Positions 1 to 64,000 of a DNA stretch of 64,000 nt are shown here, piece after piece. The translations under genes and the position numbers were made by a program. Location: the NCBI GenBank assembly GCA_038087875.1, contig CM075988.1, positions 15,006,001-15,070,000 on the forward strand, read 5' to 3'. Position 1 is the stretch's first letter. Every line of letters starts with the position of its first letter. The notes beneath the pieces were generated by a model. It searched no databases and was not told the origin of the DNA. It was given only the letters and a program-made list of their open reading frames with translations. The DNA comes from Malacoraja senta (lineage: Eukaryota).

Positions 1-20
1 TTATTCCTCTTTCACTCCAG

Positions 21-182
21 GAGTTTCCTCTTCTCCATTTTGAGGGTCAAATTGAAGAACATGTGAATATCCTGGGCTTTTCAATCACTAACCAAGATCA
101 TCCACATTATAATGACTTTGTTCACAGTCTAAACAAATCATGGCAGGAAAACTGTGCTCATTCACCTTATTCTGGAGCAGCA
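21..182 (+). CDS. GRIK4: Kainate receptor GluK4 exon (amino-terminal domain); gene begins upstream of the window
   Basis: ttcactccAG|...|GTAAGT; 162 nt, phase 0/0; EFPLLHFEGQIEEHVNILGFSITNQDHPHYNDFVHSLNKSWQENCAHSPYSGAA matches the GluK4/GluK5 ATD. Confidence 0.92.
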
Positions 183-1691
183 GTAAGTACCTGACTTAGT
201 ACAAATTAATCTGGATAGCCTTCGTTAATTGGAATTAATTGGCAGCCTCACTTTTAACACAATAACCTGAAGTTTGATATCAGTGAATAAGAATATGAAT
301 GCATTATCCATTTCTTCAATACATTTTTGTGTGTTTTTGAATTTTATTATAAAGTGTTTTCTTGTCAATAGTGTGAATGCAAAGCTCCCAGCTTTTGCTG
401 TAGCAATGTTGATTGGTTGCATTTGATAATGTTTTAATCATGGGCCAAGATGCAGGCAGTTGCAAGCTACGCACTGTGTAATTACTTAGTGCAGCAGTTA
501 AACCGCTACCTTCAATTGAGTTTGATTTCTAAATAGATTTTCTTACTCAGAGTAGTGAGATGTAGCCTTGCAATACTTTATGAACTGTTATAGAATCACG
601 CAGTTATAAAATACAGTCACAGGCCATTTGGCCCACCATGTCCATGCTAACCAATAAGCACCCATCTATATCAATTCCATCTTCCAGTACCAGGCCTTTT
701 GCACCATTCAAGTGCTCACAGCAGTATTACTGTGGATTTTTTTAGGGTTCTTTTTTAATTTATTAAACGTTCTTTTATTTATTGTGTGATATATATTTGC
801 TGTGTTTACAGACGTATTATGCTGCTGCAAGTAAAACATTAATTGTTCCACTTTTGTTACATATGATAATTAAACACTCTTAAACTGGACACTTCTGAAA
901 TGTTGTCAGCAACTCTGCTTTTATCACCCCTCCCCCTGGTGAAACCTTGTTTGAAGAGCCTCGTAGGATATCTTCCCTCAGTATTGAAGTAACGCATTCC
1001 TTGTCAGAACAGAGATTAATATTCGATATTCCAAAATATGTTTGATAAGGTGCCAAATAATGTTTGGGATATGGAAATTGCAGGGAAAAAAAGAACAGAG
1101 AAAACCTGAGTAATTTAATTTGCTCAGGGAAAAGATAGAAAAACTAGAGATGATTAGATATATTTCAGACTGGAGAGAAGCCTCCCGGAGCTCAGTAATA
1201 CCAAATCTTTGAAACACCTATCTAATTAGCTTCCTTTCACAGCCCTTTTCCCAGAGCTGAAAATAGGTATATTTTTAGTGAAAATTCATCCTCCCCCTTC
1301 TTAAATACCCATTTAAAATGACTGAAATTCACTTTTTTGTTAGAAGTATTATGATATGGGGATCCATCAATCAATTACGTATGAATAAAGGTCACATTTA
1401 CGAAGTTTCAAATTTCAATGACCATCTAACTAAAAGAACCAGGGTTCTGGAGAGTTTGAATTGCCTGCAATAGCTGCAGTCAGCAGCAATTCCCAATGGT
1501 TTAAAAACTAATACATAAAATCCTCCAGGCTCCATACATGCTGCATTCAATTTGATCTCCACAAGCCCTAGGACATGATTGTTCATGTTAGGCAGGGGTC
1601 TGCTTTGCCCTCTGCCCACATTTCTCTATGTCTTGGCCCCACAAATTGATTATAAATTATTGTTTGCTCAGTCTGCCTGCCTTTCTTGACT

Positions 1692-1832
1692 TTCTCTCTC
1701 TATCTCTCTCTCTCTATCTCTCCCTTTCTGTCTCTGTCTCTGTCTCAGTCTCTCTCTATCTGTCCCTCTCCCTCTCTCTCTCCCTCTCTCTCTCTCCCCC
1801 CCTCACTCTCCCCCTCTCTCCCCCTCTCTCCC
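1692..1832. repeat. (CT)n/(CTGT)n polypyrimidine microsatellite
   Basis: Direct reading; explains the low-complexity ORFs at 1628 and 1686. Confidence 0.95.
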
Positions 1833-2216
1833 GATTATCTTAATTCAAAACTGCAGCACTCGCATGAGGGAAAATCTGATATGGTTAAGCATTTTTTTTG
1901 GTGTGAAATATGTTCTTTTTAGCCAATTATTAGTGATGGATGAAGCTAGAATGTTCTATCCTCAACAGAATTTATCAAGATACTCTGTGTAATAAATGAC
2001 TGAAGATTTCATGAAGATCTAATCACCGCTATGGGCAATTTAATTTTCAGTTAATGATAACAGGATGATGGTGCTTTGCATATGTTTTATTACAATTTTT
2101 TTTAAAGGGTATGTTTGCAACTAATGTTTCTCCACATTCATATTGAATTTATTTCTGCATTTTGATAAGCCCCTTTTTACTCTCTCCAGAAGTGATCTTC
2201 TGTCTCTTGCACCTAG

Positions 2217-2369
2217 CTCTCCTCTGCGCTCCTGTTCGATGCTGTCTTTGTCATTGTAACCGCCGTCAATGAACTTAACCGCAGCCAGGAAATTGCTGTC
2301 AAATCCTTGTCCTGTGGCTCTGCACAGATATGGCAACATGGAACCAGTCTGATGAACTACCTGAGAATG
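2217..2369 (+). CDS. GRIK4: GluK4 exon (ATD)
   Basis: cctAG|...|GTGAGT; 153 nt; [51 protein letters not shown] ([11 protein letters not shown] is GluK4-type). Confidence 0.95.
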
Positions 2370-3249
2370 GTGAGTCGGGGTCCCGTTCAGAGATCGAACA
2401 GCCTACAACTGTGGGTAGATTATGTGTGGTGTATAAAATGCAATGTATGTCATTTTTCTTTTCTAAATGCATTTCAAATGGTGTTGCTGCCTGTTATTCA
2501 TGTGGAATCCACACAGTGTCATCACTCCATGTACAATGTATCGATGGAATATGGATTGTTCCCTCATCTCTTGGGGGTGATGCTGCTTAATTTTCCTTTA
2601 GCCCGCATAACTGTTGGACTGTTGGACCTTGGCTGTGAGGTGATGTTTTGTGTTTTACTGCACAGAATCTTCTTCATTGGCCATTTTCATTCGTTAATGC
2701 CAATACTTCCACGGAGATAATGGGATTAGTGTAAATGAATGCTTGGTGGTTGGTATGGTCTTGTTGGGCTGAAGGGCCTGTTGATGTGCTATATCATGGT
2801 ATTTCAAGATGAGAGCCAGGAAATTATGTACAGCTTGCACTTGTTAATGAGGAGAACAAATCAGGTCTGAGAGTGAGGAGATGGTGGTAAAAGTTTGGGC
2901 TTGGATAACATTCATTGCTCGGCCCATGTGAATATCATTTGGAGGTCTATTTGCTACAAGCTTCTGTGAATCTGGCTGAATGTCATACGACTGAAGGCAC
3001 TAAAAGAGATCAAGCCAACACCTGCTAGATGAACACCAGTATGGTCAATCAGCAGATATTTAACATGTTAAATCTGTGAGTTTAAGTCACCGTCTTAACT
3101 TCATAAGGCTGAATGTACATTCAGCAACAGGAAAGGAAGTCCATTCACCAACATTGATTAAAGGGTTCAATAACTACTTGCACGTTAGTTGCTCCTTTTG
3201 AATCCCAATTGATGAGTGACCAACTACATTTGTGGCAACTCCATGTTGT

Positions 3250-3560
3250 AGAGTGATGGTTACCTTATTGGATGAGCAATCAAGACAACCCTGACTAATG
3301 GTCCAAGCAATGATTTTAAATCCAGCCACAGCAAATTAGAATTTAAATTTATTTAATTAAATAACATGCAGTGAAACACTCGTGTCAATAATGGTGATGA
3401 TGAGGCTTTCAGACTTATTGAAAACCTTCAGGTTCACTAATGTTTTGCGGAGAAGGAAATCTGCTGTCCTCACCCAGTCTAGATCTAACTCACGGCTCCA
3501 GCAGAGTACTGAGTTGAAGGGCAATTCAGGATAAGCGATAAATGCTGGCCTTTTCAGGAA
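3250..3560 (+). mobile_element. Old tRNA-headed SINE (family not identified); related copies at ~29810-30105, ~34600-34770, ~60200-60570
   Basis: Motifs ggttcactaatgt...gaaggaaatctgc and gggcaat..ggat..caataaatg recur between copies. Confidence 0.55.
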
Positions 3561-3929
3561 TTATTTTATCAAGTGGAAGAAATGCTTTAAAAAAAATCCT
3601 ATCAAAAAGCTATAAAAACTTCTCTCAACCTTCTCTAGAGAAAAAAGCCTTTTTGAACTTTCTTGATAATTCTACTCTCCAGGTTCAGGCTAATTCCTCT
3701 TGGCCATCTACAGTTCTTTGTTTTTTTATGCTGCAACTCTAATGGGAATGTGTCCATAGTGATCATTGAGCTGAGGGAAGTTGCTGGCACAACGTAAAAA
3801 ATATAAATCCAATGGTTAATTAACGTGCATTGTTCTGTGGTGATGAGATGTGTGTAAATATATGTAAGCGATTGTGTACAGTCTCAAGCTGTCCTTAGAC
3901 TTTTGCAGTGAACTATTTTGAGAATGAAT

Positions 3930-4224
3930 TAAGGATAAGGGGGAAATCTTTTAGGACCGAGATGAGAAAAACATTTTTTCACACAGAGAGTGGTGAATCT
4001 GTGGAATTCTCTGCCACAGAAGGTAGTTGAGGCCAGTTCATTGGCTATATTTAAGAGGGAGTTAGATGTGGCCCTTGTGGCTAAAGGGATCAGGGGGTAT
4101 GGAGAGAAGGCAGGTACAGGATACTGAGTTGGATGATCAGCCATGATCATATTGAATGGCGGTGCAGGCTCGAAGGGCCGAATGGCCTACTCCTGCACCT
4201 ATTTTCTATGTTTCTGTGTTTCTA
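3930..4224 (+). mobile_element. CR1 LINE 3' end (young subfamily)
   Basis: FFTQRVVNLWNSLPQ-coding end, 3'UTR and (TTTCTATG)n tail; near-identical to the reverse complement of 36748-37050. Confidence 0.92.
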
Positions 4225-4264
4225 ATCTATGTCAATGACCAATTTTCTGTGTGCCCGAGTCCAG

Positions 4265-4369
4265 GTGGAATTAGAAGGTCTAACTGGTCATGTCGAATTC
4301 AACAGCAAGGGTCAGAGAACTAATTACATTTTAAAAATTGTTCAACGCAGCAAAGAAGGATTGAAACAG
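4265..4369 (+). CDS. GRIK4: GluK4 exon (ATD)
   Basis: ccAG|...|GTAATC; 105 nt; [35 protein letters not shown]. Confidence 0.95.
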
Positions 4370-5249
4370 GTAATCAGTGTTAACATTCCTCTTCAAATCT
4401 TTTTTGTAATTTCTCTAATACTTTTCAGAATTTGGAAAAGTATTTAAAGAAATTGGAATGTGTCCATGTCCGACAATACTGATTTGTTTAGTTTGAGCAG
4501 GATGTTTATATTTACCTAATGCTGGCCTTAGACTGTTCTGTTTGTACCAAATTTATATTGCTGAAGGTTAACATTTATTATAACACCGATCAGACAGAGC
4601 GGTTTAATTGCACTTAGACCTTGAGAGGCTGCTTCAGATCACCCAGATTAGTTGGGATGAGATTGGTTTAAACCATGGAGCCAGAGGCAAGCTCACTGCT
4701 GTGGAGAGCTTCATAGGAGAGAAAGCAGCTCTAGTTTCCACTATGAAATCGGCCATTTCCTTGTAGATATTCTGCATTGTCTTTCCATGCCTCCTTTTCA
4801 CATACAAAACGTCCCACTTTCCCAATTAATTGGACACGGCGATTTAACATCTAAGTTTAAGGATTTTATCAATCCTTCACTACAATTAGTTGTTAAATTA
4901 TTTAAAGAATTAATGGATAACAGTTAACACATTTTCTCTAATTGTTCATATTTTATTAGCAGATTCACAGAGATTTAGATTTAAAGATGTAGATGTTAAA
5001 ATTGAGATCTTCTACAGATTTCAGTTATTGACAGGGGTGCGAAATGGATTTTAAGAAAATTATGTAGGCATTAAAATCTGTAGAGGATAGTGAACATTCA
5101 GGACACAGACTCTTAGGTAAAATGGCCAAGAACATTGTGGATAAAATTGAACACACGGGAATGTAAATATAAAACATTTTGGATGAAGAATGTGGAGAGC
5201 CCATATAATCTAAATGATGCAAATGGAGAAACAGAGACTCCCATCGCTT

Positions 5250-5414
5250 ACAGACGCAAAATGCTGGAGTAACTCAGTAGGACTGAAGAAGGGTCTCCAC
5301 CCAAAACGTCACCCATTTCTTCCGTCCAGAGATGCTGCCTGTCCCGCTGAGTTACTCCAGCTTTTTATGTCTATCTTCGGTGTAAACCAGCATCTGCAGT
5401 TCCTTCCTACACAC
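5250..5414 (+). mobile_element. Short Penelope-derived repeat (partial inverted arm plus full arm)
   Basis: ctgaagaagggtctc...aaacgtcacccatt...cagcatctgcagttccttcctacac. Confidence 0.8.
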
Positions 5415-5774
5415 TCCTATGGCCTATGTACAGGAAACTGAAGGCTGACACAAGAGTCTGCAGATGCTGGAATCACAAATAATTTGCTGTAAGAACTCAG
5501 CAGGTTGTGCAGCATCTGTGGATGGAAAGGAATGACCACTACTTAATTGGATTAATTAAAATAAATGAACAATGTACAAGAGCTAAGAAATTATAATAAA
5601 TCTTTATGAAACACCGATTAACCCTCAGATACAGCATTTTAGAGTCATTCGTTTTTGTGATAGGAGAAGAATTAGGTCATTCAGCCCATCAAGTCTACCC
5701 ACCATTCAATCATGGCTGATCTATTTCTCCCTCCTAACCCCATTCCCATGCCTTCTCCCATAACCCCTGACACA

Positions 5775-6775
5775 TCATACAGCACATAAATGGGCTCTTC
5801 AGCCTATCTTGTCCATGCCGCCAACTTGGCCTAAAGAGCCGATCCCATTTACCTGCAAATTGGTCCAAAAATCTCTAAACCATTTGTATCCATATATCTG
5901 CTCAAATGTCTTTTGAAGGTCATAATTGAATCCACGCCTAAAGCTTCTCTGGCAACTCATTCCAGATACGGGACTACGCTCTGCAGGAAAACGTTGCCCC
6001 TGAGGTCCCTCTTAAATATCTCCTCCCTCACCTTAAAACTCTAATTTTAGAATCCTCTACCCTAGGAATAGGACTATGAGCATTCATTTTATCAATGCCC
6101 CTCATGACCTTGCACACCTCAATAACATCACCCCTCAGCCTCCCATGCTCCAAAGAAAAATGCACCAGCCTATCCAACCTCTCCCTCAAGCTCGTAAGCC
6201 CAGGTAACATCCTTCCTATAGCTGAGCAAACAGAACTTCACACAGTGTGGTCTCACCAATGACGTAAAGCTGCATCATGAGTGCCAACTCAAAACTCTTC
6301 CCAATGAAGGCAAGCATGTCAAACGATTTCTTCACCACACTTTCCACGTGACTTGACCAATTTAGGGAAGCATGCACCTGTACTCCCAGATCTCTCTCTT
6401 TTGGTGCACCCTCCAGGGCTCCACCATTTACTGTGCAAGTCTTACCCTTGTATGCCACATCAAAATGCAACACCTCAAATATGTCTCAGTTAAATTCCAT
6501 TTCCCATTCCTTGGCCCATCTTCTCAACTGATCTAGATATTGTTGTAAACTTAGATAACATTCCTCATTGTCTATATTTATATAGCACCTCTTTTGGTGT
6601 AATCTGCAAATTTACTAACAATGTTAACTATATTGTCATCCATATTGTTAATTATACAACAGTGGACACAGCACTGACCCTGACAGCACGAGTCTCAGGC
6701 TTCCAATCGAAAAAAATATTCTCCATAACTACCCTTTGATGTCTTCCTCAAAGCCAATTTTGAATCCAATTGGTT
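5775..6775 (-). mobile_element. Old CR1 LINE fragment, continuing after the LTR at 7557-7640
   Basis: Degenerate RT C-terminal translations (ORFs 6028-6210, 6216-6473). Confidence 0.85.
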
Positions 6776-6779
6776 CCAT

Positions 6780-7552
6780 TGTAAATTGCCCGTTTCTAAG
6801 CTCCCCCCAGTCTAGTTTCAGTAAAAAACACTGAATCAAGCACTTGAAACAACTAATCTTTATTTTAACAAAAGTGCATTACAGTTCAACTAATGTACCT
6901 ATACCACCATGGGTTTGATCCTCATATCTGCCTGTTCAAGCCCTCTAGGCCTCGCTCAAACAGAGACACTCCAGAAAGTCACATGGTCCCAAGCGTTCTC
7001 CCAGAAGATCGACCCTGGACCTTGTGGTAATGGAGTTTTATATGTCCCGGGACCTCGAGGGGCCGAACCACATGGGGGTGGTCTCTTAATAATCCAATTA
7101 CAGATATCGATTAACCCCATACATAACAGACATTTCCCTAACTCAATAATACACAAGCTCAATATATTGTATTCAAACCGGACTTCTCAAGGAAGCCAAC
7201 TTAGAAACATTTACTCTGATATGCAAGAAACCCAGACAAGGCTCAATACTTCATCCAATCAACACTTGGCAAAGTAGAACTCTGCAACATTGTTTACAAT
7301 TGTTTACAAGGTGTATGTCTGGTTTGCAGCCATCCAATCCATTCTATGCATTTTGCACCTAATTGACAGGGTCTGCAGATGTTCTTATTCTTTTCTTGCA
7401 AATTGTATCCAGGCTCTAGACACACTGGCATCACTCCGCAGCTTGTCCCAGCTCTGCAGAGAGCAATTCCAAATTGACCAAATCTCCCAGCAGCCCTGAA
7501 GCTTTTACCCCATTTTGAAGTCCTAGCCTCTCCAATTTGGCCAGGATTAACA
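6780..7552 (-). mobile_element. Solo LTR (ERV or Gypsy-type), 773 bp
   Basis: TG...CA ends (TGTAAAT/ATTAACA); 4-bp TSD CCAT at 6776-6779 and 7553-7556; minus-strand TATAAAA (7036-7042) and AATAAA (6859-6864); cleanly interrupts a CR1. Confidence 0.85.
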
Positions 7553-7718
7553 CCATCACCTTGGATTCCATACCAGTTTACCATGTGGGACCATGTCAAA
7601 GCCACACTACATCTATTTATACAACATGCACTGCCTTGCCCTTAGTTTCCTGACACATTACTTGAGCAATGATTTTAAAGCCATGGAAAGGATAAAAGAG
7701 ATTGTCTATTGTCTATTT

Positions 7719-7864
7719 CTTAAAGATAGCGGAGTCAGGGGATATAGGGAGAAGGCAGGAACGGGGTACTGATTGGGGATGATCAGCCATGATCACATTG
7801 AATGGCGGTGCTGGCTCGAAGGGCTGAATGGCCTACTCCTGCACCTATTGTCTATTGTCTATTT
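7719..7864 (+). mobile_element. 5'-truncated CR1 3' end with (TATTGTC)n tail, nested in an older CR1
   Basis: ggatataggggagaaggcagg...gcacctattgtctattgtct. Confidence 0.85.
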
Positions 7865-8172
7865 GTGAGAGGTGTATCTGAATGAAGCAGATCGGATTCA
7901 TGGAGGACTTAGAGAAGCTGGACTTTGTTCTTCTCAAAGCAAGAAATGTTTGGTACAGTTTTAATAGAGTCATTCACAACTCCAATGGATTTTGACAGAG
8001 TAAATATGTTAGAAGCATTACTGATCAAAAGACATCTTTCATTTTATTGGCCATAGGATCAAATATGAGTGGAGTAGTTTTATGCAATAGGTTAGTATTT
8101 GGAACACAATTTGGTAAAGCAGATTGAAAAAGATTCATTAGCAACTTTACTTTATAACCGTAAAGGTAAAGT

Positions 8173-8200
8173 CTGAAGAAGGATCTCGACCCGAAACGTC
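8173..8200 (+). ncRNA. Minimal hammerhead ribozyme-like core in a Penelope-derived repeat (8165-8302)
   Basis: CTGAAGA-A-GGAT CTCG ACCC-GAAAC-GTC; one stem II mismatch. Confidence 0.55.
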
Positions 8201-8739
8201 TCCCATTCCTTCTTTCCAGAGATGCTGCCTCACCCGCTGAGTTACACCAGCATTTTGTGTCTACCTTTGATTTTAACCAGCATCTGCAGTTCTTTCTTAC
8301 ACAAGATAATCCATAACTTTTTCATTAGTAATTTATCAAATTATCTACACCATAAAACAATGGGTTTAGTTCATAAAGTCAAACAATCGAAACTGACTTC
8401 AATTAATCCTGACACTTGGCCAAGAAGATGATTGGCCAAGTGTCTTCTGTTCTCATAGAACAGAATACAATCATCTTTTAATGTGCATGGGGGCTTCTGA
8501 AACAGTTGTATAAGGTTTGAATAAGATCAACCCTTGTAATCAGACAGGCACCATGCCAATCACATTTCAATGAAGCTAGGCGACTAAAATCCATCAAACC
8601 ACATTGCCCTACCCAAACTTAATGCCTGTTAACATCCCATCCCAGGAAGAGAACTTTATGCAACATTCAGTACTTCTCAAGATCAGTTGCATAAAAGTGA
8701 ATTGGAGTTTGCTTTAGGCCGATGGTCTAATGAGGATAA

Positions 8740-9112
8740 AGTCATAGTCAGACAATGTGGAAACAGGCCCTTCGGCCCATCTTGCCCACATCGACCAACA
8801 TGTTCCATCTACACTCGGCTCACCTGCCTGCTTTTGGCCCATATCCATCTAAACCTGTCCTATTCATGTACCAGTCCAAATGTTTGTTTTAAAGGTTGTG
8901 ATAGTACCTGCCTCAACTACCTCCTCCGGCAGCTCATTCCATACACCCACCAAGGTTTGTGTGAAAAAGTTACCCCTCAGGTTCCTATTAAACCTTTCGC
9001 CCCTCACCTTAAATCTATGTCCTCTGGTTCTCGATTCCCCTATCCTGGGCAAGAGACTTTGTGCATCCACCTGATCTATTCCTCTCATGGTTTTGTGCAC
9101 CTCTATAAGATC
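8740..9112 (-). mobile_element. CR1 LINE 3' end
   Basis: ORF 8864-9100 translates as CR1 ORF2 C-terminus (GESRTRGHRFKVRGERF). Confidence 0.9.
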
Positions 9113-10436
9113 AGAAGAAAATGGTCATCGGTAATATGGGATGAAGAGCGGCTGATATCAGTATCAGTAAGTTCAAAACCCTCGGTTTTTGCAAACTCTG
9201 CAGAAAAGTAAATACATTTAATGAAGCTTTAAACACATTTAGAGAGAGAAAAATCTGCCGCCATGGCCCTGTTAATTGTAAGATCATAGGAAGTAAAGTA
9301 ACTATTCTTTCTTTAAATTCCAATTCCTTATTGCTCTTTTCCTTCTCTATTTCATTCTTCCCTCTTATTATATCCCCTTTCCTGTGTTCTTCTTTTCTGC
9401 ACACTCCTCCTGGCCATGCTGGGAGGGAGAAAATTGTGTGGGATAGTCTATCAGGAGTTTGAGATACAAGAGGATAAAATTCAGAAGAGCATGGAATTCC
9501 TGCAAACAGGGCCACATTGTGCCAGGGTTTTGAGACCGTGGTAAAAGATAGGTAGATTGAGATGGAGAGCTTTGTAAATTGGTATAGATCCTCAAAGTGC
9601 TTTGTTTTCCTTGCATGTCACAAAGAAGGTTAAGTGGCCACTGTAAATTACCCATTGGTGTAGATCAGAGGGCAAAAGAATCAGAGAAGGTGATGAGTAG
9701 GTGAGTGAGAATACGTTACAATGCTACTTAGAAATAAGAGGGAGAATGGGATTGATTGGATGGCTCTGCAGGAAACTGGCATGGACCCAAAGGGCCATCC
9801 TCCTCTATTGCAAAGTGTAAGCAAACATTTAGCAATTGGAAAATAATCCAGTTTCCAAAAAATGGTTAGAAGTATCAACCATCTGATAAACTGGAATAAA
9901 TGAAAAGAGACCTTATGGCAATTTTAACCAAATGCATCCATTAAAAAACCATCAGGATTGAGAAGAATGCTACTTTTACACCTCATTCAGTGTTGCTCCT
10001 TAATGGTTGCTACAGTATGTAAAACCAACACAGCGAATAGTCAAGTAGCTTCAGAATTCACAAATTGGGTTAAAATTGACACTTTTGTCATTAAAAAATC
10101 AAAGGGTTCAACACACTTGCCATCACTGAATTGTGTATTAATTTGCATATGTGGATGAGGAAGTAATTTGAAATAAAGTGGTCCATTAATGACATTTCTG
10201 GGGTAAAGGAAAGTGTAAGCAGTTTATTAGAATCAACTCAGTTTAGAAGGTTCTTTAGAATTGATAGATTTTGAGGAATTACATGTTGAAGCACTTTCTG
10301 GAACGATGTGATTTGAATATTAACGTGTATTAGAGTGAAATTTAAGCTACTGTATGTTATGATAAAATATCAAATAAATGGTTTATCGCCTTTTTCTAGG
10401 CTTGCAACGGTTTTAAGTTTTTGTCTCCTTGTCTAG

Positions 10437-10544
10437 GTTGGGTTCTGGCACTCAGGGAAAGGACTGGTGATGGACCGAAAATTGTATTTCTTAAATGCTT
10501 CAGAAAGTTTATTCAATAAGACTCTGATAGTGACAACTATCTTG
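10437..10544 (+). CDS. GRIK4: GluK4 exon (ATD-S1 linker)
   Basis: gtctAG|...|GTAAGA; 108 nt; VGFWHSGKGLVMDRKLYFLNASESLFNKTLIVTTIL; not in the ORF track, found by reading. Confidence 0.92.
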
Positions 10545-10904
10545 GTAAGAAATAACTACAGGATATATATTTTATTGTACATTTAATCTCTATACCAGAG
10601 TGGAAATTAGAGAAGTTATTCTGAAATTGTTTCCGAGTGCAAGAGCAATTATTTGTGGATTTGTTACCAGAGATTGCATAGGATGTCCAGCATAGCAAAA
10701 AGCCATTCAGCCCAATCAGTGTATGCAACACTTTTGATCCATTTGGGCCTATTCCTGTCTTTCCTTGCCTAAATCTATCAGCAACCTCTCTATTCTCTTC
10801 TATAATCTTTACCCTAATAGGCTTCCTTTTTAAATACTATTGTGTGGACAGTTCATGGAGTAATGGGTTTCCCCCAAGATTTTTCCAAATGTCCTCAAGA
10901 TAAA

Positions 10905-11650
10905 AACTATTTAATTGTGATATCTACTTAAAACGGTGCAATGAAATTCTTACTTGTAGTAGTATAACAGGTCTGTAAACACTGTACTCACAGATAACCA
11001 AATAAACAAAAGAAAGTTCAATAAATTTAAATAAAGCAACATTATTGCAAAACAAAAGCTCAATGCCCCTGGTGCAAACAAGACAGTTTGTCTTGAAGAT
11101 TGAGTGGATGCAAAGATGTTTCCACTTGAGAAGAGCCTAACCAGGAGGCATAAATATAAGAAAGGCCAATAGGGCAAATACTCTCTTCAGAAGTCTGAAA
11201 GAGTCTGAAGAAGGGTCTCAACCCAAAACATCACCCATTCCTTCTCTCCAGAGATGCTGCCTGTCCCGCTGAGTTATTCCAGCATTTTGTGTCTATCTTC
11301 GGTGTAAACCAGCATCTGCAGTTCCTTCCTACACAAGACAGTTTGTAGTTTAATAGATGTTTGTAGTGTGCAGGGTTGTTGGGGAGATGCTCTTCCTGAA
11401 CCTGGAGCTCATAGTTTTCCGACTCCTATACCATATTCCTGATAGCTGGAGTGAAATTAGAGCATGGCCCGAGTGGTGAGGTTCCTTGATGATACTGGTT
11501 ACCTTTATGTGGTTCCCTTCGATGGTAGGCAGGTTCAGTCCTCGTGATGGACTGGACAGTGTTCACCATTTTCTGAGCGTTTGAGTTCCCGAACCAGGGC
11601 GTGATGAAATAAGTTAATATACACCTGTAGTTCAAGAGAGTGATCGCCCT
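10905..11650 (-). mobile_element. Rex1/Babar LINE 3' fragment with a nested insertion (11092-11332)
   Basis: NYRCILTYFITPWFGNS-type translation; 3'UTR gtacttgcagcag..taacagg. Confidence 0.7.
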
Positions 11651-12329
11651 ATTGGATATCTTTGTGCCGTTCTTATATATATGGCCCATGCTTAGGCTCT
11701 TCACAAGTGGAGACATCTTTGCATCCACTCTATCTAAAACTGAGCACAATTTAAAAAGCCTTGACTGGGTGTCTGTTCATCTTTTCCCGCTATGTATAAC
11801 TTTGCAGTTGCAATATTTTTCATAGCATAGTTTGATGATGATTCAAGCTTGCACTAGACGTGTACTGTTACTCACAAGGTAGCTGTGGTGTAACACCTCA
11901 CCGAAATAACAATTCCGAGTCATGCTTCAGGACAACAGGATCACCTAGCTACAAACTCCAGAATTGACCTTCAAATTGCCACTGAAATGGTCACAGATTA
12001 AATAGAATCAAAAAGTTGAAATCAAATCACTTCTGTCCTTCCTTGTTCTTTGAAGCATTCATTTTAGCAGTGGGCTGGGGGTGATCACAAGAATACAAAA
12101 AAAAGGAGAAGGAGTTGGCCACTTTGCCCCACCAGCCTGCCCTAACATTCAATATGATCAAGGCTCTACCCTAAGCCTCAAATCTTTCTTGGTGCCAGAT
12201 CCCCATAGTTCAAAATCCCTCCTGATAGTTCAAAAATGCACCTTCACTCTTTTTAAAACTTCTAACACGCCAGCCTCCACAAATCCCCGGGGGAGAGAAT
12301 TCCAGAGATTCGCCAATCTCCAATCTTCA

Positions 12330-13900
12330 ACCCCTCATTTCAATAATCTTCTGATGTCCTTCTGCCTAAAGGAAAGCTCAATCATTCCAGTCCCCAAGGG
12401 AAATAAAGTGACTTGTGTCAATGACTACTGTTTACTTGTTCTCGCATGCCACATTTAAGTGCTTTAAAAGATTGGTATTGGCCCACATTTGAACCTTCAG
12501 GACATACTGCCCCCCCCCCCCCCACACACACTATTTGTATAGGGGAAAAATAGGGAGGATGCTATCTCTCTCGCACTGCATTCAGCCCTGATTGCCTTGA
12601 TAATAAAAACATAGATGTCAGGATGATATTCATTGAATACAGCTCAGCCTTCAACACCACAATACTGAATAAGCTCATCCTTAAACTTCTGAACCTTGGC
12701 GTTGGGGCCTCCATCTGCAACTGGCTTCTGGATTTTCTGACAGACAGATGGGTGATTAACATTTTTGTTTAGTTTAATTTTGAGATACAGTGCGGAAACG
12801 GGCCCTTCGGCCCACCGAGTCTGCGCCAACTATTGATCCCCGCACATTAACACTATCCTACACACACGAGGGACAATTTACACATCCACCAAGCCAATTA
12901 ACCTACAAACCTGTACATCTTCAGAGTGTGGGAGGAAACCGAAAATCTTGGAGAAAACCCACGTGGTCATGGGGAGAACGTACAACCTCCATACAAACCA
13001 CCCGGGATCGATCCCGGGTATCCGGCACTGCAAGCGCTGTAAAATTGGTAATAGGATTTTCACCACCCTGACCCGCAACACTGGTATCCTTCAGTGCTGA
13101 GTGCTATGTGCCTTACCTAACTCCCTGTACACCAATGAATGTGGGGCCAAGTATAACGCCACCTCGGTTTTTTATGTTCGCTGATGATACCACTGTTGGC
13201 AGTTAAACAAATGATGAGAGTGAGTATACAGTAGGAAGAAGATCCGGACCTTGAGTCATAGTGTCAGAACAACAACCTAGCCCTTAACGTCGGCAATATG
13301 AAAGAGTTGGTTATTGACCTAAGGAAGCAAGGGGGTGAGCACAACCCATCCTCATCAACAGAGCTGCAAATGATCAACAGGTTCAAATTCCTAGGCTTTC
13401 ATATCACCAGCAACCTAAGTAACTTCACACTGATGTGGTGATCAAGAAAGCGCATCAAGCTATTTACTTAGGTGTTTGAGATTAGGCATGTCCATGTGAA
13501 TTCTCTCGAACTTCTACAGATGAGCTATAGAAAGTATTCTGATGGGATGCATCTCCACCTGGTATGGCAATTGCTCTACTTTTAACAGGCTGAACCTGCA
13601 GATAGTGGTGAACTGCCTGTTCTGTCACAGGCTTGTTACTTCCTTCCATCCACTATTCTATCTTGGGGTTCATTGCATCAGGAGGCTAAAAGTATCGTAA
13701 GGTTGCCTATTACCCTGGCCATTCCATTTTCTCTCTGTGTAGGAAGGAACTGCAGATAGACACAAAATGCTGGAGTAACTCCAGGCAGACAGCATCTCTG
13801 GATAGAAGGAATGGGTGATGTTTCAGGTCGAGACCCTTCAGACTCTCTTCTGCCTTCTGCGAGATGATACAGGAGCTTGAAACCTCAGACATCCAAACTA
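12330..13900 (+). mobile_element. Degenerate Rex1/Babar LINE interrupted by a SINE and a Penelope-derived repeat
   Basis: IIPVPK..VTCVNDY and [11 protein letters not shown] motifs, an FADDTT-coding stretch and KELVIDL. Confidence 0.8.
12765..13040 (-). mobile_element. HE1/V-SINE-like tRNA-derived SINE
   Basis: Reverse complement of the 28646-28955 family, with (TAAAC)n tail. Confidence 0.85.
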
Positions 13901-14165
13901 AAGAACAGATTCTTCCCCACTGCTATCAAACTCTTGGACCATTCACCTCTTTTACAGCCCATTCCCAGAGGAGCTATCAAATGCTCTTATTGTTAACTCT
14001 ACCTCATTCACATTGTACTTTAATATTCTTTTGCACTACTCAGATTTTTCCACAACAATCGTGCACCATTCTGGTATGTTGCACACACTGTTATATTCAT
14101 GTATTTAGCATTACTATCTGTATACTGTTTACTTTGTGAGCTTCATGTGAGCAAAGAATTTCATT

Positions 14166-14575
14166 TCAGATTCAGATTCAGATTCAGATTCAACTTTATT
14201 GTCATTGTGCAGTGTACAGTACAGAGACAACGAAATGCAGTTAGCATCTCCCTGGAAGAGCGACATAAATATGAGCAATAAATAAATCGAATAAATCCTG
14301 GTGGGGGGAGTGTCTGGGGGGTGGGGGGGGGGGTAATTGGCAGTCACCGAGGTACAGTGTTGAGTAGTGTAACAGCCGCAGGGAAGAAGCTGTTCCTAGA
14401 CCTGCTGGTCCGACAACGGAGAGACCTGTAGCGCCTCCCGGATGGTAGGAGGGTAAACAGTCTGTGGTTGGGGTGAGAGCAGTCCTTGGCGATGCTGAGC
14501 GCCCTTCGCAGACAACGCTTGCTTTGGACAGACTCAATGGAGGGGAGTGAGGAACTGGTGATGCGTTGGGCACCC
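14166..14575 (-). mobile_element. Rex1/Babar LINE 3' end with (GAATCT)n tail
   Basis: (TTCAGA)4 on +, followed by a stretch coding LLPSGRRYRSL..RTSRSRNSFFP on -. Confidence 0.85.
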
Positions 14576-15279
14576 TAGTGACAATAAAATAATCTATCAA
14601 TTCAAAATGTTAATATATTTCAACAACATTTATTTTTTGTATGAAGTGATGTTAGGTGGCTAAATTGATCTGAAACCGTATACACAGTTATGGAACAAGC
14701 TTGATGGAAGTGAGGGTACATTCATCTGCCTGCATTTAATAGGCAATTTTAATCTGTTTCTGTTAGGATTTGGCCAGTTTGAAAGGACATGAAAATGGTA
14801 GTCATCAATATAGAGACTGTTGCCAAGTGAAGAGGTATTCGAATTGGATGTAGATGTGGAAATACTGAACCTATTTTCATTATAATTAAGAAAGTTGAAC
14901 ATGGAAATGTGGAAATTGTAAAGGTTTTGATTGAATCAATTGTCAGTGAAACAATAGCAACAAATTATAACTATCTCAGAGAGGAGGGAAGTTAAAATTT
15001 TCTTGCATAATAATTAGATGTGGGAACGTTGCCACAAATAGTGGTCATCAGAAAGAAATGTACTTATGTATTTAAAACAAGGTAAGATACAGGACCATGT
15101 GAAAAGTACTGGATAGCAAGATCAGTTTGTATTGAAGTGTTGTCCTGGACTAGTTGGAGCAAATGACCATCATCCATGCTGCAAACCTCTGTAATTTCTT
15201 GCTTCTCAGCTCCTTTCTTACAGTCAAGGCAAGAGTGTTTTATTGTCATATGTCCCGGATGGGACAATGAAATTCTTAG

Positions 15280-15980
15280 AAGAAAATCAGAATGCTGAAA
15301 GGACTCAGTGGGTTGAGACCCTGCATTAGGGCAGGCAGGAAGCATGAAAGATTTTCAGTGTATAGTAGTGGGTAAGAGGTCGGGATAGAGGCTGGTAGGT
15401 GATCGGGAGAGCTAGATGGGGACGGGATGATAGGCAGATAGAACCAGGTGGGGGAGAGAGAGATTGGTTAGAGGCTGGTAGGTGATAGGCTTTACCTGAT
15501 GGGGAGGAGATGATGGACAGATAGTGAATAAGGGATGAATAAAGGTGAGATGAAAACTAGGTGGACAGGTGAGTGTGTCAGAGGAGAGCAACTGATATTG
15601 ACAAATTCAACAGTCCTACCATTACACTGTAAGATACCAAAGCAGAATATAGGATATTGTTCTTCACATTTGTGTTTGGCCTCTATGTAGTAGTGGACAA
15701 TGCTAAGGACAGACAGGTCAGTGGGGGAGTGGGAAGGAGGGTCAAAATAAAATGCAACTGGAAGCTTGAGATGGCTGTTAAAGAGAGAGCACAAATGCTT
15801 TGCAAAATAGACTCCCAGTCTACATTTAGTTTCAGCAATGTGGAGAAGGACACATCACAGAGATGCAAGTGAACCTCTGCCTCACCTGGAATTGACCCTT
15901 TAAGCTCCTCTAGGAGTTTCAGACCTGCAGCAGCATGATTTTTGTGCTTCCCATGAATTCCAAACTTGCAGATGTTCACA
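15280..15980 (-). mobile_element. Decayed Penelope-like element 3' part (GIY-YIG C-terminal remnant plus pLTR)
   Basis: ORF 15492-15794: PVAFYFDPPSHSPTDLSVLSIVHYYIEAKHKCEEQYPIF. Confidence 0.75.
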
Positions 15981-16369
15981 ACTTGCCAATTACACAGTCC
16001 ACATGATGTTAATTTCTCTGCTGATCTGATGTGAATTATTCAGAGCCAGGACATCCAGCCAGTTTCTGTGCTCACAGTTTGAGTTGCACACCATTCCTTT
16101 CTCCTGTCAGCTGCTGAGCATGTTTCTAGTATCCCATCTGGCAGATTAATAGGAACATTTATCACCTTCTGGTAGCTCATTTGAATGTAGCTTTCAATCT
16201 GGCCACTGACCCCGCTATCTTTTATCGAAATGATCTTGGAATGCTTTACCTGAACTGTGTAATTTCAATGGTAAAGACTATGGGTTAACCATGCTCTCTC
16301 CAGACTATCAAGATTGTCTGCATTTTGGGTCCATTAACTCAAACCTAACCTGCTCACTTAAGCTGACCT

Positions 16370-16590
16370 AAAAGACCCCTGGTCCCAGTTTTGAGAAGGA
16401 GTTGGGGAATTTCCCCCATTGTTTCTAGCTAATCGCTACCTCTTCAGCATGTTAGCTGGCCGTTGTTAAAGACTGCTTGTGGCACCTTGTTGTGCACAAT
16501 TCCCAGTCGCATTTCCTGCATCATCACAGTGACTGTCCTTCATTGCCTGTGGAATGCATGAATTCTCAGAGATTTGCCATGTTTAATTGT
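16370..16590 (+). mobile_element. Deu-domain SINE (SacSINE1-like); related copies at ~21860-22145 (+), ~9850-10140 (-), ~54430-54760 (-)
   Basis: tgcttgtggcaccttgttgtgcacaatt...catttcctgcatcatcacagtgact resembles the Deu-SINE 3' half as recalled. Confidence 0.55.
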
Positions 16591-17730
16591 GGCCTGGACT
16601 CGCTATTTTGAAATTAATGCAAAATTATCATGTTCATAAGTGATAGGAGCAGAATTAGGCCATTCGGCCCATCAGGTTCCTTCTTCGCTCTATTCCTAGC
16701 TGTTCCAGATTAATTTTGCAATGTCCCGCTATGAAATCCTAGCACCTCCACACTTTTCCATTAAACATAACGTTTGGCTCCCTGTGGATATGATTGTACA
16801 GCCAGTGGCACACAAGAAGGTTCTGCTCCCATTTTTGGCTGTTTTATTTGTCCACGTTACAGTTCAGGTTTTTTTTAAATTAATTCAGTTGTAATCATCT
16901 TCGTTATTCATTCTGTCCTCGGCTTAATCGATATCCTCAATTATCTGCAAGGCGCCCCTTGAGCTGAGTAATAAGGAGGCAGCATGGGGTAAGATCACAT
17001 TTCGGGCAGGTGCTATTCCAGCGCAATTAAGCAGCAGGAAGAAATCAGCAGAATGCGCCTGGTTTCTTCTTTTCATTTAGTCTCCACTCATAATAGTTTT
17101 TAATTATAGTTTTTAATTATAGTTGAAGACGTGCTGGAGGTTTGTGCCAAATGGCTTGTAACTGTCGACTGATTTGCAGCAGTTTTAGTGTAACTTTACA
17201 ATGCCTTGAGGTCAAAGCTAGCCATTTTGAAAATGATGTTCTCCTGTAGAGCCATAAAACATGCGTTGAAGAGAGGAGGATATCCTTTGCAATGACGTAT
17301 TTCATGGTGTTAGCGATGGATTTGTATCTACGCGTCTGCAAAACAATCTTTTCCAAAGAACTCATCAATCAATGGCAAAATGCCAGATGTTCAAATATCA
17401 AATTCAGGCACAGCAACTTTTGTTTGTTCTTTCCAGGGAATGCTCAGCACATCATCTGATGTTTATTTATAGGTTTCAGCTATCTTTTACAGGTTTAACA
17501 ATTTAATATTAAAATTGCAGGGTGGTAAACACTGCATTAATGTGCAAAGCATTTGCTTGCTGAAATTACCATCAGTGATTGATAGCTTCATCTGGTGATC
17601 TGCTTCCTGATCACAATTTCGTCATGGAAACTCAGACCCGCTCAATATGTTCAAAAGCTGAATGCAGGTTAATTTCTCCTCCACTGGAGCTTGTGTTGAT
17701 GGTTTCAATATTTCTTTTTTTTTTCTCCAG

Positions 17731-17934
17731 GAAAATCCATATGTGATGCTGAAACCAAACCACCAAGAGCTCCAGGGGAATGAGCAGTACGAGGGGTTCT
17801 GTGTGGATATGCTGAAAGAGCTGTCGGAAATTCTTAAATTTCATTACAAAATCCAACTGGTAGCCGATGGTGTTTACGGGGTAGCAGAGGCCAATGGCAC
17901 TTGGACGGGAATGATCGGTGAGCTAATTTCAAGG
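17731..17934 (+). CDS. GRIK4: GluK4 exon (ligand-binding S1)
   Basis: polypyrimidine-ctccAG|...|GTAAGT; 204 nt; [68 protein letters not shown]. Confidence 0.96.
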
Positions 17935-18721
17935 GTAAGTGCTGCATAAAACAAATAATATTTCAATTAAAATTAAATAATAACAAAGCGCATGAATTAA
18001 TGATCAGTTTTAGAATGGAAGCCTAAAGTCACCTCTCTGTGCTACTTAAAATAATATGCTGAAAATCAGCAGAGTTGCTGCGCAAATTGTGGACACGCAG
18101 AAATCGATTGAAGGTTTATACTCCAACTTGTAATTCGAGATCTCACTCAGGGGAGCAACAGCGATTTTCCTTTCGTCCTACATCACAACACTTGATCATG
18201 TTTTATTGTTAAGCTCGGTGCTCGGTGCTGAGAAATGGAGCACTTTCCTACTCGGAGTCCTCCTGATCAGCATCAAGCACTCCCAGGTGAGGCATATAAC
18301 ATCAAAGAGAGAGCCAAAGATCGACACCATCCACTTTATTCCCAGACTCAGAAAAACAATTGTAACACACCAGTTTAACACTGATTTTCTTTAAGTGTAA
18401 TTATATTTCAAGAATGCCTTTAGCCAAAACTAATTCTGTTGCATTTGAAAGATTGCCATAACCTAAAAGTCATAGGTTATAGTCAGCAATTATGGTCATC
18501 CTTGAGTGATCTGCGAACACTGAAAGTCAACTGCTGTCCAGGGAACCAAATGGCCAGGAAACCAATAGATTGGGGTGCGCAGATCTAGATGATGGATGAA
18601 GGGTGTTTGGAATGCTAGGGCCAAGGCTGATGGGGTCCAGGAGGTCAGGAGTGATACAATCAGGGAAACCAAGTGAAGATGATTGAATCAGGGTGTTTGG
18701 AGAAATGTAGCAAAATGTATT

Positions 18722-18840
18722 CATGTGATTTGATGGAAATGAGTGTGTTAGGGTGACTAGTTCCGTTTCCTGGTCTGTAACCATGTGATTTGATGGAAGT
18801 AATTGTGTCAGGGTATCTAGTTCCATTTCCTGGCCTAGGT
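18722..18840. repeat. Two-copy tandem repeat with a 60-bp unit
   Basis: catgtgatttgatggaa...tagttcc.tttcctgg occurs twice at 60-nt spacing. Confidence 0.8.
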
Positions 18841-19842
18841 TTAATGGTCAACTTTCTCCATAGCAACCCACAAATTCTCAGATTCAGTTAATTAAGATTC
18901 ACAATCCCATGGAGCAGGTTCATAAGAACAGTATAACTCAACCCATTATGAACTGTTGATGCAAATCATTTAAAGCTTTAAAGCATAATTATAGGTGGGA
19001 TGCATCAATGGAAATCTCCTCGCTATCCTATCCTATCCTTTCAGCTGTGTTCTGGTGTTGCAGGGACCTTGATCGGAATCACAACTGACTGCTTCCTTGT
19101 CTTTTACTTTCTGATTTAGAAATGCCTTTTCCATTTAGATTATAGATGTTATTTTCATGTGCATAATAATTCATCTTGTGGTTTGGACTTCTCCTTTTCA
19201 CAATAATATATCATATATTGTAACTATAATTTTACAAATACAATGTTTACGTAATAGATCAAATGTATAACAGCATTGATTTTTTTTGGTTTCATCTTAA
19301 TAATGTACGAAAGAGATGCTTGCATATATCATGGGTTGCAAAAAACATGATAATGCAGTTGTCAAGAATTTGAGATCAAATTATTATGATGTGAGTGATA
19401 CTGTGATCATTAATGCACAAACCAAACAGCTGGTTTTGAGGAAAAGTACCCCCATGCATTTTGAATCACAACAGGATTTTTCTTTGCATGACTCTGGTGT
19501 TGGTTTCATGAGGTTTCTCCACTTGTTCATTAATTGACCCTTAAACCCGCCACTGTTGAGTGGTTAACAGCATCTACCCTTTTAATGCTGCAATAATTGA
19601 CAATGACAGCCAATCAACCTTTCTTGCTCAGTGAGCGAATGATTAAATGAGTGGATTCTGAGTCCTGCAGGTTGTGAACAAGTGGAGATTTTAAACAATG
19701 CCAAATTTTACCATTTAACTTTCTTCCTTTTACTGTCTTTTTTTCTCATTTAAATTCCTTCAACCTACCCTTTTTTAAGATTTGCCACTGAATGCATTCT
19801 CCATCTCAGTCCCATCTATATTTGATTCTCAGTCCTTGGTTA

Positions 19843-20062
19843 TCTGTGGAATTCTCTGCCACAGAAGGTAGTTGAGGCCAGTTCATTGGCTATATTTAAG
19901 AGGGTTAGATGTGGCCCTTGTGGCTAAAGGGATCAGGGGATATGGAGAGAAGGCAGGTACAGGATACTGAGTTGGATGATCAGCCATGATCACATTGAAT
20001 GGTGGTGCAGGCTCGAAGAGCCGAATGGCCTACTCCAGCACCTATTTTCTATGTTTCTATGT
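19843..20062 (+). mobile_element. CR1 LINE 3' end (young subfamily)
   Basis: Near-identical to 4000-4220; (TTTCTATG)n tail. Confidence 0.92.
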
Positions 20063-21411
20063 TATGGGGGTAGATTGTTTCCCCCCCTGACCTCCCACAC
20101 CACAGCTCTCACTTCCAGAACTTTTCTGGACCATATTTTATAATTAAACCAAGTCTAAGTATGGACATCTTTGAAATAGTTAGCTCGAACAAAATGGGGG
20201 CTGTTCTAATTGATGGGAAATATCCATTAAGCTCTTAGTTGTTCTATCTATCTTTTTTTATTTAGTTTAGAGATACAGTGTGGAAACTGGACCTTCAGCC
20301 CACCAAGTCCGCACCAACCAGCGACTCCTGCACACTTACACTATCGTACGCACACTAGGGACAAGTTACAATTATACCAAGCCAATTAACCTACAAACCT
20401 CTACGTCTTTGAAGAAACCAGAGATCCCTGAGAAAATGCAGGCTGTCTCACCACAGGCAAAAAACTGCACTGGTTGAACTGCTTTGACAACCAACAAGCT
20501 TCTACTCCCTGCCATTAACGATTCAGTGGCTGTCAGCATCAGTATTGTAGGACCATTGAATGCTTGTGAATATTAGTAATATTAAGAAAAATCAAAATAG
20601 TGTTTGAAAAATTAAAATACTTCTTTACATTTATAAAGCAAAAAAGCACACAGCTACACTAAATAAAACTCACCTCAATTAATATAAAGATAACTTCAGG
20701 GAGGCGCCTTAGGTCACTTGCTACAAAATCCACCCGTTTTAAAAACAGTTTCTTCCCCTCAGCAATAAGAACACTTAATTCCCTCCAATAACTTTTTGAC
20801 TTTGATGTATACAGTGTCTTGTCTATGGTTTTTGTCTGTTCTTTTGCACTATGTATTGTTGGTGAGATTTGTGATTTGTGATGTGCTTTATTATTATGAT
20901 CTGTGTTGTTATTAGTGTTAATGTGCTAAAGCAGTGTACCATCATGTACCAAACCCAATTACCACCAACCCTGGTCGTGTGGCAAATAAAGTTTCTATCT
21001 ATCATCTATCTAACTACTTGCCTTTTTCCCAGAAGACAATATCTCCCATTCATTTGAAAGGAGACTATGGTTCTTGTGGCAGGTTTAACCCAGCACAGGA
21101 TGAGGGGTTGATCTTGTGGCCTGAGAACTGGAAGATACCCTGGACTTCACGAGGAACTGTGGCAGCCTTTAACACCGGTGGAGTGTGGAAGATGTTACTG
21201 CTGGTTTAAATTGGCAGCAGTGCTGGAAATTGGAACTTCCTCTGTGATACACAGTTAAATCTCAGCATCAGCACTGGAATTGGGGAAGAAAATCTCCCAC
21301 AACACTTCCCCTTAATTTGCAATTTCTGCTTTAGATGAAATCTGGTCTATTTGATGGGTAATGATTGCGTGCACGTGTATTTGCGTGTGTGTTTGTGAAA
21401 GAGAGAGAGGA

Positions 21412-21610
21412 TGTAAGAAGGAACTGCAGATGTTGGTTTAAACTGAAGATAAACACAAAAAGCTGGAGCAACTCAGCAGGACAGGCAGCATCTCTGGAGA
21501 GAAGGAATGGATGACGGGTCGGGTCGGGTCTCGACCTAAAACGTCACCCTTTCCTTCTCTCCAGAGATGCTACCTGTCCCGCTGAGTTACTTCAGCTTTT
21601 TGTGTCTATT
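21412..21610. mobile_element. Fold-back Penelope-derived repeat
   Basis: Arm acacaaaaagctggagcaactcagc..ctctggagagaaggaa and its reverse complement. Confidence 0.85.
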
Positions 21611-21660
21611 CTCTGTTTGTGTTTATCTTATTCAGTCCCCACTGACTTGCCTGCTTTTAA

Positions 21661-21879
<219 letters not shown>

Positions 21880-22197
21880 TAGACTGGGTTAGTTGGTACC
21901 TTTTGTATGACGTATAAATGGAGGGCCATCTGCCTCCTCTCGTGTACATAAAGATTCAGTGGTACTTTTAAAAAAGCTGGACAAATATATTTTCCTCAGC
22001 CATCTTCGCTCTTTGTGGGGTCTTGCTGTGCATCCATTGACTGCTCATTTCCATGTTGCCCTGGTGATGATACCTTGGATGCAATTGGAGATGATCTAGA
22101 ATTGTGTAAGGCACGAAATAAGTGAAAGTGTTTTGTTTCCTTTCTTTACTGAAGTAGAACTGTAATGATAACTAGCAATAAGTAAAAGGAATCTCTA

Positions 22198-22351
22198 GGG
22201 TAGACACAAAATGCTGGAGTAACTCAGCGGGACAGGCAGCATCTCTGAAGAGAAGGAATGGGTGACGTTTCGGGTCGAGAGCCTTCTTCAGACTCCAGCT
22301 TTTTGTGTTTGTCTTCAGTTTAAACCAGCACCTGCAGTTCTTTCCTACAAT
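22198..22351. mobile_element. Penelope-derived repeat with TSD AGGAATCTCTA and a minus-strand hammerhead core (22264-22291)
   Basis: TSD at 22187-22197 and 22352-22362. Confidence 0.85.
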
Positions 22352-23177
22352 AGGAATCTCTAATTGTACATAGAGGTTTTCATGAATGGTACATTTCCAA
22401 CCCCAGCTCTGGAGAAATGTGACAGATGGAACAATTCATTGGAGGAACATTTGGGGACAGTGACCATAACATCGCTGTCAGGTTTCATTTGAAGCAAATT
22501 TGAAGAAATAAAATGTGCAAAATGTTCTTCTGTGTGAAGGCTGGTCTGAGTGAGTTGAAAATGGATTTGGTTCTGGTCGATTAGAATTAGAAGGGCAGAA
22601 AAGTCTGACTGAGCAAAGATAGTTTGGGTGGAGACCAGACACATTTCCTCAGACAGGAGAGGAAAGTTATTTAGAGCTACACCTCTTTGATGACATCAAA
22701 ATTGAGCATGATGAAGCTGTTTTTTTCCAGTGCTATGAGAGCTTCAAAGTAGCGACTGTGATGAACTCACACACTTATTGGGATAATTGTTCCGGATGGT
22801 TCATTGTTTAAGATGTTAGCACGCAGAAGCAAGCTAGGCAGCTCGATAATTGCATCAATCAGTCTGCAGTTTGGCTTTGATGCCAGAATTGCAATTTGCT
22901 AAAAATAACATTATCTCTTAATCCTACACAAGCTGAATACGTATTTAGGAGCAGAAAGGCATCCTTTCTACTCATGCACTCCGTCTTCACATCATCATTT
23001 ATTCAATAAAGGGATTGTTTATTATTGCATTGTTGTTGCTGGTTGGTGTATTTTGATGGTTGTTTCAATTTCCTACAGTTGTTTCAAGTTCCAAAAGTCT
23101 ATAAGTAGCAGTGAAGGAGTTTCTGTGACTTCCAGACAATACTAGTTGCAATCCCCAGCAAGGACCGATGTATGGAC

Positions 23178-23850
23178 CAGATTAGGAGAAGGTGAGGTGC
23201 AACGAGACCTGGGTGTGCTTGTACATCAGTCACTGAAAGTAACCATGTAGGTACAGCAGGCAGGAGCAAGGAGGTCCCACTGCAGTTGTACAGGGCACTG
23301 GTGAGACCGCACCTGGAGTATTGTGTGCAATTTTGGTCTCCTAATTTGAGAAAGGACATTATTGCTATTGAGGGAGTGCAGTGCAGGTTCACCAGGTTAA
23401 TTCCCAGGATGGCGGGACTGACATATGATGAAAGAATGGGTCGACTGGGCTAGTATTCACTGGAATTTAGAAGGATGAGAGGGAATCTTATAGAAACATA
23501 TTAAATTCTTAGAGGATTGGACAGGGTCGATGCAGGAAAAGTGTCATAGGGGGTCATAGTTTAAAAATAAGGGGTAGGCCATTTAGGACTGAGATGAGGA
23601 AAAACTTTTTCACCCAGAGAGTTGTGAATCTGTGGAATTCTCTTCCACAGAAAGCAGTGGAGGCCAATTCACAGGATGTATTCAAAAGAGAGTTACAGTA
23701 GATTTAGCTCTTAGGGCTAAGGGAATCAAGGGATATGGGGGAAAAGCCGGAACGGGGTACTGATTTTGGATAATCAGCCATGATCATATTGAATGGCGGT
23801 GCTGGCTCGAAGGGCCGATGGCCTACTCCTGCGCCTATTTTCTATGTTTC
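23178..23850 (+). mobile_element. CR1 LINE 3' fragment
   Basis: LQLYRALVRPHLEYCVQFWSP-coding stretch, 3'UTR and tail. Confidence 0.92.
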
Positions 23851-24314
23851 CATGAGACTTTTTACTTTGATAAACATCTTCCCTGAAATCTGCAGTCGCA
23901 ATTCAACATCATAATGGGGGTAAAGACACCGTTCTTATCAAGATAAGGAAGCTGGAAATACAAATGCATCTGGCTGCTTCCATGCTAGAACTGGAGATAT
24001 TTCCAGCATTCTACGGTTTAATATTCTTGCTGCATAAAAAAGATCTCTACTCCAAGAGAGCTAATTATGTTGCATTCCATCATAAGAACATTTGGTGAAA
24101 AGAACATGTAGTTTGACAAGGATTGCAGGCATCCTCACAGTTCAGGGTGCCTTAGTAGCATGCATATTGTTCAAAGAACGCATTTGAACTCTAAAAGGAA
24201 TTCCCACCCACCATAGTATCCACAATGCAAAAATGAAAGGTAACCACAAAATAAACATTCCACACCAAACTGATAAATAGTGCCATATCATCAGATTATT
24301 CAACATATAAAGGT

Positions 24315-24449
24315 GTAGGAAGGGACTGCAAATGCTGGTTTAACCTGAAGATGGACACAAAATGCTGAAGTAACTCAGGGTGACAGGCAGCATCTCTGGA
24401 GAGAAGGAATGGGTGGCGTTTCGGGTCAAGACCCTTCTTCAGACTGAAG
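24315..24449 (-). mobile_element. Penelope-derived repeat with 12-bp TSD ACATATAAAGGT
   Basis: TSD at 24303-24314 and 24450-24461. Confidence 0.85.
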
Positions 24450-26169
24450 ACATATAAAGGTCATCTACTCACCCTTGAGGATTCAATGTCTGTCCTGGAG
24501 CACTAACTTGTTCCACCCAAATGCTAAACTGTGGCTGGTGGAAGGATTCTGGCTCTCAGAAAACTGCACATTGCCATGCAGAGTGTCTCAAAAAGCTCAG
24601 GACCATGAACGCCCTGCATTATTTCTTCATTAGTGGCAGCAGTCTAGTGAATTGACAGACCACCGCTGGGCTCACTAGGAAGGAAAATGTTGTTGTCATA
24701 GGTTTGTACAGTGGACTGCATGTCAAGGAGACATTGGCAATGATGTCTCAACCTAAGGAATAAATGAGGACAGTTTGTACCGTTTTACACTTTGTTGTCC
24801 TGCAAGCCCAATTGCTCACTGTCGTCCAAACCCAAGATGCAGTCATTTGAGCTTGCATGGCATTGAACAGACATTGCTTAGTCGGTGCTTGTGTTGGAAA
24901 CTGCAACATTTACCATCAGATCCATGGGTGCACAAAGAACCACCAGTTTCAAGCTGGAAAGAGTGAAATTCAAGCCGCTTGAAATGAATGAACAGCATCA
25001 CCATGCCAGGTCGACCACTGCAACTCTGACCCGGTACCACTGCCAGGACAATGGGCCTTCGTGGCCAAGTTAAGACACTACCATTTTTCAAATATATTTG
25101 GATTTGAAGGGTACAAGTTGGTGCCTAAAATGAGGCAACTCTTGTGTAGGGACTCAGTGTGATATACTATCTTAAACTCTTATACTTAGCATGATGGCGC
25201 CTTATGAATAGTAGGATTGTCACTGAACTGTATGGGGAAAAAAAAGAATTTCACTATACTTGGGTGCATGTGCCAATAATGTACCATTGAATGCAGGCTT
25301 TCAGGTAGGCTTCCACTTCTCACACAAAGCAGCTTTAATATGCCACTTCAAACATCGTAAAATATAGTATCATAGTGCTGTACAGAATGGAAACAGGCCC
25401 TTTTGTCCACTGGGATAGTTCTAATTACCTACATTTGGCCATTGCCCTCTAAACCCGTCATATCTGTCCAAATGTCTTTTAAAGGTCGTAATTATAATCC
25501 GCTTCTATTGCATACAGAATAGCTCATATTCTTTAAATAATTTCTTCTGATAAAGTTGAATTTATTAAGTGTGTTCCATTCAGAGTCTTCCCATTTGTTG
25601 TCATGTTTTGGGTAAGGAAAATATTTTGTTTGTTTCTCTACGTTCAAAATAAAATGAATGTTGCCACTGATTTCCTTGTCAAATTAATGTTAGTTCAGTG
25701 GTGATTGGGAGGGAAATTACCAAAAATGAAACATCTGAAAGAATTCTGGATTAATGCATTAACCTAGCAAGTCTGAGCCACAGGAGTGAACAACTCTGCA
25801 CCATGGTGGCTCTCTGCCAAATACAATTTGCAGTCGGAGATGAAGTGCAAACAACCGGAGGAATTTTTCAAGAAAATATCGTTTTCCAAAAGGTCAGTCC
25901 AGCAGTAATACTGCAGACTGTGGCCTGACTTATTGCAGTTGCTGTACTAATACGCTGGTCAAATATACAGAAGGCATTTTACAACCTGTCAAAGGCAAAT
26001 ATGCAATGTTACCGAATTTGAAGGGGCCAGAGCAGGTCCCTAGCTAGTCAGATGACTCATGAATAATCGTCAATGAACTATGCTGCAGAATTTCCGTGGA
26101 GGTGGCTACATTGACTGCAATTCACAGCGTGGTCCATATTGGTCCAAGTTGCCGGACCAATACCATAGT

Positions 26170-26395
26170 AAGACAAAATATATTGGAGTAACTCAGCGGG
26201 TGAGGCAGCATCCTGAAGATGGATAGGTGTCATTTCGGTTCAGGACCCTTTTTCAGACTGAAGAACAAACAGTTTGAAGAAGAGTCCCAACCTGAAACGT
26301 CACCATGTTCTCCAAAAATGCTGCCTTACCCGCTGAGTTACTCCAGCATATTGGGCCTTTCCTTAGAAAAATAGCATCTGCAGTTCCTTGTTTCC
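26170..26395. mobile_element. Fold-back Penelope-derived repeat
   Basis: Inverted arms around ttcagactgaagaacaaacagtttgaagaa. Confidence 0.8.
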
Positions 26396-27228
26396 ACTGA
26401 ATACTATTGTATCTGGTCCTCAGCTGTAATTGGTGTAACTAGAATGAGGTTGTAGATTTTCAATTTAAAAGTTTAGGTTAGGTATGCAATTTGTCTATTT
26501 TATTTCAATTTAGGATTGTTTTAATTAATTAACATTTTCATGAGTTCTTTGTTTTTATTTTTAATACTTTTCCTACATTTTTCAACACTTTCAAAATATC
26601 ACTGATCATCAGAGGTATTTAAATGGAATAAGGTTTTCTGAAGCGCAATGCATCAGCAGTGTGTTGGGAGCTGGGTGGCAATAAAATCTTTTGTGCAATT
26701 GTGGGGCTAATGCAGACAGTCGTCACAGGGTATGGGTTGGGAACAGGATGAACTGGCCCAATGGTACACCTACTGACATCGGTGCACTAGAAAATTAGCT
26801 GAGTTGTTCAATATCAAATCACTTTGCCCTCCATTTGCCTTTATTTTTTATAGTCAGAAGTTGCCCAGTGTAGGAGAGTATGAACCAGAATACATAACAC
26901 AACAAGGAAACTGACATAGAACAGGCTCCTATAATAGGAAAGGAGTTGAGCCATTGAGCCCTTCAAGGCAGTAGAGGAGCACATTCATTGTGATGGTCGA
27001 ACTGTTCATCGTCGTTTATGCTTAGCTCCATAGTTTACACTAATGCTTTCATACACAAATCTGCCCAAGTTTAATAATTCATGGAATGGCAATACAATAT
27101 TTAAGTGGCCATGCACACTTATCAGACCATAATGTTGCTTCTCCTTTTACGCATGATATGATCGAAGTAACAACATTGTTTTGGAGCAGAGCAAAATATA
27201 TTTAGCAACAAGTGTTTCATTGAGTGCT

Positions 27229-27578
27229 CAAAAGGATACAAAGTGCTGGAGTCTGGCAGCATCTCTGGAGAACATGGGTAGATGATGTGTATGAAGGAAT
27301 TGCCAGATGGTGGTTTTAACCAAAGATAGACGCAAAATACTTGAGTAACTCAGAAGGAATGGGTGACGTTTCGGGTTGAGACCCTTCTTCAGCCTGACGT
27401 ATATGGGTGGGTGATGTGTCGGGTTGAGACCCTCTTCATACTTTGAGTCTAAGGACGGGTCTCGACCCGAAACATCGCCTTATCATACTCTCCTGAAATG
27501 CTGCCTGACCTGTTGAATTACTCCAGCACTTTGCATCCTTTTTGTGTATAAACCAGCATCTGCAGTTCCTTTCTACAT
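27229..27578. mobile_element. Nested Penelope-derived repeats with 14-bp TSD TTTCATTGAGTGCT; intact minus-strand hammerhead core at 27365-27392
   Basis: TSD at 27215-27228 and 27579-27592; CTGAAGA AGGGT CTCA ACCC GAAAC GTC on -. Confidence 0.85.
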
Positions 27579-28262
27579 TTTCATTGAGTGCTGTTATGAT
27601 TTAACACAGGTACTGAAATGTTACAGCTATTTCCTAGCAGTAATGAAGATAATGGGACATACTGAGGTTTATAGACTAGGAATGATAAAAGTAGAATAAT
27701 TTATGAGTAGGTACATGTGGCTAAAAAGCAACAGTGCCCATGAAATGGTCAAGAGTTTCTTCAACTCCCCTGGAGATTTACTATGAAGGAGAGCTTCAGG
27801 AAAAAACATGCTGTCACTGTTCTCGACCTCCCTGTAGCTGAAATAGCTAATTAGCTCTCTTGTTGATTCCAGTGTTAAGCCATCAGATTCTAAATCCAGG
27901 AGCCTAGGATTTGTAGGTAGATATGATCTTTATATCCTCTAACTCTTCATTAATTTCCTTATATTTTGCCTTCACTACAATTAACCAAGAATTAATTCTG
28001 CTCCTACTCTTATCAACTTGCACAATTGCCGATGAATCAGCAGAACAAAGAAAATGGTATGAGCTAAGTCTGGGTGGGCAGAAATCATTTGGAGTTAGTG
28101 AGACGGAGAGAGAATTAAACTTGCATCCTTTCTTGGCATGTCATGGGTACTGTGCCCTCTAATCTGGTGCCAGCACTGTGCCCTCAACTTCATCCACATC
28201 TCCCAGTGAGTGAAATGTCTCCCTGCAACTCTGGCTGGATCATTAATAACCCGCCTTTTCCT

Positions 28263-28540
28263 TTAGTTTAGTTTAATGTCACGTAGACCGAGGTACAGTG
28301 AAAAGCCTTTGTGTGCTAACCAGTCAGTGGAAAGGCTATACATGATTACAATCGAGCCATCCACAGTGTACAGATACAGGATAAAGGAAATAACGTTTAG
28401 TGCAAGATAATGCCCAGTAAAGTCTAATTAAAGATAGTCCGAGGGTCTCCAATGAGGTTGATATTAGCTCAGGACCGTACTCAAGTTGTTGCTGGGATAG
28501 TTCAGTTGCTGGATAACACCTGGAAATAAACTGACCCCTG
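28263..28540 (-). mobile_element. Rex1/Babar-type LINE 3' end (same family as 35462-36330 and 49688-49786)
   Basis: Shared gtcacgt.gaccgaggtacagtgaaaagc 3'UTR and (TAAAC)n tail. Confidence 0.75.
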
Positions 28541-28645
28541 TACATGACTATTGTACATGTTACTATTGTGTCAGTGATGATTGAATAAAGATTGTTAATT
28601 GAGTGTCTTTCACAGGACAGGAAGGGACTTAAAAGTTCTCCATAA

Positions 28646-28955
28646 GGTGGCACAGTGGCGCGGGAGTAGAATTGCTGCCTTACAGCGCCAGAGACGCGGG
28701 TTCAATCCTGACTACGGTTGCTGACTGTACGGTGTTTGTACGTTCTCCTCGTGACCTGCGTGCCATTTCTCCAGGATCTCCGGTTTCCTCCCTCACTCCA
28801 AAGATGTACAGGTTTGTAGGTTGATTGGCTTGATATAATTGTAAATTGTCCCTAGTGTGTGTAGGATAGTGTTAGTGTGCGGGGATCGCTGGTCGATGTG
28901 ACTGCAGTGGCTCGAAGGGCATGTTTCTGCACTGTATCTCTGAACTAAACTAAAA
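28646..28955 (+). mobile_element. Full-length HE1/V-SINE-like tRNA-derived SINE
   Basis: Pol III A box (TGGCACAGTGG), B box (GGTTCAATCC), core ctccggtttcctccc..ctccaaaga, CR1-like 3' end and (AACTA)n tail. Confidence 0.88.
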
Positions 28956-29089
28956 ACTGAACTGTTGAGGAAAAAGCAGATGATGGACAAAGTAAAGAGA
29001 AGGTGAAACACTGGTGATGTTGATGAGGAATATATGAAGCTGGAATCCAACCATGTCCCTTGGAATTAGATCTCATGTTCCTGTGTCTT

Positions 29090-29636
29090 TTCTGTACGGA
29101 GTTTGTGTGTTCTCCCAGTGACCTGCGGGGATTTTCGCCAAGATCTTCGATTTCTGCCCACACTCCAAAGACGTACAGGGTCGTAGGTTAAGGGCCTGTC
29201 CCACTGTACGAGGTAATTCAAGAGCTCTCCCGAGTTTAAAAAAAATCAAACTCGTGGTAAGTACGTAGAATATACGTAGCGGCTACGTCGGAGCTCGTGG
29301 ATGTCTCATAGCGGCTCATAATGCTAATGGCAGGTACTCGGGAAACGCGGTAACTCGTGAAGTTTTTTCAGCACTGTGAAAAATGTCCACGAGAGCCCCG
29401 AGTACCTACAAACGGCTATTACCATAATTCTCCGAGTTTGAATCAGGGGAAACTCGGGAGAACTCTTGAATTACCTCGTACAGTGGGACAGGCCCTTTAA
29501 TTGGCTAGGTATAAAAATGTTATTAAAAAATTGTCCCCAATGCATGCAAGGTAGTGTTAATGTGCAAGTATTCGGTGACTCGGTGGGCCGAAGGGCCTGT
29601 TTCCGCACTGTATCTCTAAACTAAACTAAACTAAAC
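29090..29636 (+). mobile_element. HE1/V-SINE-like copy split by a MITE
   Basis: The halves rejoin as gtaggTTAattggct. Confidence 0.8.
29191..29496. mobile_element. PIF/Harbinger-type MITE (306 bp), TSD TTA
   Basis: ~47-bp TIRs AGGGCCTGTCCCACTGTACGAGGTAATTCAAGAG..; TTA on both sides. Confidence 0.9.
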
Positions 29637-31026
29637 CTGGTCAGCTTAGTGAGGCGAAACAGCAGGGTTTTAATGTAGAGAATTGCAACAACGTGGAATA
29701 TCCAACTGAATAGAGAGGGAAGCTGAATCAATAACTAGGCAAGTAGTTGTTAAAGAAAATTAATATGTGTCTAAGGGGACTGGAAATAAAATGTATTCTA
29801 GCTTTAAGTGATGGCGTAACAGTGGTTAATTTACTAGGCAGATGTCCAGACACCTACACTGAGTGGTTGACTCCCAGGACAACAGCTACGGAATTTAAAT
29901 TAACGTAATTAAGTAAATCTGGAATGATATAACAGTAATCACGAAACCACCAGATTATTGTAAAAACCCATCTGGCTCATTAGCCTTCTTACCTGTCTGG
30001 TCTCTGTAGCTCTGGACCCACCAATATTGTTGATGCTCAACTTAGGGGCAATAAAGGATGGACAATAAATGTTGGTCTTGTCAGCAGTGTTCATATCCCA
30101 TGAAGGTATAACTGAAAAAGAATGAAGTGCAGCTCAGATTCCTCCTCTAGTCCACAAAAGCATTACAAGGGTTGCAAACCAATGAGCACTGGTACAGGTA
30201 AACTTTTACATTGATTCTTATTTTGTAGTTTGAAACTGCGGTTGGGATTGGCAAGAATGCAATGAACAGAAATTTGGAAATTATTTATAAAGAGAGCACA
30301 CTGTGAACAGTTGCATTCATCTTTGCAGTCCCACTGAATTTCTATGAACACCGAGTTATTGATAACTACTTATTGACAAGATATTTAGTGTTAATTATGG
30401 TAGACACTGACTTTTAACAGTTTTTTACTTTCTGTAAAAAAATCTTTGTTTCATTAATAATAATGAAGTGATCTTTTTCGATGTTTCTGTGCCATTTGTA
30501 TAAACCAAGGAGATATGGCTAGTATTGGGAACCAGAGTAAGGCCAGGATATTAAACAACTTAACATAATACAATGCTTAATGACCAACTGCTCTTCATAA
30601 ATTGGTCTATAGAGGCACTGGATTGCTGGATGAGAGTACTTTTCCAAAATACATAAAAGCCAGAGACGTGATGTCAAGTAGGCTTTGGGAGTATGCTACA
30701 AGCTAGAGAAAGACAGGGTCATCAACATTATTCCAAATTTCTCCTCGGGCAAGTAATCCAGATGAACATGGAGAAAGCTCCTGTCACAATACTATAATGA
30801 GCAAGGATTACAAAGGAAACAAGGAAACTATATAAATGCCTCAGTTCCCTTCAGGTACATGTCAACACACTACACAAACAGTATTGTACCATCTACAAAG
30901 TGCATTGCAGATACTTAGCTCAGCTACTCCAACACCAACTCCCAAACCCACAGCCTCTACACCCAAGATGGCAAGAACAAAAAAATGCATGGGTACATCA
31001 CCATTTGTAGATTCTCCTTCTATTAA

Positions 31027-31346
31027 AGGCCCTGTCCCACTTTCCCGAGTTACTCTCGAACTCTCCCGAGTTTTCCCCTTGATTCGAACTCTGGGGAATT
31101 ACGGTAATAGCCATTTGTAGGTACTCGGGGCTATTTTTTTAACTCGTGGACATTTTTCAACATGTTGAAAAAACGTCCCGACTTACCTGATGCCCCGAGT
31201 TCCTACGGCTGGCATTACGAGCCGCTACAAAACATCTATGGACTCCTACGGCCTCCTACGAGCTCGCTACCAACATTCCCCGAGTTCGAATCAAGGGGAA
31301 AACTCTGGAGAGTTCGTGAGTAACTCGGGAAAGTGGGACAGGGCCT
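31027..31346. mobile_element. PIF/Harbinger-type MITE (320 bp), TSD TAA
   Basis: TIRs AGGCCCTGTCCCACTTTCCCGAGTTACTC; TAA at 31024-31026 and 31347-31349. Confidence 0.9.
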
Positions 31347-31884
31347 TAAGGCACACAGATCTAACCAAAAAATATATCACCATCCCTTTAGCACCTCTGG
31401 GTCAAAATCTTGGAACTCCCTTCCCAAAGCACATATGGAATACATTCACAAGAATGATTGAAGCTGTTCAGAATCGTATCTCAGGGACAATTAAGGATAA
31501 GCAATAAATGCTAATTTCCTGACAAATAAAGCAGTATAGGGCATAGAAACTATGGAATCATTCTTGATACCAAGGCAGGCATATTCAAATTGAATGAAGT
31601 ATGACATTGTCTTCAGAGGAGAGATAAGCACTGTCCTTGAGTAGAATTGCAGCAGATTAACTAGTTAAGGGAATCAAATAATAAAAAACAGGCTATCATT
31701 CATTTGAATGTAAACCAATTAACCAGCCACCGGATGATGTCTATGTACTGTTTAAAGTTGTGAGAATTTGCATTTCATCCTTGTTCCTCATGCTTGTTGC
31801 TCTGTATGTTGTTTACTGTTATTCCTGCTTTCGTGTAGTGCTACTTCCCCATGCCAATTATGTCCTTTCCTTACTGTATTTCAG

Positions 31885-31994
31885 GGTAGGAAACCTGGTT
31901 ATTTTTCCTTCCTGGACCCTTTCTCTCCTGGTGTTTGGTTCTTCATGGTGCTTGCCTATCTTGCAGTCAGTTGTGTTCTCTTCCTTGTAGCCAG
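31885..31994 (+). CDS. GRIK4: GluK4 exon (pre-M1/M1)
   Basis: tttcAG|...|GTATAG; 110 nt, phase 0/2; [36 protein letters not shown](R). Confidence 0.96.
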
Positions 31995-32316
31995 GTATAG
32001 TCACTTGGGACTCCTGTGAAACCATTGTTTGTTTTAAGTTCTGTATGTACATGAGCATGTTGATGCATTTATTATTGTTTGCAACTCCTAATGTTGGTTA
32101 AAGTAGCCGATCTAATTAAATCACATCTAATAAAACAAGTGCAAAGGAGCTTAATAATTTGTATAGATTTGAGGATTGTTTTTAGTTAGTAACGAAGGAA
32201 ACTCAGAATTAATAAAAAAAAACTGATGGCTTTTGACTAGTTTGATACTAAACAATGTATGATACACATTCTTAATGGGACTCTCTGTATTTTAGATGAA
32301 ATGATTTATTTTGCAG

Positions 32317-32490
32317 GTTATCTCCGTATGAGTGGTATAACCCTCAGCCTTGCTTTAAAGGAAAATGCAATGTGTTGGTGAATCAATACTCATTAGGGAA
32401 CAGCCTTTGGTTTCCAGTGGGTGGCTTCATGCAGCAAGGATCAGAGATTATGCCCCGAGCACTTTCCACTCGCTGTGTTAGTGGAGTATG
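32317..32490 (+). CDS. GRIK4: GluK4 exon (M2 pore loop; Q/R-site codon CAG at 32432-32434)
   Basis: ttgcAG|...|GTAAGA; 174 nt, phase 2/2; [57 protein letters not shown](W). Confidence 0.96.
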
Positions 32491-32929
32491 GTAAGAAAGA
32501 TAGCACCTGTTAAATATAATCTTGGAACATATTGTATCTGGCAAAGTGCTCTTCAGAGATGTTTATCAGCCACTAATGTTTAAGTAAAACTGTTTTTCTC
32601 AGGTTCTAAACAGGCAGCTTTGATTCCCACAGATATTTTAATATTTAAGTTTAAATAATTATTTGGAACCTTGTTTCAGTAATAGAAATTCAAATATTGC
32701 TGGTGCAGCAGTGAAAATGGAAATATGGGACTCGGGGATGGGAGATGAATGCATGGAGGAGGGGGAAAGAAACAGCCCTGCTACTATTGCCTTGATACTC
32801 TTATCCCAGCCACCCCCCACCACAGTGTGCACACATTGCTCTCATTATCGCCCCCCTCTGTAAAGTCACCCCACTCCTTTCCCCTCACCTGTACGGCCAC
32901 CTCCCAGATGGGGTCCCATATTTCTCTTT

Positions 32930-33385
32930 TATGCCCCCTTCTTTCCCCTCCTTCCTATCCCCTTCCATCCAATGTTTCATTTTCACCTCGCACTTTTGTC
33001 ACTTGTCCCAGCCATCTGCCAATCAGCTCCCCTTCCTAGTATCCACCTATTACTTGCCAAGTTTTGCCCACCTCCACCTCCCTTTTCCACTTTTCTCCCC
33101 CCCCTCCCCCCTTTTCATCAGTCTGAAGAAACGTTATCCATTTTCAAGAGAGAGTAAGATTTAGCTCTTGGGGCTAAAGGAATCAAGGGATATGGGGAAA
33201 AACAGGAACGGGGTACTGATTTTAGATGATCAGCAATGATCATATTGAATGGCGGTGCTCGCTCAAAAGGCCAAATGGCCTATTCCTGCACCTATTTTTC
33301 TATGTTTCTATTCCCTATATAGATGCTGCTCTGACATGCTAAATTCCTCCAGAATTTTTATTGCTCAAGATCCCAGCATCTGCAG
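32930..33385 (+). mobile_element. Penelope-like 3' remnant with a nested CR1 3' end (33143-33311)
   Basis: Pyrimidine-rich tract, cagtctgaaga, CR1 3'UTR, then the pLTR resumes. Confidence 0.7.
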
Positions 33386-34859
33386 TTACTTATATATTCC
33401 TTGCAAATAATGAATAAAGTTATTAAAAGTAAAGTTTCCATGTATGTGGAAGAATTTAAATTGTAGACTGAGCATGGAATGAAGATTGGACAAGTTGATG
33501 GAAAATGCCATTGAATGAGAAAAATGTAACCTATAATGGGAAAGAGGGTCTGAATTAGAACGTAAATATTGAATGGAAGAGTTGTACAGCTTTCTCTTCA
33601 CATTAGGGACATAGGAGTTAACTGTTTAATGTATCAGACTGCCAGATAACCACAATAGACACAAGTAGGTTTCCAGGCATTGTTGCTGTTTTTATTATGA
33701 CCCAGGCTGCACCCTATGTTGAGTGGTGTGTCTGAGCTTAGTATAAATATCGTGCTGTCCTTGTGAAGATACAATGCATTCTTGAAGATGAAAATTGGCA
33801 GGGCAACAAAATGGGTGGAATCACATCTGCTCGCTGCCAGGACAGATTTAATGAGACACCTTGAGATAGTGTGTACAAGCTTTCAAAAAGTGATAAAATA
33901 CAACAAAGGTAAACGTGCTATCAAAATGAAAGTCTACACGATTAAAGGAGAGGCAGCACTGATATGAAATTGGTTGATAGAAAAGAACTGATAAATGTGA
34001 ATAGATGTTTTCAGACTGGGGAGAAGTGTACAGAAGTTACTGGAAAGACAGAATTACTTTTTACAAGCATTGCCAATCTGTCCTTGGGCATACAGGGCTT
34101 AATTACAAAGTTTTGACGTAATGACGTAAGGAGGAGGATAATAACATTCTTCAAGTGCACATTGACTAGGGTAAAATTGGCCGATGCATGCCAAATGAAA
34201 TTTAATACATAGAGGATTGATGTGATGAATTTTGGAAGGAATAATAAAAAACAAATAAGTAAAGTAGAACAATTTTAAAATAGATAGGGGAGGAGAGAGG
34301 CCTAAAGGTATATGTAGTGTTGAAATTTCCATTCATACATGCCTTTAGTACCTCCAGATTTGACATTTCCAGTGGTACAAAGTTTATGTTACTAGACAAA
34401 CAGCCACAGGCTTATGCCATTGGTCTTGAGGGGTAAGTTTTCCAATTGCAAAATTAATTTAAGTATATTGCCAATATTGCCAGTGGTTGAATAAATAAAA
34501 ATAATCTTTAATGCAGCAGATTAAGTTGATAAACCTGCGTAAAAAGGATTATGAAGAAACAATCCTTAAATTAAAGTGCAATCTTCGGAAAGAAATAGCT
34601 GGTCATAACAATAGCTATGAAACCTCCGAACTGACAACAACCCATCAGATTCACTAATGTCATTCAAAGTAGGTAAATCTGCTGTCCGTTACAAATTCGA
34701 ACATCTAGTAATTCTTCACTGTCTCCACCATTCAATGAGAATTAAGTGGACAATAAATGCCAATATTGCCAGTGATTGAATAAATAAAAAATAATTTGTA
34801 TGGCATCAGAGTAATTAAGTTGATAAACCTGTGTAAAAAGGATTTTGAAGAAACAATGC

Positions 34860-35330
34860 CTCCTCCATACCAGAGTGATGCCACATGCTAACCAGAGGAA
34901 CAGTGGCCCATATTCTGTTTGGGTAACTTACAACCCAACGGTATGAACAATTAATTTTCCAATTTTGGGTAATTTCCTCTCTCTTCCCTGTGCACAACCA
35001 TTTCTCCTACTAGCCCATCCCTGTTCTCCAACCCCCATCCCCTTCCACCTATATCCCTTCCTCTGGCTTCACATTTCACTCCTCTTCTCTCTTTATCGTA
35101 CACCCTTTTGTCCTCTTTATAATTCTAACCTTTGCCCGCTCATCTGCCAATCCAACCCCCTTCACCTGTATCCATGTATCACTTGCCAGACTTTGTCCCG
35201 ATCCCACCTCTTTCCCAGCTTTCTCTCCCCTACCATAATCAGTCTCAGGAAGGATCCCGACATAAAATGTGGCTTATCCATGTTCTCCAGAGATGCTGCC
35301 TGTTACTGCAGCACATTGTGTTTTGATAAA
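34860..35330 (+). mobile_element. Penelope-like 3' remnant
   Basis: EEQWPIFCLGNLQPNGMN (GIY-YIG C-terminal end) followed by a pyrimidine tract and pLTR. Confidence 0.7.
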
Positions 35331-35461
35331 AGGATAGTGATTGTGTAGAGCACAAAAGTAAGGAAATTATACCAAACTGTAGTAAATACTGGTTAGGCTT
35401 CTGATGGAGCTTGTTTTTCACAATTATAGAATTCATATTTTAGGAACGATAACAGGGTCTT

Positions 35462-36330
35462 ATTTAGTTTATTATTTAGTTTATTGTCACGTGTACCGAG
35501 GTACAGTGAAAAGCTTTTTTGTTGCATGCTATCCAGTCAGCGAAAAGATAATACATAATTACAATCCTGTCCACAGTGTACAGATACATGAAAAAGGGTA
35601 TTACATTTAGTACAAGATAAAGTCCAGTAAAGTCCAATTAAAAATAGTTCAAAGGTCTCCAGTGGGGAAGATCGGAGGTCAGGACTGCTCTCAAGTCGGT
35701 GAGATGACGGTTCAGTTGCCTGATAGCAGCTGGGATGAAGCTCTCTCAGAATCTGGAGGTATGCGTTTTCAAACTTCTGTACCTCTTGCCTGATGGGAGA
35801 GGGGAGAAGAGGGAGTAACCAAGGTGAGACTGGTCCTTGATTATGCTGGTGGCCTTGCCGAGGCAGCATGAGCTGTAGATGGAGTCAATGGAGGGGAGTT
35901 TGGTTTGTGTGATGGACTAGGTTGCATCAACAACTCTCTGCAATGTCTTGCGATCTTGGATTGAGCTATTTCCAAACCATGATGTGATGCATCCCAATAA
36001 AATACTTTCCACGGTGCAACTGTGGACGTTGGTGAGAGTTGTCGGGGATCTGCCGAACTTCTTAAGCCTTCTAAGAAAATAGAGGAAATTGTGTGTTTTA
36101 TTGGCCAATTCTCCAAAGTGGCCGGTCCAGGACAAATTGCTGATGATATTTATTTCTAAGAACTTGAATCTATCAACCATCTCTACCTTGGCGCCATCAA
36201 TGTACACCCGGGGTATGTGTGCCACTTCATTTCTTGAAGTCGATGACAATCTCCTTTGTCTTGCTGACATTGAGGGAGAGGTTGTTGTCTTGTGACCAGG
36301 TTCTCATGTTCTCCATCTCATCATTGTTGA
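35462..36330 (-). mobile_element. Rex1/Babar LINE 3' fragment
   Basis: ORF 35917-36270: LYFLRRLKKFG...CTVESILLGCITSWFGN. Confidence 0.88.
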
Positions 36331-36747
36331 TATCCGGCCCACTACGTCTGCAATTTGGAGGTGGTAGAAAAGAAATGGACTGGAATTGTAGCTTGTTTGA
36401 GGAACTTGATTTCTGTGCAAATATGGAGAAACTGAGGTATTGGCTTTAGAGCAGTCAGAATCAAACATGATTTGGCAGAGGTCCTCTAAATCTCAAAGCT
36501 CTTTAGAGTAAATAAAGAGAAACTGTTCTTGGTGACAGAGTCAGTAATCAAAGGTGATCGGCTAAAGAACCAGAGGCTACACAAGACCACTTAATTATAG
36601 TCAAGTCCAGTCGAGTTTATTCTCATAGGCACAAGTAGGGTGAGGTACAGGTGCAGTAAAAACCTTGCTTCCAGCGTTATTAGCACATAAAGCAAGGTGG
36701 TGAGATTACAAATAGAGGGAGCTGGAGCTTACTGGGCTAGGTGCTCA

Positions 36748-38949
36748 CATAGAAACATAGAAACATAGAAATTAGGTGCAGGAGTAGGCCATTCGGCCCT
36801 TCGAGCCTGCACCGCCATTCAATATGATCATGGCTGATCATCCAACTCAGTATCCCGTACCTGCCTTCTCTCCATACCCTCTGATCCCTTTAGCCACAAG
36901 GGCCACATCTAACTCCCTCTTAAATATAGCCAATGAACTGGCCTCGACTACCCTCTGTGGCAGAGAGTTCCAGAGATTCACCACTCTCTGTGTGAAAAAA
37001 GTTCTTCTCATCTCGGTTTTAAAGGATTTCCCCCTTATCCTTAAGCTGTGACCCCTTGTCCTGGACTTCCCCAACATCGGGAGCAATCTTCCTGCATCTA
37101 GCCTGTCCAACCCCTTAAGAATTTTGTAAGTTTCTATAAGATCCCCTCTCAATCTCCTAAATTCTAGAGAGTATAAACCAAGTCTATCCAGTCTTTCTTC
37201 ATAAGACAGTCCTGACATCCCAGGAATCAGTCTGGTGAACCTTCTCTGCACTCCCTCTATGGCAATAATGTCCTTCCTCAGATTTGGAGACCAAAACTGT
37301 ACGCAATACTCCAGGTGTGGTCTCACCAAGACCCTGTACAACTGCAGTAGAACCTCCCTGCTCCTATACTCAAATCCTTTTGCTATGAAAGCTAACATAC
37401 CATTCGCTTTCTTCACTGCCTGCTGCACCTGTATGCCTACTTTCAATGACTGGTGTACCATGACACCCAGGTCTCGCTGCATCTCCCCTTTTCCTAGTCG
37501 GCCACCATTTAGATAATAGTCTGCTTTCCTGTTTTTGCCACCAAAATGGATAACCTCACATTTATCCACATTATACTGCATCTGCCAAACATTTGCCCAC
37601 TCACCCAGCCTATCCAAGTCACCTTGCAGTCTCCTAGCATCCTCCTCACAGCTAACACTGCCCCCCAGCTTAGTGTCATCCGCAAACTTGGAGATATTGC
37701 CTTCAATTCCCTCATCCAGGTCATTAATATATATTGTAAATAGCTGGGGTCCCAGCACTGAGCCTTGCGGTACCCCACTAGTCACTGCCTGCCATTGTGA
37801 AAAGGACCCGTTTACTCCTACTCTTTGCTTCCTGTTTGCCAGCCAGTTCTCTATCCACATCAATACTGAACCCCCAATGCCATGTGCTTTAAGTTTGTAT
37901 ACTAATCTCTTATGTGGGACCTTGTCGAAAGCCTTCTGGAAGTCCAGATACACCACATCCACTGGTTCTCCCTTATCCACGCTACTAGTTACATCCTCGA
38001 AAAATTCTATTAGATTCGTCAGACATGATTTACCTTTCGTAAATCCATGCTGACTTTGTCCAATGATTTCACCACTTTCCAAATGTGCTGCTATCCCATC
38101 TTTAATAACTGACTCTAGCAGTTTCCCCACTACCGATGTTGGACTAACTGGTCTGTAATTCCCCGTTTTCTCTCTCCCTCCCTTCTTAAAAAGTGGGGTT
38201 ACGTTTGCTACCCGCCAATCCTCAGGAACTACTCCAGAATCTAAAGAGTTTTGAAAGATTATTACTAATGCATCCACTATTTCTGGAGCTACTTCCTTAA
38301 GTACTCTGGGATGCAGCCTATCTGGCCCTGGGGATTTATCGGCCTTTAATCCATTCAATTTACCCAAAACCACTTCCCGACTAACCTGGATTTCACTCAA
38401 TTCCTCCAACTCCTTTGACCCGCGGTCTCCTGCTATTTCCGGCAGATTATTTATGTCTTCCTTAGTGAAGACGGAACCAAAGTAGTTATTCAATTGGTCC
38501 GCCATATCCTTGTTCCCCATGATCAACTCACCTGTTTCTGACTGCAAGGGACCTACATTTGTTTTAACTAATCTCTTTCTTTTTACATATCTATAAAAAC
38601 TTTTGCAGTCAGTTTTTATGTTCCCTGCCAGTTTTCTTTCATAATCTATTTTTCCTTTCCTAATTAAGCCCTTTGTCCTCCTCTGCTGGTTTCTGAATTT
38701 CTCCCAGTCCTCCGGTGTGCTGCTTTTTCTGGCTAATTTGTACGCATCATCCTTCGCTTTGATACCATCCCTGATTTCCCTTGTTATCCACGGATGCACT
38801 ACCTTCCCTGATTTATTCTTTTGCCAAACTGGGATGAACAATTTTTGTAGTTCATCCATGCAGTCTTTAAATGTCTTCCATTGCATGTCCACCGTCAACC
38901 CTTTTAGAATTAATTGCCAGTCAATCTTGGCCAATTCACGTCTCATCAA
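36748..38949 (-). mobile_element. Young 5'-truncated CR1 LINE with an uninterrupted 700-aa ORF2 fragment (RT domain)
   Basis: ORF 36847-38949: KSPGPD, NYRPVS, YLDFQKAFDKV, GVPQGSVLGP, KFADDTK; (TTTCTATG)3 tail at 36748-36771. Confidence 0.97.
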
Positions 38950-39248
38950 CTGAATATTCAGCTTCCTTCATCTTCAAAACTTTGACAGGAAATTCTTGCT
39001 TAGGACAATAACAAAAATTGTAACAGTTGAGCAATGGGAGAAAATCTTATGGATTATTCAGGACTCTTCAAAGTTATTACAGGAATTAGTCTTTATAAAC
39101 TATAAGGAACTGCTGATTTACATTATCATTAATACGATCTGTTTTGTAGTCTGAAACCAAGGAAGCGACTCCTACCAATTCAGATGTCAGTGCTTTTTAC
39201 CAGACTTTATATTTCAATTGCCTGATTATTGTTTTAATTTCTCGTCAG

Positions 39249-39414
39249 GTGGGCTTTTACACTCATCATCATATCATCGTACACAGCCAATCTGGCTGCT
39301 TTCCTCACAGTACAAAGAATGGACGTGCCAATAGAATCAGTTGATGACCTTGCTGACCAGACAAACATTGCATATGGAACAATGCAGGGAGGATCAAGCA
39401 TGACCTTCTTCCAG
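39249..39414 (+). CDS. GRIK4: GluK4 exon (M3 gate SYTANLAAF, start of S2)
   Basis: cgtcAG|...|GTACAG; 166 nt, phase 2/0; [55 protein letters not shown]. Confidence 0.97.
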
Positions 39415-39490
39415 GTACAGCACGAACAAGAGTTTCACTTCCTGTTGTTAACTTGTTCAGTATTACTGAGTGATGTTATTTTGCTTTCAG

Positions 39491-39716
39491 AATTCTCGAT
39501 ACCAGACCTACCAGCGAATGTGGAACTATATGCATTCCAAGCAGCCGAGTGTCTTTGTGAAAAGTACCGAAGAAGGAATTTCTCGTGTTTTGAACTCCAA
39601 CTATGCTTTTTTATTAGAGTCAACCATGAATGAGTACCACCGACAACGTAATTGCAACCTTACACAGATTGGTGGTCTTCTGGATACCAAGGGATATGGT
39701 ATAGGCTTGCCCCTTG
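39491..39716 (+). CDS. GRIK4: GluK4 exon (S2)
   Basis: ctttcAG|...|GTGTGT; 226 nt, phase 0/1; [75 protein letters not shown]. Confidence 0.96.
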
Positions 39717-42110
39717 GTGTGTACAACAAGCATTCTGTAATGTTTTCTTCAGTCATGCATATGGTATACATGTATTTGTTCATGAGACTCTATCAGCAAT
39801 GATAGGATTTTAAGCCACACTTAAGAATCAACAAATCTCATGCTATATAATAAATATATATTGTAAGGTACATAATTGAAGTGGAGTTTTTAAAGGAAGG
39901 GTTGCTACTTTCAAATTTTAAAAAACATTTCCACTTTTTAAGTTGGAAATCAAAGAGTGTTAGAAATAATCCACTGAGTAAATTTTTCAACAGTTGTGAA
40001 GATAAGCGATAGATTATGATGTGTGACCTTTCACGATTACTGAAGACTGCGAGATGAGCAAGCATTTTAATGAGATTGATTAAACTAAAAATGACAGGGA
40101 GGGGGAGGGGCAGTGGTGAAGTTTATGCCTGAGGGAGTAACAAATGATCTGTAAGTTCTTTGTTCAAAGCCTTTGAAAGATATAAAAGTCATTTATTGAA
40201 TCATTAGAGCATTATCATAAGAATAGGTGGCTGCATAAATCATTCAGGTTGACAATTTACTGACCCAGCAAAACAAACACCAAAATAGAAGTGGTGTCAA
40301 GGAGAAAAGGTAAGTGTAAATGCAATAAAACTTGGAACACCAATATGTTAACAAGTCGCTGAGTTCTAATCGTGAAGCTCAGATCAAAGAATTATTGGAT
40401 CCAAGTTCAAATCCATTGCATCTTGAGATAAATCTCTCCCCATCTCACTCTACAGAACAGTTTGAATTCCATTTTGGACACAAAGTGCTTGAAGAACTCA
40501 GCATGTCAGGCAGCATCTCTGGAGAACATGCCTAGGTGATGTTATCAGATTGAGTCCTTTTTTCGGACTGAATGTAGGGTGAGGGGGTGGGGGGGGGGAG
40601 GAGGAAGGTGGAAAACCATGCAAAACCGTGCCCTTGGGGGTGGACAATTCAATATCAAGTTTATATCAATTCCAAGTCTATCGAACCTCTTCCTGTATCT
40701 GAAACCCTTTAATACAGGCAGCATTCCGGTAAACCTCTGCACCCTCTCCAAAGCCTTCACATCTTTCGTCTAATGGGGCGATCAGACCTGCACACAATAC
40801 TCCAAATGCGACCGAGCCAAAGTCCTATAGAGCTGCATCATGACATCATCATTTTGCATCTCTTGATTGGGAAACGTCCAAATCCCATTTTTCTTTTTAC
40901 GACTTTATTATAATAGATGGCTGTTGGCAACCCTGCATCAACCAATGAGCTGGAGACCGTTGGAGTCTTTTGTCTGGCCTCAGCAAATAATTGATTTTAA
41001 GCCAAAGCCAATTTGCATGGAAAATAATATCCATCGACGACAGAGAAATATAAACTCTATCAACTACTCACAAATAACAGCAAATTAGTTTTACTGAAAA
41101 ATGGCAGTGAATGAAGAATATATATTCAAATTAGATGAATAAAACAGATCTCAGACACTGACAGATATGTAATTACCAGACCTGACTGACAAATTATCCA
41201 ATCAGTCCCGCTCTGTCTTACAATACCCTTGTCACTATATCTTACCTTGGCAATAAAGAAATTGTAGCATCTTACAGACCTTTAATTTTGCTTCCAAAGT
41301 CATAATTTGTAGTATTCTATTTTCTGTTAAAACCACATTTTGCTCTTTTACTGCCTAATTTTTCCAAGTATATGTAACCAAAGGCTTTATGTCCCCTACA
41401 TATATGTCTTTCCATTCCTTTTTGGTAACATCAGTAGACATTACATCTTTGGTATATTTTATATGGTTTGATGTTAGATATTGTGTCATATTACCAGCCA
41501 TTTGCATAAGAAAACTTAGGTACCCAAATTGAATAAAATAAGCTTATAATTAATTGCCCAGTACAGTGGTAAATAAAACCCAGGGACTGAACAAAACACA
41601 AAACCAATAAATTGGCCAACAACTATGGACGCAGCAGATAAATTAGCACTTCAGGTGGTTATATTCTGATGAAGGGCTAATGTCTAGCTTATTTATCAAT
41701 TCTCCTCTCAGATGCTGTTTAAACAGTATTCTTGCCCTAATTCTATGACTGTATTTTGGACGACAGTAAAACAATTTATTTCTTCAGAATAATTTTCCAT
41801 TTTGATGGTAATCATCTATTGAACACAAAACATGAAAGTTAAAGTAATTATCAGAAACTAATGGCATTATACCAAACTATTATCATTGATATATCAATAA
41901 TAATAATTGTTTAATTCCTAACAAGAATTTCCTCCATGTCCACCAAGGCCACTCCTTGGTGACTTGATTCCACTAATCAGTCAAGAGGAAATTCTTGCCA
42001 GCAGTTTCTAAAGAAATATCAGAATAATGGATATAAATATGTGGTGACGCCTTTAAATATGCAGGTTATTTGCAGCATACTGTGAGGATGCTTATACTGT
42101 GAGGATGCTT

Positions 42111-43348
42111 TTGAGGATGTGACAAGTAAAATGGATGAAGGGGTGCCAGTGGATGTAGTGTATCTAGACTTTCAGAAAGCCTTTGATAAGGTCCCGCACG
42201 GGAGACTGGTGACTAAAACTAGAGCACATGGTATTGTGGGTAAGGTGTTGACATGGATAGAAAATTGGTTGGCAGACCGGAAGCAAAGAGTAGGAGTGAA
42301 CGGGTCCTTTTCAGAAAGGCAGGCAGTGGCGAGTGGAGTGCCTCAAGGCTCGGTGTTGGGGCCGCAACTGTTTACCATATATATTAATGATTTGGAAGAG
42401 GGAGTTAGGAGCAACACTAGCAAGTTTGCGGATGACACAAAGCTGGGTGGCAGTGTGAACTGTGAAGAGGATGTTAGGAGGTTGCAGGGTGACCTGGACA
42501 GGTTGAGTGAATGGGCAGATGCGTGGCAGATGCAGTATAATATAGATAAATGTGAGGTTATCCACTTTGGCGGCAAAAACAAGGGGGCAGATTATTATCT
42601 CAATGGTGTTAGGTTAGGTAAGGGGGAGGTGCAGCGAGACCTGGACGTCCTTGTACACCGGTCACTGAAAGTTGGCTTACAGGTACAGCAGGCAGTGAAG
42701 AAAGCTAATGGAATGTTGGCCTTCATAACAAGAGGATTTCAGTATAGGAGTAAAGAGGTTTTTTTGCAGTTATATAGGGCTCTGGTGAGACCACATCTGG
42801 AGTATTGTGCACAGTTTTGGTCTCCTAATTTGAGGAAGGACATCCTTGTGATTGAGGCAATGCAGCGTAGGTTCACGAGATTGATCCCTGGGATGGCGGG
42901 ACTGTCATATGAGGAAAGATTGAAAAGACTAGGCTTGTATTCACTGGAGTTTAGAAGGATGAGGGGGGATCTTATGGAAACATATAAAATTATAAAAGGA
43001 CTGGACAAGCTAGATGCAGGAAAAATGTTCCCAATGTTGGGCGAGTCCAGAACCAGGGGCCACAGTCTTAGAATAAAGGGGAGGTCATTTAAGACTGTGA
43101 GAAAAAACGTTTTCACCCAGAGAGTTGTAAATTTATGGAATTCCCTGCCACAGAGGGCAGTGGAGGCCAAGTCACTGGATGGGTTTAAGAGAGAGTTAGA
43201 TAGAGCTCTAGAGGCTAGTGGAGTCAAGGGATATGGGGAGAAGGCAGGCACGGGTTATTGATAGGGGACGATCAGCCATGATCACAATGAATGGTGGTGC
43301 TGGCTCGAAGGGCCGAATGGCCTCCTCCTGCACCTATTTTCTATGTTT
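42111..43348 (+). mobile_element. Young 5'-truncated CR1 LINE with an open 380-aa RT fragment
   Basis: ORF 42119-43261 with RT motifs; 3'UTR and tail. Confidence 0.96.
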
Positions 43349-44039
43349 ATACAGACCCAAGCCTCCTGTGAGGTTCCACTGAAAAACCTTAGCTTTTTAA
43401 ATGATGTCAATTCCATGTCCCATTAAAACTAATTCAGTCACCTGGTATAGAGTTTCTGCCTTGGGCAGAATTAAACAGCCTGAAATAATGTCGTTGCTTA
43501 TTTTCCACCACACAATCTTAAATTTTTAATAAAATAATAATAGTCATTGTGTATAATAAAATAATAATAAAATAATAATAGTCATTGTTGTTATAATGAA
43601 TATAATTTTGCTCCAGTGATTATCAGACTCACCGTAAAACGAGCCATCAAAAGCAGTTATTACACTACTTCTAAGTATTTAACTCTCTTGCTTAACAACT
43701 ACTGAAGTTTTGCTCTTAATCCAACAGTTATCTCAGGTTACTGGGAAATTGTTCAAGTTGTGAATAGCAGTCCCTTAATTTAAAGACTAAATGTTATCAC
43801 TAATAAGAAGTGTTGGGAAGTAACTATGTCATCTTTCATTGCCATGTAGCCACACCTCTCTAGAAACTGAGAGTCAATTCCCAACTGACAATGTGTAGGT
43901 AACGTGCAGCCTGGTCAAGACAGGTGCTGATTCCAAAGCCAACATTAAACTCCTTGCATGTCAGTGCAAGACCTTCAATTTGCTTGATTAATCCAGAGTT
44001 TCAGTTATGTTTGCTAATTATTTTTTACTATTCTTTCAG

Positions 44040-44168
44040 CTTCGCTTTTTCGAAATGAATTTGACTTGGCCATTCTCCAACTTCAGGAAAATAACCGGCT
44101 TGAAATGTTAAAACGGAAATGGTGGGAGGGAGGAAAATGCCCAAAAGAAGGAGAGCATGGGGCAAAAG
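44040..44168 (+). CDS. GRIK4: GluK4 exon (end of S2)
   Basis: ctttcAG|...|GTAATG; 129 nt, phase 1/1; (A)[42 protein letters not shown]. Confidence 0.95.
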
Positions 44169-44994
44169 GTAATGATAAAGCTTTCCTTCAATATGTTCTC
44201 CTTGAGCATTTTCTTTATATTTAATGATTCTCTTAATGAAGCAAACTTGTTCCTAATAATGGATTTCTTGGAATAACCTTTCCATCTATGTTTAAATCAA
44301 GGCCACATTGACAGTGAATGTTTAGCCTAGTACTGTTACCATGACAACCAAAACACAGTTCAGGAAGTTTAATGGAGGATCTAAAATCCAATTTGGGTTA
44401 TCAATTCCGTCTCCTTACAGCAGAATGTTAGATATATTTGTGTATGTTTCAAATAGCAAATAATACAGATGATTAGTTTCCCATGAAAATATTTTATTAG
44501 TTTGGTTCATTTGCTTTTTTAATTTCAATTTCATGAAAGATTGCAGGCAATTTTTTCAATGCATTCTTGGAGAGTATTTGGGAAAGACTGGCTTTACTTT
44601 CTAGCTCCAAATCTTGGCCTTTGGACGCTGTCTAAGTGTGCAGCTTTCCCATTTTGCCATGTTTTGTTTACTTATCTAGTTACAATATTCAACCAGTCTT
44701 CAGCTTACATGAAGGAAGTAAGAAGGATCATTCAGAATAATGGCTCCCACATTAAAAACTAAAGAGAGGGAGGGTTTGGGGTTGGGGTTGGGGAGTGTCG
44801 GGGGGGGGGGCATGGGGGGGGGAACGACGACTTGGTGGGTATTGACAATCAGTATTGGTGGGAATTGGTGGGAAAGATGTATGTGTTTGGGATGAGAAAT
44901 GAAGTGTTGAATATCGTCAGAGTGATATGGGGAGGAAGGAGAGATGAGGGATTAAGTCCTTAAGAAGAACTATAGATTAATAACATAATAGGGG

Positions 44995-45605
44995 TCTAGA
45001 GTAAAATGCAAAGTGCTCGAGTAACACAGCTGGTCAGGCAGCATCTGTAGAAGGAATGAATAGGCAACATTTCAGGTCGGGACCCTGCATCAGACTGATT
45101 TTGAAGAAGAGTCTCGACATGAAGCTTCATCACTCCATTCCTTCCACAGATGCTGCCTGACCCTCTGAGGTACGCCAGCACTTTGTTTTAGTCATCATTC
45201 CAATCACAATCACAATCACAATAATACTTTATTAGCCAAGTATGTTTTGCAACATACGAGGAATTTTATTTGCCAAGTCAGTCATTCAAATAAAAAGCAA
45301 CGGAACACACAAAATACATTTTAACATAAACATCCACCACAGTGACTCCTCCACATTCCTCACTGTGATGGAAGGCGAAAAAAAGTTCAACTTTCTTCCC
45401 TTCTATGCTTTCCCGTGGTCGGAGGCCTCGAGCCTTCCGTTGAAGGGGCAATCTTAATTCCTGTAGCCGGCGGTCGGGCCCTCCGCATTAGGGGAATCAG
45501 TTCCTGCATCGGGGGGATGTCAGCTCCCCCGCTCCTGCGATCGGACCCCAGGTCGGGGCTGGTCGAACCTCTGCGCCGTTGCTCCAGCATCTGCAGTTCC
45601 TTCTG
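44995..45605. mobile_element. Fold-back Penelope-derived repeat interrupted by the 45203-45582 insertion
   Basis: Inverted arms; terminal tccagcatctgcagttcc resumes at 45583. Confidence 0.75.
45203..45582 (-). mobile_element. GC-rich non-autonomous retroposon, (GATTGT)n tail, probable TSD TCCA
   Basis: (CAATCA)n on +; shares aacatccaccacag..cactgtg.tggaaggc with 46770-47639. Confidence 0.7.
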
Positions 45606-46769
45606 TCTCCTTAATAAGGATCTGCTGAGGTTGAGCTCCCTGTATCAGCCTGGGAGTAGCTCGCGTAGCCTTATTTTATGTAGGCCAGACGCAAGTTACA
45701 GAGTCACTGAGAGATATAGCATGGAAACAGACCTTTCAGCCCATTGAGTTCAACCTGACCATTCAGTACCCGGTTACACCAGTCATTCGCTAATCCCGTT
45801 TTATTCTTCCCACATTCCCCTAATCTCCCCTCAGATTCTACCACTTCCTTCTATGCTACAAAGGTAAATTGACCTACTAACCCACATATCTTTGGGGTGT
45901 AGGAGGAGACTAGAGCACCCAGAAGAAACCCAAGCGGTCACAGGGAGATCATGTAAACTCCACACAGAAAATGATTTTTAAAAAATGTGTCAGTGATCCT
46001 TCATATATTAACATTAGCCCTTAATGCATAATCAGGAATGCAAATTGCAGATTTCTCATGTGGAGAGCTCCTCATTTTCAATAAGATGGTAGTTTTCTTA
46101 GGCATTGTAAGGTGTAGCACACTGAGTTATGGTGCCACACGATCCAGTTTCTGGACAACGGTTTCTTCCTTTACTTGGTGGTCATGATTGCCTACTCTAG
46201 TTTACAGTAGAGAAATAGGCCAAGGGCACCCTGACCAGTCTACACCAGGCATAGACTCTCCAGAGCCTTTTCTATTCTATGTACTTCATCGCATCCTGTC
46301 AGCTTGACTCCTATTCCTCTCTCCGTAGTTTCCCTTAAGTGCATCTTTATTTATTAGCCTTACACATTTAATGTGATAGCAAGTTCCAGATCACATTAAA
46401 TGTGTAAGGCTAATAAATGTGTAAGTCACCGATATCTGGATAAAGTTTGTTCTAAATCTATCACTGAATTTGTTGGTGACTCAATTTATGTCCCTTAATT
46501 TCATACTTCCCTCAAGAAGCAACATTTTTTCTACGCCTAACCTTTCATACCTCTTCACAGTTTTAAAAAACCTCCCACAAGGCCAGATTTCAATCTTGCC
46601 TTTTCTAGAAAACAAATCCCAGATTTTGATGAGTGTTGGAGAAGATCTAACAATAGAAGCTAGTCCAGTGCAGTTTAATGGTGGTTTAATGATGCAGCAG
46701 TTAGTGCCGTTCCCACACAGCTTCAGCGATTCAAGTTCAATCCTGACCATGGAGTACCAACTGTGACTT

Positions 46770-47639
46770 CAATCAATCAATATCAATATCAGTTTTATTC
46801 GTCACTTGCACATAAAGTGCAAGTGAAATGAATTTGCCAGCAGCGGTACAATGAAAAAAGAACACACAAAAACACAATAAAAATTTAACACAAACATCCA
46901 CCACAGCATTCATCACTGTGGTGGAAGGCACAAAATTTGGCCAGTCCTCCTCCATTTTCCCCCGTGGTCGGGACCTCAACCCTCCGCAGCCGCCACTTCG
47001 GGCGTCCAAATGAATAGACAAGGTAAAGTCCCGGTAAGTCCAGAATCGGTGCTTCCCCACCGGAGACCGCAGCTTCAGGTTGTTGTAGGCCGCAGGCCGG
47101 CGGTCGAAGATCTAAAGTTCCCCCCGCGCTGCAGCCGGAAGCACCACAGACCGCAGGGCCGGCAGTCGGAGCTCTTCTCCAGGGGTCCCCAGCGAGGGAC
47201 CCCGCGCCTGATGGTAAGTCCCCGCCACGCCCTCGGTAGAAGTAGGCCGCGGGCCGGCGGTCGGAGCTCTTCTCCTCCCGGGTCCCCAACGAGGGACCCC
47301 AGGCTGCGGACCCCAGCCAGCGAACGGAGCACTCCCCTCCGGCGACCCCCGGCGAGGGCTCGCCCGCTCCACGACGAGAGTCCACGCTGCGCCCGCTGCT
47401 GAAGCCCCGGGCACGTCTCCGGGAAAGGCTGCACCGATCCTCGATGTTAGGCCACGCGGGAGGCGACATGGAAAAAGTCGCCTCTCCGTGGAAGAGGCGA
47501 CCGAAGCGGTTTCCCCCTTTCTCCCCTATACCACCCCCCACACAGGACACAAAGAGAGACACCAAAAACACACATTAGGACACACTAAAAAAATAAGAAA
47601 TGTAGAAAAAACTAACACGCTGCCGGCAGCGCCCCCACC
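46770..47639 (-). mobile_element. GC/CpG-rich non-autonomous retroposon (870 bp) inserted in a SINE, probable TSD GACTT
   Basis: LINE-like 3' end with AATAAA and (GATATT)n/(GATT)n tail on -; GACTT at 46765-46769 and 47640-47644; SINE head before and SINE body after. Confidence 0.75.
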
Positions 47640-47987
47640 GACTTTTTGGGTTTCTTACGGGTGCTCTGGCGCTCTTAGATTAATTAACTATTATAAATTG
47701 CCTCTTGTGTAGGTGTGCGGCAGGAGAATTAGGGAGGGCATGTGAGAGAGAATGGGTTGCAGGGAGATAAGCGAGGATATCTGACTAATAAATGTGCTTT
47801 GAGAGTCAACATAAACTGGTTGCCCTCCTATAACGTACAAAGAAATATAGCAAAAATACACAAAAATAATTAATTAATTGAATTAAAAAACACTTGGTTT
47901 AAAAGCCCATTCAACATTACTGGGCCCAGTGAAGAAGTGAAGTGTAACTTGCTTATTTAACTTGCTGTTTTTGTTGTTCTATTACAG

Positions 47988-48106
47988 GTCTAGGGATGGA
48001 AAATATTGGTGGCATTTTTGTTGTTCTAATCTGTGGTCTGATTGTTGCTGTTGTCATAGCAGTGATTGAATTCATGTGGACAATGAGACACTCTACAGAA
48101 ACAGAG
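47988..48106 (+). CDS. GRIK4: GluK4 exon (M4)
   Basis: ttacAG|...|GTAACG; 119 nt, phase 1/0; (G)[39 protein letters not shown]. Confidence 0.96.
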
Positions 48107-48679
48107 GTAACGATTGCTGAAGGGTCTCACTTTTAAACCTCTACAAACGGTCAGAAAAGTTAATTACACTAAAGTTAAAAATGAGCGTTGGGTGCATTGT
48201 TAATACTTTAGTAAATGCAGACGTGAATGTAATCAATATTCTAACAATTGATGGCCTGGTTCTTTTGTATTAGAGCTTGAATTAACCGACTCTATCCAAA
48301 CACAAAAACAAGCAATTGTGATAGAGCAGCGTTGTAAACTGTTCCACCAGAGAAATTAAGTCCATTGGCTTTTCACAAGTATTTCTTTCCTACAAGAGCC
48401 ACTTAATTAAACATTACATACCCGAATTGTTTTCTTTCCACCCTATATTTATGAATTCAATTACAACAGCAGGTGATAGTAAAGTGTTCTGTAAACTAGC
48501 TGCCCTCAGTAAAAAACTTTTTTTAATCTCTCCTTTAATTATTTCATATCCTACTGTCTCCAGATTTTGACAAATGGAAACAAACCAACAGTATATTCTG
48601 TATAAGAACTCTAGACCTCCATAAAGTTCTCGTTAAAAAAAAACACTTCTCAACTAACTTCAGTTTGAAACTGTGGTAT

Positions 48680-49680
48680 AAACTAGCCTTACCCATCAAT
48701 GCTGATCTTGATGCCTACATACATTTGCCTGCATTTGGTCCATATATGTCCTCTCCATTTTACAAAACCTAACTTATGTACAACCCATACATCCAAGTGC
48801 ATGTTTGGGAGAGCAAGAGTTTGGATTTGCCAGCTGATGCGAGGCTGTATTCATTTTCTGCCATGTGCGACTTGGTTATGACCACATTTCCAACTTGCAA
48901 ACTGTTCATGTCCAAATGCCTTTTAAATGTTATCAATATACCTGCCTTTACCACTTCTTCAGGTATCTCATTCCAGATGAACACCACTTTCTCTTTGAAG
49001 AAACTGCTTATCTGCACTTGGTCCCGTATCCTTTAAATTTATCCACTTGAACCTATCCCTGTAAGTGGAAGTGTAAAGGGACTGGACGTCCATGGTAAAG
49101 ATAAGGCAATGGGGGCCGAAAATTTGAAAATTATTGAAGAGTTGAAGGGTGTGTGATGTGTCTCGGATGTAGGTCGGAATGGATGGGCAAGGGGCGGATA
49201 AGATGGAATCCTATTGAAATCCTAGTGAATCTCTTCTACATTCTTTCCAATGTTACCATGTCCTTCCTGTAGTGTGGAAACCATAACTCTAGTCTAATGG
49301 TCTAAGTGCAGTCTGACCAATGTTCTGCACAATTGCAACATGACATCTTGACTGTGATACTCAATTCCATGGTCTATGGTGGCAAGCATGCCAATATTTT
49401 TTTTAAATACTATAACCACTTGTATTGCTAATTTTAGGAAACTATCAACTTTCACCCCAGGTTCCCTCTGCACATCGATACCTCTGAGGTTCCTGCCATT
49501 TACTGTACATGTCCTATCAGTATTTGATATCCAAAAATGCATAAAATTTTAATTTTCTGGATTAAATTCTGTCTGCCACACCGAACTTTCCATCTGATGC
49601 CCCCCATATGCCCTACCCTTCTGGATTACCCTACTGTAGTGGACTTTGTCAAAAGCCTTGCTAAAGTCCATGTAAACCAC
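48680..49680 (-). mobile_element. Old CR1 fragment with a nested Penelope RT fragment (~49055-49210)
   Basis: CR1 translations (VVYMDFSKAFDKV); minus-strand TMDVQSLYT-coding segment typical of PLE RT. Confidence 0.75.
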
Positions 49681-50029
49681 ATCTTGATTGTAATCATGAA
49701 TGTTTTTTTCTTTGACTGGATAGCATGGAAACAAATGCTTTTCACTGTACCTCGGTACACACGACAATAATAAATTAAACTAAACCAAATTATCTGCCAT
49801 CCTGCCTTCATCATTAATGTCAGCTAATCCCGGAAGTAGAAATGGTAAATTTTCAGAATGATTTTTGAGAAGGTAGCAGGAGCAAGAAATTTCCTGCCTC
49901 CTTTCAGACGCACACTTAAGCTGTCTCCTCTCCTCCCGCACTCCAAACCCACCCCACCAATCCAACCTTGAGTCTTAACAGTTGACTTAAGATAAGGGCA
50001 GTCACATTACTAGTTCATCAACACCCTCT

Positions 50030-50352
50030 TGGTCACAGAGATATAGCATGGATACAGACTTTTCAGCTCACTGACCATAATCCAACAATACTTTGTTTTC
50101 TTATTATTCTCACATTCTCATTAACTTTCCCAGATTCACCTACCGGGGGGGTGGGAGGGGAGCAATATACAGTTGACAATTAACTTGCCAATTTGCACAT
50201 TTTGGAACTTGGGAGGAAAACAGAACATCCAGAGGAAACCCGCATGGTCACAGGAAGAACGTGAAAGCTCCATGTGGGCAGCACCCATAGTCAGGATTGA
50301 ACCTGGGTCTCTGACACTGTAAGCAGTGGGCTCTGCTAGCTGTGCCACTCTG
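50030..50352 (-). mobile_element. Older V-SINE-like SINE (related copy at ~45700-45970)
   Basis: tRNA-like head on - (TGGCACAGCTAG..GGTTCAATCC). Confidence 0.7.
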
Positions 50353-51461
50353 CCACATTCTGTGGAAAGTTTAATTGCATACTGATCTGATATAAATGAG
50401 GATAACCTTCAGGTACTGGTGAAAAATGAGATCACTAATTACACCTCCCACACAATGTTGACTGGCTGTTAAAATCAGTTCAGACACTTTCAACAGCACT
50501 TAAAAACATTCAATACTTTATAATATGATCAAATCTATACCATTACGTACATATCATCATTATAGCAACATGAGTATATTTGGACTTTTTTTCAATAGTC
50601 TTGTTATCCTTCCATTTCTATGTGCCATTGTAATAATTCAGGGAATAGAGACACTGAAACAATGTCCACCCTAAAAGAGTGTTTGGTTTTCTCCCCATTA
50701 AACATAGACACCTTAATGTTGTTTCACTATTTCAGATGAGAACCCAGAGACTATTTTGGTTTCTAAGTCTGCAACTACAATTACCCCCATTATAACTCAG
50801 AATAGTTTTCCTTGTAAAACATGTATCCTGCCTCATAATATAATATTTCCTTCAAACCTAACTGGTTTGTTGATATCATTCCACAGCGATCCAATACATG
50901 ACTCTCAAATCTGTCTGAACTAATTCAGCAAGGCACTCAACTGTGAAATAAATAATTAGTTCACAGAAACATAGTCGCTTTCCCTGAGCAAGGAGGAATA
51001 AACAATAAACGTTAATGTTACTCGCATTCAATATAATTTTTTTCAAAATATGGTAGCGGCTGATATTAAAAATCCATCGTTTCCATCAACTCTAAAATAC
51101 CAAGGCAAAAATAAGACCTGTGGGCATAGTTTATTGCCTAGAAACAAATAACCCCAAATTCTTCTTTTATAAATCTCAAGGTTTAGAATTACTGTCAGAG
51201 AGATTATAGCACTCATCTAACATTCCGAGCATCCTAAGGCATCAGTTCATTAATAAAGAGGAAAGTTGTTCTAACAGTAAATTATCAATTCTCAGCAGGG
51301 ATAAAGACTCTTCCATGGGATGCGAGCTGTTTTCCAAGGATTAAATCGTGAAACCAATAACTAGAAACCGGGCATTATATAATATTCTCTGTTATATTCA
51401 CGATTTAACCATTATTTACTGTTGAGAACAATATATGCAATCAATACTATCGTGTGTAACT

Positions 51462-51678
51462 AAAAACGACACATAGTGCTGGAGTAACTCACCAGGTCAG
51501 GCAGCATCTCTGGAGAACATGGATAGGTGACATCTTGGGTCAGGAAACTTCTTCAAAGAGTGCTTTGACCCGAAACGTCACCTATCCATGTTCTCCAGAG
51601 ATGCTGCCTGACCTGCTGAGTTACTCCAGCACTTTGTGTCCTTTTGTGTAAACCAGCATCTGCAGTTCCTTATTTCTA
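51462..51678. mobile_element. Fold-back Penelope-derived repeat just upstream of the last GRIK4 exon
   Basis: Arm gtgctggagtaactca..ctctggagaacatggataggtgac and its reverse complement. Confidence 0.85.
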
Positions 51679-51744
51679 CTCTGGTGTGTAACTTATGTCT
51701 TCTATCATGTACTTTAACCATTTCTCTCCTTTTGTCCTCCTCAG

Positions 51745-52110
51745 ATTTCGGTTTGTCAGGAGATGCTGAAGGAACTGCGGAGTATTGTGTCATGTCATGA
51801 GAGCATTAGGTCTCGGCGGAAACGACGCTCGATAAGGACACGTTTCAATCAAACTGAAACCTCGCGTGATGTGAACACCATGAGCCTGAGCAATGGGAAG
51901 CTATGCAGTGGCACAATGCCGGACCCTGTTTCCCAGCGATTGGCACATGAGGCTGCCTTGGCAGTAAGAGGCTGCACCCACATTCGCGTCTGTCCAGAAT
52001 GCCGTCGATTTCAGGGCATGAGACCCCGGCCTATGGAGTCACCAATACAAAGTGAAGAAAGTCTAGAGTGGGAAAAAGCCACAAGTAACAGCAGTGACCA
52101 AGAACAGTAG
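51745..52110 (+). CDS. GRIK4: GluK4 terminal coding exon (cytoplasmic C-tail, TAG stop)
   Basis: cctcAG|; [17 protein letters not shown]...LSNGKLC...[28 protein letters not shown]...SEESLEWEK..*; this tail is GluK4-type rather than GluK5-type. Confidence 0.95.
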
Positions 52111-53141
52111 GACAATGGCAAAAAAGACCTCCAACACAAAGACCACTGTGCTCGGGTGAGCTCTGCCCACTGCGAGAGGGGAAATATCCTCTGCGGTGGG
52201 GGAATGCAGAGTGCAAGCCTTGGGCAGCGGGTTCTGAAATAATGAATGTTGTTCATTTTACACAAAACGACATTAATAATGCACTGTGGATCTTCTTTCT
52301 TCAATCAGGGCAGCGGCAGAATTATTTCTGTATATTCTAATATGAAACAAAGTGCCAAATCTCACATTCCCATTCTCAGAGCAGCAAGGTCTTGAACCTC
52401 AAGCTATGCACTTCTGTAAACCTCTCCCTAGGCCTGGAAGGGGGGCCATGATCAACATAAATCAATTAAGCGTCACTGAACAAGTGGCAGAGACACAAAA
52501 CCATTGATATACAGTTTCTACAATGGCGCACAATTCTTGGTTATGTGAAACCTCCTTCGCATAAGCCCAGGGTGACTGGATGGGGAGAAAGAGAACAAAT
52601 GCTATATAAATCCCCCATCTCTGTTTCATCATCCTGTGTGGTAGAAATTGGACTCGCACACTAACCCAGATTGAAATTTGTGAAATGATTCTATGCAATT
52701 CCTGTGTTACAAAGATCGGTACATTAAACTTTAATTAAGGATCTTCACCTTCTGCCTTTTTCAGAAAAAAATCATTGCTCTCTCTTGTTCTACCTTCTGT
52801 GCTCTCCCTGTCATTGTAAAGAAATGTATAGCTGAAAGATTTCTTAATATAACATAAACTTGTTGGAATGGACATTTCCATCTGTCAGAATCAATCTTCG
52901 TGTTTAATGTCACCATTTAAAGAGGAGAAAGTGCTGATTCATGCAAATCCTGATTGAAAGATCATTTACAGGTCTTCCAAACACACCCAGTGTCTCTTAG
53001 GGTTGAAGTTGGTATTGGTGTTATAATTTTAAAAACCTAAAACTTCCTGAGTTCATTAGATTTTAAATATATATTATTTCAAGCTATTGCCCTTTAATTG
53101 TGGTGTTTCTTATTATAAAAACTGATTCTAAATTATATTAG

Positions 53142-53361
53142 AAGGTAGATAAAAATGCTGGAGAAACTCAGCGGGTGAGGCAGCATCTATGGAGCGAAGG
53201 AAAAGGTGATGTTTCGGGTCGAGACCCTTCTTCAGAAGTCTAAAGAAGGGTCTCGACCCGAAACGTCACCTATTCCTTCGCTCCATAGATGCTGCCTCAC
53301 CCGCTGAGTTTCTCCAGCATTTTTATCTACCTTCGATTTTTCCAGCATCTGCGGTTCTCTC
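53142..53361. mobile_element. Near-perfect fold-back Penelope-derived element with 14-bp TSD
   Basis: ~95-bp inverted arms; TSD CTAAATTATATTAG (53128-53141) / CTAAATCATATTAG (53362-53375). Confidence 0.9.
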
Positions 53362-55419
53362 CTAAATCATATTAGGGCATTTTTGCATCCTTTACTGTAA
53401 CAGATTTTACTCATTTTGGAACGGTGAGATGGGAAGGAAAGACAATGCTATCCTCCATCTCAAAGATTTGTGTTGTTATCAGGATGTGCGATTTTCCTCT
53501 CTATAAATATCAGGGAGGTTCTGATTTATACTACGTGTAGTCTCAAGTTAAATTGGAAGTAGACATTGGCAGGATTTATATTTCAGCACAAAATTAATTC
53601 ATCAAAATGTTCAACATTATGAGCTGGCAACCTATATCCTTGCCCTTCACTAAGATAATCGTTCACAATGTATTGCTTGTTTAAGGTAAGATGTGATGAA
53701 TAATGCACAAAGCTTCATGTGTAGCGTACCCTATTGATCATTACCAACTGCAGCAGTATTCTCTTCCTCAGTCATACTGTCTCTTACTTTATTTAGGCAA
53801 GAGTAAAAAATTAAAAATGTGATCAAAGTTACTTCAATTCCATGCTATATTCTTAAGAAATGCAGCAAGTTTATTTCAGTCTGGATATTTTAAATGTGAC
53901 CAACCACTCATACTGTGTGAGACACATGGACTGAGAGCCAACTAAACTTGTCAAGGGTTACATTCTGATTGTTGATTCAGATCTCGGTCAAAGTCATTGC
54001 TATCTAACACCTGGATTATGCCAGAATGTCTCGCTCTCACATGAAATCATAAGAGGGAAGGGGTTGGGGATTACACCCACACCCAACACTAAGATCAGTG
54101 GACCTGGCACAACCGTCTGACTTCATACATTGTAAACTGTTTTTGTAAATGTTGACACCTAGAGTAAAATTTAGCTACCCCAACAATTCACACACATCTA
54201 TGACTGGAGTAGGTAATTCCAAGACTCAAGAGAGAGTCAAAAAGTGTTTTAATTGTCATTTGTACCGACAATAGAAGAATTAAATTCTTATTTGCAGCAG
54301 CATGACAGGCCAGTGATCACAATACATATTATATGTTACAACTAATCTACTCTATAGCAGAGCTTGAAAAGAAGGTTTTGTCCCTATCCTGTCATTGCAA
54401 ACTGTAGTTCTAACAAAAAAAGAAACTAGACTAAAAAAATATCTTTCACAATCTTGGGTTACTTCAACTAACCAATTTAATATTTTTGACTTTGACTTTG
54501 ACTCCCTTATGAGGAAATCTGGCATCTAGTTTTTACACAGTAAGATTCCACATTTGACCCTAAGGTAATAAAAATTGTGATTTTTTTTGTGATTTTGGTT
54601 AAAGGTTAAGTTTGTGTCTTAATGTTCAGTTGGATGAGTAGGGGTGCTTCAATTCAACGCTCACCCAAAATATAACTGTTCCAAAAGTGCATCACTTGAT
54701 CTCTGTTTGAGGGTTGAGCCCCCAATGTTCTGAATCAAGATGGAAAGTTCACCCACTGACAAGAATAATGCCCCATCTGCACAAGTAGCAAGTACTTAAA
54801 TTAGCAATTCTGTTTTCTGATTTCGGGACAGGAAATTATCTAGAAGTAATCTGGATTAACATTTCAATTATGCTTCTATGTCACGGTTTTTAAAAACTTG
54901 GCGGATTGCAAATAGGTGCCAGGCCACAAAATGGGTATAATTCCATGTGAAAATCACTTGTGATGATTCCTGAATCAGTACATTAGATGGTTACATTGTT
55001 ATGATCTATAGCAATTATAAAAATACTGACATGAAAACAAGCTAGGCAGAAAATAACTCTAAGTGCTGGCATAATTCAGCGAGTCAGGCAGCATGTCTGG
55101 AGAACATGGATAAGTGACGTTTCAGGGCAGGACCCTTCTTCAGAAGCTATGGCAGGTTCTTCTTCGGCACTCCCATGGAGTCCCATGATTTCTGCCACAC
55201 TGGACTCTGTACGTTCTGATATGGCTGATGAGGCCAATGTGAGATCCGAAATACTGCCACAAGGACAGAAAGAGGCACTTGTTGACCTATAAGCTGGGTA
55301 TCTGGGAGACGGTGTGTTCCTTCCACCATTTACATTGGGCTGGTCTGTGATTCCAACTTGGGACTCAAGATTCTCAAAGCCATCCCCAGTTTTCCTTCTC
55401 CATTTTGAACAGTTCTAGA

Positions 55420-56320
55420 CCAAAGATAATAAGACTATATAAAACTGAAGCAGTAGTAGTCCATTAGGTTCCTTATACCTGGTCAGTAATCTCTTATTTC
55501 AGTGCTATTTCTACACTAATCATATATCTCTTGATGTCACTAATTCAAAGAATCATATTGACATCCGTCCAGCAGGCATCTGTCTAGTTAAAGTAGTGGA
55601 TTTCAAAGATTCATCCATCATCGGGTCGATGAAAACATTTCTCATCTCAGTGATGTGGAGTGTTGATAGAGGGAAACCTGTTGGATCTCAGTTGCAGAAG
55701 AAAGTGGAGGGCTCGATAGCCTCTCTGAGTCGTGAATATTCAGTTCCGCATTCTGAGATTGTGAACCCTGATTCTACAAACTCCAGCCAGTGTAATCTTT
55801 ACTGTCATTCTTCAGATGATTACATCTCCTTCTCCTGAACATGAGAACACAGGTCCAGTATGTTTAATTTTTCTGTATAACCCACCACCTCAGCAATCAA
55901 TCTGGTAAACATTTTGCAGTATTCTCTCTGTTGTAAATATATCCTACCTTGGGCAGAGAGAAAGAATCTGTTGGGAATTATTCAGTATGGTCTCACTAGA
56001 GCTCAGGAATGGGAACAACAGATCTTTTATGCTGAAAATCCTCTTGCAATAAAGGCCAACATATCTTTTGTCTTCAGAATTACATTCTGAACGTTGAGTT
56101 TTGAGTCAAGGCCATAAGGTTTCTCAAACCAGCAGTCTTTTTCAGTCTCGCACTATTAAAAAAAAAATCTATTGCCCTTTTTTTCTGCTAAAGTGTTTTT
56201 TGTTTTTCATATTATATTCCATGTGCCATCTCCTATCCCATTCACACAGTCTGTTATTTCTTCCAAAGCCTCTCTTTATCCTCCTCACAGCTCACAATGC
56301 CATGCGATAATGGGAATTAT
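55420..56320 (-). mobile_element. Ancient CR1 fragment
   Basis: Degenerate 3'UTR and RT-coding motifs. Confidence 0.6.
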
Positions 56321-56439
56321 TCATCCAAGGATGCTTTGAGGCTTGGAGATGGGTCTATTTTATCATCATAATCATACATTCAGCAAATTCATCACTGCAC
56401 GACTAAAATCTACCCTATTCGCAAATTCATTTGCACCAT

Positions 56440-57540
56440 TTCTGACTTTTCTCTTAATTTTCTGGATCTCTCTGTCTCCATCTCGGGAACAAAACTATCC
56501 ATTGACATTTATATAAACCCACTGCCTCACACGCTATCTAGACTACACCTCTCCCCATTGAGTCTCTTGCAGGAATGACATCCAAGAATGACAGTTTCTT
56601 TGCCTTCACCGCATTTGCCTCAATATGAGGGTTTCTATTCCAAGACATCTAAAATGTCACATTTCATGAAATTTGTTTCCCATCTCACATTTCCTCAATT
56701 TCCTGGACTTCTGCTTCACACCTCCATCCTCCAATCAGAACAGAGATAGTTCCCCTACTCTGCACCGTTCACCCTGGTAGCTCCACATCCAGCAGATAAT
56801 CCTTTATCATTTCTGCCAGCTACAACAGGCTCCCACTACTAGCCACATCTATTCTTCCCACTCCTTCCGCCTTCCATGACCACTCTCTCTGTGACTGCTT
56901 GGACTTCTCATCACTCTCCACCCACTCCTCTCTGACCCCTGACAAATTCCCCTGCAACTGTTCCTACTCCTACCTCATCGCCATTCAAGAACCCAAGCAG
57001 TCCTTTGCACACTTCTCCTCCAACGCCATCTACTGCATTCAGTGGTCATGTTGTAGCTTCCTCTACACCCGTGACTCCCAGTGCAGACTAGATTACCATT
57101 TCCTAGAGCACCTGCATTCTGTCTGCAATGTTTGTCCTGAGCCCCAATGCCATTTTGATTCTCCTTCCTATTCCCACATCAACTTGACCAGACTAGACAT
57201 TCTCCACTGTTACAATGATGCCCAAAAGCAAACTAGAAGATCACTTCATTCCTCAAGAGAAAATAGCACCAGAGTGTAGTGACGTTTTGCCAGCAGCTGG
57301 GCAGGGTAATTTTAAATATGTACAATTTAAACTTTTAATGCTAAGAAAAGCAGAATAGATCATCATAACGTACAGACTCTTGGGCCAATTAGATGAAATA
57401 GTGATTACAATCCAGCTATCATCTACTACCTACTGTCTCACCCCTCCCCCTCTCCTCTTTATACTGGCTATCTTCCCCCTCCACTCTCAGTCCTGATGCA
57501 GGGTTTCGATCTGAATCATTACCATTTTGTTTGGCCTCTT
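56440..57540 (+). mobile_element. Decayed Penelope-like element (RT C-terminus, GIY-YIG endonuclease, pLTR)
   Basis: YLDYTSPH-coding stretch near 56530; ORF 56899-57279 SSNAIYCIQWSCCSFLYTRDSQCRLDYHFLEHL resembles PLE GIY-YIG; ends in a degenerate CTGATG..GAA core. Confidence 0.8.
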
Positions 57541-58106
57541 GATCTCACAAAAACAATTAAATACAACTGTTGCAATGAATGAGCTGATACATGTTCACCT
57601 TATCCCTGCAATGAATTCGGGAGGATTTTGCAAAAATGGGTCTGTTGGTAACTCTGTAATGGTTTGAAGTGGGTGCTGTTGATAGCCCATGTGTCAGAAG
57701 TGTACAGGAGAGTGCTAGGTGAACCATTTGCTTTGTGTCAGAGGGAGTGTTGTTGGACTGATGATAGGAAATGTTATGGTTTATGTTTGTTTTCAGGATG
57801 AGGTTTTATTTTGTGGACGTGAAGCATAAGGTCCATTCTTTCATACACCTCAGTGAATGAGATGACAATGACTTGGAGCTTGTAATCATAACCAAGAGTC
57901 ATTAGATTATAGCAGCTTCGTAACTGAAATTGGACTCTGTAGGAAGGAACTGCAAATGCTGGTTTAAACCGAAGATAGACACAAAATGTTGGAGTAACTC
58001 AGTGGGACAGGCAGCATTCATGGAGGGAATGGGTGATGTTTCGAGTCGAGACCCTTCTGATGTTCCATCTGTAGTGGAAGTAATAAAGATTAAACAGTTA
58101 CCCAAG

Positions 58107-58296
58107 GTACACAAAAATGCTGGAGAAACTCAGCGGGTGCAGCAGCATCTATGGAGCGAAGGAAATAGGCAACGTTTCGGGCCGAAACCCTTCTTCAGAC
58201 TCCATTTAGCTCCATAGATGCTGCTGCACCCGCTGAGTTTCTCCAGCATTTTGGTGTACCTTCGATTTTCCAGCATCTGCAGTACCTTCTTTAACA
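58107..58296. mobile_element. Fold-back Penelope-derived element, 15-bp TSD AAACAGTTACCCAAG
   Basis: TSD at 58092-58106 and 58297-58311. Confidence 0.88.
58171..58198 (-). ncRNA. Minimal hammerhead ribozyme-like core
   Basis: CTGAAGA-A-GGGT TTCG GCCC-GAAAC-GTT on -. Confidence 0.6.
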
Positions 58297-59399
58297 AAAC
58301 AGTTACCCAAGTTTCCTTTCGGCTAGCTCCACTCTGGTAAAAAGCTTATTGGAGATAAGGTGTAACACTATGGTGAAAAAGATTGAGGTGGCTGACTTGA
58401 GTGCAGACTTACTTGACACCTGTTTGCACAGGAATTGGGTATGTTGAGAGCCCATTAAGATCACAGCTTTCTAGCTATCATGAAGCAGATGCAAAATGTC
58501 AGCAAGTTTTGTATGGGGATTTAAGAATCTCTCACAGTTAAAGGTTGTTGTGTGGTCAAAAGAAACCCCTGCATTTCTCTTGAAGTTGATATGTTGTGAA
58601 GTTTATGTACATTTTACTTTTTAGATGGACAGGATCCACACTGCAATTCAGGGAGCAGCTTTTTAGCCTCTGGGAGGAGATAGTTGAGGAAAATGACTTG
58701 CACTTACTTTATTATTGTGGCAGTATTTGCAGCAGAGCCAGATTGAAAATAATATTTATTGTTATTCAGCATGACACCTATTCTCTTGTACTGTTCTGTA
58801 AATGAGTCGATAACTTGACAGAACGGATATCAAGAGTTATGGGGAAAAGGCAGGAAAAAGGGATCAGGAGGCAGAGATCAGCCATGATTGAATGGCAGAG
58901 TGGACCTGATGGGCCGAATGGCATAATTCTACTCCTATAACTTGTGAACAATGATTCGTATCCCAATATGGGCATATTCAAGTATTACCTGCTTACTCCA
59001 TTTTAATGAGTGAGGTAACTTTTGTTTCAGAGTGGAGACAATTAGGTATGTATGTGCATGTGAATGTGTGTGCTCACTAATGTTAAATGGACATAGGCTA
59101 CTGTAAGATAGTTTGCAAAGTTGAATCTCATTCAATTAAAGGCACAGTGAGAGTATAAAGTTGGCTAAGCAGAGTACTGTACAGGTAAATAACCATTTTG
59201 AAAGGATGGAGGTATACAGTAGAGTTCTTCGATGTTGGGTCACTGCTGCTTTTGATATATATTACTGTAAACAAAGGTCATTAAATTGGATTTTTACATT
59301 TTCATCATATCTGTCCCACCCCGCCTCTTTTGTTCCTGAATTCTTTATTGGTTTTGTTATGTTTAGGTTTTTCCATTACAAAGCAAACCGAGCCAATTT

Positions 59400-59990
59400 C
59401 TCTTCATAGGGACACAAGAAACTAGAAATGCTAGAATCTTAAATGAAAAACAAAATACTGGAGGGATTCAGCAAGTAAGACAGCATCAGTGGATGGCAAT
59501 GAACAAATGATGTTTTGAGTTGGGGGTAGACAAAAGTGCTGGACAAACTCAGCGGGTGCGGCAGCATCTATGGAGCAAAGGAAATAGGCAACGTTTCGGG
59601 CCGAAACCCTTCTTCAGACTGATGTAGGGTGGGGGAGGGGGGAAGAAGAAAGGAAGAGGAGGAGCCAGAGGGCTGAGGGAGAACTGAGAAGGGGAGGAAC
59701 AATAAGGGCTATTGGAAATTGGAGGTCAATGTTCATGCCGCTGGGGTATAAACTGCCCAAGCGAAATATGAGGTACTGCTCCTCCAATTTCCGGTGGTGC
59801 TCATTTTGGCCATGGAGGAGGCCCAGGACAGAAAGGTCAGATTCGGAATGGGAGGGGGAGTTGAAGTGCTGAGCCTGGCTGAAACGATCGCCAAGCCTAG
59901 CTAGATTAGCTGACATCTAGAGCAGCGGATGCAATAGATGAGGTTGGAGGAGGTGCAGGTGAACCTCTGTCTGAGTTGGAGCCCTTCTTG
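59400..59990 (-). mobile_element. Penelope-like element 3' portion (GIY-YIG remnant, pLTR with hammerhead core at 59590-59617)
   Basis: ORF 59614-59916: RLGDRF..HFNSPSHSESDLSVLGLLHGQNEHHRKLEEQYLIFRLGSL. Confidence 0.85.
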
Positions 59991-60288
59991 CATGTGATGA
60001 TAAGTTTGGAGGTGGTATTGAACGCCAAGTTATAGTTGTGTTGTGATGGACAACAGCCTGACATACTGTACGTGTTCTTATTTTCCAAGTGGTCAGAACC
60101 TTTGCAGGTTTGGAGTACTTCAGGGTAGGGAGCATGATCCATTGTGCACTCTAGTATGATTAAGTTACTTGTAGGTAGAGATACCTTCAAATTACACCAT
60201 TACAGTTAAAGAATTTAAATTTGAATAATTAAATAAAACTGGAATAGAAAAGGCTTGTTACAAAAATTAAAATTGGTTTACTAATATC

Positions 60289-60416
60289 CGTCAAGAGAAG
60301 GGTCCCGATCTGGAATGTCACCGATACATGTCCTCCAGAGATGCTGCCTGGCCCGCTGAGTTACTCCAGCACTTTGTGTTTTATTCAAGATTCCAGCGTC
60401 TGCAGTTCCTTGTATC
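60289..60416 (+). mobile_element. Penelope-derived repeat, 12-bp TSD TTTACTAATATC
   Basis: TSD at 60277-60288 and 60417-60428. Confidence 0.8.
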
Positions 60417-61049
60417 TTTACTAATATCTTTCATGGAAGCAAATCTGCCACCCTTATACGAATTGGTCCATCTTGTGTATACAGACCTACGAACATGATT
60501 GGGTGTTAAATGTTGCATGAATTCAGGGGTAATTAATGATGGACATTAACGGCCAGTATTGTCAGCAACATCTACCAAACAAAATAAATTGCAAAATTTG
60601 TTTGTGGATGTCGCTTATTGCTAGGTCAGATTCATGCTAGTTTACTTTGCAAGGTCAATCTGTGAGGAATATCATTGATTCCTCCTTGGCCTGCTGAGAT
60701 CATCCAGCACCAGGTATTTTGATCGAAAGTTATTGTTTTGGGTTTTTTGTTTGTTTGGAAATTACCCTAAAACGGAGCCTCGAAACTGAGGTTCGTTGCA
60801 TCCTTACACGTCCCCCAGTTAGTTTAGGGTTATCTTCTTCTAACAATCTAAAAATCGTTAGCAGTCTCTTGTGTGTCCACTATCATTGATCTGTTTACTA
60901 CAAATTAGTGTAATGGGCATCACTCCCTGTGAGATGCAACCCATTACCGTGGGTGTGTCTTTCTGCCGGTTCCAGGGATCAGTCTGTGCACAATGCAACT
61001 GGTTATGGAGATCGGGATGGGGGTTATACCAATCGCCACAATGAATTGG

Positions 61050-61450
61050 GTGAATAGATTGCACGTTATTCCGGCGGTGAGAGCCCTTGTTTCCCGCGGT
61101 CTATAGCTTTGGGCCTGGGTCCAGGCCTTTGTTGCCATGGTGATGCCGCGGGGCGGTCACGTGTCACTGCTGTTTACGCATATCACGTGTTTGCTGAAAG
61201 ATGTTGTGACGTCAGCTCCGCAGGCGCGTACTCGGGAGGCGCGCTCTCGCGGCCGCTGTCGGCAGCAAAACAGACCGGGAGCGGAGGCGGGAGGGTGAGT
61301 CCCGGTGGCTGAACGGGAGGTGGGGAGAGCGGGGCTGTGCCGGGAATGGAGAACACGGTGGTGACACCGCGGCCTCCGGTGACTGAAAGGGGGCACAGGC
61401 CCGAGGAGAGGGGGGGGGGGTGTCAAGTTGGGACGGGAGGGATTAAGCTG
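61050..61450 (+). promoter_or_regulatory. CpG-island promoter with probable non-coding first exon (donor GTGAGT at 61295)
   Basis: Non-repeat CpG-dense stretch; X-box-like GTTGCCATGGTGAT 61131-61144, GC box 61151-61156, TCACGTG at 61157-61163 and 61183-61189, CRE TGACGTCA 61207-61214. Confidence 0.75.
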
Positions 61451-62871
61451 GAAGAGGGCACTGGAAGAAGGTCGAAGAGAAATCGCAGGCAAGGCAAGGG
61501 TTAAAAGTGGAAGCAAGAGGTCACGGTGGTCAGCTGGGCGGATCTAATCGGTGGAGAAGGATCAAAGTAGAAGCTGTTCGGGGGGGGGGGGGGGGGGGAC
61601 ATCGAGAAAGGGGTTTCAAGATGGAGAGAAGAAGGTAAAGGGCATTAAAAGGATTCAAAGAGAGTGACGAAATTGGCAAATTGAGTGGAGTGTACGAGGA
61701 AGGACGATGAAGGAGACCATGGTTTGTGATGAGGGCAAGAGATGTGGATTGAGGGAAAGAATGTTAATGGGAAGGTTTGATGAGATTAATGTATATTGCA
61801 AAGTTGGGTGGGTATAATGCAAAAGGACAAAACAAATCATGAAGACTGAAGTTGGTTGTATCCTTACGGATTCCCCAGTACAATGTAGCATTGCCATCTT
61901 CTATGACATCCTGACAATGTTTTAGCATTTTGTTCAAAGGTCAATTGCCTATTTCTAGATGTCATTTCTGTCGGTTACTTCTAAGTTACCTTGTCCCTTT
62001 CTCGGTAATCATAAAGGGTATATTTGTTTACAATCCTTTCAGTATTTTCATAAGAGCCAATGTCAGACTGATAAACCTGTGGCTTCCTGGCTTAGGATTG
62101 GTTTCCTTTTGGAACAGCCAGGTGCCAGTTTAAGGAAGCATTCTGCTATCCATCTCTATTGAAGTTGTGGGCATAGGTCTCAGCAAATCTATGTCCCATA
62201 TCTTTAATCAACTTTGGAAGGATATGTGGACCCAGAGTCACATCAAGTATAAACTGCTTATTTTGTCTAAATTACATTACTTTTCTCTTTATTAATTTCA
62301 ATAATAATAATAATACAGCCAACCCAATCTGAAATACTAAGTATCATCTACCAGAGTATTGTCAGGCCAGATAAGTATTTCATAACTCTGTCATAACTTA
62401 TCTGTCTTTTTTTGTCAATGTCTTCTTTCCACTCTGCTTTGACTTGCTTGGTTTGTTCCTTTGGTAGTCCCAAAGGCTGTGCTGACAGGTATGGTTAGGA
62501 TGCTTCTATCATCTGTACCTGAATCTATCTCTTCCAGTGCAAGAGCTGCAGACTTGTTCTCAAAGCCTAAGATACAATCCATAGTTCAGAAGGAAGTGAA
62601 GTCAATTGGAAAATAAGATTTGCCCATCGTCTAATTGGATTTTTCACCAGGTATTTTGAATTCTCCACTTCTTTTACTTTGCAAGTTGTCTGCGTAACAG
62701 ACTCGGGGCTCGAAATAATTAGAGCAGATGAAGGAACAATAATGTCTAATGTTGATTTTTTTGTTTTGTTTGCAAACTTAAATATATTCTAATTTTATAC
62801 CGGAAATGCTCTTCTCCAGAAACTGGTTTGGATCTACGATATATTAAAGTATAAGAGAAATAAAGCGGATA

Positions 62872-64000
62872 TAATAATAATAATAATAATATAATAATAT
62901 CTTTTATTGTCAGTGCAACGAGATTTAGTATGCAGCTCCACCGATGTACAAGAAAAGTAAAATAAATAAATAAGCAAGCATGCTGAGTGACGTGACCATC
63001 CGAGGGAGATTGTCCAGGGGGGGTGGGTGGGGGGGGCACTCAGCAGGGCCGGTTCAGAGCCGCTATAGCTCTTGGAATAAAGCTGTTTCTGAGTCTGGAG
63101 GTTCGGGCGTAGAAGGCCTTGTAACGTCTGCCGGAGGGAAGTAGTTCAAGCAGTCCGTTACAAGGGTGTGATGAGTCCTTATGGATGCTGACGGCCTTCC
63201 TGAGGCACCGTGTGTGGTAGATGCCCTCCAAGGCTGGTAGCTCTGTCCCAATGATCCTTTGCGCTCTGTAGACGACGCGCTGAAGAGCTCTCCTCTCCGC
63301 CTCCGTGCAGCTGAGATACCACACAGCATACGTTAATATGCTCTCTGTAGTGCAGCGGTAGAACGTTGTCAGCAGCTGTTGGGGCAGACCAGTCTTTTTT
63401 AATGTCCTCAGGAAGAACAGTCGTTGCTGTGCCTTCTTGACCAGCGCAGCGGTGTTGGTGGACCATGTGAGGTCCTCTGAAATGTGAGTGCCCAGAAACT
63501 TAAAGCTGGACACTCTCTCCACACTTTCCCCGTAAATGGAGATTGGGGCGTATTCTCCATTATGGGACCTCCTGAAGTCAATAATCAGCTCCTTGGTCTT
63601 GGAGGTGTTTAGTGACAAGTTGTTATGAGCGCACCAGTTCGCCAGGTTCTGCACCTCCGCTCTGTATTTTGTTTCATCACCGTTGGTGATCAGCCCAATC
63701 ACTGTTGTGTCGTCTGCAAACTTCACGATGGTGTTGGTGTCGAATGCAGGGACACAGTCGTGAGTGAAGAGGGAGTAGAGCATGGGGCTTAGTACACAGC
63801 CCTGTGGTGTGCCGGTGCTCAGGGTGATAGTGGAGGACAGGTGCGGGCCCAGTCTCACTGCCTGCGGTCGCTCCGTCAGAAAGTTCAGGATTCAATCGCA
63901 TATCGGCGAGCTGAGGCCCAGCTGGTGGAGTTTGGTGGTGAGCTTGGTGGGGATGACTGTATTGAATGCAGAGCTATAGTCAATGAAGAGCATCCTCACA
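62872..64000 (-). mobile_element. Young Rex1/Babar LINE, extends beyond the window
   Basis: ORF 63040-63858: GTPQGCVLSP, KFADDTT, KTKELIIDFRR; the upstream frame continues [17 protein letters not shown] with one TGA; (TAT)n tail. Confidence 0.92.

What the first reader, a model, noticed from the sequence alone, without database searches (positions are those of the whole stretch)
5250..60428. Dense family of ~130-350 bp non-coding Penelope-derived elements carrying minimal hammerhead ribozyme cores
Seen in sequence: about 20 copies share CTGAAGA-A-[GGGT-NNNN-ACCC]-GAAAC-GTH, which is the hammerhead catalytic core (CUGANGA ... GAAA ... NUH). Stem III is reduced to the palindrome ACGT. Stem II varies while staying paired between subfamilies (GGGT-CTCG-ACCC at 53208-53235 versus GGGT-TTCG-GCCC with a UUCG loop at 58171 and 59590). 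The same sequence ends the GIY-YIG-coding PLE remnant at 59400-59990, which ties it to Penelope pLTRs. Established: PLEs carry minimal type I hammerheads with a palindromic stem III thought to work as dimers. Inference: these are a high-copy non-autonomous, ribozyme-bearing PLE family mobilised in trans. Caveat: stem I pairs at only about 2 bp, so activity is not shown.
Basis: partly seen in the sequence, partly recalled or inferred. Interest (0 to 1): 0.72.

Follow-up and report, generated by a model that had tools for sequence, protein, structure and literature searches.

The report
Penelope retrotransposon ends with minimal hammerheads
These repeats are the short, mostly decayed ends of a Penelope-type jumping gene in what looks like a skate or ray genome, and they carry the minimal hammerhead-ribozyme motif already known from such elements, so this is a new example of a known thing.

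Summary
The repeat is real. There are 32 arms (about 25 insertions, 5% of the window), in introns of and downstream of a GRIK4-like gene. Each arm is the 3' pseudo-LTR end of a GIY-YIG Penelope-like element (PLE). It starts with a minimal type I hammerhead motif (core, extra base, 4-bp helix II, ACGU helix III, 2-bp helix I) and ends either about 95 nt on or after a further ~35-nt tail. Nine insertions are head-to-head pairs with one tailed arm, and many have 8-17 bp target duplications. All of these are published PLE traits. Only 2 of 18 fully covered cores are intact. The core decays like the flank, shows no covariation here, and is predicted to misfold or be buried in hairpins. No arm clearly starts at the cleavage site. 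Most short arms start at AGT, 3 nt before the core, and public contigs show the same boundary. There are no tandem arrays, so these are not retrozymes. Best reading: truncated or inverted insertion products of PLE RNA, probably stopping at a transcript 5' end. An independent non-autonomous family is possible but not shown. New member of a known kind.

The parts
59525..59975 (-). 5'-truncated PLE: C-terminal GIY-YIG endonuclease remnant (broken by stops and frameshifts), pyrimidine-rich pLTR, intact minimal hammerhead (C3 at 59617, cleavage base at 59590), short 3' end; 8-bp target duplication TGAGTTGG
   Evidence: tblastn with skate protein P0002: E 4e-29, 63-65% identity; homologues; duplication; loose ends at 59525, 59619 and 59969-71 in public contigs
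59415..59523 (-). older degenerate arm with tail; target of the 59525-59975 insertion
58104..58292 (.). head-to-head pair: full arm with intact hammerhead (C3 at 58198, -), partner arm truncated and tailed; 15-bp perfect duplication
53141..53366 (.). head-to-head pair, arms 97% complementary over 96 nt; - arm has ACAT, + arm has G5A and the tail; 14-bp duplication with 1 mismatch
51466..51678 (.). head-to-head pair, right arm tailed; 17-bp duplication with 2 mismatches
45003..45606 (.). older head-to-head pair (CTGATGCA variant core); tail displaced to 45583-45604 by a later ~390-bp insertion
27230..27578 (.). head-to-head pair with a perfect 14-bp duplication, interrupted by a younger single tailed copy at 27289-27402 (-) with its own 17-bp duplication (2 mismatches)
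26170..26395 (.). head-to-head pair, right arm tailed; 12-bp duplication with 2 mismatches
24314..24451 (-). single tailed arm with a short inverted stub; perfect 12-bp duplication; U16.1 changed to C
22198..22350 (.). head-to-head pair: full short arm (-) joined to the 3' half plus tail (+); 14-bp duplication with 1 mismatch
21412..21609 (.). head-to-head pair joined inside helix II; left arm tailed
13736..13846 (-). single tailed arm with internal deletions
11202..11335 (+). single tailed arm, G12A
8170..8303 (+). single tailed arm; core bases intact, helix II and helix I mismatched
5252..5413 (.). head-to-head pair: short inverted 3' piece plus full tailed arm, G12A
5450..5531 (-). older degenerate tailed arm without core
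32796..33392 (+). longer PLE end: pyrimidine-rich pLTR, core with helix II deleted (~33123), later insertion (~33150-33310), then the rest of the arm with tail; left limit approximate
34868..35324 (+). longer PLE end: endonuclease C-terminus, pyrimidine-rich pLTR, degenerate core
40477..40620 (-). arm with about 45 nt of upstream pyrimidine-rich pLTR, degenerate core
55055..55147 (-). single short arm; core bases intact, helix II weakened
57938..58060 (-). single tailed arm, first core bases missing
60292..60417 (+). single tailed arm, degenerate core; perfect 12-bp duplication
56676..57527 (+). old PLE remnant: endonuclease-like sequence and a CTGATGCA-type core at ~57493
   Evidence: tblastn E 1e-12 to 3e-12
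15282..15900 (-). old PLE remnant: endonuclease-like sequence and a degenerate end
   Evidence: tblastn E 5e-18

Best explanation
The repeats are 3' pLTR ends of GIY-YIG Penelope-like retrotransposons, inserted by the PLE's own endonuclease and reverse transcriptase. Shown: shared ends with endonuclease-coding remnants, target duplications, two alternative 3' ends, head-to-head pairs with one tailed arm. Inferred steps: (1) The endonuclease makes staggered nicks, giving the 8-17 bp duplication. (2) Reverse transcription starts at one of two internal sites about 95 and 130 nt downstream of the hammerhead, giving the short end and the tail. (3) It copies RNA that is uncleaved at the hammerhead site and usually stops at AGT just before the core, most likely a transcript 5' end (TCAGTC is initiator-like). 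That would also explain why helix I is only 2 bp. (4) Priming from both target ends, or fold-back at the self-complementary TCAG-T-CTGA, gives the head-to-head pairs. The hammerhead motif is kept in the source elements, where it probably cleaves weakly, as a dimer or with protein help. The scattered copies are neutral fossils and nearly all inactive.
For: Link to PLE: the same end closes five longer copies preceded by an 84-97% pyrimidine tract, three of them with endonuclease-like sequence upstream. The closest named proteins are Leucoraja erinacea LOC products at 63-64% identity. Target duplications: 8 of 20 insertions score >=9 against 2 of 128 mismatched-flank controls, p=1e-6. All 9 inverted pairs have exactly one tailed arm, read by eye, as described for PLEs; two RT start sites bracket the tail in the anole PLE. 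5' ends: 24 of 32 arms begin within model positions 1-9, and 12 of 19 short arms inspected have AGT directly before C3 with unrelated sequence further upstream. Public contigs show heterogeneous loose ends at 59619-59622 (X3 289 contigs; X18 36 and 29) and at 59525 (all four runs). No arm begins cleanly at the cleavage site, in line with uncleaved RNA being the insertion substrate in vitro. Junctions differ between pairs. Hammerhead class: it matches the published min-HHR consensus, and in 48 distinct helix I contexts from metagenome loci with the same core, 25 pair at >=3 bp against a shuffle mean of 7.5, maximum 15. Fossil state: 2 of 18 cores intact, decay equal to flank, 11 arms on + and 12 on - inside the host gene span.
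Against: No full-length element with RT lies in the window and no genome is held, so cis versus trans origin cannot be decided. The commonest subfamily (CACCCATTCC type) has no clearly long copy here; one copy (27392) has about 20 nt of upstream similarity. The transcript start is inferred from boundaries and from a recalled initiator consensus, and is not mapped. The same CAG after a pyrimidine tract also looks like a splice acceptor, as in D. virilis. One arm (58174 group) starts ambiguously near positions 33-41, close to the cleavage site. Insertion limits for the duplication test were set by hand, and 10 of 20 insertions gave no convincing duplication. Only the two youngest pairs have arms clearly closer to each other than to other loci.
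Confidence: 0.62

Rival explanations
1. The ~130-nt unit is an independent non-autonomous element (a mini-PLE). It is transcribed from an internal promoter or by read-through and copied in trans by the PLE protein.
For: Sharp 5' and 3' boundaries. Most copies are short. The commonest subfamily has no clearly long copy in the window. D. virilis Penelope has an internal promoter, pLTRs suffice for mobilisation in trans in a rotifer, and a 2026 preprint derives non-autonomous hammerhead elements from pLTRs.
Against: Junctions of pairs vary. Long copies carry the same ends in at least three variant groups. Endonuclease-coding sequence is itself covered by very many contigs. There is no tandem array and no tRNA-like head.
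Confidence: 0.25
2. The 5' boundary marks no RNA end. It arises at DNA level, where cDNA folds back or anneals at the TCAG-T-CTGA, helix II and ACGT micro-palindromes (self-priming, possibly on an antisense template). The hammerhead motif then acts mainly as a structural hot spot.
For: Several junctions sit on these palindromes (24314, 26170, 21412). Self-priming was proposed for palindromic PLE junctions. In metagenome loci, head-to-head joints also cluster 13-50 nt upstream of the core.
Against: Single arms with target duplications and no inverted partner start at the same place (60292). Many junctions are blunt or carry a few extra bases.
Confidence: 0.1
3. They are non-LTR retrozyme monomers (ribozyme-cut circles) or MITE-like DNA transposons.
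For: Size of 130-350 bp, a hammerhead motif, and long inverted repeats.
Against: No tandem arrays of the unit. Ends do not fall at the cleavage site. The hammerhead is minimal, not canonical (separates the two). Arms are asymmetric and junctions variable. Duplications vary in length and sequence.
Confidence: 0.03

Closest known systems
[quoted passage not shown]
   Same: Core with an extra base before G10.1, G10.1-C11.1 pair, palindromic 15.2-16.2, pyrimidine-rich upstream flank, thousands of scattered single copies ascribed to truncated PLEs, and pairs on opposite strands. The Acropora digitifera Neptune motif has the same layout. A 2-bp helix I is listed for D. virilis, Culex and Oikopleura.
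   Different: No cartilaginous fish appears in the Table S1 or Fig S3 lists I saw. Helix II (4 bp) and helix I (2 bp) are at the short end of the range.
Inverted and solo pLTRs with an optional 30-40 bp tail in endonuclease-containing PLEs (PMC3846280, PMC8557442)
   Same: Head-to-head pLTRs, tail on one arm, target duplications, palindromes at the junction, strong 5' truncation.
   Different: Here most insertions are only the last ~95-130 nt, with a very sharp start 3 nt before the core. Duplications run 8-17 bp, against 8-10 bp in the rotifer examples.
Anole Poseidon element PAc (Frangieh et al. 2024, PMC11167929)
   Same: Two internal RT start sites about 110 nt or more downstream of the hammerhead bracket the tail. 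Both strands are cut and extended. Uncleaved RNA is the substrate, and the hammerhead cleaves only with protein.
   Different: Another PLE family. No ORF continuing through the hammerhead is evident in the window copies. Nothing was tested biochemically here.
Non-LTR retrozymes (PMC7229834; bioRxiv 10.64898/2026.07.22.740005)
   Same: Small non-coding hammerhead-bearing repeats related to pLTRs. Reported in one chondrichthyan, mean consensus 363 bp.
   Different: Retrozymes are defined by head-to-tail tandem units and ribozyme-processed circles. The window copies are single or head-to-head and are not bounded by the cleavage site.

Membership tests
PLE minimal type I hammerhead | CUGANGA(H) ... 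GAAA-N-palindrome-NUH core with G10.1-C11.1 and paired helix II | tested here: met
   Majority sequence fits. 7 of 18 fully covered arms keep all 11 invariant bases.
PLE minimal type I hammerhead | Helix I closing the core | tested here: inconclusive
   Only 2 bp; 80.6% of cells paired; predicted pairing probability <=0.03. Published precedents with 2 bp exist.
PLE minimal type I hammerhead | Covariation of the helices | tested here: not met
   Within 18 window arms: one double-sided change, score reached by 119 of 500 shuffles. Met only for other families with the same core in metagenome loci.
PLE minimal type I hammerhead | Located in the pLTR downstream of the GIY-YIG ORF end | tested here: met
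   Copies at 59617, 35244 and 57493 follow endonuclease-like sequence on the same strand.
PLE minimal type I hammerhead | Self-cleavage after NUH (dimer or protein-assisted) | not testable with these tools
   Needs a bench assay. Only contigs, no raw RNA reads, were available.
Rfam hammerhead families | Match to a covariance model | tested here: not met
   No hammerhead family among 15 matches at E<=10. Expected for a motif lacking helix III (inference).
Endonuclease-containing PLE | C-terminal GIY-YIG endonuclease | tested here: met
   63-65% identity to skate proteins that read IYCIRC..C..LYIGETKR. ESM Atlas: nearest named cluster GIY-YIG on 15% of members, score 0.90, a lead only. Pfam found nothing on the short fragments.
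Endonuclease-containing PLE | Telomerase-like RT in the same ORF; clade (Neptune or other) by RT phylogeny | not tested
   No PLE RT was identified in the window. Neptune is suggested only by a cysteine-rich linker in homologues P0002-P0007.
Endonuclease-containing PLE | Direct or inverted pLTR, optional 30-40 bp tail, target duplication | tested here: met
   9 inverted pairs each with one tail; duplications in 8 of 20 (score >=9) against 2 of 128 controls.
Non-LTR retrozyme | Head-to-tail tandem units each with a hammerhead | tested here: not met
   No such array among 12 TRF rows.
Non-LTR retrozyme | Circular or monomeric RNA bounded by the cleavage site | not testable with these tools
   No RNA reads. 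DNA copies do not start at the cleavage site.
Independent non-autonomous PLE family | Own subfamily lineage without long counterparts; own transcription | tested here: inconclusive
   The window is too small. The commonest subfamily has at most one partly extended copy.
tRNA-derived SINE | tRNA-like head | tested here: not met
   ARAGORN found 0 genes in the window; degenerate heads could be missed.

The most novel reading that the evidence does not exclude
In skates and rays the PLE transcript starts at an initiator 3 nt before the hammerhead core, so promoter, hammerhead and both RT start sites fit into about 130 nt. This unit propagates by itself as a minimal non-autonomous 'mini-PLE' and fills several percent of the genome, with the hammerhead fold kept as a protein-binding or promoter element more than as a nuclease. 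The huge number of junctions would then give a direct genomic read-out of how PLE reverse transcription starts, stops and makes inverted ends.
Probability: 0.25. Interest if true: 0.55.

Novelty: new member of a known kind. Interest (0 to 1): 0.27.

Why it matters
The ribozyme motif and the architecture are published PLE features, so the finding is not surprising. What it adds is a dense natural data set in a lineage for which my searches found no dedicated description (Dfam and Repbase not available). The copies start just before the core, not at the cleavage site, and pairs carry one tail. That fits the 2024 in-vitro result that uncleaved RNA is the substrate, and it makes the still-open PLE insertion mechanism testable by counting junctions genome-wide. 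The long intronic hairpins are possible double-stranded RNA substrates in a neuronal gene (inference, untested).

Tried and rejected
Rfam scan: no hammerhead hit; the miRNA-type hits fall on hairpins and are below gathering scores. Whole genome not held, so no genome-wide consensus, copy number or subfamily tree. Core pattern in viral contigs: 0 matches. Pfam on the short endonuclease fragments: nothing. PDB sequence search: one chance-level hit. RNAalifold on 18 arms predicted only a 5-bp downstream helix without double-sided changes, not the hammerhead. Expression: no RNA holder listed; X18 is only guessed to be RNA, and contigs cannot show ends or level, so nothing is concluded. Summed contig depth is not a copy number and was not used as one. 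Its variant table hid 63 rows, so genome-wide core conservation could not be read. Strand bias in the host gene as a sign of harmful cleavage: none (11 vs 12 arms). Splice-acceptor reading of the boundary: not favoured because short copies share no upstream exon-like sequence, but not excluded. A G just before AGT in 5 arms, as a trace of cap copying: too few, and explainable by microhomology. Lunse et al. (PMC5785218) is not held. Earlier scan findings: none returned.


Full report
Setting. The window holds exons of a kainate receptor gene on the + strand: the exon at 39488-39712 matches GRIK4 best (E 3e-45) and GRIK5 next, and Pfam finds receptor domains in two other exons. The closest named relatives of the transposon fragment are from Leucoraja erinacea, so the host is probably a skate or ray (inference). 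No genome is held for the window.

The observation. An HMM from 9 window copies finds 32 arms at E<1e-5; the best reversed-window hit has E 3.4. The arms cover 5.1% of the window and belong, by my count, to about 23 insertions, with 2 further old remnants seen by protein similarity. The majority sequence begins AGT-CTGAAGA-A-GGGT-CTCG-ACCC-GAAA-CG-TC-AC. This matches the published minimal hammerhead consensus of metazoan PLEs: core, extra base, G10.1-C11.1, palindromic helix III, NUH. Rfam gives no hammerhead hit among 15 matches at E<=10.

State of the cores. Of 18 arms with a fully covered core, 7 keep all 11 invariant bases. Only 58198 and 59617 also keep helix II, ACGT and both helix I pairs. 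With four junction-confounded arms left out of the core count, core positions match the majority base in 208 of 229 cells (90.8%). The figure is 1244 of 1352 (92.0%) at the 46 downstream positions that do not distinguish subfamilies (p=0.52), and 1514 of 1778 (85.2%) at all downstream positions (p=0.02). So the core stays fixed between subfamilies, but each copy decays at the background rate. Pair counting on 18 arms shows one double-sided change, no better than shuffles. Folding of 7 copies at three lengths gives helix I a probability of at most 0.03, and helix II mostly below 0.3 except for 53235 in short contexts. An active-like dimer scores -8.7 to -10.2 kcal/mol against -21.6 to -25.0 for the best two-strand fold. 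Six inverted loci fold into hairpins of -90 to -189 kcal/mol that bury the core. These models ignore the non-canonical core and any protein help.

Is the motif class a true hammerhead? None resembles the window family downstream. Helix I was not in the pattern, yet 25 of 48 distinct contexts pair at 3 bp or more, against 7.5 plus or minus 2.2 in 2,000 shuffles (maximum 15), with several pair types. The base at the cleavage position is G in only 3 of 127. Skate-type endonuclease sequence hits 35 of the 121 loci, and lies upstream on the same strand in 32. Two loci (L040, L071) have the same GT/AC 2-bp helix I as the window. In 19 of 107 motif rows with enough flank there is an inverted partner; the long ones join 13-50 nt upstream of the core. 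The motif is therefore a PLE hammerhead by class. Activity of this family is not shown.

Link to the PLE. The remnant at about 59525-59975 (-) encodes a broken GIY-YIG C-terminus, 63-65% identical to a skate protein. Similar remnants lie at 15597-15900, 34868-34966 and 56676-57231. Five copies extend upstream into an 84-97% pyrimidine tract ending in TCAGTC. The 59525 element sits inside an older copy and is flanked by an 8-bp duplication.

Anatomy of insertions. Arms end either about 95 nt after the start or after a further ~35-nt tail. Nine insertions are head-to-head pairs, each with exactly one tailed arm, read by eye; in one, the tail is displaced by a later insertion. Target duplications scoring 9 or more flank 8 of 20 insertions tested, against 2 of 128 mismatched controls (p=1e-6). 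Two more have perfect 8-mers, and 10 give none; limits were set by hand. Junctions differ between pairs. At the 5' side, 24 of 32 arms begin within model positions 1-9. Twelve of 19 short arms inspected have AGT directly before C3, with unrelated sequence beyond. None begins cleanly at the cleavage site; one is ambiguous. There are no tandem arrays and no tRNA genes.

Beyond the window. On the 721-base stretch 59500-60220, at 80% likeness, 45,901, 116,415, 68,097 and 6,041 contigs were laid from four public runs: X1, the best-holder organism and possibly the source sample, and three runs of two other organisms. The repeat and the endonuclease part are thus both highly repeated; the depths are not copy numbers. 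Heterogeneous loose ends pile up at 59525 in all four runs and at 59619-59622 in the rows shown for X3 and X18. Both boundaries are therefore general, not peculiar to this window.

Mechanism. Shown: PLE origin, two 3' ends, duplications, one tail per pair, a sharp 5' end before the core, neutral decay. From the literature: inverted pLTRs with palindromic junctions, tails and solo pLTRs are typical of PLEs. In the anole PLE, both target strands are cut and extended, RT starts at two internal sites that bracket the tail, uncleaved RNA is the main substrate, and the hammerhead cleaves only with protein. Inferred: the short copies arise when RT, started about 95 or 130 nt downstream of the core, reaches an RNA 5' end at AGT; priming from both ends or fold-back makes the pairs. 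TCAGTC resembling an initiator is recalled knowledge, not a tool result. In D. virilis an intron ends about 5 nt before C3 (intron 416-491, C3 at 496, if the two papers' coordinates are comparable), so a splice acceptor is the alternative reading. I put 0.62 on by-products of PLE RNA, 0.25 on an independent non-autonomous unit, 0.10 on a purely DNA-level boundary, and 0.03 on retrozyme or MITE.

Comparison and novelty. It works like other PLE pLTR ends with minimal hammerheads and meets the testable PLE features. It fails the tandem criterion for retrozymes. Five searches aimed at cartilaginous fish listed no paper describing this family by title or abstract start; I did not open most of the listed papers, and Dfam and Repbase could not be checked, so it may already be catalogued. 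Papers seen: PMC4209133, main text parts 1-2 of 4 and supplement file 2 parts 1-2 of 3, file 1 not searchable; bioRxiv 10.64898/2026.07.22.740005, parts 1-3 of 5, supplements unseen and possibly listing the chondrichthyan families; PMC11167929, parts 1-2 of 4; passages only of PMC6155905, PMC8557442, PMC3846280, PMC6765202, PMC7229834 and PMC2377424. Lunse et al. was seen only as a reference title.

Verdict. A real and correctly spotted feature, and a new member of a known kind. The non-autonomous claim is open, and catalytic activity in these copies is unlikely. Interest 0.27.

Noticed in passing
window 2217-52110 (+): Host gene is a kainate receptor, best match GRIK4, with exons seen near 2217-2370, 39238-39414, 39488-39712 and 51760-52110.
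   Followed up: partly
window 31026-31347 and 29190-29497: Two related MITE-like elements with 65-70 nt inverted arms starting GGCCCTGTCCCACT or GGGCCTGTCCCACT next to TTAA; they look like non-autonomous DNA transposons (Kolobok- or piggyBac-like, recalled).
   Followed up: no
window 36847-38967 (-) and 42086-43261 (-): Long RT-coding open frames (706 and 391 aa), CR1/L2-like LINEs by appearance; RVT_1 E 2e-32 for the first.
   Followed up: partly
window 63040-63891 (-) and 35917-36303 (-): RT plus ALKBH8_N-like domain, probably Rex1/Babar-type LINE fragments (family name recalled); Pfam run on the first only.
   Followed up: partly
window 45093 (-), 57493 (+), ~15330 (-): An older variant reads CTGATGCA-GGGT, i.e. 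C at the A9 position or an extra base between G8 and A9; a possible core variant or a dead subfamily.
   Followed up: no
positions 51-84 and 108-116 of the repeat unit, e.g. window 11252-11317: The best-conserved block is ATGCTGC downstream of the hammerhead (226 of 232 cells at positions 53-60). It can pair with either of two CAGCAT repeats, one before the short end and one in the tail; a candidate RT-binding stem-loop.
   Followed up: partly
window 46349-46418: Perfect 29-nt inverted repeat with a 12-nt spacer, AT-rich, unrelated to the family.
   Followed up: no
window 45190-45580 and 46880-47570: A GC-rich repeat-like insertion splits the 45003 element, and a similar GC-rich stretch lies near 47 kb; not classified.
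   Followed up: no
L039, L045, L083, L101, L110, L071: Head-to-head hammerhead-bearing pLTR pairs in metagenome contigs, probably from animal hosts, joined just upstream of the core as in the window.
   Followed up: partly
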